From Hypanus sabinus (Eukaryota): a DNA stretch of 64,000 nucleotides. The notes beneath the pieces are model-generated. The model made no database searches. It saw only the letters and a list, made by a program, of their open reading frames with translations, and had not been told where the DNA came from. The stretch lies in assembly GCF_030144855.1 (NCBI RefSeq), contig NC_082712.1, forward strand, positions 121,334,001 through 121,398,000, given 5' to 3'. This document shows, piece by piece, positions 1 to 64,000 of the stretch; positions within the stretch are counted from its first letter, which is position 1; every line of letters starts with the position of its first letter. The translations under genes and the position numbers were made by a program.

Positions 1-399
1 GGGTTGATGGGACTTTACAGTGAGTCATCGGACTGAAGAGCTTCCTTCGATGTTATGGAAATATATTGAAATTTCAAGTTTTCTTTGAAAAACCTCCACA
101 CTGAAAGTGCTGAAGATGAATTCTTACAGCACTTTCTTTTTCATAAGACAAGACCTTTGATTTTTGAATTTTCTCCCCATTTAGAAAATGGTCCTTGCCT
201 TTCCTGAACTGTTCATGTCTGGTTTGTATTTATATCCTAACTGACTGATATAATCAGAGTAATAAACAGTGAGAACACAGCATGGGAAATGTCCCTTCAA
301 AAAAATGAGTCCACACCATCAATCAAACACCAGTTGACACCAATCCAAAACTATGCTTCCATCAACTCCTACCATTCAGTGGGGGAAATTACAGTGATG

Positions 400-585
400 A
401 ATTAACCTGCCAACCCATATTTCCTTGGGATGTGGGAAGGAATTGGAGCTTTTGAGGAAGCCAACATGCTCATAGGGAAAACATGTAAACTCCACAGAGG
501 CAGCATTGGAGGTCTGGGTTGTACCAGGGTCACTGAAACAGTAAGGCAGCAATTCTACCAGTGGCCAAACTCGCCCTTGCAGTAA
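400..585 (-). mobile_element. Decayed V-SINE (HE1-like) fragment
   Basis: Reverse of the V-domain motif (gggatgtgggaagga...acatgtaaactccacaga) with tRNA-like head remnants; similar to 22735-22960 and 51380-51650. Confidence 0.65.
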
Positions 586-850
586 AGCTCTGAGGCCAAG
601 TGACTTTGTGAGATCGCCAGCAATTCCAAGTGAAATATATCCTGGCACTATTAATTTGTTTGTAATTGGTAGGCAGTTAAAAGAGGTTAGGACATGTGTC
701 TGTTTTAGGTTTTAGCAAGTGATACGAGTTCTACAACTAGAGTATTACAAGTGGCTAAAAAGCACGGGACTCTGGAGCTGAAGGGAGATTTGTTTCACAT
801 CAGAACTATCATCATTGAGAAGCAATTCCCAACACTAGCTTTCCTGATTG

Positions 851-1460
851 TTTACTGACTGGTTGCATCACGGCGTGGTATGGAAACAACAATGCCCTTG
901 AAAGGAAAAACCTACAAAAAGTAGTGGATTCTGTCCAATCCATCACAGCTAAAGCCCTCCCCACTGATGAGTACATCCACAAGGACGGTTGATGCAGGAA
1001 AGCAGCCTCCTTCATCAAGGACCCTTCCACCCACCCCACTGTCCAGGCAATGTTGTCTTCTCACTGCTGCCATCAGGAAAGAGGTACAGGAGTCGTAGGA
1101 CTCACACCACCAAGTTCAGGAACAGTTATTACCCCTCAACCATCAGGCTCTTAAACCAGAGGTCTTAACTTCACTCACCCCGACACTGAATTGTTCCCAC
1201 AGCCTATGGGCACTCTTTATCATATGTTTTCATTATTTCTTGTTTATTTGCTTATTATGATTAACTTGTTTGACTTTTTATTTCTTTTGGTATTTGTACA
1301 GTTTGTTACTTTAGTACATTCATTGCCTGTGCACAGATTGTCATTGAGTCTATTGTTTTTTCTTCATAGTTACTGTGAATGCCTGCAAGAAAATGAATCT
1401 TAGGGTACTATACAGTGATGTATTGGTACTTTGATAATAAATTTACTTTGAACTGTGAAT
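851..1460 (+). mobile_element. Rex1/Babar-type LINE 3' end
   Basis: End-of-ORF motif ctgactggttgcatcacggcgtggtatgg...ctgccatcaggaaagaggtacagg, a 3'UTR ending aataaatttactttgaact, and many homologous copies in the window. Confidence 0.8.
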
Positions 1461-1533
1461 CAAGTACAGGATGAAAAAGAACCAACCCCTCTTTGCTTTA
1501 GGGATGCTCCCAAGTGGGATGCTTTGGCTGGAT

Positions 1534-1586
1534 ACTTTCAGAAGCTGGAGTCATGATAGACTTTCAGAAGCTGGAGTCATGATAGA
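1534..1586. repeat. 26-bp exact tandem duplication
   Basis: actttcagaagctggagtcatgatag x2. Confidence 0.9.
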
Positions 1587-2379
1587 TTATTGACACTTCA
1601 ACCATGATACCTTGGAAATATGTCCTATTAAAGCTTGTAATATTGAAAATTTACACACTTCTCAGAAGTAGGAGTAGATATAAACTGCACTGGCTCTTTT
1701 ATCTGAGGAGAAATACATCTCTCTCCAATGTCATTGCTATGAGGACTATTTCTGATTTTACCACTTACATCCATGCGGGTACACTTAGTTTCCGATTTAC
1801 CTCAGGCCAGTGTGATTTTAGCTAGCTTGTGCTTAAATCGTTTCAACTCTTTTGGGGTAAGGAGGGGAAATGTAATTAAAATTGCTCAATAGAGCTGAGT
1901 TGGAGATGCTTCCAGACCCAAATAGCCTGCAAATGCTTATGGTGCTGCAAAATCAGACCATGGAGAAGCATGCTTGTCCCCAGAGCACCTGATGCTAAAA
2001 CCATTGTTGCTGTTTTAATATGGAGCGCAGGCTGAAAATCTTAACATTTCATATCTTTGTGCCCTGAATTAATAATTAAAATCTGATTGTTATCCCTGTG
2101 ACTAGACTGACTAAGAGTTGGCTGCGCACAGACGTCAGTGGCTTAAAAACTGGTTGCAAGATTTAGCAAGAATGATGAAAAGAATCCTCAGAACAGTGCA
2201 TCTTCTAAGGCTGTTAAATTGGTTTATTTTGTGTGAACTTAGAATAAAGTATAAGATTATAGCTATTGTAGTAATTACTCTGTTAAATGGAGTACGAAGG
2301 AGCTTTGAATCAGAAGGTCACCTTAACCCTCAGTAACTGAGTATTGTGTTAGAGTTGGTTTTTATACCTCTCAATAAGA

Positions 2380-2705
2380 GATAGTGATTCCAGACACTAG
2401 AACATAGAATGAAAGCTGACACCTACTGATGGAGGTGTTATCTTTCAGATGAGGTGCTAAGCTAACATATTGGATGTAAGATAGCATACAGCGCCATTTT
2501 GATAAAGAGAAGGGAACTATATATTCCCTCAACTATAATCAGTAAGAATAAAATGTCTTGCCTTTATTTCATTACTAATTGTGAGACGCTAGCCATTCAT
2601 ATATGAATACTGCACATCCCTACGTTAGAGGAACAATATAAGAGCAAGAGTACTTCAGGGCAGTAATACGCATTGTGGGTACCAGGCAAGTGCAAGATCT
2701 TCCCT
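2380..2705 (+). mobile_element. Ancient Deu-domain SINE (SacSINE1/AmnSINE1-like), highly decayed
   Basis: Ordered motifs gctgacac..ggaggtgttatctttcagatgag..ggatgtaa..aaagagaaggga..tattccctcaac..ttcattactaattgtgag..tgcaagatctt match the Deu-SINE body as recalled. Confidence 0.6.
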
Positions 2706-3060
2706 TTATTTGTCCCAGAATCAGAATCAAGTTTAATATCACTGGCATTAATAATAGGCACTGGAGAAGTTTTTTCCCTACTGCAGTCACTTTGCTGAAC
2801 AGTTAACTGCCGGTTAACTGTTGGCTAACAATTACTTGGATTGCACTACTTGTATGTATAATCTATATTTTCATTTATATTTATCATCTGTTATGAGCAG
2901 AGAGACAACATTTGCCAGAAGTAAATTCCTTGTATGTGTACAGGTACTTGGCGATTAAAGTCTGATTCTGATTCTGATATGTCATGAAATTTGTTGTCTT
3001 GGGGTAACAGTGCGATGCAATACATAGTAATACAGAAAAAAATTTGAATTACTCTAAATA

Positions 3061-3619
3061 TGTAACCCTCAGGTTCTGTCGGTTGCGTAGGTCTAGGGAA
3101 GACAATCTCTGGCCCCACCAAATGTGTGAGATTGAGGTGCAAAACCTCCTGTTTGTGTGGATGCTGCATGATGTGTTACCCTGTTACAAATCAGTACCAT
3201 GAAATAACAGACAGTACACCATATGCAATTAAATGATTTAGCTTTATAATTCTTATTTTGACTAAAGGGTTAGTAAAGTAAAACAAAAGGAAAAGGGTCC
3301 ATTTTAATGAAACAGTCTAGTGTGCACAAGTTGGAGCTCATAGTTCCCCTTCCGCTGGTCCTCCATCGATTTCCCCGGGCTTCGTCGACTCCCGGCCTCA
3401 GTCCAAATCCACTCCTTTCTGGTGTCTACAATCTCACCTTTCTGGCATCACTTCTCTCCATCTTCCACTAAACAAAAGACCCAGATCACCTCAGTCTCAG
3501 GCACACAACAAGAAGAAACACTCCCTTCAATGGGCGGTGCACATTCCAAAGGCCCCGATATCTCTAGCCATAACCCAAACACTGCTGCTATAGAAAAAAC
3601 CATTACATTAGCAGTGAAA
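3061..3619 (-). mobile_element. Solo LTR (Gypsy-like family A), truncated by the gap
   Basis: Starts TGTAAC; shares blocks such as cagacagtacaccatatgc.attaaatgatt, gttggagctc and cataacccaaaca with 30299-30987 and 5906-6541. Confidence 0.75.
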
Positions 3620-3795
3620 NNNNNNNNNNNNNNNNNNNNNNNNNNNNNNNNNNNNNNNNNNNNNNNNNNNNNNNNNNNNNNNNNNNNNNNNNNNNNNNNN
3701 NNNNNNNNNNNNNNNNNNNNNNNNNNNNNNNNNNNNNNNNNNNNNNNNNNNNNNNNNNNNNNNNNNNNNNNNNNNNNNNNNNNNNNNNNNNNNNT
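3620..3795. other. Assembly gap (N run)
   Basis: Run of N characters. Confidence 1.
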
Positions 3796-4780
3796 GCAAA
3801 AATAAAAATTCAATAAGTAGTGAAGTAGTGTTCATAGTTCAATGTCCATTGAGAAATTGGATGGCAGAAGCTGTTCCCGAGTAGTTGAGTTGAATGCCTT
3901 CGGCTTCCTGTACCTCCTTCGCGATGTGATGGTAGTAACGAGAACAGCGTCCGATTTTCACAGAACCCAGAGTGAGAAGTTGTATAAATGCAAGTTTGTT
4001 TTCAGGCTGAAGGGTACTAATGATAAAAAATATCCTTTTGTAAAGGGCATATAATAAATGTGCAAGCCAGCCAGTGTTCAGGCCATCAAGCTATACACCA
4101 TGATTTGTAGATCTTTATACTTAATACAGCGCTGCAAGTTATAATCCCCAAACAGCATCCTGCCCTTAGTCTCCTAATACTTTGAAGATCTTGCTGTATT
4201 TTCATATTAATTGCATATGAAATTTGCTGCAGAAATTTGGATCTGGGTTTTAACAGAGTATGTCCTTAACAGTGTGGTATTTCGAAAGTGATATCCATCG
4301 ATTTTCCAGAATGAGTTAAACATTAAATTACTTTATCTTCATTCCTGCATATAGTTTATTGTTGTCAGAACTATACAAAGTATTCTTTTTTATTTTTATT
4401 AATTTCCTTGAAATTTAATCCATTCATTCCTTTCTTCACATTATTTCCGCTCCTGTCCCTGATTTGACCCTAATTAATGTTCCTTTTCTCTGTATTTTTT
4501 CTCTTCCCTTAAATCTCCTCGATGAAGAAGCTGTGCTGTGGGGAATGCTGCAAACCATACTCCCAGATGCCCTTTTACACCTACCCTCTCCACTCTAAAA
4601 TCTATCAGTCTACAAAAAAAACTTACACTGCAAGCTGCCCTGCTCCTGCACGATCTGGGGCATTGTTTATCCATGCTGCTTCCCTCCAGTAATGAGGATT
4701 AAGGAACCCTAAATATACTCACAGTCTAACATATTGTCACACAAGAAAATGACACCCTATTTGATAAATCTTGCCAAACT

Positions 4781-4785
<5 letters not shown>

Positions 4786-4852
<67 letters not shown>
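4786..4852. repeat. (GA)n microsatellite, ~33 units
   Basis: Perfect GA dinucleotide run. Confidence 0.98.
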
Positions 4853-4853
<1 letters not shown>

Positions 4854-5700
4854 ACTGGAAAAGAGAATGCAGATCTCAATGCATGTGGGAATGAAGGGTG
4901 GAATATTTTAATCAGAATGGCTTAGTAGCCTAAATATATTTAGAAAACAATTGATTTAGTTCTGTCAAAAAACTCCTACTGGCTCAGCTGCTGCATGCTA
5001 ACAAGGTAAGGGAGTTGTGGCAAACAAATCATTTTCATGCTTTCTGAGTGTGTCAACTGAGCTTATTTGAAAATTAAATGGCACTTAGCTACTTAGAGAA
5101 ATGGAAACCTGCTGTATCCTTTGAGCCAAAAGTGTCCCCTAATCTATTGATGTATAATTGACTTTGAAAAGGCTGCAATTTAAAGCCACAATGGATATTA
5201 CAGATGGTGCTAAGTATTCCTTCCTGCAAACCATATCACATCTCAGATTATGTGCATCCGGCTTTGAGATTCCTAACCTGAATAATCGAGAAAATAGCAT
5301 TTACAAAGGACGCATAGAGGTTAAAAATCTTGAGTCATTGTTGCTGAAGTTGCAATTTTATATTTAAGTTGTGGATTGATTCTGTCATACTAATCTGTGC
5401 TCTCTGTATATCTATTTAATTGTTGTGGACATTTGAAATTGGAAGCTTCATGGTTCTTAAATCTGTTCAAATGATCAGTAAGAAATTTCTCAAAAGCTTT
5501 TGATTTAAAATTCCAGTGTTGCTGACCTGACTCTCACGTTCCGTTTGGAAGAAAGTTTTTGATAAAGTTAAAGTTTCAAAAAAAATTAACTCTGTCCAAG
5601 TAATGTCATTGGATCACACGTAGAGAACGAAGCCAGAGGCCCCTGAGCCAAGTGTCATTAGGGGATGGGAGGTTAGAGAGTAACTTCAAGTTCCTTAGTA

Positions 5701-5795
5701 ACACTCACAAAACACTGGAGGAACTCAGCAGGTGTGGCAGAATCTATGGAGAGGAATAAATACTTGATGTTTCAGGATGAAACACTTCATCAGGG
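5701..5795 (-). mobile_element. Penelope-derived short element with degenerate hammerhead core
   Basis: ctggaggaactcagcagg arm; the minus strand reads cctgatgaagtgtttcatcctgaaacatcaag. Confidence 0.6.
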
Positions 5796-7170
5796 GTTTA
5801 TCTTCCTTGGCGTTATCATATCAGTGGATCTGTCCTGTGACCAGCACTTAAGTTCCATCACAAAGAAGGCACAACAGCACCTCTACTTTATTTGATATTT
5901 GTGTATGTAACTATCTGTGCCCCCAATTTACCCCCGTTCGCTTAGGGTGAACCATTGTTGTCACCCTGCCAACAGTGTAATACTTCAGTGTAAGTATGGT
6001 GTAATGCTCCCCAGTACACACCTGCAACACAAATATCAGACCAAATACTCACCAAAGGCGAGTAAGTAATTACAACTTTATAGTTATTTCTTACTGATGG
6101 GTTAGTAGAAACAGATGACCTAAAGGTGCCAAATCAGTAAGTTTATCAGTTTGTACACATAATATTTTAATACGTTGAAGCTCTTGCCTCCGGTTCCATC
6201 CACAATGACCTTCTGAGCCTTTGGCCACCATGTGAACCGTCGACATGCAGTATCTGCCACACTGGAACCACTGTCTGCTCCTCACTTGTCCATCCTCCTC
6301 GCTCGCCTCCTGAAAAAGACCACAAACTCCCACTCAGCTCATACATACAAGGTAGCACAACAATTCTCCATTGGTTATTTCCCCCCTTATCTGCAGTCAT
6401 AACCCAAACATTCCAGCTACAGAAACCCATTACAGCATTAAGTAACATTACAGAGAAGCCATTTCTTTATAACAATACAGAGAAGCCATTTTGTTAGCCT
6501 GAACAGTTGACACCATAGTTAATGGTACTGAGAGCCCTACACGTAGATTCGGCATGTCCCTTAGAGCTTTAACCAACTTCTATAGATGCACAGTGAAGAG
6601 TATCCTGACTTGCCTGCATCACGGCACGGTATGGAATCAGCAATGCTCAGGAATGGAAACAGCTTACAGAAAATGGCGGATATAGCCCAGTCCGTGAAAT
6701 GTAAAGCCCTCACTCCGTTGAGCACATTTACCAAAAATGTTGCCACAAGAAAGCAGTATCCATCATCAAGGACCTCACCAACCAGGCCGTGCTCTGGCCT
6801 CACAACTACCATCAGACAAGATGTACGGGAGCCTGAAGTCCCAAACAACCAGGTTCAGGAACAGTTATTGCCCTACAACGATCAGGCTCTTGAACTGGCA
6901 TGGATAACTTCACTCACCTCAAATATGAACTCATTCCACAACATACAGACTTAGTTTAATGACTCTACAACTCATGTTTTCAGCATTATTTAGTTTTGAT
7001 TTCATTGTTTGTCTTCTTCCGCCCTTTGGTTGTTTGCCTGTCTTTATTTGTATATTTTTTTTCATAAATTCCATTGTATGTCTTTATTTTACTGTAAGTT
7101 TCCTGCAAGAAAATTAATCTCAAGGTAGTATATGGTGTCAAATACATACTTTGTTAATAAATTTACTTGG
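5796..7170 (+). mobile_element. Rex1/Babar LINE 3' portion, interrupted by a solo LTR
   Basis: ttccttggcgttatcatatcagtggatctgtcctg...aagaaggcacaacagcacctctacttt, resuming after the LTR as gattcggcatgtcc; tail aataaatttactt. Confidence 0.8.
5906..6541 (-). mobile_element. Solo LTR (Gypsy-like family A), 636 bp
   Basis: TGTAAC...CCTACA termini; 4-bp TSD tgta/cgta (one CpG-type change); the host LINE is continuous across the site. Confidence 0.85.
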
Positions 7171-7819
7171 ATTGTCTTTGAAGAAGGGGTGCCCGGATTG
7201 ATATTTTTCACTGCTCTCCCCAATCATTTCACAAGTCCTTAGCCTGTAGAAATTCTGAGTGGCATTCTCCTCCATTGCTTCTAGTGCGATTAGTTCATTT
7301 GTTACAGAACAGCAGTTGAGCATTTGGAATATGAAGAACAGGAGCAGGCCAGTCAGTTCTGTGAGCTTGCCCTGCCGAACAACTGGACACAGACTGCGGT
7401 CTACCTTAATCGCATTTAATTCTTTCTTTGGATTCAGTTCTAATGAAGGGTCTTCATCTGTTTCCGTCAATTCATAAATGCAGCTCTATTGATTATTCCA
7501 GTGGAGCAGCATCTGTGAATAGAAAGAAACAGATGAGTTCTTCATGCATTTCTGTTCTTCTTGCAGATTTCAGCAGCTGCAATTTCATTTATTTTCTACT
7601 AACAAAAGAAACCTCCTTGAAATACAACTTTTAACCACAAAGGCGCAGGAGTTCAGATATTTTATGGACAAATTTAACCTTTCATGGTTTGGAAGAAATT
7701 GAGGTTAAAATTCCCCAAAGCAAGAGTGAACAATCCATAAATCACATCCAGTTGGCAGATTTGCAGGCATAAGTGTACATTTGGCTTCCCACATCTGGGA
7801 TCTGCCAGGGAGGCTTGTT

Positions 7820-8090
7820 CAAAGTTCAAAGTAAATTTTATCATCAGAGTCACCACACGTCACCACATACAACCCTGATGTTCTTTTTCCTCTGGCATAC
7901 TCAGCAAATCTATAGAATAGTAACTGTAAACAGGATCAATGAAAGAGGAAGTAGAGCATAGAAGACGACAGGCTGTGCAAATGTAAATATAAATAAATAG
8001 CAATAAATAACAGGAGCATGAAATAACAAGATAAAGAATCCTTAAAGTGAGATCATTGGTTGTGTGTAGTTATCCTCTTTCGTTCAAGTA
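7820..8090 (-). mobile_element. Rex1/Babar 3' tail
   Basis: gttcaaagttcaaagtaaattttatcatcagagt...caccacatacaaccctga is the reverse of the (TTTGAAC)n tail. Confidence 0.75.
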
Positions 8091-8689
8091 GTTAAATGCA
8101 TGAATTAAGTAGTTAAGGTGTTCAAACAATAACTTAACTGGCAATAAAGTTCACCAGACCTGAACAGGTTTCATGAGTTTCCTGAACTTTACTATCAAAA
8201 TGAGAAGAAGCCCAAATGACATTTTATTGAAGTAATTCAGAATCAAGCACAACAAATCCTCAATTTTCACTGCTATTTACCTATGAATTCTGGTAGGTAA
8301 ACACACAGTTTTGAGCAGATTGGTGGGGGATGCCACGACTCCCTTGGATTTGAGCTCCAGAGGGAGCATGGTAATCAATGTCTGCGGCCACTCAGCAGAA
8401 AGAGGTAGCACTCCTGGGAAATCTAATTGCACATCCGAAATTACAGGAAGAGCTTGAAAATGCATACTATCAGACCCAAGGACAACTTCTATCCCATTGT
8501 TATCAAACCCTTGAATGGACTTCTTATGTGCAAAAGATGAACCCTTGATCACTCAGTCTACCTCGTCACAACTCTTACATTTTCTCTGCAACTGTAGTAC
8601 TATATTCTGCATTCCATTTTCTTTTTATTTCAATTTTATTTTGTAATTGATACAATTACAAAAAAGGCACAACGGCAGCTATATTTCTA

Positions 8690-9480
8690 GGGACGACTGA
8701 GCAAGCGCGTGGACATTAGTGAGTTAGATCAGCGCAAAGAGTTTAAAGGAGACAGATTCTTCCTCAGCGGATTGATCAAGGGATCAGTGTGGACATTAAC
8801 GCGTTAGACCGGCGAGAAGTTCAAAAGGAGACAGCTTTACAGAGCAGGCTTCAAGGGAGCAGGTGATGGAGTGGAAGGAGACAGAATAGAGGGGCTTTGG
8901 TTCAGTGGGGCTTCGGTGATAATGGGTTGAGGTCAGGTAGGTTATCTGTGAATAGAAATAGGAAGTGTGTCTGTGAGGCTGGTGTTCTGTACTGAGTGTC
9001 AGATGTTGAAGTCCGGGAGACTCCCAGCCTCCCAGAAGGCTACAGCTGCACCAGATGCGTCGAGCTGCAGCTCCTTAGGGACCGGACAGGGAAAGTGAGG
9101 AGGTGATAGAGAGGAGCTATAAGCAAGTAGTCACATTGGGTCCTCGGGAGACCCAATTACAGTGGCCATTACAGTGACTTGGATGGTTCAGGGTCAGGAA
9201 TGGTTACTTAGAGTGCCAGGGTATAGATGTTTCAGAAAGGACAGGGAGGGAGGCAAAATAGGTGGGGGCACTGTTGATCAGAGATAGTGTCACGGCAGCA
9301 GAAAAGGACAAAGTCATGGAGGGATTGTCAGCTGAGTCTCTGTGAGTGGAAGTTAGAAACAGGAAGAGGTCAATAACTCTACAGTGTGTTTTTTATAGAC
9401 CACCCAATAGTAATAGGGATATAGAGGAGCAGATAGGGAGATAGATTCTGGAAAGGTGTAATAATAACAGGGTTGTCGTG
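8690..9480 (+). mobile_element. CR1 LINE 5' portion (5'UTR, ORF1 N-terminal Cys motif, ORF2 endonuclease start) with internal deletion
   Basis: Duplicated 5' unit gtggacatta...gttaga; decayed CTECQM...CTRCVELQLL; then QEWLLRVPGYRCFRKDREGGK and FYRPPNSNRDIEEQIG (APE domain). Confidence 0.8.
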
Positions 9481-9843
9481 TTGGCACTGTATCTTGATAC
9501 ATTTGACAATAATAAACCAATTATCAATTGGCTTGCAGAGGTACATTGTTTCTTGGGACTCAGGTCCCTAATTAGATTAAGAAGAGTTGGTGTGGATAGT
9601 GGAGTGGCAGTGTTAGTATGATGTGGATCTATACCCTCCTCTAATGATCATGTTAGATCATCATGCACTGTATCCAGAGGGGTGGCATAATGGCCAAGCT
9701 GCTTATATTTTTAATTGTTGTAGCAACAAGTTTCATCCGCCTTATGCTCTGGAAATTTTGCTTAAACTTGATGCTACCGTTAAGCATCTCAAACCTGTGA
9801 TGATGATTCTTTTTTGTCTTTACATGCAAAATCCCAACTCCAA

Positions 9844-10019
9844 CAAACACAAGCAAATCTGCAGACGATGTAAATCCAAAGCAACACCCACAAAATGCTG
9901 GAAGACTCAGCAGGCCAGGTCCTGATGAAGGATCTTGGACCGAAACGTTGACTCTTTACTCTTTTCCATAGATGCTGCCTGGCCTGCTGAGTTCTTCCAG
10001 CAATTTGTGTGTGTGTTGC
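9844..10019. mobile_element. Palindromic Penelope-derived non-autonomous element
   Basis: Inverted arms caacac..aaaatgctgg / ccagca.tttgtgtgtgtgttg; 12-bp TSD tcccaactccaa; hammerhead core at 9919-9952 (+). Confidence 0.85.
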
Positions 10020-10889
10020 TCCCAACTCCAAAAGTCCTCCATCTTCCAAGTACTCTCAATGAGATTACCTCCGTAGGTCCACAGCTAAACTTTGCAAAAA
10101 CCCAACCAGAAATTGAATGGTTACTCTGCAGACCAGCATGTAAAATTGACTATGCTCCCACAACTTCAGTAGAGCTTCAGACTTTATGTTTGTCATAGAT
10201 TTTGCAGTGTAATTCTGGTCTATTCTTTGTTGTTACCTTAACGTGTGAAAGATCTATTTACTTATGTGACTTTGAATGCACTTGAGCTGAGCAGGCTAAT
10301 TGTTTATGACACATCAAGATTACTAAGCATTTGTCATTACACACCTACACCAACAATGTATAATAAACTGTTGCTGCTTCTACAAAATAATGCATTGCTT
10401 ACATTGCTAGCATGGTAATTTAGTGAATTAGCCATTTGGAAATAGGAATGAGTTTGTAGTCGCATCCTTGATAATTGTTTTGTATCATGCTGAAGTGACT
10501 GAACGGGATTAAATTTACAGGCAACATTTAATCCAGATTAACCTTAGACTAGGTCCATGCCAGACTGACTCGCTCACACTAATGTCAGTTTGTTCCTGTA
10601 TGTCTAACCCTAGCCCCAAAATATGTCAACCTGTTTCCAAGCAACAAACCCCCTGAATATTACATCAACCCACACGAAGTACAGCATCTATGAAGGAAAA
10701 TGAACACTTGCGGTTCCAGACCGGAGATGTCGGGTGCTCATTTTCCTCCGTAGACGCTGCTTGTCCTGCTGAGTTCCTCCAGCATTTTGGAAGTCTCTCT
10801 TGAATGTCTCTGAACACTAGATATCATTCAGACAAAAGGGACAGGCTTTAGAATATATTTGAGCCATTGCTTCTGCTGCAAGTGTAATG

Positions 10890-11150
10890 GTGTCAAATAT
10901 CAGAGGTGAAAGGGAGAAAGTGTAAAGGAGAATTGCAGGGTGTGATTTTTACACAGTGAGTGTTGGGTGCCTGGAATGGGCTGCTGGAGATGGTTGTGGA
11001 AGCAGACATATTTAAGAGACATTTCATCAAACACATGAACATAGATGAAATGGAGGAATATGGATCATGTGCAGACAGGTGAGATTGGTTTCAATTAGCA
11101 TCATGCTTGGAACAGACATCCTGTGTTGAATGGCCTATCCCTATTCAATG
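10890..11150 (+). mobile_element. CR1 LINE 3' end
   Basis: tttttacacagtgagtgttgggtgcctggaatgggctgct (FFTQRVV.AWN-like) followed by a CR1 3'UTR. Confidence 0.7.
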
Positions 11151-13902
11151 GATCCATCTGACCCTTAACTTATTTAGCACAACTGCTCCTTTGGCAATGG
11201 CAAGAGAGGCAATGGCTTTGCTGTCCCCAAACAGGACCTACTCCCAAACCTCACAAGTGCTATCTACTGTTTGTACTATTCTACAGTAATATTTTGTGAC
11301 CAGCTCTTCAGAGAGACCTGAAATGCGAGATTACAATCTTTTGCAGAGATTCTTTCAGTCTCATTTCTTTGTCCAGCTATCACCCTATAGGAAGTGATCT
11401 TGACCTGTCTTACTTGTTCATAACTAAAGGGATTCATCAGGCTGGTTTTACACTCCCTTGGAACCTGTAATCATGTGATCCTTGGAGCAGTGAAAAATAG
11501 TGGAGACCTGGCTAGTTGAAGATATGAAAACTGGAATATTCTCTCTTATCACCCTATCCTCCATGCAACTAGTCAAGACTTCAAGAGATTGTTTTGGCCC
11601 CAGTCTAACCTACAGGATATCTACCTATTATACTAGATGATCTCCATTATAAAGACTATATTCTCAAAACTATATTGGCTATAAATGGTGTCTAAGAGCG
11701 ATACTTCTTGGGGAAGTGCAGCCTGCACTCAACTCCCCACCCTTTAAACGTAACCCACATGAACACCCTCCATTTTATATACCCTTCCTCATGAGGCATC
11801 TGGTTATTCTGTTAACAATATTATTAACACATCTCAAATACTTTTGCAAAGAAGTAATATTGAGTGTTGGGGTGGAGATGCTGTGGGGGGGGGTGCGTGA
11901 AATCTATTAGATGATCTGTATTGTATTCAGTAATTAAAAGCCTTATCTGCTCACTATGGACCAGTTAATTTTTAAAGCTCTTGAAATAATTTGTAGACAC
12001 AGTCCTTGCAATGTTGCTTTAGATTTTTTTGAAAATTTCCTGGCATGAAGCTGGCTGGTAAAATTTATATTCAACACAACTCCTGTGTGCAGCTTTTCTG
12101 GCAATTGGAACATGTTTATCAGCACAGAACACAGCACAAAAACCACAGAATTGGTCTCAGCGGAGAGGTTGCAATGCTATTTCATCTCATTTAAGTGAAT
12201 CATTTTGTAAATTTCCAATGCCTTCTTGTCTTCTTAATTAAAAGTCTTCAGTCAGAATTTTCATGCTTGACATAGAAAGGTTCAAGCTCTTTGTGAATCA
12301 GAAGGGAAAATAAAGGATATCTGACTAGTTAGTCAATAACCTCCCTTGTATCAATAACTATGTAGAACACGAAACCTATTAATGGAATTCAGAGGTTCCA
12401 TCTGTCCTTGACGCCACTATGGTTTGTATTATTCATTGTCTGAGAAATTAAGTTCTTCTTCAGCTTGCTTCCTCTCTTCATGGTTGCTCATGCTCTTTCC
12501 TCTTTCCAATTCACTCTTCTCACTTCCATTCCTTTTTCCCTCTGCCTCTGTATGTATGATGGGTACTCTGTATGTATGATGGGTACTAAACTGTTTACTT
12601 CCAATGAAATAGGATTTGTAGAATACTAAGTGTGAGAAGACAACAGAGTGAATGAGTGGGGAGTGTGACTGAAATTGATTCAGCCCAATTCTGCACATCA
12701 AATTTGAAAAGTATTAAAGTTCTGTAGATCCACTTTATAAAAATGCTGACAACACAGTAAGCGTGCTTGTATCTAGTTATATGCATACAAGAAGATTATG
12801 ACAAAATATTCCTTTTTTTTTGTAAAGATTGTGACTGGGCCTGTTTCATATCCCCCTGATACTAGCTTTTTTATATAGTCCTTAGCTACATGGAGACACT
12901 CCTGTGGGACGTTTTCAGTTTCCAGTCTTTGGCCAACCCTGACAGTTTAGCTCATGCTGGCAATAATTTTCATCGATTTCATGCTGACATTCCTCTCCTG
13001 CTTTGTGGTTACAATCTTGTAAACGTGCCAGTTCCCTGGCTCAGATTGGCATTTCTTTAAAAATTCTCCACTTTGCTTTGCATATCCTTACCCAGAGAAG
13101 GAGTCACATCAACATTATATATTCCCCGATCTCTCAGTGGGATTAATAATATTGAGCTTATCTCCAACATGAACTAGTAACCGAATTCTGTAGTGGATGC
13201 TATGAGACTTCAGCACCTTATGATTTCATCCTGCTGGATCACTCAGCTCTTGGAGAGACTGTTTGTTAGTATTGCTTATATTTTGAGCTGGCATGTAACT
13301 ATTCCATATTTTTGGGTACAGAACTTGATGTGTCATTAGTAAGCATGCCTCGTGCCAGTTGCAGCCTCACTTTCTTGACCTGTTGCCATAATTTAGATTG
13401 ATCTGGCATTTCATATAAATATTCTGAAAGCCAATCACCGTCCTATCCTCAATGTAAGACTTCATGGTTAGCCCTCATTGCAGAAGAACTAGGCACTTAT
13501 TGTCAGTCCTTTTCAAAATTCAGTCTCTACACTTGACCAGACTTCTTTAGGTGGACATACAACTGGACAAATGGTCTGGTTAATTTATTGGTTAGAGGAG
13601 TTTAGTACAATGTCAGTTATTGTAGCTAAAACTCTCAGTTCCAGTGCTCAACTGAGGACAGTACAGCACATTATTGGCCCTTCAGCTTACAATGTTTTAA
13701 CCTACTCCAAGAACAATCTAACCCTTTTCTCCCACATAGCCCCAGATTTCTTTTTCGTCCATGTGCTTATCTGTGAGTCTCTAAAATGACCCTTTTACAT
13801 TTGCCTCTATTATCAACCCAGGAGTACATTCCATGCACTTACCACTCTCTGTGTAAAATAATGTGCTCTGATAACCCCTTTACACTCTTCTCCAATCACA
13901 TT

Positions 13903-14171
13903 GGCTGGCTGATGGCCACATAGTGGCATCAGCGCTGGACTTTGGGGTGAGAGGTCCTGAGTTCGAATCCGGCTGACTCCCTTGCCTGCTCTCCATCCGT
14001 GCCTGGGTTTTTCAACTTCATAAAAAAAAAACTGGAGCGGGATGGGCTCCACCAGGTTTCAGATGGCCAAGACACACTGTACAATGAGCAATCACCAAAA
14101 AGATTGTCATGCAAAAAACTTTTCATGACGGCGCCCTGACTCCTCCGCCAGGAGTTAAGGGCAAGGGCACG

Positions 14172-14247
<76 letters not shown>
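13903..14247 (+). mobile_element. tRNA-headed SINE, tail type 1 ending in (AC)n
   Basis: A-box-like tggc..tagtgg, B box gagttcgaatcc, core ccatccgtgcctgggtt, long (AC)n tail; TSD caatcacatt/cagtcacatt. Confidence 0.85.
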
Positions 14248-14251
<4 letters not shown>

Positions 14252-14747
14252 CACATTAAAAGTTTGTCATTTTTATTAGCCATTGCTGCCCTGGGAAAAT
14301 ACTCTGGCCGTCCACTCTATCTATGCCTCTTATCATCTTATACATCTCTGTCAAGTTGCCTCACATCCTCCTTTGCTTCATAGAGAAAAGCCCTAGTTCA
14401 CTCAAACTTTATTCATAAGACATGTTCTCTAATACAGGCAGCATCCTAGTAAATCTCCAATGCACCCTTTACAAAGCCTCCACACCCTTTATACAATGAA
14501 GCAACCAGAAGTAAACACAATACTTCAAGTGTGTTCTAACTAAGGTTTTATAGGGCTGCAATATTACCACACATCTCTTAATCACAATCCCTTGACTAAC
14601 CATATGCCTTCTTAACCATCTTATCAGCTTGCATAGCAACTATGGGGGACTTGGACCCCAAGATCCCTGTCTTCATACACATTGCTTAGAAGACATTAGC
14701 TTTGTATTCTGCCATCAAGTTTGACCTTCTGAAGTGATACTATTCTC

Positions 14748-15138
14748 TTTCTTTCTTTTTCAATCTTTTTATTGAATTTCATATATATAAAAAAAACATA
14801 ACATAATAATGAATAGGTTATAAGTGCACTAGACGAAGTTGAATTAATAATAAGATAACAATATCCTATTAAAATATCGACAAAAAAAGTACATTAATCA
14901 ATCAAACCTATAATAATTATACATGAAAGAGTAAGAATAATCATCAAAAGAAAAAAAATTTTTAAAAATACAAAAAAAAATATATATTGGAAAAAAAAAT
15001 AAAAACTAAACTAAACTAACATGGGCAATAATAACAGTTTATATGTATATGATAGTGTCAAAAACTCCGGAACTCCATACCAGAACAAGAATAAACAGAG
15101 AGAAGGTCTGGAAGAGGCCAAATTAATTCATATGAAAA
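14748..15138 (-). mobile_element. 5'-truncated L1-type LINE 3' end
   Basis: Exact 17-bp TSD gaagtgatactattctc (14731-14747, 15139-15155); the minus strand ends AATAAAAAGATTG plus an A-rich tail, after a T-rich 3'UTR that follows FHMN*. Confidence 0.75.
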
Positions 15139-17351
15139 GAAGTGATACTATTCTCGTGGCCAATGAGGAGGCAAAGGTTATCACAAATTGTTCAATGATC
15201 TCTTCCCTTGCTTTCCATAATAACATGGCAAATATCCCATCTAGCCAGAGGAACTTATTTATCCTAATAGATAGGAGAAGGGTTGATGTGCCAGATAGCT
15301 TAATTCCACTTCTGTGTCTTTTGGCCTAATGATTTTCAAAAATTCCAACACATTCTCTTTCTTAATTTCGATGTGTTCCAGCACATTAGTCTGTTCTACA
15401 CTGACCTCAAATTCATCCAGATCTCTTTCAATGGTAAATACTGAAACAAAGCATTCAATAAGTACCTCCCCTACCTCATCCAACTGCAGGTATATGTTTC
15501 CTCTTCTATCCCTGATTGGCCGTACCCTTTCTCCAGTCATCCTCTGGTTCTTCACTTATGTATAGAACACCTTGGGGTTTTCCTTAATCCTACTTGCCAA
15601 TGGTTTCTCATGTCCTCTTCTAGCTCCTCTAATTCCCTTTTTATGCTCCATCCTGGTTACATTATAAATCTTGTGCACTGTTGAATATTTGCTTCTTAAA
15701 CCTTGAGTATGTTTCCTTCTTCCTCCTAACTAAATGCTCCAGCTCTCTTGTCAACCGTGGTTACTGCACCATATCACCCTTTCCCTGCCTCAGTGGGTCA
15801 AAGCCCAGTGCCCAAATTTGCTGTGTGGTTCAAAGCAGCTGGCACAGTAGATACTACAAAATGACACCATCGTAACTGCTCCAGGAAAGATGGTTCAGAT
15901 CTGCATGTTATGCTGCTGCCTCATAAGTCAACTGTAACTTTAGAGTGAAATCTGGATTCCATGCAAGTTTACAAAAGGATTTTGACTGGGTTTGGGATGC
16001 TGAATGCCAAAGTAGCATTGCTGATGTTGACTTGCAGTAAACTGCTTATTTTGTGTCAGTCCAATGACCTGTGCCCTCATTAATATGCACCCAACTTATT
16101 TTTGTGCACAAATGAATGGGTGCCTGAGATCTATAACCTGGAGCTCCTTCTCCCTTAGAAATTCCAATATTTTTCCCTGCTATGTTTTGTACATATGGAG
16201 TCATTCAGTTAAGGGTGCAATGAAAATGATTTGTGATGAGCATTATTAGAATGTTGTTCTTGTGTGGTAACTTGCACTGAGGCTGAGAGCAACTGGTTAC
16301 CAGAGTTTAAGGATTAGATACAGTTCATTACAAAACAAAATGAAGGTTGGCAAGGATTTTTTTTTGTGCACGTCCAAGCTCCTTAAATAATCTCTCAGAT
16401 GAACTTTCCTGCCTCTGCAAGGACTTGAAATCTCTAAAGGAGAGTGATTCTTAACTGAATGACACAGGTTAACCTGGAGCCAGCTCCTGTCAGTTTGGCA
16501 AAAGAAACATTCTCATCTTGCAGGACTTAGACTCTGTAGTATGCAATTATTTCTTTGTAATTTTCCAAAAAGTTCCCAGCAAGATCTGCGAGAACGGATA
16601 GTTTATGGTACAAAAGCAATGAAGTTTATTTTAAATATGAAACGAAACTAATCACTTGTCAAAAGCAGCCAATTGGCAAATACCCATGACCAATGTCTTT
16701 AATTTCCCAGAATATCTGATTCATTCTAGTCAAGGAGCAATAACTATCTCCTGGCAGTGAAGCTCTTTTTTTAATTCAGATAGTGCCGGCTTTAATGCAC
16801 TCATTCAGTCCAAAGTAAGATGCAGTAGCAATGAACAGGTGTTTTACTAAAATTAGCTAAATCTTGAGATGGGATTTTTATCTTAACTTATTGACAGTTA
16901 TCTCTTGTTAGTCCACTTTTTGCCCACATTTGCTCCTATTGTCCAGTACCAATCAGGTAAGACAGTGCCTGATTTGTATGAGAATTTAGTAACAAACACT
17001 CTTGCAAAAAAATCTAATACATTTTTTAATATCTGTTATTCATATTTGTTACATTTAATGATTCTGAAAACATGTATTTGATTTTTTGGAAATCAATGAG
17101 GAGAATCACAGGGCACTATACACTTGGCCTTTCTAAATATAGTCTGACTATCATTTAGTTATATGCTTCTTATAAATTCTGATAAATTTTAGTTGTATGC
17201 ATCTGATACGCTACTGATAAATAAATAGGATGCTTGCTGTATCCTGGACAATATAAATCTCCAGCCAATGTAATGAAAAGAGATACAGGAAACTCTGGTG
17301 GTGCTGATTTGGCAAATTTTCCATTCTTTTGGATACTATTCCTATTGTGGA

Positions 17352-17535
17352 TGTGAAACCGGGCCCTGATGAGTTTAAAGAGAATGTGTGAAATGGGTCT
17401 TGGTGAGTTTAAAGGAAGTGAAAAAGATCTCAGTGAGTTTAAAAGGAGTGTGTGAAATAAACACTGGGTAACTTTAAAGGGAGTGTATAAAACAGATCCC
17501 GCTGAACTGAAAGGAAGCTTGTGAAATTGGCACAA
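17352..17535. repeat. Degenerate ~30-35-bp minisatellite, ~5 units
   Basis: Recurring tgagtttaaaggaagtgtgtgaaa-like unit. Confidence 0.7.
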
Positions 17536-18072
17536 CTAAGTCTAAACAGGGCACTGATGTGTTTCAACGGAGCACCAGTTAGTCAAATTTGGAACCATCA
17601 GAACCTCAGAACAATGGATATCAGATTATTAGAGTTCTGAAATCGTCCTTACCTGTTACAAGAATCTAGAAAATGTTGGAAATACTTAGCAAGCTAGGCG
17701 ACAACTGTCACGAGAGAAGAAGTGTGTTTTGGCTGAAACATTAACTCTGTGTATCTCTCCACAGAAGCTTACTGAAATGCAATTTCTACACTTCACTTCT
17801 TACTTCCAGTTTCCACTACCTGCAGTTTTAGTTCTTTATTTGATTTTTCAAATTGGAATTGGGATAGGCAACGATTCGCACATTTTAAGATGTAGAGAAA
17901 GGCAATGTTGGGAAGTGGTTGTACCTTTTGCAGGGAAGAAAGGCAAAATACGTGGAAGACAAAAATTCAGTGGCAATTGTGTAAAGTAACATAAGCTTAG
18001 TGGAGATGAATATCTGAAACCATGAAAGGGATTTGGAAGAAATGCTAAAAATATGGATTAAGATGGTGAACT

Positions 18073-18273
18073 CACAAACAAGAAAAAATCCGCAGATGCT
18101 GGAAATTCGAACAACATACACAAAATGCTGATGGAACTCAGCAAGCCAGGCAGCATCAATGGAAAAGAGTAGACAGTTGATGTTTCAGGCCGAAACCTGT
18201 CAACTGTTTACTTTTTTCCATAGATGTTGCCTGGCCTGCTGAGTTCCTCCAGCATTTTGTGTGTGTTGGTTGG
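18073..18273. mobile_element. Palindromic Penelope-derived non-autonomous element
   Basis: Long inverted arms around gttgatgtttcaggccgaaacctgtcaac; TSD ttaagatggtgaact/ttaaaatggtgaact. Confidence 0.85.
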
Positions 18274-18289
18274 TTAAAATGGTGAACTG

Positions 18290-20700
18290 CTGAATAACTG
18301 AAGTTGAATTTGAGCTCTAAGGGCTGTAATGTACCTTGTCTGAAGGTTACGTGCCGTTTTGCAAGCTCATTATGAGCCTAGTTGGAACTATGCAGGAGGC
18401 TAGGAGGGACAGGGATGGAGGAATTAGTGTGGAGCAAGTTAGAACATTGAAATAAAGCTGAATATCAGCTCTGGGCGAAACTTGTGGAAATGAGTACCTT
18501 GCAAAGCAGTCTCCCAATCCAAGGGGTTTTCCAAGATGAATGGTGGGCCAGACTTGATAGGCCAAATATAAATGGGCTAATTTATCGGCAGCATGGAGTA
18601 AATGAGGTACTCGAGGAATATAAAGAATGTAAAAAGACTCATAAGAAAGAGATTAGAAAAGCTAAAAGAAGATACGAGGTTGCTTTGGCAAGTAAGGTAA
18701 AGTAAATCCAAAGGGTTTCTACAGCTATATTAATAGCAAAATGATAGTGAGGGATAAAATTGGTCCCTTAGAGGATCAGAGTGGACAGCTATGTGTGGAG
18801 CCAAAAGAGATTGGGGGGGGGGTGGATTTTGAACAATTTCTTTTCTTTCAGTATTCACTAAGGAGAAGGATATTGAATTGTGTAAGGTAAGGGAAACAAG
18901 TAGGAAAGTTATGAAAACTATGACGATTAAAGAAGAGGAAGTGCTGGCGCTTTTAAGAAATATAAAAGTGGATAAATCTCTGGGTCCTGACAGGATTTTC
19001 CCTAGGACCTTGAGGGAAGTTAGTGTAGAAATAGCAGGGGCTCTGACAGAAATATTTCAAATGTCATTAGAGACGGGGATGGTGCCAGAGGGTTGGCATA
19101 TTGCTCATGTTGTTCCATTGTTTAAAAAGGGTTCTAAGAGTAAACTTAGCAGTTATCAGCCTGTAAGTTTGACATCAGTGGTGGATAAATTAATGGAAAG
19201 TATTCTTAGAGATAGTATATATAATTATCTGGATAGACAGGATCTGATTAGGAACAGTCAACATGGAGTTGTGTGTGGAAGGTCATGTTTGACAAATTTT
19301 ATTGAACTTTTCTGAAGAGGTTACAAGGAAAGTTGACGAGGGTAAAGCAGTGGATGTTGTCTATATGGACCAATAAGGCCTTTGACAAGGTTCCACATGG
19401 AAGGTTAGTTAGGAAGGTTCAATCTTTAGGTGTTAATATTGAAGTAGCAAAATGGATTCAACTGTGGCTGGATGGGAGATGCCAGAGTGTTGTGGTGGAT
19501 AACTATCTGTAGGTTGGAGACCGGTGACTAGTGGTGTGCCTCAGGGTCTGTATTGGGTCCAATGTTGTTTGTCATATACATTAATGATCTGGATGATGGG
19601 GTGGTAAATTGGATTAGTAAATATGCAGATGATACTAAGATTGGTCACGTTGTGGATAATGAAGTAGATTTTCAAAGCTTGCAGAAAGATTTAGGTCAGT
19701 TAGAAAGATGGCAGATGGAATTTAATGCTGATAAGTGTGAGGTACTACATTTTGGTAGGAATAATCCAAATAGGACATACATGGTAAATTCATTGAAGAA
19801 TGCAGTAGAACAGAGTGATTTAGGAATAATTGTGCATAGTTCCCTGAAGTTGGAATCTCATATGGATAGGGTGGTGAAGAAAGCTTTTGGTATGCTGGCC
19901 TTTATAATTTAGAGCATTGAGTATAGGAGTTGGGATGTAATGTTAAAATTGTACAAGGCATTGGTAAGGCCAGATTTGGAGTATTGTATACAGTTCTGGT
20001 CACCGAATTATAGGAAAGATGTCAACAAAATAGAGAGGGTACAGAGGAGATTTACTAGAATGTTACCTGGGTTTCAGCACCTAAGTTACAGAGAAAGGTT
20101 GAACAAGTGAAGTCTTTATTCTTTGAAGCATAGAAGGTTGAGGTATTTAAAATTATGAGGGGGATAGATGGAGTTGACATTGATAGGATTTTTCCATTGA
20201 GAGTAGGGGAGATTCAGACAAGAGGACATGAGTTGAGAGTTAGGGGGCAAAAGTTTAGGGGTAACACGAGGGGGAAGTTCTTTACTCAGAGAATGGTAGC
20301 TGTGTGGAACGAGCTTCCAGTAGAAGTAGTAGAGGCAGGTTCGATATTCCCATTTGAAGTAAAATTGGATAGGTATATGGACAGGAAAGGAATGGAGGGT
20401 TATGAGCTGAGTGCAGGTCGGTGGGACTAGGTGAGAGTAAGTGTTTGGCACGGACTAGAAGGGCCAAGATGGCCTGTTTCCGTGCTGTAATTGTTATATG
20501 GTTATAATCCTACTCCTATGTCTTATGATCTTATGGTCTTCCCCAATGTAAAGGAGCCCCACATCGTGAGATGCAAATGAAAGATACTAAATTTATAAAG
20601 GTGCTAGTAAATCTCTGCTTCATGTGTAAATAATTGCTGGTATGACGGTAGGAGGTAAAAAGCACAGGTGTTGCATCTGTCATGTTTGTTCAGAAAAATG
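18290..20700 (-). mobile_element. Old Penelope-like GIY-YIG remnant split by a CR1 insertion (pieces ~18290-18560 and ~20540-20700)
   Basis: Weak colinear similarity to 48520-48900 (gcaaagcagtctcccaatc; ccccaatgtaaaggagccccacatcg). Confidence 0.45.
18577..20505 (+). mobile_element. CR1 LINE ORF2 reverse transcriptase (3' ~1.9 kb; stops and frameshifts)
   Basis: DKSLGPDRIFPRTLRE, YQPVSLTSVV, GRSCLTN, LFVIYINDL, KYADDTK, FNADKCEVLHFG, RTRGH-like and FFTQR...WNELP motifs; CR1 3'UTR. Confidence 0.95.
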
Positions 20701-22229
20701 CTGTAAACAATTTTGTAAGAAAATGATTGTATTTTAAATTGGGAAGATTATTGATATTGAGCCATTTCGCCAGAATCTACATCTTATTGGTGATGATTGA
20801 TTACATGCTGTGGTTCACTTTTGGTTGTTTCTAAATGTGTACCTTGTTGTTGATTAGTTCTGAGAATGAGCTGCTTTATGCTTTCATGTTGAAGAGGACA
20901 AGGAACATAACAATGTGGTATGTACCCTGTTGTTGAAAGAAAGGATTGTCAGAAAGGATATGAGAGAAGTACTGGATAGATGTGTGGTTTGTCTACTGTT
21001 GAATGATAGATTGGCGACAGTAGCGTTAGTCTACAAAAGTGTTTGTGTGTCCTCCTATTTATTATTTGCCATACAGTAATAGAAAAGTATAAGAGGTGAT
21101 GAGAAAAATGTTGAGCTTTCTTCACACTTAAACTATTCCAGGAAATATGTCAGATTTACTAAAATTTTGTAGGTGATCAAGTACCTTGAGCCTGTCAGAA
21201 TTGTGTGCCGTGTCTGAAGAGCATGCCTCAACTGACATTGGACACCTTTTAATTTAAGCTGAGTGACAGCTTGTTTGAAGTACCAGCTTGGCTGAGGAAT
21301 TTCCATTGCAAGAAAAAGATGGTGAGAGTGACTGCTGCACTGTATAACAGTATTTATAATATTGGATAGTGGTGTCCAAGGAGGATATTTGAAAAACAAT
21401 GTGTTTATTGTGAAAATATCAAATTCAGTGCATCTCAAACAATTCTAAGCCTGGGAGTGTGATTTTTTTCAATAGGAAAGATCTCCTGATTGAAGTGAAA
21501 GCTTCAATCGTAAGTTGATTTGTTTCTAACTTCTGTAGCAAGCTACAGACAGGTCCTTGAAGCACTTCATCAATATCTGTCTCTTGTGTGTTAAACGCAT
21601 TAAAATGTCCAGAAATTGGAAGTGTGCAGTAAAGAGTACTATGCACTTATCAGGACAAAGCCAGCTTGCTCTAGCATTCCTTATAGCATTGTTGGTTAGA
21701 AAGTTTGGAGCAAATATTTGACGTGAACTCTTCATACAGTTGAAACAATAAATAATGGAGAGGATTCACTTTGCATGAGATCATTAGAGTTCGAACTGTT
21801 TTTAAGACATGCCAACAAATGCTATAAAATATTAGCTTCCAAATTGCCTCTGACCACCAATTCTAAATTCCAAAGGGTTAGCATAGTTGAATTTCATTTG
21901 GTTGTCTTTGTGTAGCTAAATAGAGTATATATACAGAAGAATATCATTCAGCGTCATTGCCTTTGGTCCATAACCAAATGCTAGTATGTTATATCCTATG
22001 ATAATTTTTGCCAAAGAAAATCGTCCATTCAGCAAACACTGAAACTAGTGCCATAAGCATTTTTCGGGCTAGAGGAAGGTTGGGGAGGGGGGATAATAAA
22101 ATCTTAATTTGTTTATTAACAACATTGTGGGAGGAGCTTTAACATTCATCCCCCTCCAAGTCTACAGAAATCCAATGATGTAGCTCACCAACGGCCAGTC
22201 AAGGGAAATTATGGATGGATGATTCATCA

Positions 22230-22510
22230 TCAAAGTCCAGTTTATTATCATATGCACAGGTGCAATGAAAAATTGTAACAATATCACAGACACTTAATAT
22301 CAGATAAGCAGAATTCACAAGAAGACATACATTCTACACAATACTTACAAGAAAATATAATTTGAACAAAAAGAAGTCCATTTTAGTGCCAACTGGTTGA
22401 CGCGGTCGTAGTGTTTGTTAGTGTACTTGATGACAAGCTGTACTTCCTTAACCTCTTAAGAAAGTAAAGCTGCTGGTAAGCTTTCCTTATGACTGAATCT
22501 ATGTGCTGGG
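22230..22510 (-). mobile_element. Rex1/Babar-type 3' tail, decayed
   Basis: caaagtccagtttattatcatatgcacagg...aagctgtacttc pattern. Confidence 0.5.
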
Positions 22511-22734
22511 CCAATTTCTTCATAGTTTAAACCTTGCCATTCTGGTAAATCTGTGTAGGCTTACCTCCAGATCATTGTTTTTTCTTTAAGTGTTCATTAC
22601 TGCTTAAGGTTCTTAATAAAGCTGTTAAATAAGTTCTGCCTTCTTGCATTCTAATCCTCCTGATAACAAGACCGAGATTTTAACATACTATTTGAGTATA
22701 CAGTATATCAGTCCATGACATTTTCCTGGCATTA

Positions 22735-22960
22735 CGTTATTACAGTGCCAATGACTCAGGTTCAATTCTGCCACTGCCTGTAAGGAGTTTGTACATTCTC
22801 CCCATGACTACACGGATTTCCTTTGGGTGCTCCGGTTTCCTCCCACATTCCACAGACAAATGGTTAGCAGGTTAATTGGTCACATGAGCACAACTGGGTT
22901 ATACAGCTTGTTGTGCTAGAAGGGCCTGTTACCATGCTGATTCTTGATAAAAATAAAATA
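22735..22960 (+). mobile_element. V-SINE (HE1-like)
   Basis: B box ggttcaattc, V domain ggagtttgtacattctcccc...gggtgctccggtttcctcccaca, CR1-like tail gaagggcctgtt and an A-rich end. Confidence 0.85.
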
Positions 22961-23199
22961 ATTTAATTTCAGCTTCCACCATTTGGAAAGTGTCCTGTTT
23001 AGCCCTTGGAAATTCATTTGCTAGAGTCTTGCTCATCCACTTAATCTATTGAAAGCTCTTTTTAAATTGATAGCCCTGGTCATGTTGGTTGGACTCATTT
23101 AGGTGCCTCTTTTTCTTGCGATCTGGATTATTTATAAATAGTGGCCCTGACATAGGGGCACTTCTAGTAACATCTCACTAGTTTGTGTCTGCTATTGTC

Positions 23200-23930
23200 C
23201 TTTTTCTTGATATCCTTGACTTTGGTGAAGCTGGATGCAAATTGGAGGACTACTTTGCTGAGCACATCACTCTGTCCACCGTGCCAGCCAGGATAGCCTG
23301 GTAGCCAGAATTTTCAATTCCATTTCACATTCCCACACTGACATGGCTGCCTCCACTCCCAGATCAAGACCAAATGAAAATGAGAGGAGCAGTACCTCAT
23401 GTTCTCCCTGGGCAGTCTCCAACCTGGTGCTATAAACATTGGATTCTCAAACTTCTAGCAACTACTCCGCCTGTACCTTTTCCCCTATTCTTCCTTTTTT
23501 TCTTCCTTTTTTACTCTCCTGCTGATCAACTGGCCTCCATCACCCTGTGTCTTTCCTCCCTCTCCCCAAACTCTCCTTCTTCATCTGTCCATCACCTAGA
23601 TACTCTTCGCATTGCTCCCTCTCCCCCTACCTCCTCTGCATTCTATGTTTCATCTTCCTCTCCGACCAGCTGCAGCTTTTTATTACTTCCATCTCTCACT
23701 TCCCAGCTTCTGATATCATTCCCACCCACATCCGCCTATCAACACCCCACCCTACCCAGCTGGGTCCACCTAACTCCTGTCAACTCTTGCTCCACTCCTT
23801 TTCCCATCTTTTCATACTGACTATCTCTCCCACCTCCTTCCAGTTCAAGCGAATGGTCCAGACCTCAGTTGTCCATAGATGCCTGGCTCGCTGAGTTCCT
23901 CCAGCACCTTGTGTTTTGCTCTTGATTTCC
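23200..23930 (+). mobile_element. Penelope-like element 3' part, decayed
   Basis: GIY-YIG C-terminal remnant (ctgggcagtctccaacct), pyrimidine-rich UTR and the ctgagttcctccagca arm. Confidence 0.75.
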
Positions 23931-25069
23931 TGCTACTGACCTTGGAAAAACTGTGAGTTCAATTTTGGTTGAGAAGGACTTCATCAAATTGATTCTGAAT
24001 GTACAAATAAATAAATTACCAAATTAATCAGCAGAGCAACAGGGCCTTCAAGCCCACGAGCCCCGCTACAGCTGTTTTGCTTGAATTGGCCTTTGAATTT
24101 GTGAAGACCCAATTTATATTTATGATCTTTATTTTAGTCTTCCCCCCCCCCCAAAAAAAAAAGTGGAAACATTTTCTCTCCTGCTATTTCAGGATCTTAA
24201 AAATATGAGCAAGTCCTGAACTGATTGCTTTCCCTTCTCAGGCTGTGTGGTTGTTCAGCCTATCCTGATGAGGAAAGCCTGCTGCAAGAATTTTGTCACA
24301 TCCGTCTATAAAACAACATAAGTGTGTGATTGGCAGCTGCGAAATCAGTTGTGATCTTTAATTAAAGGTGTGAAAGTCTATACTACTGTGCCCTGAAGTT
24401 AACCCTGGATGGAGTCTGCCGAATGCACCGCAGCACAGCTTTTGCAATAACAGAACTGTCTCAGGAGGTCATTTGAATATTGCCTCTCAGAAATGATGGT
24501 ACGAATGGATGGACAGATGAAAGCCAAAAGGAGGGGGATTAGAACCTATGAGAATGGAACAGGACACTGTGTACCTTCTTAACCAATCATGTTGAAGAAT
24601 CAGTGAATGCGTGATGCAGATGGGATCAGGAAGTGCAAGATGAAATATTGAATGTCACAGCATAACAGCTGCAAAAAGTGAAAAAAATGAAAATAATTCT
24701 AGCATATCTTCAACAGTAATTTAATCCAAAGAAATGTTAACTTTCATTATCAAATATGGGAGTAATTAAGAGTTACGTTTATTGCTAAAAATTTAATTAG
24801 AGTCTGGCAGGCAAGCTTTTTTTCATAACGTTACATAAGTTTTATAAGCATAAATATAACAACTCCAATGTATGTCATGGACAAGATAATGCAGCTACTG
24901 GAGATGCAAGGAATGTTGTCCTGTAAATATTGGATTCCTTCCATGAATTACACGTGTGTGATTGCAGTTTCTGCCTAATTTACATTTGAGAAGTAGTGAA
25001 TATTGTGGTTTTGCCAGTGTATTAATCACAGAAACCAGCCCAATCTTCGGTTAAAAAGACTTGTTCATA

Positions 25070-25385
25070 TTCAGATTAGTTTATTGTCGTAACACCAGCG
25101 TGCCAAGAAATTCCTTGCTGGCCCTGAAGTTCACAGAGTATATCGTACGCAGGGCAATAAAGAATGCAATAAAAACGGTGACGAACAGAAACAAGATAGT
25201 GTAAACTGAATGCTAAAGAGTAGACAACAGATTAACAGCTTAACGGAGTAAAAGAGAGAGGTAGAATTAAGGGACCTAGGAAGTGGCTGCACCATCGGGA
25301 AGGGGTTGTGAAAGAGGTGATGGCTGCGAAGTCTTATAGCAGCGAGGGAGAAGCTGCTCTTCAATCTGGTCACCCAGGTATTCAA
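25070..25385 (-). mobile_element. Rex1/Babar-type 3' tail
   Basis: Minus ORF TRLKSSFSLAAIRL, typical of the end of the Rex/Babar ORF; ends agtttattgtc. Confidence 0.6.
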
Positions 25386-26204
25386 TCCACATTTCTAAAG
25401 AAGGGAATCTGGCTGTCCCTTTGGTAAGTAATCAGGTGGCAGATGGATGCTGAGGGTTGTACTGATGATCAGTTTAGAAGCAACTGTTAATAAGCTACTG
25501 TCAAAAAAGGTTTGCTGCAAAACTGTAGAAACCAACAATCAAGACAGTAAACCGTGTAGACTATAGCCCATGCCGTAAGCTGTGCTGTTTACTCTGCAGT
25601 CTTCATGGATGCAAATGTAATTGGCTTGGGTGTAATTAATACAAGAATTTTTTTTGTCATCATTTGATCAGGAGCCAAAACCTGATCCCCAACAGTCTCT
25701 TTGATTCCTTCTGCTGATCTGCTCTTCTCCTGTTTTACTTGCTGGTAGTAGCACATGACACAACACTGGAGGAATTAATGGCATCAATAATTCAAAGATG
25801 ATGCCATTGCCAGATCAAAGCAGGCACTTCTTGCGAGAGGTCGCATAGATAGTGGTCAGGACTGAAGAGTTTTTACGTTACTGGATACCTTTCACATGTC
25901 AATGACAGGATGAGAGTGGACCTATTCGATGAGGACTAGTTGTGATGGCTTTGGGAGTAGAGCACACAGAATGAAATGCACAAGCAAAGCAAATAGTTAT
26001 AAAGAGATAGAGAATGGAAATAAATCCTTGGGTTCATTCTATCCACATCAACCATCAAAAACCCAATTACACTAAGTGTAAATTAAGAGACTTTGTTTTA
26101 TTCAGCATCATGTTTGGTACAGACATTATGGGTTAAAGAGCCAGACCCTGCACTATACAGTTCTGTACTTAATGTAATTCCATTTCTTTTTTTTGCTCTC
26201 CAAG

Positions 26205-26632
26205 TTAGAAAGGTGGTGTATATTGATTGCTCTGGTTGAGGTGTTTGACGATTGCTGAGCTTGGCAATTAGCTTGCAGACATTTCATCACCAGTTGAGGG
26301 GACCTCCTCAGTGTGTAGTTGCTGGTGTTTCTCTCTGGCAGTGGCTGCCTTTATATAGGCCCCCATTCACTAGCCCTGGACCTGATTGGCTACCCTTTCA
26401 GTTGACCTTTGAATTCTATTGGCTTGCTTTTCTTTGGTTCTTAGGGGTTTGTAGACAGTGTCAACTTTGATATGTTTGTTTTTATGGAGTTATCAGATGA
26501 GAACCATGCTTCTAAAAATTCTTGTGCCTGCTTCGTGTTTGCCTGCACCAGAGCCTCTGGTGTCCTTCTCGGCCTTCATGAACCGAGATGAGTGACAGTG
26601 GGTCTGTCTCCATACTGCCTGTTTGTGTTCTG
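26205..26632 (-). mobile_element. Second Penelope family (Poseidon-like) 3' end with pseudo-LTR
   Basis: Minus translation with frameshifts gives EHKQAV..DPLSLISVHEGREGH..QANTKQAQEFLEAWFSSDNSI.KHIKVDTVYKPLR, followed by two CCAAT boxes, TATATAAA and a degenerate hammerhead. Confidence 0.75.
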
Positions 26633-26679
26633 TCCATATTCTCATGAGCTCCCTCCAGATTCCTACCCCCAGGGCAAGT

Positions 26680-26860
26680 TGCTTTGCTCAGTTAGCCTAG
26701 CAACCTACAGGTCTTTGGGATGTGGGAGGAAACTGGAGCTTTTGACAGAAAAGCTTGTGGCTCTCTAAGGAAAACATGCAAACTCCACACACACAGCTCC
26801 TGATATCCGGATTGAAACTATGGCACAGTGACTTTACTAGCTACACCACTGTTCTGCCCT
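26680..26860 (-). mobile_element. V-SINE fragment
   Basis: gtctttgggatgtgggaggaaactggagc...catgcaaactccacacac. Confidence 0.7.
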
Positions 26861-27224
26861 CAAACATCAAGCTAGAAATTGAGATGGAGAGAGGTGCAAA
26901 ATTTAGCCCATCAGTTGTAAAACAAAACTGCTATCACAGTTTTATAAACCACTGGCTTCATAGACCCACTGGAGGTGCTCTTGATCAAAGACTAATGCCT
27001 ACAACCTGAACTTAAATAACTGAACTGTTGGGAGACTGAGAGGGGATGTGCAAGAAGTGATTTTAAATTTTGATATTATATTCATGGTATTACATTTGAC
27101 AGAATGACCTTTTACCAAATGTAAATGCAAAGTCATAATCATTTGACTCACCAGCTGTTTCACATGAGTCATGAGCCCAGATTGCTTCAATTCACATGTA
27201 CGACATACTTCCTCTTCCTGTCTC

Positions 27225-28720
27225 ATGGAGTGATAGACCATGGAAATGCACCCTTTGGCACACCATGACAATGTGAGTTTATCCAGACTAATGCCATTTT
27301 CCAGCATTTTCCCTATAGCTTTCCATTCCAGAATATTTTAAGTGCCTTTGTAAATACAAACATACATATTAAATGTTCTGGAAGCATCTTGCTCCTTTAC
27401 CCCCTCAGGCAGTGCATTCCAGTTTCCAACTGTGGTCTGGATGAAAGTGTCCTTCCTCAGATCACCCTCTTAAACGCTTAAGTAATTTAGATCTGTGCTC
27501 TCTGTTTAGAGTTACCTCTGCTAAGGAGAAAGGTTTCTCACTACCTATCCTAAATAAACCCTTTATAATCTCATTCAGAGCATCCTCTCATCCATTTCAA
27601 TATGTCAGTCCATGGCCTCTTCCACCGCCATGATGAGGCCACATTCAGGTTGGAGGACCACACCTCATATTCTGGCTGGGCAACCTCCAACCTGATGGCA
27701 TGAACATATTTTTTCTCTAATATCCGGTAATTTCTTCCCCTCCTGCTGTGCCATTCCCCATTCTGGCTCTCCTCTTATCTCTTCTCTTCCCATTTGCCTA
27801 TCACCTCCCTCTGGTGCCCCTCTTCCTTCTCTTTCTTCTGTTGTCTACTGTCCTCTCCTGTCAGATTCTTCTCACTGTTACCATCAGGAAGGAGATACAG
27901 AAGCCTGAAGGCACATACTCAGCAATTCAGGAATAGTTTCTTCCCCTTTGCCATCCAATTCCTAAATGGATGTTGAATCCATGAACACTATCTCAGTTCT
28001 TTATTATGTCTGTGTTTGCACTATTTTTTAATTTAACTATTTAATTAACATATGCTGTATGTATACTTACTGTAATTGATTTACTTATTTACTTTTCTAT
28101 ATTATCATATATTTCATTGTACTGCTTCTGCAATGTTAACAAATTTCACACCATATGCCAGTGATATTAAACATGATCCTGATTCTGATTACTTCTTCAG
28201 TCCGTTATCTCTTCACCTATCACCTCTAGCTTTTTGCTTTAACCACCCTCCTCCATTCTCACACCTTCACCCTCAACTGATCTCATCTATCACCTGCCAG
28301 CTCGTACTTATCCCCTCCCTCCCCCACCTTCTTGTTCTGGCTTCTCTCCCTCAAATTCCAGTCCTGGTGAAGGGTCACAACCAGAAACATTCCCCTCCAT
28401 AAATGCTGCCTGATTTGCTGAGTTCCTCCAGCACTTTGTGGACATTAACCCATTAGCCTCCTCTGTTCTGAGGAAAACAAACCCAGCCTGTTCGGTCTCT
28501 CCCAATAACTGAAACGCTTCTTCCTGGCAACATCCTGGTGAATTGAATCTGAACTTTCTCAGCTACAATCATGGTGTGCCGACCTAGGCTGCACACAGTG
28601 CTCCACAGTGACTTGTCTAATATTCTATAAGATTGTGCCATAACCATACTCTATTATATTCTGTGCCTGGCTAATGAAGACAAGCATTCCACTTGTAAAT
28701 GTCTTATCCACCTTGGCCAT
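27225..28720. mobile_element. Nested cluster: CR1 3' end (minus) containing a Penelope 3' part (+, ~27590-28440), which contains a Rex1/Babar tail (+, ~27870-28190)
   Basis: Penelope motif catggcctcttccaccgccatgatgaggccac; Rex motif ccatcaggaaggagatacagaagcctgaag with a (GATTCT)n tail; CR1 flanks on both sides. Confidence 0.7.
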
Positions 28721-28819
28721 TCTTAATCACAAGTGATTATGGAAATACCGCTGTCACATGCAAACAGCTAGTTGGAGCAACAGGTGAAAGTGGTTCATTT
28801 ACAGTCAATCAAAGCATAC

Positions 28820-29070
28820 AGTAGGTGAATTCACCCATCAATAACTACTCGGAATTAATACACTGTTTTATAGAACTGTAGAGGTATTGGTACTCTTCTA
28901 GTTTGTTCTGTATGCCATTTAAATGCATAAATTGTTAGTCAGTTAAATAGCACTTTGTCTTTTTTATACGTTTTAGCTATTTCCATGAAACTTTGGTTAA
29001 TTGGGCAGTGGCTTAATTGGGTCAAAATGTACTGTTCTTGATGTATCTCAATTAACAGTAATTTAATGTA
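28820..29070. mobile_element. Possible old Tigger-like MITE end
   Basis: Repeated ttaattggg and terminal tctcaattaacagtaatttaatgta, resembling a decayed Tigger TIR. Confidence 0.35.
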
Positions 29071-29086
29071 TCTGTATCTGTGTGTA

Positions 29087-30092
29087 CAGGCAGTCCCCGG
29101 GTTACGTACGAATTCCGTCTTTAAGTCGGATTTGTACGTAAGTCAGAACAAGTACATCTGGTATTATTTAGAGTCAGTCAGTCAAATGTTTGTTTTAGTA
29201 TATAGTATATATTTTACCTTTCTATGCATATAAAACACTTAAGAAACGTATGTATTCCAATAATTAAACCACTGCGTTGTTTAGTAATAATTGTAGCTTT
29301 CATCGGGGCAGGGCCTTTCCCACGCTCCATTATTCTCACTTTATCCGTTATCCTTTAAAATTGTTCCGGTTGTTGGCCGACTGTAGCCTAACGCTTTTCC
29401 AATGACCGATGGCGTTTCATCTCTTTCCAAATGCTTTATTATTTCCACTTTATTTTCAATCGTGATCACTTCCCATCAATGGAACAGAAACACTGTGGGC
29501 GGCGGGTCCTGACCTGCGCTGGCTGCCAAGGTCCGCTGGGTCCTAAGGACCACTGCACTGAATTCATCGGGTCCTAAAGTACACCACACCGAGCCAGGTT
29601 AAATGGGGCAAGTGGGGGCTGTGCTGGGTTTGGGTATTTGCTCCTCCACAATATTCCACGTGGCAATTTAAACTGGAGGTGGCAGTGTTTTTTTACGAGG
29701 TCGAGTTGCGAGCTCGACATCAACCCGGCATGGATGGTACGTGAGTCACTGGACTGACGTCAACCCGGCACAGGAGCGGTCTGTCACTAAATCGAACTTG
29801 GGAACCTCCGCTCTCGAGCCCAGCGCTGATCTCACTGCGCCATCAGCCAATCGGAATGTGGGGGGGGGGGGGGTCAGGGTGAATCTTGCTAAAAAAATTT
29901 AAAACAACTACAAAGTTAAACACAACACAGTGTCAACGGCAACAACTTAAAATAGTGGACGGTGTCGCGACCGGACTTAAAACGGCGGACAGCGTCGCGA
30001 TCTGACTTTAAATGGTGGACAGCGTTCTCCTTCCTCGGTTCATAAATATGAGCTGTCCGTAAGTCGGATGTTCGTAACTCGGGGACTACCTG
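29087..30092. mobile_element. Tigger/pogo (Tc1-mariner) non-autonomous DNA transposon, 1006 bp
   Basis: TIRs CAGGCAGTCCCCGGGTTACG / CGTAACTCGGGGACTACCTG; TA on both sides; subterminal TAAGTCGGA repeats. Confidence 0.9.
29600..29852 (-). mobile_element. tRNA-headed SINE (same head and core family) inside the Tigger-like MITE
   Basis: Minus strand reads ggctgatggcgcagtg..agttcgattt..ccatccatgccgggttgatgtcgagctcgcaactcgacctcgtaaaa; the 3' boundary is uncertain. Confidence 0.75.
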
Positions 30093-30298
30093 TATATACA
30101 TATAAACTGCTCAGCCTTTTCACTGCTGATCTCTCAATAGTGTGTGTTCACTCAGCTTCCCCTTCAAGCCCACAATCAAATCCTTGGTCTTACTGACGTT
30201 GACAGCAAGGTGGTTGTTGTTACACCACTCAACTAGCTGATATATCCCATTCTTGTATGTCTCATCGTCACCATATGAGATTCTGCCAGAGTTCTGTC

Positions 30299-30987
30299 TG
30301 TAGCCTCATGGTAAGCCTCAGGCTCGCTCAGCTCACTTTCGTCTAGTGGGAGCAGCCTTCGGCCCCGCCAAACTGTGTAAACAACTTTGTGTAGATGCTG
30401 TGTGATGTACCCCACCACGCCAAATATCAGACAGTACACCATATGCGATTAAATGATTACACTTTATAACTCTTACTTTGACAATGTTGATAGTAAATGA
30501 ACAAAATAAGAAGTATTTAACTGTTTAAAAAGAGGAAAAAGGCACCATTAGTATTAAGCAGTTTGTGCACACATCGTTGGAGCTCTTACAGAACTGGGTC
30601 TCCCTTCCTCCAGTTGATGTCCTCTGATCTCCGCCGACCTATGAATGGGACCATCCTTGTTGATCGACCAAACGTTCTACTCGAGTCTGTCCATGTCTCC
30701 TCTCCTTGCCAAAGACCCAAGGCCTTGGACTCCCACTTGGGTCCGATCCTCGCCCAGCTTACAGCATCTCTCTCATCGCGCCTTCTCCCCAAAGCCCACG
30801 AAAAACAATAGCCTACAGACACACAAGAAAGAATAACATCTATCTCAATTGGTTAGCAAATGAATACAATTCCCGTTATCAGTAATTATAACCCGAACAA
30901 GCTGCTACCGTTAACTCAACAGTTAACATTACAAAGAAGCCATTTTATTAGTCTTAGCAAATAACATGAAAGAAGTAACCCCTTACA
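30299..30987 (-). mobile_element. Solo LTR (Gypsy-like family A), 689 bp
   Basis: TGTAG...CTTACA termini and an exact 4-bp TSD tgtc (30295-30298, 30988-30991). Confidence 0.9.
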
Positions 30988-32074
30988 TGTCATTGGCAAA
31001 TAGATGCTGTTTGAGCTGTGCCTAGCCACACAGTCGTGGGTTTAGAGAGAATAGGGCAGTGGGGAAGCATATATCCTTGAGGTGCAGCAGTGTTGATTGT
31101 CAGAGAGGAGGAGATATTATTTCTGATCTGCACTGATTGTTGTCTCCCGATGAGGAAGTTAACAATCTATTTGCAGAGGGAGATATAGAGACCCAGGTTA
31201 CAAAGCTTGTTGATTAGTACTGAAATTATGATGCTGTTGAATATTGATCTGTAATTAATAAACTCCAGCCTGACATAGTTATTGTCGTTGTCCAAGTGGT
31301 CGAAGGCTGAGTGGAGAACCAGTGAGATTGCATCTGCTGTAGACCTATTGTGGCAGTAAGCAAATTCAAGCAGGACCAGGTCCTTGCTTAGGCAGGAGTT
31401 GATTCTGATCATAACTAAACTTTCAAAGCACTGCATCACAGTAGATGTGAGTGCAATTGGGTGATAATCATTGAGGCAGCTCACCCTGCTCTTGCTGGGA
31501 ACTGGTATGATTGATGTCCTTTTGAAGCAGGTGAGAATCTCCAAATGCAACAGTGAGAGATGGAAGGTGTCCTTGAACACTCCTGCCAGATGGTTGGATA
31601 AGTTTTCAGTGTCCTACCAGGTACTCCATTGGAGCCTGAAGCCTTGTGAGGGTTCATCCTCTTGAAAGAAGTCCTGACATTTGCCTCTGAGAGAGAGATC
31701 ACAGGGGCACCAGATGCTGCAGGGATTTGCCCAGGTGTTGTTTTATTCTCCCTTTCAAAGTCTACATAAAATGCAATGAACTCATCTGGGAGTGGAGGAT
31801 CACAGCTATTTATGATGTTAGGTTTTTCCTTGTAGGACCTGCAAATTATGACCTGCAAATCTTCAAATCTTGCCAGGGCTGATGTGTATCTGCTTCTGTC
31901 GCTAACTTTGAATGGAATGGTTTATTTGCTCTTAAAATATCCTTCTGTAGGTCATACCTGAACTTCTTGTCTTGTTCTGTATCACTGATCTTGAATGCCA
32001 CAGATCTAGCCCCCAGCAGACTGTGAATCTCCAGGTTCATCCAGGGTTTCCGGGTTGGGTATGTCCAGTAAGTT

Positions 32075-32675
32075 AGAAACATAGAAACTTTTAAAACCTA
32101 CAGCACAACACAGGCCCTTCAACCCAAAAGCTGTGCTGAACATGTCCTTACCTTAGAAATTACCTAGGGTTACCCTTAGCCCTCTAGTTTTCGAAGCTCC
32201 ATGTACCTATTCAGGAGTCTCTTAAAAGACTCTAACGTTTCTGCCTCCACCACCGTCGCTGGCCGCCCCTTCCATGCACTCACCACTCTCTGCGTAAAAA
32301 AAAAACTTACCCCTGACATCCCCTCTGCACCTACTTCCAAGCACCTTAAAACTATGCCCTCTTGTTCTAGCCATTTCAGCCTTGGGAAATCCAAGGCTTG
32401 GGATAGCCTCTGACTATCCACATGATCAATACCTCATATCATCTTATACACCTCTATCAGGTCACCTCTCATCCTCTGTCGCTCCAAGGAGAAAAGACCG
32501 AGTTCACTCAACCTATTCTCATAAGGCATGCTCCCCAATCCAGGCAACATCCTTGTAAATCTCCTCTGCACCCTTTCTATGGCTTCCACATACTTCCTGT
32601 AGTGAGGCGACCAGAATTGAGCACAGTACTCCAAGTGGGGTCTGACCAGGGTCCCATATAGCTGCAACATTACCT
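32075..32675 (-). mobile_element. CR1 LINE 3' end, relatively young
   Basis: LYGTLVRPHLEYCAQFWSPHYRK, RMRGDLIEVYK and FFTQRVVSAW motifs; agaaacatagaaac tail. Confidence 0.93.
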
Positions 32676-33923
32676 CTCAAATGTACACACTTATCGGCAC
32701 AGATCTTGATGAAGACAATGACAACTGTGGCATATTCATTCAGATCCAAACCTGAATCCTTTAATATTGTCCAGTCCACCAATTTAAAGCAGTCCTATAA
32801 GTGCTCCTCCACCTCCCTTGACCATATCTTTGTGGTCCTCACCACTGGTGCGGTGGTCCTCAGTCTCTGCCTGTATTCTAGGAGTAGAAGTACAGCCAGG
32901 CTTGCCTCTTGCCTCATAGTCCAGGCGTGAGATAGCACAGTAGGTGTTCTTGATTGTGGAGTAACATTGGTCAAGTGTGTTGGCTGCACTGGTTCCGCAG
33001 GTGATATGCTAGTAGCAGATGGTAAGAGACTCCTTCAAGCTAGTCTAGTTGAAATCCCCAACCATGCTTGAAAGGCATCAGGGTACACTTTTCCTGACTG
33101 CTGATAATGGTGATCCGTTCCTCCAGTGTCTGCCTGACAATGGCAGAGATGGAATGTATGCTGTTACCAGGATGATAATAGAAAACTCCCTTGGCAGATA
33201 AAATAGACAACATTTGAGCACTAAATTTTCCAAGTTGGGTGACCAGGACTGAGACAGAACCCCCATGTCTGTACACTATGATGAGTTAATCTGGGCACTC
33301 TCCATCTCCTTTACCTTTAAGAGACTCCACTGTTCTGTCCACAAGGTGGATGGAGAAGCCCTCAGTTGGCAGCACTGTCCAAAATGGTAAGTGTGAGCCA
33401 TGTTGTAGCACTGCCTTTACCCTCCCCCCCCCCCCCACCCACCACACTAAGTAAGTGCACAGTTTGCATCAATTAGTCTCGATGCCGAAACATTCTGTAT
33501 CATCTTGGTAGCTAACTCTCTCCTGTATTACCTATTGAATCTGTTTAGTTCTGTGCACCCGGTAGGCAATCTTAACTGAACAACACCTTTCCTGCTGTTT
33601 AAAGCATGCACTTTGTGTGACCTTGCAAAGACATTGGTTGGCACTCCACAACGGTAATGGTGTTTTCAGGTTAATAGACATGCATTGGCATCATGACATA
33701 ATGGTCCTTTGGAAATATGTGGCATCTAAAAAAAATCTACATTGCTGCCAGTATATTCAGGCCTTGGATTATAGGCTTGATATTTTATTCCGGCCAATGA
33801 AGGGAATTAACAACAGTATCCATGATTTGTTGGTGAACCTTCTGTATGATTTCTCAAGTGTGACTGGCAGAGAATGCCCTAGCATGATTCCTCCACCCTT
33901 CCCCACTATTACAATGTCTTGCT

Positions 33924-34117
33924 CCAACACACACAAAATACTGGTGGAACGCTGCAGGCCAGGCAGCATCTATAGGAAGAAGTACAGTCGACATTTCGGG
34001 CCGAGACCCAATGTCGATTGTACTTTTTCTTACAGATGCTGCCTGGCCTGCTGCGTTCCACCAGCATTTTGTGTGTGTTGCTTGAATTTCCAGCATCTGC
34101 AGATTCCCTCGTGTTTG
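33924..34117. mobile_element. Palindromic Penelope-derived non-autonomous element
   Basis: Inverted arms around a partial hammerhead gtcgacatttcgggccgagaccc; TSD atgtcttgct/atatcttgct. Confidence 0.85.
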
Positions 34118-34441
34118 ATATCTTGCTACATCTAGCTGAAAGGTGCAGTAATCATTCCTGCAAGTAGTCAACAGGTTAGAGGAAGAAGGCAGGAGAAGAG
34201 GGTTGAGAGGGATAATAAATCAGCCATGACAAAATGGTGGAGCAGACTTGATGGGCTGAATGGCCTAGATATGCTCCTCCATCTTATAGTGTTACGGAGT
34301 TTACCTTTAGCGTTTGTTCTCTTGACACCAGCCCTAGCCCAAGTCTGGTAGGAATGTCCTCCAGGACTCTGCCTAGTCCTTGCAGATGAGCTATTCTTAG
34401 TGATGGACAATAAGGTCCTCCATTCAAAGAACATACTATAT

Positions 34442-35420
34442 CAGGGGTCACCAACCTTTTTTGCACTGCAGACCGGTTTAATATTGACAATATTCTTGCG
34501 GACCGGCGGATGGGGATGGGGGGGGGGGGTGTTAATCACACCCGCAAAATAGGCGATAAGTCAACTATAAGTGACTTATGTGGCTAATACACTCAATTTT
34601 GTTTCTAAAAGGGTTTATCTAATGAATTTAATATTAAACACACAGCACGTATTTTCCTCACATGAATATAGTGATAAGTCAATTATAACTCACTTATAAG
34701 TCAGTAACATCATAACATTTTAAGTAACGTTTGGATATTAAACATATATTTTCCTGGTATGAACATATAAAATCATTGCAACACACCAGTGAGAGGACAA
34801 GGTCAGGGCCGGAGGTCCCTGTACCAGGACCGCGGCGGTCGCAGTCTGGAGAGAGCGATTGACCGAGCGAAGAGTGCGACAGGGTGTGTCCCCGCCCCCC
34901 CCCCCCCCCCTTGTAGGTAGGTAGGATCTACTGGCCGACAAAAGTTTGGCTCGAGGGATGACTTTCAGTAGATCACAGTAAGGTAGCTGCTCTGCTACTT
35001 ACGAAACCCTGAGCCCGAATTAGGTCGTCTGCGAATAGTTTAGCACCAGGTTCCCCATGAACATTCGGTGTGCTAAACAAGTTTAGAGGCGGCGCCCATC
35101 TGTCTGCGCTCCAGGTCAGTAGCATCAGCACTTGCCGCCGGCCGTGCGAGGCGGCCGGTTATCCGAGGCCAACCAGTGATTCCCTGGCATGAGGGTATCA
35201 CTGCGTTTATGGGTAATGCATTTATGACTGCGTTTATGACTTCGCGTACGTAATGAACTCGCGTGTGTTCAAGTTCAAAAGTGGGCGTGACAGGGAATGA
35301 GGAAAGGTGCAGCTGACTCATATCGTTTCATATCGACAAATCATATTGTTTCCTTGTGGCACAATAGCACATGCTTTGCTGCCCGGTACCGGTCCGCGGC
35401 CCGGTGGTTGGGGACCACTG
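34442..35420. mobile_element. hAT (Charlie3/MER1-like) non-autonomous DNA transposon, 979 bp
   Basis: TIRs CAGGGGTCACCAACC / GGTTGGGGACCACTG; subterminal ccggtaccggtccgcggccc; 8-bp TSD tactatat/tgctctat (6/8). Confidence 0.85.
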
Positions 35421-35999
35421 TGCTCTATGCTTATCCTTGGTGCACATACCAAATGGGACTGAGCATAGAGGAGCACTGATACCTCAGCCACAGAAACTGG
35501 GTCACCTGGAGAATTGAGCCCTGCAATGGCTGTGCCATTATTATATAAACATCATGTGCTGGTTACCATCTTAGCCATGAACACTGGTTTAGAATTAGAA
35601 GGGAACCCGCAGAAGCTGAAAAAAGGTATGCTACTTCCTTAATCTTCCTTTTCAACATTGATTTTTGTTTTCATGGAAATTGACTTTTCATTTGGCCTTC
35701 ACAATTATAAAAAGGAGGAAAGTCCTTCATCATATTTAGCTGATTTAAGAAAAAATTTAGACTTTTAATTTGTCCACCTCTTGGTAATTGTTATGCACTA
35801 ATACAAATAATAGACAATCTTTGTTAGTACTTGACACAAATCCTATTTTCAACAAGGTCTAAATAGCTGCAATGATTGTTGATGGTTATTATTAACTAAT
35901 TCACATTAAGAAGATCCCCACTTCAATTGACCTCTGTCAGCATTGATGCTAGGATCTTCTTGTTGCCTCAGGTAAACGTAGTGGTTCATTTACTCCTTT

Positions 36000-36130
36000 T
36001 TAATTGGCTGCTACCTATTTGCTTACAAAAATAGTGACTGCACTTCAGAAGTAATTTGTCTGTCTGAAGTGGTTTTAGGAAGCTCTGAAGAAAAGAATAT
36101 TTCATTAAAATTAAGCTTTTTATTTCTTTG
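36000..36130 (+). mobile_element. Deu-SINE/L2-like 3' tail remnant
   Basis: aattggctgc...agtgactgcacttcagaagtaattt. Confidence 0.5.
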
Positions 36131-36421
36131 TTTTGCAATTTTAGCCAGGTGACACAGACTATGATCTTATTTATTTATCAGTTAGGTATTTCTATTTATA
36201 AATAGATTTGCTTTTGTTGTATCTAAGCAAAAGGTTTATAATACCCAGTGGATAAAATGCAGGTCAACAGAACATTTGATTATCACACATTAGGCTTCTT
36301 GCCTTCAGAAGTGCTTTCAATGTCTGCCTTTTTAATGTTTGAAATGCATTACTACCCTGAAGTCATGAAGTTAATCAGTATCCAAATGGTATCTATCCTG
36401 CATGTTGTCATCAATTGTAAA

Positions 36422-36620
36422 CACGAGGAAATCTGCAGATGCTGGAAATTCAAGCAACACACACAAAATGCTGGTGGAACGCAGCAGGCCAGGCAGCTTC
36501 TATAAGGAGAAGCTCTGTCAACGCTGACGAAGGGTCTCGGCCCGAAACATCGACAGCGCTTCTCTCTATAGATACTGCCTGGCCTGCTGTGTTCCACCAG
36601 CATTTTGTGTGTGTTGCATG
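36422..36620. mobile_element. Palindromic Penelope-derived non-autonomous element
   Basis: Inverted arms; hammerhead core ctgacgaagggtctcggcccgaaacatcgac (36524-36554); TSD tcaattgtaaa. Confidence 0.88.
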
Positions 36621-36944
36621 TCAATTGTAAATGTTTTTTATACCCACCCTTTGAGTTTAGGCCATCTGGGTGAAATAAACCAGCACAATCCAGAACCTAT
36701 TAAAACTGAGCAATAACCACAAGCAAAATAGTATAAATATTATCACTATAACTAACATGACATATGATATGAACTATGATGTAAAATACTATAATTTTGT
36801 ACCAATGTGACCTCTGTACACAGTACCTCAAACAGCTTTAACCCTTTAACCTGTGACATACACTGACAAATGCCTCTCGCTGACTCTGTAAATCAACTGA
36901 TTCTATAAGTAAGGTGAATGAACACTGTTCTTTTTTTTTTACCA

Positions 36945-37900
36945 GAGATAGGGAATCAAAAACTGGGGTCAAAACTTTAAGATGAAAGGGGAAAAATTAA
37001 AAGAGGACCTGAGGGGCAACCTCTTCATACAAAGTGTGGTACATATAGGAAGCAAACTGCCAGATGAAGTGTTTGAGGCAGATACATTATACTTAAAAGA
37101 CACTTGGACATGTATATGAATAGGGAAGTTTCAGAAGGATTTGGGCGAAACACAGGCAAATGGGACTAACTTAAATAGGCACTTTAATTGGCATGGATGA
37201 GTTTGGCCGAAGGGCTTGATTCTGTGCAGTATAACCTGACGACTCCATGACTCTACCTGAGAAGGGAGTGAGTAATTTAGACCTGTATTCTCCAGAGTTC
37301 TACAAAAGTGGGAAGAGATCCCTTTGAAGCTTATGACATGCTCCTGGAGTCAAAAGGCTGAATCCAGGATGTTTCTGCTGACTGGGGAATACAGACCAAA
37401 GGATCGCAGTGTCAGAAATAACGGGCAGGCTGTTTAGAGTGCAGGGCCAAATTCTTCACTCAGAGTATTGTGTGTTATTGGAACTCTCCACCAGTGAGTA
37501 CTGTGAAGCTCAATCGTTGTATTGATTAAACCCAAGAGCAATAATTTTCTAGATTTAAAAGGAATCAAGGGTTATGGGAAGCCGGCTGGTGGCACAGTGG
37601 CATCAGCACCGGACTCTGGAGCGAAGGCTCCCGAGTTCGAACCCAGTCAGCCCCACCCCCATGGGGCATGCTTTCCATCCGTGCTGGGTTGAGCATCGAG
37701 CTAGCCTCTTGGCCTCATAAAAAAAAGACATGGGTTGAGTCAGAAACGTTTATACCATGACCAATCCTGACACCATGCGCCGGACAAGAATGGCTGACTG
37801 TCTGGTGTGACAAGCTATGAAATGAAATGAAGGGTTATGGGAATAGTGCAGGAACAATGGCACTGAAGTCAATCTGCTGTGATCTTCATGGATGGAGAGA
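36945..37900 (+). mobile_element. Two adjacent CR1 3' ends; the second carries the SINE insertion
   Basis: gaggggcaacctcttcatacaaag and ttcttcactcagagtattg motifs; CR1 3'UTR gccgaagggc. Confidence 0.7.
37581..37829 (+). mobile_element. tRNA-headed SINE, tail type 2 ending in (TGAAA)n
   Basis: A box tggcacagtgg, B box gagttcgaaccc, core ccatccgtgctgggttgagcatcgagc; exact 14-bp TSD aagggttatgggaa. Confidence 0.9.
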
Positions 37901-38239
37901 AAGATAATCAAATATTCTGTTGACCTGCATTTTATCTACTAGGCATTATAAATCTTTGGTGACAGACATAGTGTAGAAGCTCAGGGAGAGAAGCTTAAAT
38001 TTACATTTATAGTTTCTTGATTTCCCCACGGCCTGCAGCCTGTTTGTAAAGTTCAGTGCAGGACCCTTTCAGTTCCTTATGGCAGGATGGGATGGAATTT
38101 TCAGACAATTTTGGTTCACGACAGGTTAAGATTACTTGCTTAAGGTACCTGACCATAGATCTCACAAATATCTGACAATGAAAGAACAAATGAATGGAGG
38201 TAGTGAGTACAGGTCCAGATCCATCAAACTCTTCTCTTA

Positions 38240-38540
38240 CTCTTTACATATTTGAAAAAAAAACTTCTGGTATCCTCTTTGATATTATTGACTAGCTTAC
38301 CTTCATATTTTCACGTTTCCCTTCTTAAGGCATTTTAGTTGCCTTCTGTTGGTTTTTAAAAGTTTCCCAATCCTCTAACTTCCCACTAATTTTTGTTCTG
38401 TTATATGCCCTCTCTTTTGCTTTCATGTTGGAATTGAATTCCCTTGTCAGCCACAGAAATATCATTGCGCCTTTAGGATACTTATTCTTTTTTGGGATGT
38501 ATCTATTCTGCATCTTCTGAATTACTCCCAGAAACTCCAG
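38240..38540 (-). mobile_element. CR1 ORF2 fragment
   Basis: QNRYIPKK...WLTREF...KAKERAYN...LEDWETFKNQQKATK. Confidence 0.8.
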
Positions 38541-39679
38541 CAGGACTGTCAACTAACAACTCTGTAACAAACTAAAAACTAACATCATCACTGTGGCTCA
38601 AAAGCACTTACCTAAATCTAAATCAATACCGTTCCTTTAACAGCATCTAATTAAATAACTAATCTTCTCTCCCAGAATGTGGACTAAGATAAGCAGGAAG
38701 CATTGTCATTGCTGTGCTTCAATCAAGTCTTGATTAGACTGAGGCAAAAGGAAGAGAATTAACTACAATTACAAACAAAAAGCCCTAATTGGCAGGAACG
38801 TGTACATTCACCCTTGCATGATCACCGGTATCTTTCAGCTGCTCACCTGTGAGAGTGCCCATATTCCGCGGCAGTGTCTGCATTGATCTCCGTACTAACT
38901 CATTAGTCATTGGCAGTATTTGATTTCTGCAAATGTATACATTCACCTCAAGGAGCTCAGAAGAATAGAGGGCTATGGGTAACCCTAGGTAATTTCTGAA
39001 GTGCAGGTTCAGTACGGCATTGTGGGCTGAAGGGCTTGTATTGTGCTGTAGGTTTTCTATGTTTCTATGTTACTATATGTCAAGGGGGAAAAAAAAACAA
39101 TGAATGTTGTTTTCTCTCCATTTTCAAATCCAGCCTTTGATAAGAGTTATATAAAATGATACTTTATTTGTATTTGACTCAATATTCAGTTGCCATCCGG
39201 TCATGGAATATTATAGAGACTGCATTTTGCTTTGTTTTTTTTTGTCATATTTGAACATCTGTCCATCAGTTAGGAAGTGCCGCTCTGCTGAATTCCAATC
39301 TTCTAATCATCATTATTTTTGCAGTGTGTGCGACATTACAGATGTTTATCCCTCTCATGCACCTCATCAAGCTGTTGTGCTTGCATTCAATTCTCTTATC
39401 TCTAATATTATAATCCTTACAAGCCACATTGGAATTATTACCCATATGAGTTAACTTACAGACTTGCTCAATATTTAGATTATCTTTGTTTTTAACTTGT
39501 CTTTCATTCTGTTAACACACTTAAACTAGCTTTGTTTAGTCTGTCGAAACGTTAATAGTGAAAACTTGCAATGTGGTTTGGCTAAAAAATCTATTTTTGT
39601 TTTCATTCTGTAATGCTAAGTGTGTAGTTATGTGATTGAGAGAGCAAAAGAGTGATTTGCTCATGGATCAGTAGATCAT

Positions 39680-40450
39680 TAGGAGTTTGAGGAGATTTGG
39701 TTTGTCACCTAAAGCACTTGAAAACTTCTACAGATGTACTGTGGAGAGCATTCTGACAGGTTGTATCACCATCTGGTATGAGCATTCTGACAGGCTGTAT
39801 CATCGTCTGATATAGAGGGAGTGGGGGGAGATCTACTGCACAGGATCATAATAAGAGAGTTGTAAGATTAGTCAGCTCCATCGTGGGTGCTAGCCTCTGT
39901 AGTATCTAAGACATCTTAAAGAAGCAGTGCCTCAGAAAAATGGCTTCTATCATCAAAGGCCACCATCACCCATGACATACCTTCTTCTTATTATTTCTAT
40001 TAGAAAGGAGGTACAGAAGCCTGAAGGCACACATTCAGTGATTCAGGAACATTTTCTTCCCCTCTGCCATCCAAGTCCTGAATGGGCATTGAATCCATGA
40101 ACTCTACCTCACTACTTAATTTTAGTTTCAGTTTTTTGCACTACCATTCTTCAGTATGGCTTGTTTCTCAGTGACATCAGCACTGAACTCTGGAATGGAG
40201 GTTCTTGGGTTTGAATCCAGTCAGGCCGTTCCCGAGTACGCTTTCCATCCGTGCCAAGTTGAGTGTCGAGCTCGCAACTTGACCTCGTAAAATAAAGAAA
40301 AATACTGCGAAATGTCTGTGTGAGGAGTGGCATGCCACACAGTCTTTCATTCTGCGCCTTGTAAGGCATGAAAATGCCTGACGTTGGCCTCTCAGGCCTG
40401 AGTCAACGTCATCATCATTCTTCATTTAACTATTTAATATATTTGTTTAC
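39680..40450 (+). mobile_element. Rex1/Babar 3' end with nested SINE
   Basis: aacttctacagatgtactgtggagagcattctgacagg...aggaggtacagaagcctgaag. Confidence 0.8.
40154..40415 (+). mobile_element. tRNA-headed SINE, tail type 3 ending in a stem-loop and (CAT)n
   Basis: B box gggtttgaatcc; core ccatccgtgccaagttgagtgtcgagctcgcaacttgacctcgtaaaa; TSD cattcttca (40145-40153, 40416-40424). Confidence 0.88.
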
Positions 40451-42329
40451 AATCAAACCCATGGATCCTGCTCAGCACCTCCATTAATGATTCAATCTTC
40501 CCAACCAAATCCATTGCTCTTTCTTGTGTTCTTCATTTCCAGCCACCGTGGTTGGGCAGAACTGCGATACTGCTTATAGAACGTTCACAACGTTATGCAG
40601 TTACAGCAGTGGCTACATAACTGACCACTGTTGTAATTAACTCTACGTAAACTCCTGGCATTATATCAAGTTCTCTCATTAGTGAGAATACCTTCCTACC
40701 TAAGAATAATGGGGTTAAATATTTTTTTGTTTGTAGAGTGCCCCCCGCACTGGGCAGAAGAAGTCAAACACTGGCTTGACCCACCAAAAGACTGGCTAAG
40801 TCCACCATCTATTCTGCTGGTTTTAAGACTCTTGAATGGGCCTCTTAAATAATAAAGATGAATTTTTGCAGATTAATGTCATGCCCTTGCACTTCATCTG
40901 TCTGCCTGCACTGCACTTCCTCTTTATATTCTGCATCATGCTTTTTAATAACTTTCTTACTACTTGATGTACTTATATGTGGAATGATCCATTTGGATGG
41001 CATGCAGACCAAAGCTTTTCACTGTATCTTGATGCATGTGACAATAATAAACCAATTTCCATTTGTTAGCTGCTTCGAGGAGGTTTATTTTGCTTGGGTC
41101 CCTGATAGGTAAAAGCACATCTGCAGAAAGTGAGCAGAAGTAGAAATCAGATTGACAAGACTAGAAGAAAGTTGAGGAGAATATAATAATCTCATGTCAG
41201 TAAGACAAAAATAAAAATGAGTACAGAAAATATATCTGTCTGCAACTCAGTGGAAAGGGGCATATTTTTAATGTTAAATTTTCAATTACATTTCTACATG
41301 TTTTTCCTATACCTTTGGCATTTTTCATTTGATGTGGTGGTGTGGCATTTAGATCCCTTCATACTTGTGTACAATAGTCCAAATGAATGTAGATTATTCC
41401 ATGTCTTTGCCTTGCACATGAATGTGATCTGTTAATATTAATAGAGGTAAAAGTTTTCTCCCTGCCCCAAATTTTGTTAGAATTCTTCATTCCCCTCCCC
41501 CTACCCTTCCTCTTGGAACTAGAAACATTTAACAAATGGTTTCACTTTTACCAATGCTGGCACAGCTCTGCGGTGCAAATATATTTGTGTGAGGCAGTAA
41601 CTATCAACTTACGACTTGAACAACAGCTCCACACTCAGCAAGCCAAAAATTGCAGAATTCCATTAACTAATAGAGCTCATTATTCCATACATTTAATATT
41701 GAACAGTTTTGGATATGTACCTTCCATTCTCAACAATAACACAGGTCCATAGAAAGTCAATAGGGACTGTGTCAACTGGAATTAGTGAACGACACAATAG
41801 GACCCTAGCTCTCCCTCCAAGAATTATATGATGAAAGGTTGTATTCAAAGTAATAAACTCTTCCAGGAAACTATTGAGCTTCCAGTTTTCTAATAATCTG
41901 AGTTTCTTTTAGATTTTCAGCATCCATTTTGTTCTCTGTTTTGGATTCCAGCATGTAGTTTTTTGACCTGAGTCATTATTTCTGTTCTTCTTTCCACAAA
42001 AGCTGCCTGACCTGATGAGTTTCAGCAGTTTTTTTTTAATTCAGAATTTCAACTTTTGCAGTTTTATTTCTGTTTCAGTCTGTTTTTATTTTACATGCAT
42101 TGTTGCCAGGTGGAATTTATCCAGATAATTAACTGAAGGCACTCAAACACAGAATCCTCTACCTTTCTTTACCTTCATTTTCACTTACTACATCTCACAC
42201 TGTTAACTTAATAGATAACTTTTTGATGAACTGTTACTAATCACAAAATCTCTAGCTGTTAATGTCTGCAGCAATGGAATGCCCATCACTGTTGTTTGCT
42301 GTGCGCTAGAGTGGTTCATAGTCATAGAG

Positions 42330-43565
42330 AAACATACTTTAACAATGTAGGTCTTCCACACCTGTCATCAATCATTCAAAAAGCCAACGGTGGAGGTGTG
42401 TGTTTCATGATAAACTCTCAGTGATGTTCCGATGTTGTGGCTTTGTTGAACTCATCTTCCCCTGACCTTGAACACCAAATGACCAAATGTTATGCATTCT
42501 ATTTACCAAGGGAGTTCCCCTCTATAATCCTGACTGCAGTTTACATATCACCAGTGGCCAACTATAATCAAATGCTTGAGATACTGCAGGATACTGTTTC
42601 CAAATAAGAAACAGTCCATCCTGACACATTTCAAATCATAGTCAGGGGCTTCAACCAAACTAGTTAGAAGAAAGCATTCTCCTGGTGAAGTCACAATTCC
42701 AGACTAAATCTGAATCAAAGAAAGATTCTCGACAGTTGTAGCAGGGTTTGAATACTGTCGCCTTTAATAAAGTTAAATCAAGCAACTTAGGCAACAACCG
42801 GGCCTTGTTTCAAGATATGCTCATATCACGAGCACCCACAGCTCCTGATGATTTTGCAATCTCAGTCTCTGAGGCTGGCGTGTGAGCAGCCTTCAGGAGG
42901 GTGAACCCATGAAACGCTGCTTGCACGCCAGCCTCAGAGGCTGAGATCACATGATCATCAGGACATACTTCTACAGATGTGCAGTGGAGAGTACATTGAC
43001 TTGCTGGATCACAGTCTGGTATGGGAACACCAATACCCTTGAATGGAAAATCCTACTAAGAGTAGTGAATATGGCCTAGTTCATCATGGGTTAAGCCCTC
43101 CCCACCATTGAGCATATTTACATGAAACACTGTTGTAGGGATGTAGTATCCATTATTAGGGACCCCCTCCACACAGGCCATGCTCTCTTCTCACTGCTGC
43201 CATCAGGAAGAAGGTACACAGAACTCACACCACAGTTACTACCCCTCTTGAACCAAAGGAGATAACCACTGAACTTCACTTGCCTCATCATTGAAATGTT
43301 TCCACAATCTATAGACTCACTTTCAAGGACTCTCCATATCATGTTCTTGATATTTATTGTTTTTTAATTTATTATTATTATTTCTTTCTTTTTGTATTCA
43401 CAGAGTTTGTTGTCCTTTGCACACTGGTTGAATGCCCAAGATGGTGTGGTCTTTCATTAATTATTATTCTGTGGATTTATTGAGTATGCTCACAAGAAAA
43501 TGAATCTGAGGGTTGAATATGGTGACATATGTTCTTTGATAATTACTTTACTTTGGACTTTGAGC
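42330..43565 (+). mobile_element. Internally deleted Rex1/Babar LINE with an internal inverted repeat
   Basis: Endonuclease pieces (GGGVCFMIN, FYLPREFPSIILTAVYISP), a jump to the 3' end, and tail ttactttggactttga. Confidence 0.8.
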
Positions 43566-43859
43566 AATGATCCTGTCTTCATCCCTATTTCTCCCCCACA
43601 TTCTCACTAATTCTCCATCAACAATTCAGCCACCGTCCTGGTACAAGTGAATCTGTGGAATTCATTGCCACAGACGATTGTAGAGGCCAAGTTATTGGAT
43701 ATATTTAAAGCAGAGATTGATAGGTTCGTGATTGGTCAGAATGTCAAAGTTGATGGGGAGAAGGCAGAAGAATGGTAACAAATCTGCCTTGATCGAATGG
43801 TGGAATAGACTCAAGGGCCAAATAACTTAATTCTTCTCCTATCTCTTATGTTCTTTTTT

Positions 43860-45190
43860 TGTACTATGGATATCTATTACTTTGCTCCTACCTGTTTTAC
43901 TGGCCCTGCCGTGTACCTTACTATCTATCCCTCCACTTTCTGACCTGGTGCTCTCGTTCCCATCCCCCTGCCAAACTAGTTTAAACCCTTCTGAGTAGCA
44001 CTAGTGAACCCTCTGGCCAGGATATTGGTTTCCCTCCAGTTTAGCTGCAACCTGTCCCTCTTGTACAGGTTCCCCTTGCCCCAGAAAAGGTTCTAATGAT
44101 CCAAGAACCTGAAATCCTGCCCCCTGCACCAGTTCCTCAGCCACTCATTCATCTGTACTATCACCCTATTCCTGTCCCGACCATTATATGGTGTCAGGAG
44201 GTAATCCAGAGATTACAACCTCAGAAATTCTGTTCTTCATCCTCTTTCCTTACTCCCTGTGGTCTCCGCTCTGAACCTCTTGCCCTTTTATACCTACCAC
44301 TTATGTCATTGGTACCAATGTGCACCATAGCTTCTGACTGCTCACCCTCCTGCCTTTGAGAATGTTCTGCGGCCACTCAGAGACCTATTAGACCATAGCA
44401 ACTGGGAGGAGCACACTACCCTGGCATCTCTTTTGCAGCCACAGAAATTCCTGTCTGTCCTTGGAACTATTGAGTCTCCTCTCACTATCATTTTGCCTGA
44501 CTTTATTCTTCCCTGTTGAGCCTCACAGCCAGCCACAGAGGCACTGGCTTGGCTGCTATTGCTGAGTCCTGATAGAGCATCTCCCCCAGCAATATCCAAA
44601 GGGATAGACTTATTGCTGAGGGGAATGGCCATAAGAATATCCTGCATAGACTGCTAACTCCCCTTTTTCTCCTAGTGGTCACCCATCTACTATCTGAAGC
44701 CTGCACCCTGCATATGACTACTTCAATAAAAGTTCCATCTATGATGTTTTCAGCCTCCCAGATGGTCCCGAGTGCATCCTGTTCTTTGATTGTGTCAGGA
44801 GCTGAAGTTGGATACACTTACTGCAGATGTAGTTATCAGGGAGACTGTTAGGTACTATGAAATCCCACTCTCACAATAAGAGTGTTCCAGTGCCTTAACC
44901 ATCCTTCTTACTCTAAATTAAAGACTTAGGATTAACAGACAAGAAAATACCTGTTCTTACTTGTGCCTTTTCTCTGAAATCTTTGAATTTTGCACTCATC
45001 TAGATTACTAACTGAGCCTCTTCTCAGGGAGAAGAGTTTGCTATTCCTTTTGCTCCAACTTCTGAAGCCCAAGTTCCACGAGCAAAGCAAGTGATTTAGC
45101 AGCCTTAGCCTCCACCTGTTCTCGCCGAAGCTCATTGAGCCAAAGCCTGACCACTCTAACAATGGCTCCTCTGCTTACATCTTGCTTCTT
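43860..45190 (-). mobile_element. CR1 LINE 5' portion including ORF1 (SGNH esterase-like)
   Basis: IPLSNK..LD, IVRGDSIVPRTDRNFCGCKRDARVVC and WVTTRRKRG motifs typical of vertebrate CR1 ORF1. Confidence 0.8.
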
Positions 45191-45964
45191 TTTAATGGCT
45201 CAAGTTAATCCTGACAACACTTGTTGTTTTTAAATGATTTCTGTCCTACAACAATGTTGCTCTCTCACTTGCTACTGCAAAGTAGTACATTGTCTTTGGG
45301 ATGTGGAAGAAAGCAGAGTACCCAAAGGAAACTAGTGCTGTTAAAAAGAGGAGGACAATTAATTAAGATGAGGTTGTTGTGCACGGATCTCATGGACAAT
45401 CTAGAAGGAATTTATTGATTCAATAATCCTGGAAATGAGTTGGAAATATTCTTTATGCCTTAATGCAAGTTTATGGGTTAGAGTGATTTGGCCTTAAGTT
45501 GACCAACCAGTCCAAGAAAGTACAATTAAAAATAGTTGTTATAGTAGATTTAAAATTTATGATACAATAGAAACCTTGAACATTATGCACACATAGAGTA
45601 GGTCTTTATCCAATTTCTGATTTTTGCATAATGGTCTTTTGGGCTTTTTCTTCTCAGATGGGAGCCTGCGAAATGGCTATTGGTGTGTATTTTTGTGGAA
45701 TATATCATAGATCAACTGTCCATTCCTCCTACCATGTTTACGTAATCGTTGAACTCTTGAATGTTGAAGGTTATAGTTTACCCTCCAGTTATTAAGTTCT
45801 CTCCAGTATTTATAACAAGATTGATTTTAAATACACAACTTTCATCATCTGACTGGAAAGCAATACAAAGTTAATGTTTCAGTTTGAAGAAACTTCAAGT
45901 GGATTGGGAAAAAGATAAAAAGGAGAGTTTTAAGTTGCAGATGAAGAAGGGTGTTACCATAACA

Positions 45965-46470
45965 ATCCTTGTATGCAATGTAGCAAGACCAAGGAACTAA
46001 TTATGGACAACAGGAATGGAAAATAGGGAGAACGCACATCAGTCCTCATTGAGTGGAAAGGGTGAGCAACTTCAAGTTCCTGAGTATCAACATCTTTGAA
46101 GATCTATTCTGTACCTAACATATTGATGCAGTTACATGCCAGCAGCTAAATTTCTTTCAACACACACAAAATGCTGGTGAAACTCAGCAGGCCAGGCAGC
46201 ATCTATGGAAAAGAGTACAGTCAATGTTTCAGGCCAAGACCCTTCGGTGGGACCTGTTGCTATTGGTGTGTAATTTATTTGTGGAATATATCACAGATCA
46301 AACAGTCCAGCATCTGCAGATTTTCTCTTGTTTGTGAGCTATATTTCATTAGGAGTTTGTGGAGATTTGGTCCGTCACCAAAGACGTCAGCATATTTCTA
46401 CCAATGGAGAGTATTCTAACTGGTTGCATCACTCTCTGGTATGGAGGTACCAAATCACAGGTTCAGAAAA
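45965..46470 (+). mobile_element. Rex1/Babar fragment inserted in an old minus-strand Penelope (~45840-47260)
   Basis: gcaagaccaaggaactaattatggac...gagcaacttcaagttcctg; the flanks resemble the decayed reverse Penelope 3' region. Confidence 0.65.
46155..46336. mobile_element. Inverted Penelope-derived element carrying ~60 bp of copied local DNA
   Basis: TSD agctaaatttc/agctatatttc; inverted arm plus partial hammerhead, an insert matching 45659-45721, then the 3' tail ccagcatctgcagattttctcttgttt. Confidence 0.8.
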
Positions 46471-48110
46471 AAGCTGCATGGGGTTGTTTCAGATCAAAAC
46501 TGGAGGTCCATTCACTGGATCTTAAGTCAGTATATTAATAACTCAGCCATCCAGGAGATGCACAATGGAGTGGCAAGTTCCAGAGAGGATTGGATGGGTG
46601 AGACAAAAGGAATATTGGTGATCGGTAAGGTCAGATTAAATGGACCAGTTAGAGATTACTATACTTCTTGCTCTGTGTTTTGTGATGCTATTGACAGAGC
46701 TGTAGGCTATGCCCAGCAGGTCAGTTGGTACCTATGGGAGAGAAATACTAAGCTACTTTTGCATATGGATGACCTACAACAGAAAGGGAGAAGTTCTGAT
46801 ATAGATAGAAAAAGCAAAGTTGCCTTGGGTGGAGAATTTGATGCAGTCTGGAAGCCTTCAACATAGCCAGACAGAAGATGTGTTGCTATTCCTTGAACTT
46901 TCATTGGGCTTTGATAAAATAATGTAGGAAGCCATGATGGTGAATTACAATGGCAGGCAACAGTAGGCAGAGGGTCATTCTTGCATACTGGAAGCAATCA
47001 CCCCATATGGGACAGGCAACACTGCCAACACCAAATACATTAGACTGGACTCAGTGTGGATAAGTCATTGCTCCATTCAGGAAGACTATTTGGATCTCTG
47101 TAGAGAAGGGGTAAAAATCCAGAGGCTGCATCTCCTGAGGTTGCATGAGTATTTGGTGGGGTTTGGAAGTGCAGAGCAGAACGTCATGAAGGAAAAGGTC
47201 CTTTCAAAGTGCTGAAAGGGCAGGAGAAGAAATATGTACCAGGTGGTGGAATCTTGAGATGCAAGAATTCTGATGACTAAACTGTTTGTGAAGAATTCAT
47301 AAAGGAATTCTTCTTTCTGCTGTTTGATGTTATAGCATAATCTAATCTGTTTGGAATATGAGTAATTTTATAAGTGCAAGGACAGGAGCTGTTGTTCTGA
47401 ACATTCTCAAATGAGTTACAATCGCAGTCACATGATTTGGTAAAAGATTTTCTGTTGCAAAACATACTGATATTTAGACAACTTGTCTCTCAGCCAAGGA
47501 GCAGAAACCCAGGATAATACAGTGCGTGATGTTGATAGCAAATAATAATTGGGGCAAGACGAGGTTAGATTAAAAATAGTATTCATTCAAGAGTTCAGTC
47601 CTGCAAATGTGTGAGTGAGCCCCCTGCTGAATTACACAGTGTCGATAGATTCTTTCCTAGTGGCAAACAGAAGCTAACAATCAATGCCAGGAAATTACTG
47701 CAATTTCAAAGGAAAGCCATGACCCTACCATTCCAGCCCAATTTTCACCCATTGTTGAAATGATGCTGTTGAAATTTTCTGCATTATGAATATGGCTGCT
47801 GTTAGTTCTGAAGACATAGTTCTCACACTTCTCAAAAATGATTGAAAATGTCAGGGCCATGACTCCAATGGTAGTTTGAATCCTTCCAACACTAATACAC
47901 TCTAGCTGTCTTTCAGAGGGACTTCAGTTAAGCTGTTGCTCCACAGGGTTCTGAATTGCAATTGATTATATTTTTATCTGTTGTCATATCTTTATGTTTC
48001 TAAATGCATTTTTTGACATTACTATGACATGTTGGGTCTGGTTAGGCAAATACTTTGTCATGAGGGAAGGTCTTGCTTCATCTAGTGCTAAAAATACATT
48101 GTCATATCTT

Positions 48111-49643
48111 CCACAGAATGCTGGTGGAACACAGCAGGCCAGGCAGCATCTGTAGGAGAAGCACTGTCGACGTTTCGGGCTGAGACCCTTCGTCAGGACT
48201 AACTGAAGGGAGAGATACTAAGAGATTTGAAAGTAGTGGAGGGAGGGGGAAATGCGAAATGATAGGAGAAGATCGGAGGGGGTGGGATGAAGCTAAGAGC
48301 TGGAAAGGTGATTGGCGAAAGTGATACAGAGCTGGAGAAGGGAAAGGATAATGGGACAGGAGGCCTCGGGAGAAAGAAAGTGGAAGGGGGGAGCACCAGA
48401 GAGTGATGGAGAACAGGCAGGGTGATGGGCAGAGAGAGAAAAAAAAAACACAAAACTAAATATGTCAGGGATGGGGTTAGAAGGGGAGGAGGGGCATTAA
48501 CGGAAGGTAGAGAAGTCAATGTTCATGCCATCAGGTTGGAGGCTACCCAGCCGGTATATAAGGTGTTGTTCCTCCAACCTGAGTGTGGATTCATCTTGAC
48601 AGTAGAGAAGGCCATGGATAGACATATCAGAATGGGAATGGGACGAGGAATTAAATTGTGTGGCCACTGGGAGATCCTCCTTTCTCTGGCGGACCGAGCG
48701 TAGGTGTTCAGTGAAACGGTCTCCTAGTCTGCGTCGGGTCTCATCAATATATAAAAGGCCACACCGGGAGCACCGGATGCAGTATACCACACCAGCCGAC
48801 TCACAGGTGAAGTGTCGCCTCACCTGGAAGGCTGTCTGGGGCCCTGAATGGTGGTGAGGGAGGAAGTGTAAGGGCAGGTGTAGCACTTGTTTCGTTTGCA
48901 AGAATAAGTGCCAGGAGGGAGATTGCTGGGAAGGGATGGGGGGGACGAGTGGACAAGAGAGTTGCGTAGGGAGTGATCCCTGCAGAAAGCAGAAAGGGGG
49001 GGAGGGAAAGATATGCTTGGTAGTGGGATCCCATTGGAGGTGACGGAAGTTACGGAGAATTATACATTGGACCTGGAGGCTGGTGGGGTGGTAGGTGAGG
49101 ACAAGGGGAACCCTATCCCGAGTGGGGTGGCGGGTGGATGGGGTGAGGACAGATGTGCGGGAATTGGGAGAGATGCGTTTGAGAGCAGAGTTGATGGTGG
49201 AAGAAGGAAAGCCCCTTTGTTTAAAAACGGAAGACATCTCCTTCGTCCTGGAATGAAAAGCCTCATCTGGAGAGACAGTCCATGTTCCAACTCTATACAG
49301 GTATCCGTCCCCCTCTTTTCCTTCGCTACATCGAGGACTGCATTGGCACTGCCTCCTGCACACGTGCTGAGCTCGTTGACTTCATTAACTTTTCTCCAAC
49401 TTTCACTCTGCCCTCAAATTTATCTGGTCCATTTCCGATACTTCCCTCCATTTTCTTGATCTTTCTGTCTCCATCTCTGGAGACGGCTTATCTACTGATA
49501 TCTACTATAAGCCTACAGACTCTCACAGCTACCTGGACTATTCCCCTTCCCACCCTGTCTCTTGCAAAAATGCTATCCCCTTCTCAAAATTCCTCCATCT
49601 CTGCCACATCTGCTCTCAGGTGCACCTACCACCCCACCAGCCT
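48111..49643 (-). mobile_element. Penelope-like retroelement (RT C-terminus plus GIY-YIG endonuclease) with 5' inversion
   Basis: Minus ORF FTCESAGVVYCIRCSRCGLLYIDETRRRLGDRFTEH...EQHLIYRLGSLQPDGMN; the + segment 49275-49620 encodes RT motifs FLRYIEDC, TDIYYKPTDSHSYLDY and CHICSQ. Confidence 0.93.
48166..48199 (-). ncRNA. Minimal type I hammerhead ribozyme motif (intact core)
   Basis: Minus strand GTC-CTGACGA-A-GGGT(CTCA)GCCC-GAAAC-GTC-GAC: stem I GTC/GAC, conserved core, palindromic ACGT stem III, GUC cleavage triplet. Confidence 0.8.
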
Positions 49644-49644
49644 G

Positions 49645-50580
49645 GTGAAAGGTGAAATATTTCAGGGGAACCTGAGGGGAACTTCTTCACTCAGAGGGTG
49701 GTGCAATTGTGGAATAAGCTGCCAGCAGAAGTGATACATACTGGTTCAATTCCAACATTTAAGAGAAGTTTCTATAGATACATAGATAGGAAGGGTATAG
49801 TTAGCTATGGTCCAGGTGCACATCAATGGGCCTAGGCAGAATAACAGTTCAGCTTGGACTAGATGAGCAGAAAGGCCTGCTTCTGTGCTGAAGTGCTCCA
49901 TGACTCTAACTACATTCTACAAAGTTTTAAATGTACATACATGCATGTTTCTCAGAAGACTAGCATTGGATACAGTGAGTAATTAGGAAGACAAACAATG
50001 CTCAGTTTTTTTGTAAAGGAAGTTGAAACGAACAAATCGGAACAGTTTTCAGTAATATGAGGTGTTGAAACTATATCTGGGGTACTTCCTACTTAAGGGC
50101 AGTTGATAATAAATTAGAAGCAATTCAGGGCACTTTCACTAGACTATTCAGCAGATTAGAAGCAAATGCTATACTTGTAGCTGCTGGAGTTCAGAAAAAT
50201 ATATGGCGGTCTTGATTAAAATACATAAAATTCTGAGGGATGTCCCGACAGCCTAGAGGTGGAGAGGATATGTGCTCTTTTTAGAGAATTCTTGAATTCT
50301 TTTGTAGAATTAAATGTAACCAGTTAAGAGCAAGGTGAATTTTTTTATTTCAAAAGGCATGCTAATCTTTGGAACTCCCCTTACCAAACTCTCTCTATCA
50401 AACTCTCCCTTTCTGTCTCATTCATCAATGGAAAAGGAGTATTTAGAAGAGATTGATAGAAATTCATGATAAGCAAGGGATTGCAAAATTACTGCAAGAA
50501 GACAGGAAAATGTAATTGAAGTTGTAATTAGTTTACACAATCTGGCTCAAGTGATTGAGTGGTTACACTTGCCTTTAATT
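49645..50580 (+). mobile_element. CR1 3' ends (younger 49645-49910; older 49960-50580)
   Basis: gaacttcttcactcagagggtgg and gaaaggcctgcttctgtgctg motifs. Confidence 0.7.
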
Positions 50581-51379
50581 CACATGAACTGTATATTTGA
50601 TGCAGTTGGTCAGTATTTTGATATTAACTCACAAGAGAGAGTGTATGCCCAATGGGGATTCAAGAACTGACGAGAAGCAGCATGAATTAGGGAGAGCATT
50701 GAATTGAGCAGGAAATGGAAACCAAGCACGTTGAACTAAATATTCAGAGTATAATGGTGCTGTAATAGAAGAAGGGGTGGAAGAGAGTGGAACAGGTGGA
50801 ACAGAAAGGATTTTGTTGAAAAGTTAAGGACATGAATAAGGAACAGTTTATTTCAGAAAGTTTAAGAGATGGAAAAATGTAAGTGTCAACATGTAAGAAG
50901 GTGGATTTGGGATTTTTGGCGATTAGGAAAGCTTCTACAAATTAAGACTTCATAGTTTCTCCACTTAATGGTTTTCAGTGTGGATAATTGCACAATATGA
51001 CTTTTACTTTGCTTCTTGTAAGGCTTTTAAAGATTATTTTATGAAATCTGCTCAGTCATTGTTAAATTTCTGGCTAGTGTTTGAGGAGTGTAACATCTGC
51101 TTCTCACTTATAGTCCCAGCTGGAGCGGCACTGAAGAAAAGGAGGACTGACATAAAGTAGAGAACATTTAAAATATTACTAGACTTATGTGGTGTTGAGT
51201 GTTGCTGTAAAAATCAATTGTAATATTCTAAATTGTTAGATTAGGAATGTCCTTAGGAAATTAGGAAGAATCTGAAAATTCTTCAAAAGCCTATAATGAT
51301 ACATAAAAATAATACTAACTTACATTTGTTGGCCAAAATCTAATATAGACTAATGAAATCTGTCTGGTCCTTCAGTTTA

Positions 51380-51650
51380 TTTGATTTATTTTTGAGATGG
51401 AGTGCAAAACAGGTCCTTCCAGCCCTTCGAGATGCACTGGCCAGCAATCCCGATTTAATTCTAGCCTAATCATGGGACAATTTACCATAACAAATTAACC
51501 TACCAACCTATATATCTTTGGAGTGTGGGAGGAAACCAAAGCACCCAGAGGAATCCCATGCAATCCTGGGGAGAACCTACAAACTCCTTATGGGAATTGA
51601 ACCTATGTCGCTGGTGCTGCAAAGTGTGCTAACCGCTATGCTACCATGCT
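51380..51650 (-). mobile_element. V-SINE (HE1-like), near full length
   Basis: T-rich tail, CR1-like 3' part and V domain gtgggaggaaaccaaagcacccagagg...acaaactcctta. Confidence 0.82.
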
Positions 51651-52339
51651 TCTATGGCTATGTATATTCCTAACGGCTATCAACCGTTGCTTCTCTCTTT
51701 GTTGATCCTTAAATAAGTAGTAAGTGCTTCTGATATTCTGCCAGAGAAAGTGGAGGAAGAAGATGATAGCAAGATTTAAGAGGCATTTAGGCAGACACGT
51801 TAACAGACAGTGAATAGAGGGATAGGGATCGTGTATAGTTTAAATCTGCATAGTGGTTGTCACAGTCACAATGGGCCAAAAGGCATGCTCCTGATCTAGA
51901 TTGTTCCATGTTCTTCGAGCTCCTGCTCAGTGGTTGTACCCATAGGCCTGAAGCAGATGTACTTTGTTAACAATCCAGTTGTTGTCCAGTGTGCCTGAGA
52001 GGTTGCCTTTCGACGTCTGCTGGAAGATCATAAAATGCAATTCCTGTCTGTCACCTTGTGTGCACTGGTCTGCTTAACCCTGGTCAATGTCATATCTCCT
52101 CTAAAGTCTGAGACTAGTCTGTCCTTTGAATGTAGAGCCTGCAAATAATCTCGGGCACTTCGATGTGAAATTTGTAGTTAAAAGCAAGTAAATGATTTTA
52201 ATAAAAATGTTAGAAATTCCTCATTTCAATGTGAAATGTAATAATCAGAATTTGAAACACAAAGAAGGCAAAACTCCAGCCACATCATTCTTATTGCTAA
52301 CATCCTAAGAGGAGAATAATCATTGTTTGTTGATAGATT

Positions 52340-54690
52340 TATAAATTCATAGAGGTATGCACAACAATGTATCAGGTCCTTTAGCCCAGCTCATCCCTGT
52401 TACCCAATATGCCTACCTACACTGATCCTATTTGGCCCATGACCCTTTTCACCTTCCCTATCCATGTACTGTACCTTTCCAACTGTATTTCAAATGTTGT
52501 AAATCTATATGTCTCTACCACCCCCTCAGACAACTCACTCCAAGCATTCATCTCTATGTGTAAAAAAAAAATTGCCCCTTAGATCCCTTTTAAATCTTCC
52601 CCATCCCACTTTATGCCAGTGCCCTGTAGTTTTAGATTTCCCTATCTGGAAACAGGACTGTGATCACCTGCCTAGTTCAGCCCATCATCATTTTGTAAAT
52701 CTCTCCTCTCAAAACAATCACCTTCGGTCTCTGTCACTCTAGGGAAAGCAGGTGAAGCTGATCCAATTGCTCCATGTAACTCAAGCACTGAAGTTCAGGC
52801 AACATCTGTAAAACCTTTCTGCACCCTCTCTAACTTAACCACATCCTTCCAATAGGCTGTTCACCAGAACTACAAATGATATTCCAGGTACAGCCTATCC
52901 AGTGATTTGTGCAACGGTACTGTGATGTCCCTACTCCTATATTCAGTACCTCGGCAGAAGAAGTTCAAAATAAATTTATTATCGAAGTATATATGTGTCA
53001 CCATAAACAACCCTGAGATTTGTTTTCCTGCAGGCATACTCAGACAATCCAAGAAACTTAATAAGATCAATGAAAGATCACACTCAACAGGGTGGACAAA
53101 TACTCAATGTTCCCAAGACAACAAACTGTATAAATACAAAAGGGAAAAAAAGAAACGAGGAATAACTAAATAAGCACTAAATATCGGAAACATGAGATGA
53201 AGAGTCCTCGAAAATGAATCCACAATTTGTGGGTACATTTCAGTGCTGGGGCAAGTGAAGTTGAGTGAAGTTATCCCCTTTGCTTCAAGTGCCCTTTGTT
53301 ATCCCCTTTGCTTCAAGTGCTGAGTGTAATAACTTTTCCTGGACCTGGTGGTGTGGGTCCTGAGGCTCCTGTACCTTCTTCCTGAAGGTAGCAGCGAGCA
53401 GAAAGCATTGCAGTGGTGGTGGGAATCGTTAATGATGGATGCTCCTTTCCTGTGACAGTGTTCTGTGTAGATGTGACCAGTGGTGGGGAGGGCTTTACCC
53501 ATGACGGCCTGAGCCATACACACTATTTTTGTAGGATTTTTCATTCAAGGCCATTCAGGCTGTCATGCACCCAGTAGAGGTGCTGCTGTGCTTTCTTTGT
53601 AATTGAACATGCCAGGACAGGTCCTACAAAACACCGAGGCAGGCATATCATACCACCTCTTCACCACTATATGTCAGCACTTTCAGGGAACTGTGTATAT
53701 GCATCTCAAATTTTATTTGCTTAAGAAGCTTAGGGCCCTGCCATCCACAATGACTGAGGGTACACCTGGTAAGGCTCCAAGGATTTGTCCATCTTTATGC
53801 TCTTCAATACTATCAACACCTTCATCATTGTAATGTCCGTATGCTTCAAGATATCATAGCTCTCATCCATGAACTCATTCCTTTTCCGTGATAAATGCAG
53901 ATGAGAGGTATTTATTTAAAACTTTGTCCATCTCTTGTGGCTCCACATACAGATTATCCAAACTGACTTTTAAGGGGATCTATTGTCTCCCTTGATTTCT
54001 TTTTGTTCTTAATGTACTTACAGAATGTTTTAGGATTCTCCTTTACCTTAGTTTCCAGAGACATCTCTTGCCCCTCTTTACCCCTCCTAATTTTCTTGGT
54101 AAGAATATTCCTATAATCCTTTGAGAGACTTGCTTGATCACAGATGCCTATATTGGAGTATGCTGTAGTGGTGTGCTACACACAACGCTGGAATAACGAC
54201 ACGCAGACCATGAGTTGCAGTTGTGTAAAAGATTTATTCAAACTTTGCAGCCTCACTTTTAAGCCTTCCCGTTTCCACCCTCCCCGGGTGGGAATGTTGT
54301 TCACAGTCCCTTCCCACGTGTGGGCTTTTCCCCTTGATGGTGAAGAAGGCCTGGCACCCTTTTTGGGGCCGGCCTCTCTGCTGGCATGCGCCATTTTGTA
54401 AGCTGGTTCGAGTGCGCTGGACAGTGGGTCACCACAATGCCCCCTTTTTCCTGATCAAAGCTCCTCATATACCACGTTCCTTGATTCTGCCTGCATTGCT
54501 CTTCACTCTGACAGGAACATGCAGACCTTGAATTCTCCTTCTCTTACATTTAAAAGCCACCATTTGTCAGACATCCTTTACTTGCCTAAGAGCCTCTCCC
54601 AATCAAACTTTGCAAATTCCTATCTAATGCCATCAACATTAGGACTTTAACTTGTGAACCAGTGCTAGCTTGAAACTTACAGAATTATGG
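52340..54690 (-). mobile_element. CR1 fragments (minus strand) with a nested Rex1/Babar 3' end (~52960-53570) and a solo LTR
   Basis: RGTEYRSRD..LYLEY (CR1); LLPSGRRYRSLRTHTTR (Rex); taggattctcctttacc (CR1). Confidence 0.72.
54164..54436 (-). mobile_element. Short solo LTR (family B), 273 bp
   Basis: TGTAGTG...CACCACA inverted termini; exact 4-bp TSD atgc; TATA-like ttaaaa followed by AATAAA on the minus strand. Confidence 0.85.
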
Positions 54691-55778
54691 TCTCTTTTGT
54701 TAGAGTGAAGTAGTACTGTCTTATTTCACAAAATAATTGCATTATTTGAGGAAAATTGTTTTATTTGAAGCTACAGAGCAAAAATAACTACCTTCAGATA
54801 TATGATTGTGAAATAGAGTCCAGGTGAATTTTCACATGATTGTATATCAAACTTTTTAAAAGATTTCTGGAACTCTATTTTTTCAGAATTCTTTATCAAC
54901 TCCTCTTCATAATAATTTATAATTAATTTTGTCTCTTCGAACTGGGATGCTGTTCTACTTTTGCTGAGCACTTGCAGCTTCTAGACGTACCAATTACACC
55001 AGATATCCTAGGCTTCTGTGATTATATTCATGCAGATGTTGACCTGCCTGATACCACTTGAAAATCATGCTCAATTAAACCTACAAATAATCTTTGATCT
55101 TTAAGCTGATTGAACAATTCCTAAATCATAAATCTCTTTAGGAAGTAATGTTTGGAAAGTGAATGTTGTAATCACATGAAACTGTTCTGGTTATTAGTTT
55201 ACAGAGAGGCAAGGTTAGTTTAAAAAAAAATGATTGTGATTGTGATACCAAAACATTGATAAGGACATGTAAGTTGAATATGAGAGTAGCCAAGCAAGAA
55301 ATATTGAACAGACTGTAAAATTTCTACTGAGATATAAAAAAGTAAAGTAAAACTGGAATATGCTAGATACATTCAGCAGGTTAAGCAGTTTATGAGGGAA
55401 GAAATGCAGAGATAATATTAAGCTAAAGTTAATATGGATCCCTTGCAGACTGAGACAGGAGAAATTGTACAGAGGAGTAAGACACTGGAATGAAAAATCA
55501 AAAATGTTGTGTGCCTTTCTTAATGAAGAAGAGCAATACATGTAAAGTGAATAAGGAGCTAAAAGGTATATGTATTAGAAAATATTACTGTTGGAGAGAA
55601 TAATGACAATGCAAGATGATAAATACCATGTCATAGTGATCTGCATCCGAGGATTTTGAAGGAGTTGGCTGCGGAGAGGGTGGGTGTGCTGGTTGTCCAC
55701 CGTTCCACATTCTATTGATTTGAGTATGGTTCCCATGCGTTGGAATATAGCAAATGTAAACAACACTTAATAGAGAAG

Positions 55779-55921
55779 CCAACAAGTACAAACAAGCTGG
55801 AGGAACTCAGCAGGTCGGGCAGCATCTGTTGAAACGAGCAGTCAACGTTTCGGGCCAAGACCCTTCGTCAGGACATTTGTACGTGTTAATTTGACCACAG
55901 CATCTGCAGTGCACTTTGTAT
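55779..55921. mobile_element. Inverted Penelope-derived element
   Basis: Exact 12-bp TSD ttaatagagaag; inverted arm plus hammerhead, then the 3' tail cagcatctgcagtgcactttgtattt. Confidence 0.85.
55841..55874 (-). ncRNA. Minimal hammerhead ribozyme motif (intact core, GUU triplet)
   Basis: Minus strand GTC-CTGACGA-A-GGGT(CTTG)GCCC-GAAAC-GTT-GAC. Confidence 0.7.
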
Positions 55922-56464
55922 TTAATAGAGAAGGGAGTGTAAAAGCTAGTAGAAAATTGCTGTAATCTATGATCGAGGAAGTGGTAACAGGGCACTCAAT
56001 AATATTACGAATGGGCAGAGTCATTGTAAATTTATGAAAAGGAAAACTATGCTTGACAAATCTGCTTTATCAGGTTGTAACCAGTAGAACAGATAAAGTG
56101 AACAACACACCATGTTGTGTATTTAGTCTTTGGAATGCCTTCCATGAAGTGCCACGTAAAAGAATATTAAACAAAATAGGAGTGCATAATATTCTGGGTA
56201 ATGTATCGGTGTGAATTGAGGTTAGATCAAATAAGAGGTAAAAGAATAGGAACAAATGAGTCTTTTGCAAATTGGGATACTGTGACTAATGGAGTGCTCC
56301 AGGGATTAGTGCACAGGTGGAGTGGGCTCTAGTTATTTACTGTCTTTAACACTTTAGATGAAGTAACTGTGTAATGCATCCATGTTTGCTGTAAAAAGGC
56401 CTTGGTAGCTATGGGTAGGTTAACTTAATGAGCAAGAACGTAGCATATTGAATATAAAATTCCA

Positions 56465-57082
56465 TATGCTCTCGATGCGGCCTCCTTTACATTGATGAGA
56501 CCCATCATAATTTGGGGGTCCGTTTTGGCAAGCACCGCCACACCATTTGCCACAAGTGGGACTTCCCAGTGGTCAAGCATTTTAATTCCCAATCCCATTC
56601 CTGTTCCGACATGTTGATCCATGGCCTCCTCTTGTGCCAAGTTGAAGCCACCCTCATGGTGGAGGAGCAACACCTTATATTCCATCTAGATAGCCTCCAA
56701 CCAGATGGCATGGATATCAAGTTCTCCTACTAGTGAACAAATTCACCCCCCTCCTTCTATTTTCCATTCTGACCTTTCACTTCTTCTCACCTACCTATTA
56801 CTTCCCCCTGGATCACTTCCTCCTTCACTTTCTCTTATGGTCCACTCTCCTGTCCTTTCATACTCTTTCTTCTCCAGCCCTTGACCTTTCCTACCCACCT
56901 GGGCTTTATCATTCACCTTCTAGCTCGCCTCCTTCCCCTCCCCCCACATTTTTATTCTGGCACCTTCCCCCTCCCTTCTCAATCCTGAAGAAGGGTCTCG
57001 GCCCTAAAAGTCGACTGTTTATGCCTTTCCATAGATGCTGCCTGACCTGTTGAGTTCCTTCAGCATTTTGTGAGTGTTGCTT
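56465..57082 (+). mobile_element. Penelope-like element 3' part (GIY-YIG C-terminus, UTR, degenerate hammerhead)
   Basis: FPVVKHFNSQSHSCSDMLIHGLL..EEQHLIFHLDSLQPDGMDIKF; ctgaagaagggtctcggccctaaaagtcgac. Confidence 0.88.
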
Positions 57083-58539
57083 AGAAATATAATAATGAAA
57101 ACATGAAAAATTGAGAAGATTGATCTCTTACAAAAGGAAATACATGGGAGAGCTCAGCAAATTAACTCCAGATGATGGATTTATTCCATGAGGGTGGATT
57201 AAGCAACTTGTGCCTATGCTCTCTAACATTCATACAGGTGATTACATATCAGATATATTCTGAAATGTGCTAATTTCTTATGTACTTGGTTATGTAGATG
57301 CAGTGATCATATTTCCCCTGGAGTCTAGAACCAGCAGCCACAACCGCAAAATAAAGGGTCAGTCATTCAGAATAGAGATGAGGAGAAATGTCATTACTCA
57401 GAGAGTAACGAGTTTTGGGAATGCGCTAACCAAGGAGGCTGTGGAGATTTATTATCTCAGTGTAGTCAATGCTAGCAAGTTTGTTTAGATATTAAGGGAA
57501 TCAAGAAATATAAAGTTAGTGCAGGAACAGGCTGTTGAAATAATAGATCAGCTGTGATCTTATTGAATTTAGAGGAGCAAGCACAAGGGGCTGAATGGCC
57601 TGTTGCTCCTATTGTATTCTGTGTTTGACGAATGAGATGAAAATTGAAAGGCAAGTCCTGTGCCCACTATCACTGGAGAAGACCAGCTTGATACATGGCT
57701 TGTCTCTGTACTGTGACTTTTATGTAATTTTTGTTAACCAGTTCTGGAAATCTGTTAATGCTCTGGGACTTCCATTTGTTTCTCACTGTGGAGGGGGCAA
57801 AACTGTAAAGAGAGCTTGAAATTAGTGACGAGGAAGAGAGATTCGGGATGATGATTCGGCAGAGGATAAATTCTTTAACAGTAAAAGAGATGTTAGAACT
57901 GCAGAGCAAAAAAATTTTGAATTAAAAAAAATAATGTGTATTGGGGGTATTAGTGGTTAAGATAATATCAGAAAATGAAATTAAGAAATTAAAGGCAATT
58001 AATGTGAAATTTTAAGTACTTGCTACGAAGATAGAAATAGATAGTTTTGATCCACTAGACAGTGCAGAAAGTCAGCCGCAGAATGACTGTTAAGAAATAA
58101 ATATCTGTAGTATTTGAAAAACAATTGGTAAATTAAAAAATGAGTTGTTGGTGTAGGACTGTGTGAGGGATGGGCTTGGGTATGAGCAGAAGAGATCAAG
58201 TACCCTAGATTAGAACATCAAGATGTAGAATCTTATGGTGAATTTGTGGAGCCGATCCATGGAGCCCTATACAGCTTATGTAGCATTTTGCCCCAAATGC
58301 ATCTGGATGGCAGCAGGAAACAGGCAGAACACATGGCCCATCTCCAAAGTACTCTGTACAGGGTTCACTTTCATAGCTGGCAATGGAATGGAGATCAGAC
58401 AAAACTTTTCTGAAACTTTTGCCATGATATAGCCTATCTTTCATCACCACCAAGGTGAATTTCTATTCTATGCAGAAAAACTTGAACTGCAAGGTCAGTT
58501 GATATAACTACTAGGCAGCAGTTATCTTCTTCAATAGCA

Positions 58540-58661
58540 GCACGCATAAAACACTGGAAGAACTCAGCAGGCATCTCTGGAGAAGCGAATGCAGTTGACG
58601 TATTGGGCCAAGACCCTTAATCAGGTCTCTTTTTCAGCAGCTCCAGACTTTCTCATGTTTG
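58540..58661. mobile_element. Older inverted Penelope-derived short element
   Basis: ctggaagaactcagcagg...gttgacgtattgggccaagacccttaatcagg, then a decayed tail. Confidence 0.6.
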
Positions 58662-59741
58662 TCATCTTATTCAGTACTTCCCATTGTCCATCATCTGTCT
58701 GACCATCGTCCAGTCTGTGGGATCCTACTGACTGTCCACCATCATTCAAACACCAAGCCAAAAACATTATAAAATGATAAAACAATTAACTCAGTCTTTG
58801 TGTTAGCATGTCCCAGGATTTGAAAACTCAGATGTTTACAGAGAAATAACTGAAGTCCCCAAGGTCAAAAGCACTCATATGATATTAAGTTAAAACGATG
58901 ATGGAAGTAAACTCATAATATTTCTGATGGCACTTTACTGAACATAAGAAGATGCAATTTTATATCTGGCCATGCAGTTGTTAAAGCAACCTTAAGGGCT
59001 TGTTGCCTTAGCTGAATTTAACACTAAATCTAAGAGCAATAAAAAAATGACTAGAAGGTCACTGTTCAAAAATAAAACTTGAATAGATTGAGTAAAACTT
59101 AATATTTCATTAACTGTTATCCTCATTTGGCATATTATTATCACTTTGCTTGAATAATTTGCTGAATTATTAATTTTTCATCCTTGCTATCAATAAAGAG
59201 ACTGCTATGAGCATCTCTTTAATTCATCTGCTTTGCCTGATCAAAACAGGCCATTGAAAGACAGTCCACCTTTGTCAGTGCCCTAATTTGCAAAAGCCTT
59301 TGGATGGATTAACAATAGGAATTCAACTCTTTCAGGAAAGATCATTTCAAATACTTTTTGTGCTTTTCTGCTTCAATACAATTGCTGCATCTTTGAAGTT
59401 ATTCAATTAAAGCATTGTTGGTTGTCTGCGTCTTCCAGCTCTCAGGAAAGAGTGTTGGCTTTCTGATGTCAAATTTTAAAGAGGTTATCATATTGATCCC
59501 TAAATTTTAGAAAAAGAACAGATTCCAAAGGCTTTTTGTTCAAAATTTCCTCATTTTAAGATGAGTTCAATACCGCTTGAAACATCTTCCTCTTTCCCTG
59601 AAGGAACTGTCTTTAAACTGAACCTCTTGTTAAAATCAACAGCAGCCTACTTTCACAAGATGACTTTCATGCTGAGATCCATCTCTCAGGAACTCCACTG
59701 CCTCTCTGCTTCCATGCTGCTTCTGTATCATCTCCATAGAG

Positions 59742-59820
59742 CAGGGGTTTTGAACCTGGGGTCCATGGACCCCCTGGTTAATGACAGGGGTCCATGCCAT
59801 AAAAAACATTGGGAACCATG
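59742..59820. mobile_element. Tiny hAT-Charlie-like MITE (79 bp)
   Basis: CAGGGGTTTTGAACC...TTGGGAACCATG ends, internal GGGGTCCATGGACCCC palindrome and a partial 8-bp TSD ccatagag/ccatcaaa. Confidence 0.6.
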
Positions 59821-60142
59821 CCATCAAATCTTCAAGGGATGCAGAGATCCAGACCATCAACTACCCATTTACAATCATCTTGCATTAATCCCATATTTTA
59901 TTCTTCCTACATTCCCTTAGGTTTTACATACTAGAGGCAATTTGCAGTGGCCATTTAACCTTGCAGAATCACAGAGTAGCAGAATCTTTGCAAATACATT
60001 AAAAGGAACGCAGTAACCAAAAACTGATGAAAGGACAAATGGTTGTAATTAATGTGATGTCATCCCAATTTGCATCTAGGATATATTCCAAGCTTGTTTG
60101 TTTGGTAGCTTGTGATGGATAACATCTTGTTTTATTTGACAG

Positions 60143-60256
60143 CTAGATTCGTCGAGCAAAAATGGTAGACCTTCCCAAGGTGAAGTTCACGGGTACCCAA
60201 GAGGATCCAGACAGACTTTGAACTTGACGCAAGAATGCTTGCTATGGAAGCCAGAG
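60143..60256 (+). CDS. Candidate internal exon (114 nt) of an unidentified gene; coding (LDSSSKNGRPSQGEVHGYPRGSRQTLNLTQECLLWKPE) or 5'UTR/start exon (MLAMEAR)
   Basis: Acceptor cttgttttatttgacag, donor GAG|gtgaga, length divisible by 3 with one open frame, four CpGs, non-repetitive context. Confidence 0.4.
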
Positions 60257-61026
60257 GTGAGAATCAGAAGCAGAATATGTGACCTTACCATGCATAAAAC
60301 TAATCACCAGTCTTTTGTAGTTGCACTTAATACTTAATTCCAGTTAGGCACCCCACCCCATCTTCTGATGCTTACTCTCTCCTCTGATGTTTATAGAAGA
60401 GCCTTGAAAACGTTCAGAGTTGACCATGAGCCAATAATGATGGAAGGTGTTGTAGAACTCTATTACACAAGGAAGTGCATGAGTCACACTGCCACTGTTT
60501 CAGCTTTTTTTGGGAACTGGTGCATGAAGTGTAAAAAAACAGAATCAATAATTTTGGTTTGAGTCAAATCTTCCCCAAGCCTATACATGTTTTATCTAAC
60601 TACAGACAAAATCAAGCTTTATAAAAGATCTCCTTTTAGAATCAAATTACATTTTGTTTTAAAGTAACTTTTCTTGTTTTCCCCTTCATGCTCTTTGGTT
60701 ATTTTCATTCTATGTCAGTATAATTACTCTCTGTAGCAGCTGCTGTTCCTTTTCTGGATGATCTGCAAAGGCATACATGTTCTGTGCATGACCAATGTAA
60801 ATGCCATCTTCGATACTGGCTGTGAGGGGCAGGTTTCCCAGTCGGAAATGAGGACAGAATTAGATCCCCCCAACATATGTCCATTTATGTTTACTTTTCT
60901 GTAAACTCAAAGTTGCCTAACTCTTCCAAGTTTCTGAACCTGTGCTGACATCTGTTTATGCCTTATTGATTGAATCCTGTCCTTTTTTTGTTTTCTGCAC
61001 TCTACAGTGTGGGTCTCGGCTTAGAT

Positions 61027-61370
61027 CAGGGTTTCTCAATGGGGTTCTGCGGAACACTAGGATTCCACGAGAGGTCACTAGGGATTTTGTGAGACATCAT
61101 GATTTAAAAAAAACATGTTTTTTGAACTTAGTGCGACACTAGTGTTTACAGTGATGGGCAGTGACCGAGCAGCATCGTTGGCAATCTTGTTAAGAGGTCT
61201 CCAAGCACAGTATAGCAGTGCGCAGTAGGATCTTGTATGGTTGAATGACAATGAACTTGAACTTGAACTGGTCAACAAAACTATGTTAACTTCCAGACAG
61301 CAGAATCCTTCCAAACCAGTTGCCCAGGCCATTTGAAAATGTATACTGTGCAATTCTATATATAAAATCA
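61027..61370 (+). mobile_element. hAT-Charlie-like element, left end only
   Basis: CAGGGTTTCTCAATGGGGTTCTGCGGAACACTAGGATTCCACGAG; the other end was not found. Confidence 0.5.
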
Positions 61371-61374
61371 TTGG

Positions 61375-63560
61375 ATGCAAGTATTGATAACAAGGCTACC
61401 AGAAGTTCAAGAATGTCAGGTGGCAGAAGTGAGTCTAGTTGATATTACTAAGGGGAAGGTGCTTGGGAAGCTGGAACGTCTAAAGGTAGTTAAGTCACAT
61501 GTACCAGATGAACTACACCCCAGGGTTCTGAAAGAGGTAGCTGAAGAGATTGTGAAGGCATTAGTTGTGATCTTTCAAGCATCACTAGATCCTAGAATGG
61601 TTCAAAAGCACTCAAAAATTGCAATAGTCACTCCACTCTTTAAGAAGGAAGGGAGGCAGAAGAAAGGAAATTATAGTCCAGTTAGCCTGACAAGATGTTG
61701 GAGTCCACTATTAAGGGTGAGGTTTTAGGGTACTTGAAGACACATGATAAAATAGGTCAAGGTCAACTTGGTTTCCTTAAGGGAAAATCTTGTCTGACAA
61801 ATCTGTTGGAATTCTTTGAGGAAATAACAAGCATAATAGGCAAACAAGGGTCAATAGAAAATGATCAACTGGCTGGTGTGTTTACGGACATCTTTAATCT
61901 CTTAATTCAGCAGTCTGAAGTACCCACCTGATTCAGTAGGCATTATACTGGTACCTGTGAAGAACATGGTAACCTGTCAATGTACAGAAGCACTTACATC
62001 CACTATGATGAAGTGCTTTGAGAGGATGGTGTGGAAGCACATCAACTCCTGCCTGACAAGCAACCTGGATCTGCTCCAATTTGCCACTGGCACAACAAAT
62101 GCCATTTCACTGGCTCTTCACTCAACTCTAGAACATCTGGACAGCAAAGATGCACATATCAGGATGCTCTTTATCAACTACAGCTTGGCATTTAATACTA
62201 TCATCCCCACAAAACTACTCAATAAGCTTCAACACTTCCTTGCACAATTGGATCCTCGAGTTCTTCACTTGGTGACACCAGTCAGTTCAGATTGTTGACA
62301 ACATCTCCTTCACAATCTCCAACAGCACAAGTGTGCCACAAAGTTGAGTGCTTAGCCCCCTCTTTTGCCTGCTTTATATTTATGACTGTGTGGCTAAGCA
62401 GAACTCCAGTGCCATATTTGCTGAAGACACAACTGTTGTTGCCCAAATCAAAGGTGGTGATGAATCAGCATATAAGAGGAAGATTGAAAACCTGTCACAA
62501 CAACCTGCCACTCAATTTCAGCAAGACCAAAGAGCTGATTACTGACTTCAGGAGGAGAAAATCAGAGGCCCATGAGCCAGTCTTCATTGGGGGGATATCA
62601 GAGGTCGAGAGGGTCAACAACTTTAAATTCCTCGGTGTTATCATTTCAGAGGATCTATCCTGGGCCCAGCACATAAGTGCAATTATGAAGAAAACACAGC
62701 GTCACCTCTACTTAGAATTTTGCAAAGATTTTATATGACATCTAAAACTTCGACAAACTTGGAAAGATTTGTGGTGCAGAGTATATTAACTGATTGCATC
62801 TGGGTTGGTATGGAAACAGCAACGTCCTTGAATAGAAAATCCTGCAAAAGGTATTGGATATGGCCCGGTCCATCACAGGTAAAGCCCTCTCCACCACTGA
62901 GGACATCCACATGGAGCACTCCCAGAGGAAAGCCATAAAGTCTTCAAGGCCTTCAGGGATCTCAGGACGCACATTACTGTGTTCAGCAACAGTTGTTACT
63001 CCTCAACCCATCAGGCTTTTGAACCTGTGTGGATAACTTCACTCAATTTCACGCTCTCCATCTCTGAACTGTTCCTCCAACCTATGGACTTAATTTCATG
63101 GACTCTTCATTTTGTGTTCTCAATTTTATTGCTTAATTGTTGTTATTATTTCTATTTTGCTTTTGTATTTGCACGGTTTGTTTTCTTTTGCACATTGGTT
63201 ATTTGTCCTGTTGTGTGCGGTCTTTCATTGATTATATTATGTTTCTTAGATTTTCTGCATATGCCCACAAGAAAATTAATCTCAGGGTTGTGTATGGTGA
63301 CATATATGTACTTTGTTAATACATTTACTTTGAACTTTGTATTCTTGGAGTTCTAGAAGGCCTTTGACAAGCTGCCACACAGGAGGCTGCTAAATAAGAG
63401 CCCATGGTATTACAAGAAAGATGTAAAGAAGATTAGTTGACTGGTAGGACACAAAGACTGGGAATAAAAATGGGAGAGCCTTTTCTGGTGGACTTCTGAT
63501 GACTAGTGGTGTGCTGCAGGGTTCTGTGTTGGGACCGCTTCTTTTCATGTTATATGTCAT
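61375..63560 (+). mobile_element. CR1 RT fragment split by a Rex1/Babar insertion
   Basis: PDELHPRVLKEVAEEI, VTPLFKK, GNYSPVSLT and GKSCLTNLLEFFEE; resumes ~63340 with aaggcctttgacaag (KAFDK) and cagggttctgtgttgggacc. Confidence 0.88.
61850..63338 (+). mobile_element. Rex1/Babar LINE RT through 3' tail
   Basis: DQLAGVFTDIFNL, ALTSTMMKCFER, LDLLQFA, RMLFINYSLAFNTIIP, SKTKELITDFRR and FKFLGVIISEDLSW; (TTTGAAC) tail. Confidence 0.92.
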
Positions 63561-64000
63561 GTGGGTCTTATCAGCATGAACGATGAGTCAGCTTACAGAG
63601 AGGAGGTGCAGCAACTAATGGACTGGTGCAGAGACAACAACCTGTCTCTGAATGCGAACAAAACAAAAGAGATGGTTGTTGACTTCAGGAGGACATGGAG
63701 CCACCACTCCCCGCTGAAGATCGACAGTTCCTCAGTAGAGATAGTTAAGAGCACCAAATTTCTTGGTGTTCACCTGGTGGAGAATCTCACCTGGTCCCTC
63801 AAACCAGCTCCATAGCAAAGAAAGCCCAGCAGCGTCTTTACTTTCTGCGAAGTCTGAGGAAAGTCCATCTCCCACCCCCCCATTCCTCATCACATTCTAC
63901 AGGGGTTGTATTGAGATCATCCTGAGCAGCTGCATTACTGCCTCGTTCGGAAATTGCACCATCTCGGATCACAAGACCCTGCAGCAGATAGTGAGGTCAG
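63560..64000 (+). mobile_element. Rex1/Babar LINE RT C-terminal part (runs off the window)
   Basis: NDESAYREEVQQLMDWCRDNNLSLNANKTKEMVVDFRR, KFLGVHL..NLTWS. Confidence 0.92.

Follow-up and report, generated by a model that had tools for sequence, protein, structure and literature searches.

Several groups of short interspersed elements (SINEs), namely, the CORE-, V-, Deu-, Ceph-, and MetaSINEs, combine a conserved central domain with variable tails, an arrangement that has been read as survival by change of the LINE partner, for which template switching is a possible route (PMC4824008; SINEBase, PMC3531059). The bivalve HCD-tRNA SINEs depend on four or more LINE clades, with CR1-Zenon, Nimb, L2, and CR1 having been identified via homologies of 35–61 bp (PMC11481361). 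Chondrichthyan SINEs include CmiSINE (comprising a tRNA-Ala head, a CORE body, and an L2-2_CM tail), SacSINE1 (Deu), and HE1 (a V-SINE with the HER1 LINE), with CmiSINE and SacSINE1-CM having one tail in common (PMC5499810; PMC3747384). In the UnaSINE/UnaL2 system, 3'-end recognition is stringent, with (TGTAA)n being found in UnaL2 (reviewed in PMC3747384).

The window considered here, i.e., the whole 64-kb stretch of ray DNA that was analysed, contains the same SINE in exactly four copies, three on the plus strand (c1, c2, and c3) and one on the minus strand (c4). These are likely to belong to one tRNA-derived Pol III SINE lineage in which a constant 5' module of ~150 nt is followed by 3' modules that differ by subfamily. 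As in the CORE-, V-, Deu-, Ceph-, and MetaSINEs, a tRNA-derived Pol III head is followed by a conserved body and variable 3' tails. By contrast, the joint in the ray family is a distinct A-run, and the body has been seen in one ray genome and close relatives, with the comparison being one of architecture and not of consensus sequence. The bivalve HCD-tRNA SINEs likewise join the same head and domain to several unrelated LINE-type tails within a clade (the 'mosaic' scenario), although the bivalve partners were identified by homology, whereas those of the ray family are putative. The chondrichthyan SINEs resemble the ray family, by architecture alone, in being tRNA-derived elements of cartilaginous fish that consist of a head, a body, and a LINE tail (putative in the ray) and that share modules. 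Yet, whereas CmiSINE and SacSINE1-CM present different heads and bodies with one tail, the ray family presents one head and body with different tails. Finally, as in UnaL2, a 3' hairpin followed by a short tandem repeat is seen in the ray tails, which end in (ATGAA)3, (CAT)2-3, or (AC)36, although these tails give no Rfam UnaL2 match. Retention of a head and core with change of the LINE partner is an already published principle (PMC4824008; PMC11481361; PMC5499810; PMC3747384), and the ray family is an ordinary example of such published SINE tail swapping.

The Shared Head and Core

The four copies have in common ~150 nt comprising Pol III A and B boxes, a core of roughly 50 nt, and an A-run. 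Identity among the copies is 72–88%, and blastn comparisons between them returned E-values of 1e-5 to 1e-20, with significant similarity being confined to the head and core. A profile run with nhmmer --max against the 64-kb window recovered c1 to c4 alone, with nothing further at E<1, and neither this search nor blastn at word size 7 revealed additional copies or relatives of the tails in the window. The earlier note had described a head and core common to four copies, a description borne out by blastn, nhmmer --max, and alignment. The units, 249–347 nt in length, are non-coding and dispersed in many copies; c1 to c4 are old, inactive copies of one SINE lineage in the ray genome.

The best-preserved promoter elements are found in c2 (37581–37829, plus strand; 249 nt). 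In this copy and in the four-copy consensus, an A box, TGGCACAGTG, lies at +10/11 and a B box, GTTCGAAYC, at +55/56; the B box is also present in c1, while both boxes are decayed in c3 and c4. A and B boxes spaced as in a tRNA and situated close to the 5' end correspond to a Pol III type 2 promoter. The head, which may resemble those of MIR-type CORE-SINEs, was previously called 'tRNA-like'. The A box at +10 and the B box at +55 justify that term, although not in its strict sense, given that ARAGORN with default settings predicted 0 tRNA genes in the window and that the Rfam tRNA model gave no match on the window or on c1, c2, or c3, either at the gathering threshold or at E<=10. Only with -ps80 did ARAGORN report matches in c2 and the consensus, and these were of inconsistent isotypes. 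As no run of TTTT or longer occurs inside c2 or c3, Pol III could read through both units.

In c2, the head (37581–~37655) is followed by a variable linker (~37656–37669), the core (37670–37718), the A-run (37719–37726), and a tail (37727–37829) that contains a 10-bp hairpin at ~37777–37808. The terminal repeat of this tail, given earlier as (TGAAA)n, does exist, but reads as (ATGAA)x3. Copy c3 (40154–40415, plus strand; 262 nt) consists of a decayed head (40154–~40230), a core containing a 6-bp hairpin (40236–40288), an A-rich joint (40289–40303), and a tail (40304–40415) with three hairpins, the last of which directly precedes a terminal (CAT/ATC)2-3. Here, the '(CAT)n' end of the earlier description is present, although it amounts to merely 2–3 units that overlap the target-site duplication (TSD).

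Copy c1 (13903–14249, plus strand) comprises a head (13903–~13985), a core remnant (~13990–14021), an A-run (14022–14031), a tail (14032–14176), and a terminal (AC)36 (14177–14249). Alignment agrees with the earlier report of a partial core deletion in this copy, showing ~15 nt to be missing, a loss that created a TTTTT. In c4 (29688–29852, minus strand), the head begins at ~29852/29848 and a partial internal duplication of the start of the core (~29774–29745) precedes the core itself (~29744–29695) and the A-run (29694–29688). Beyond this point, neither a TSD, a terminal repeat, nor a definable 3' end was detected. The fourth tail that had been proposed is thus not supported, the sequence from 29687 downwards not being callable as a tail, and c4 is uninformative.

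Target-Site Duplications and Movement as Units

Three copies had been assigned TSDs of 10, 14, and 9 bp. Two of these assignments held exactly. In c2, the 14-bp sequence AAGGGTTATGGGAA at 37567–37580 recurs at 37830–37843 with 14/14 matches, and repeat depth is single-copy from there on. In c3, CATTCTTCA is found at 40145–40153 and again at 40416–40424 with 9/9 matches. The putative TSD of c1 (13893–13902 and 14248–14257), on the other hand, matches at 9/10 positions, with 7 exact bases at 13896–13902 and 14251–14257. When 20,000 random pairs were drawn from the window, each boundary being allowed to vary by no more than 3 nt, 7, 9, and 14 exact bases were reached in 0.4, 0.025, and 0.01% of trials, respectively. 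The motif CACATT is also found ahead of the c4 head, and the c1 TSD is weak.

Because the TSDs of c2 and c3 flank the entire head-core-tail unit, these two copies moved whole. The proposal that each chimera had been mobile as a unit thus holds for c2 and c3; the TSD of c1 is weak, and c4 presents none. Junctions of c2 with its flanks occur in contigs under the labels A–D of the runs described below (records 1, 9, 10, 17, and 25), and the c2 insertion is therefore older than the split between them.

Unrelated and Repeated Tails

Smith-Waterman comparison of the sequences that follow the A-run gave pairwise scores at the level of shuffled sequence, as opposed to core controls, which scored 22–70 against a shuffle mean of ~11.5. 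Complete divergence after the A-run, as had been claimed, was thereby confirmed, and the tails are unique in the window. The c1 tail and the reverse-complemented c2 tail did have one match of 12 nt (score 24; reached in 0/300 shuffles, with 12 comparisons having been made), which was treated as chance. In all three tails, a hairpin adjoins the terminal repeat, with modest z-scores of -1.7 to -2.1. Rfam searches of the tails for UnaL2 or other structured RNAs returned only noise. Likewise, comparison of the tails with the LINE fragments and 3' ends of the 64-kb window revealed no similarity, and the earlier statement that the tails match none of the LINE ends there stands.

Repetition of the tails was assessed as summed k-mer depth in Logan contigs from four public runs of close relatives, labelled A–D. 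The depth of the units was 1e3–1e4 times that of the flanks, with >100 contigs being involved per run. In run X1, values of ~6,600–12,400 were obtained for the c3 tail and for the ~60 nt at the distal end of the c2 tail, as compared to ~3–8 on unique flanks; when binned, the unique flanks gave 7.9 and 7.7, c2 gave 9,928, 26,955, and 8,066, and c3 gave 1,176, 13,717, and 6,590. The c3 tail and the distal c2 tail were each found in 87–115 distinct contigs per run, with 99 contigs covering tail position 37782 (c2) and 93 covering 40384 (c3), and the drop in depth matches the TSD-defined ends of c2. Five other contigs (records 8, 15, 16, 24, and 32; 82–89% identity) span the head or core into a c3-type tail. 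Occurrence of each tail only once in the genome, the outcome that the earlier note had named as counting against its proposal, is thus not what was found for the c2 and c3 tails, given their depth, their 87–115 contigs, and the five c3-type chimeras. Being so highly repeated, neither the c3 tail nor the distal c2 tail is a one-off flank, nor is either single-copy, as a 3' transduction or unique flank would be. Rather, a central domain is common to c2- and c3-type elements carrying unrelated, multi-copy tails, as is the case in HCD-SINEs.

These observations bear on the possibility that the true SINE consists of the head, core, and A-run, with a poly(A)-type end, and that the rest is local flank, 3' transduction, or read-through. 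Such a reading would fit the four joints that all fall at an A-run resembling a retroposon 3' end, the weak TSD of c1, and c4, where no recognisable sequence follows the A-run and no TSD is seen. It is nonetheless improbable, as the exact TSDs of c2 and c3 enclose the tails and not the A-run, as both the c3 tail and the distal part of the c2 tail exceed flank depth some thousand-fold, and as other contigs carry the core together with the c3 tail.

The c2 profile is spiky. The 35–40 nt after the A-run are covered by 2–7 contigs, and depth is 30–97 at 37744 and 37751, as compared to ~12,400 distally. Given this sparse cover of the joint, the distal c2 tail could owe its abundance mainly to other elements, and chimeras of the c2 type may form a small subfamily. 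A core-tail joint bridged by so few contigs, with both sides abundant, would also be expected had the composites been built in place, with 5'-truncated retroposons inserting into the A-run of resident simple SINEs (A-rich DNA being a favoured LINE target) to yield chimeras that were never mobile; the presence in the tails of a hairpin and terminal repeat of their own agrees with this as well. In that case, however, an A-rich duplication should appear at both ends of the tail, whereas the TSDs of 14 and 9 bp are placed before the head and after the tail. Moreover, the c3 arrangement is repeated in five other contigs, and one and the same joint would have to have been hit independently three times in 64 kb, such that assembly in place is very improbable. 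For c2 and c3, both nested insertion and plain flank were rejected because of the whole-unit TSDs and the repetition. The likely reading remains that of one lineage bearing different 3' modules, to which c1 probably contributes a third tail-bearing subfamily.

Proposed Tail Exchange

In the proposed lineage, the 5' module would consist of the A and B boxes, the variable linker, and a conserved body of ~50 nt ending in the A-run. Each tail may derive from a 'stringent' LINE of its own, being the 3' end of that element, as suggested by the hairpin and short terminal repeat that are also seen at L2- and CR1-type ends, and such a tail would give a subfamily access to the reverse transcriptase of that LINE. 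Exchange could have occurred by template switching, in which a reverse transcriptase that had started on a LINE-type 3' end jumped to a simpler SINE transcript at its A-rich 3' end. It is proposed that all joints fall at the same A-run because the switch took place onto such an A-rich end. The data show mosaicism but no direction, and the 'mosaic' scenario (PMC11481361) allows both directions; that different pre-existing tail-bearing SINEs repeatedly acquired the head and core, with the 5' module having spread by recombination or gene conversion, is nevertheless assigned a low probability.

The degree of tail diversity had previously been considered unusual, a view that was not upheld. If 6–10 equally common tail classes exist, then four random copies would all differ 28–50% of the time. 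A set of four copies with four tails is thus nothing unusual where several tail classes exist.

A more far-reaching possibility is that the head and the ~50-nt body (TTTCCATCCGTGCC...hairpin...CTCGTAAAA) constitute a highly conserved SINE domain that has gone unrecognised in batoids or elasmobranchs, i.e., a new superfamily with at least three LINE partners in one genome that always recombines at the A-run, this being where the ancestral element had its 3' end. This is deemed unlikely. Core patterns gave 0 matches in metagenome contigs, a result that says little on taxonomic spread, and a search of literature text with core and head motifs returned primer coincidences only.

At present, the main use of the family lies in repeat annotation in ray genomes. 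If confirmed genome-wide, it would show, in a vertebrate, a single SINE head and body that parasitises several LINE lineages within the same genome, and the fixed, recognisable A-run joint could then be of help in testing whether tails are exchanged by template switching. As a separate observation, a Penelope-like ORF matches annotated proteins in Hypanus sabinus, Mobula hypostoma, Leucoraja, Rhincodon, and Chiloscyllium.

Four Copies of One SINE Share a Head and Core

The window presents the composition of CpG-depleted vertebrate DNA (GC 41%; CpG observed/expected 0.26). Within it, blastn revealed four copies of one short element, namely, c1 (13903-14249, +), c2 (37581-37829, +), c3 (40154-40415, +) and c4 (29688-29852, -), that are alike only over the first ~150 nt (72-88% identity; E 1e-5 to 1e-20). 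A profile of this shared part recovered the same four sites in a search of the window with nhmmer --max, with no fifth copy below E=1, confirming the four copies with a common head and core described in the earlier note. The shared module comprises the head, a ~50-nt core, the short variable linker between the two and an A-run, found at 14022-14031 (+) in c1, 37719-37726 (+) in c2, 40289-40303 (+; interrupted) in c3 and 29694-29688 (-) in c4. In c1, ~15 nt of the core are deleted, while the start of the c4 core is partly duplicated internally. The description of the head as tRNA-like holds as far as the Pol III promoter boxes are concerned (A box at +10, B box at +55); on the other side, neither ARAGORN nor the Rfam tRNA model, even at E<=10, matched a tRNA in the head, and a very relaxed ARAGORN run returned only two hits, of inconsistent isotypes.

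Tails and Target-Site Duplications

When the four sequences following the A-run were compared, Smith-Waterman scores fell inside the shuffle range, with core controls scoring 22-70 versus ~11.5. As such, these sequences are mutually unrelated, bearing out the complete divergence claimed in the earlier note. Each tail is single in the window by blastn and nhmmer. The c1, c2 and c3 tails contain a predicted hairpin (modest z-scores of -1.7 to -2.1) directly 5' of a terminal short repeat, (AC)36, (ATGAA)3 and (CAT)2-3, respectively. No evidence was obtained for the fourth tail previously assigned to c4, where only unrelated decayed sequence follows the A-run and no target-site duplication (TSD) is found. 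TTTT is absent from c2 and c3, such that Pol III could read through the entire unit; c1 contains two T-runs, one created by its core deletion.

Perfect TSDs flank c2 (14 bp; 37567-37580 and 37830-37843) and c3 (9 bp; 40145-40153 and 40416-40424), as had been proposed, while the 10 bp ascribed to c1 reduce to a putative TSD of 7 exact bases at 13896-13902 and 14251-14257 (10 if one mismatch is allowed) that adjoins the (AC)36 microsatellite. In 20,000 trials with random pairs from the window, both boundaries being fixed within 3 nt, exact runs of 14, 9 and 7 bases arose in 0.01, 0.025 and 0.4% of cases, respectively. The putative c1 TSD includes CACATT (13897-13902), a motif also lying just 5' of the c4 head (29860-29855, -), which somewhat weakens the case for that TSD. 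CACATT at these two sites may reflect chance or a 5' leader of some copies.

Copy Number of the c2 and c3 Tails

Logan contigs from four runs, bearing four coded organism labels (A-D), were placed at 80% likeness on 37429-40428, a region that takes in c2 and c3, with the c1 and c4 tails lying outside. Depths, given for one run (X1), are k-mer depths summed across contigs and do not equal copy number. In 100-nt bins, mean depth was 0.5-8 over unique flanks and spacers (37429-37528, 37829-37928 and 39129-39628), versus 9,928, 26,955 and 8,066 across c2 (37529-37628, 37629-37728 and 37729-37828) and 1,176, 13,717 and 6,590 across c3 (40129-40228, 40229-40328 and 40329-40428). At both ends of c2, depth falls where the TSD-defined ends are. 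The distal c2 tail (position 37782) was covered by 99-115 contigs per run and the c3 tail (position 40384) by 87-104, such that neither tail is a one-off; single occurrence of each tail, which the earlier note held would speak against its reading, is thus not borne out for these two. In five listed contigs (records 8, 15, 16, 24 and 32; 82-89% identity), head or core runs into the c3 tail; these are other genomic copies with the c3 architecture. Given these contigs and the ~100-contig c3 tail, chimeras of the c3 type form a genuine subfamily.

Within c2, X1 depth is spiky, being 240-460 in the head-core linker (37654-37663), ~12,800 in the core (37707), 97 and 30 in the first part of the tail (37744 and 37751; 7 and 2 contigs) and ~12,400 in the distal tail (37782). 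Accordingly, the distal ~60 nt, comprising the hairpin and terminal repeat, are abundant, but contigs that can be shown to cross from core into tail are few. Either the joint evolves fast, or the c2-type subfamily is small and other elements commonly carry its distal module. Junctions of c2 with its own flanks are present in contigs of labels A-D (records 1, 9, 10, 17 and 25), and the insertion is thus older than the divergence of A-D.

Origin and Standing of the Family

The element represents a genuine SINE family whose tails fall into no fewer than two classes, probably three. SINE tails come from the 3' ends of partner LINEs, with the hairpin and terminal repeat being needed for recognition (PMC3747384, review). 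On the best reading, a single SINE lineage would have kept head and body while exchanging its 3' module, and each module would let it use a different 'stringent' LINE. The common position of all joints, at one A-run, points to an ancestral element that ended there; reverse transcriptase begun on a LINE-type 3' end may then have switched template onto this end, as likewise proposed for MetaSINEs (PMC4824008). As for partners, no LINE remnant of the window matches the tails by nhmmer, in agreement with their reported unlikeness to the LINE ends found there.

In CORE-, V-, Deu-, Ceph- and MetaSINEs (PMC4824008), the head and central domain are conserved, the tails vary and partners are switched; SINEs with the highly conserved domain (HCD) in bivalves have used at least four LINE clades (PMC11481361), and chondrichthyan SINEs share modules (PMC5499810). 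Given these reports, the tail-swap inference of the earlier note restates a known principle; like the CORE-, V-, Deu-, Ceph-, Meta- and bivalve HCD SINEs, the ray family joins a constant head and core to changing tails, and is an ordinary, already understood kind of mosaic. Nor does the earlier view of its tail diversity as unusual hold, since, if 6-10 tail classes were equally common, a random set of four copies would contain no tail twice in 28-50% of draws, and just three of the tails here are real.

Other Repeats and Features

A CR1-type LINE 3' end at 38929-39076, finishing in (TTTCTATG)x2.9 at 39054-39076, showed the highest depth in 37429-40428 (~4-8.5e5 versus ~5 on unique DNA; X1, summed k-mer) and is far commoner than the SINE. 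Two more very high-copy repeats lie at 39629-40128 (X1 depth 1e5-8e5) and 38229-38528 (up to 2.9e5), the former containing a 34-bp tandem duplication (39746-39813) and ending ~25 bp before c3. Decayed LINE reverse-transcriptase remnants at 18878-20430 (+), 61375-62738 (+) and 31167-31858 (-), none with a 3' end like the SINE tails, were called by eye from translations, apart from sub-threshold RVT_1 matches at 19553-19912 (E 2.5e-5) and 61957-62298 (E 1.2e-3).

A 288-aa open frame at 48497-49363 (-) matches GIY-YIG weakly (Pfam E 0.18) and has the appearance of a Penelope-like element end. Its closest database proteins, from Mobula hypostoma and Hypanus sabinus, are annotated as host-gene parts (e.g., isoforms of 'divergent protein kinase domain 1C', 'mucin-2' and 'chitinase domain-containing protein 1'), probably corresponding to transposon-derived exons or mis-annotations. 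Just 5' of c4 is a 30-bp tandem repeat of 2.7 copies (29945-30025), while downstream, at 29262-29474 (-), decayed sequence of coding appearance, containing stop codons, resembles, by eye, a putative DNA-transposon helix-turn-helix region. Finally, 3620-3794 consists of 175 N in a row (assembly gap or masked).
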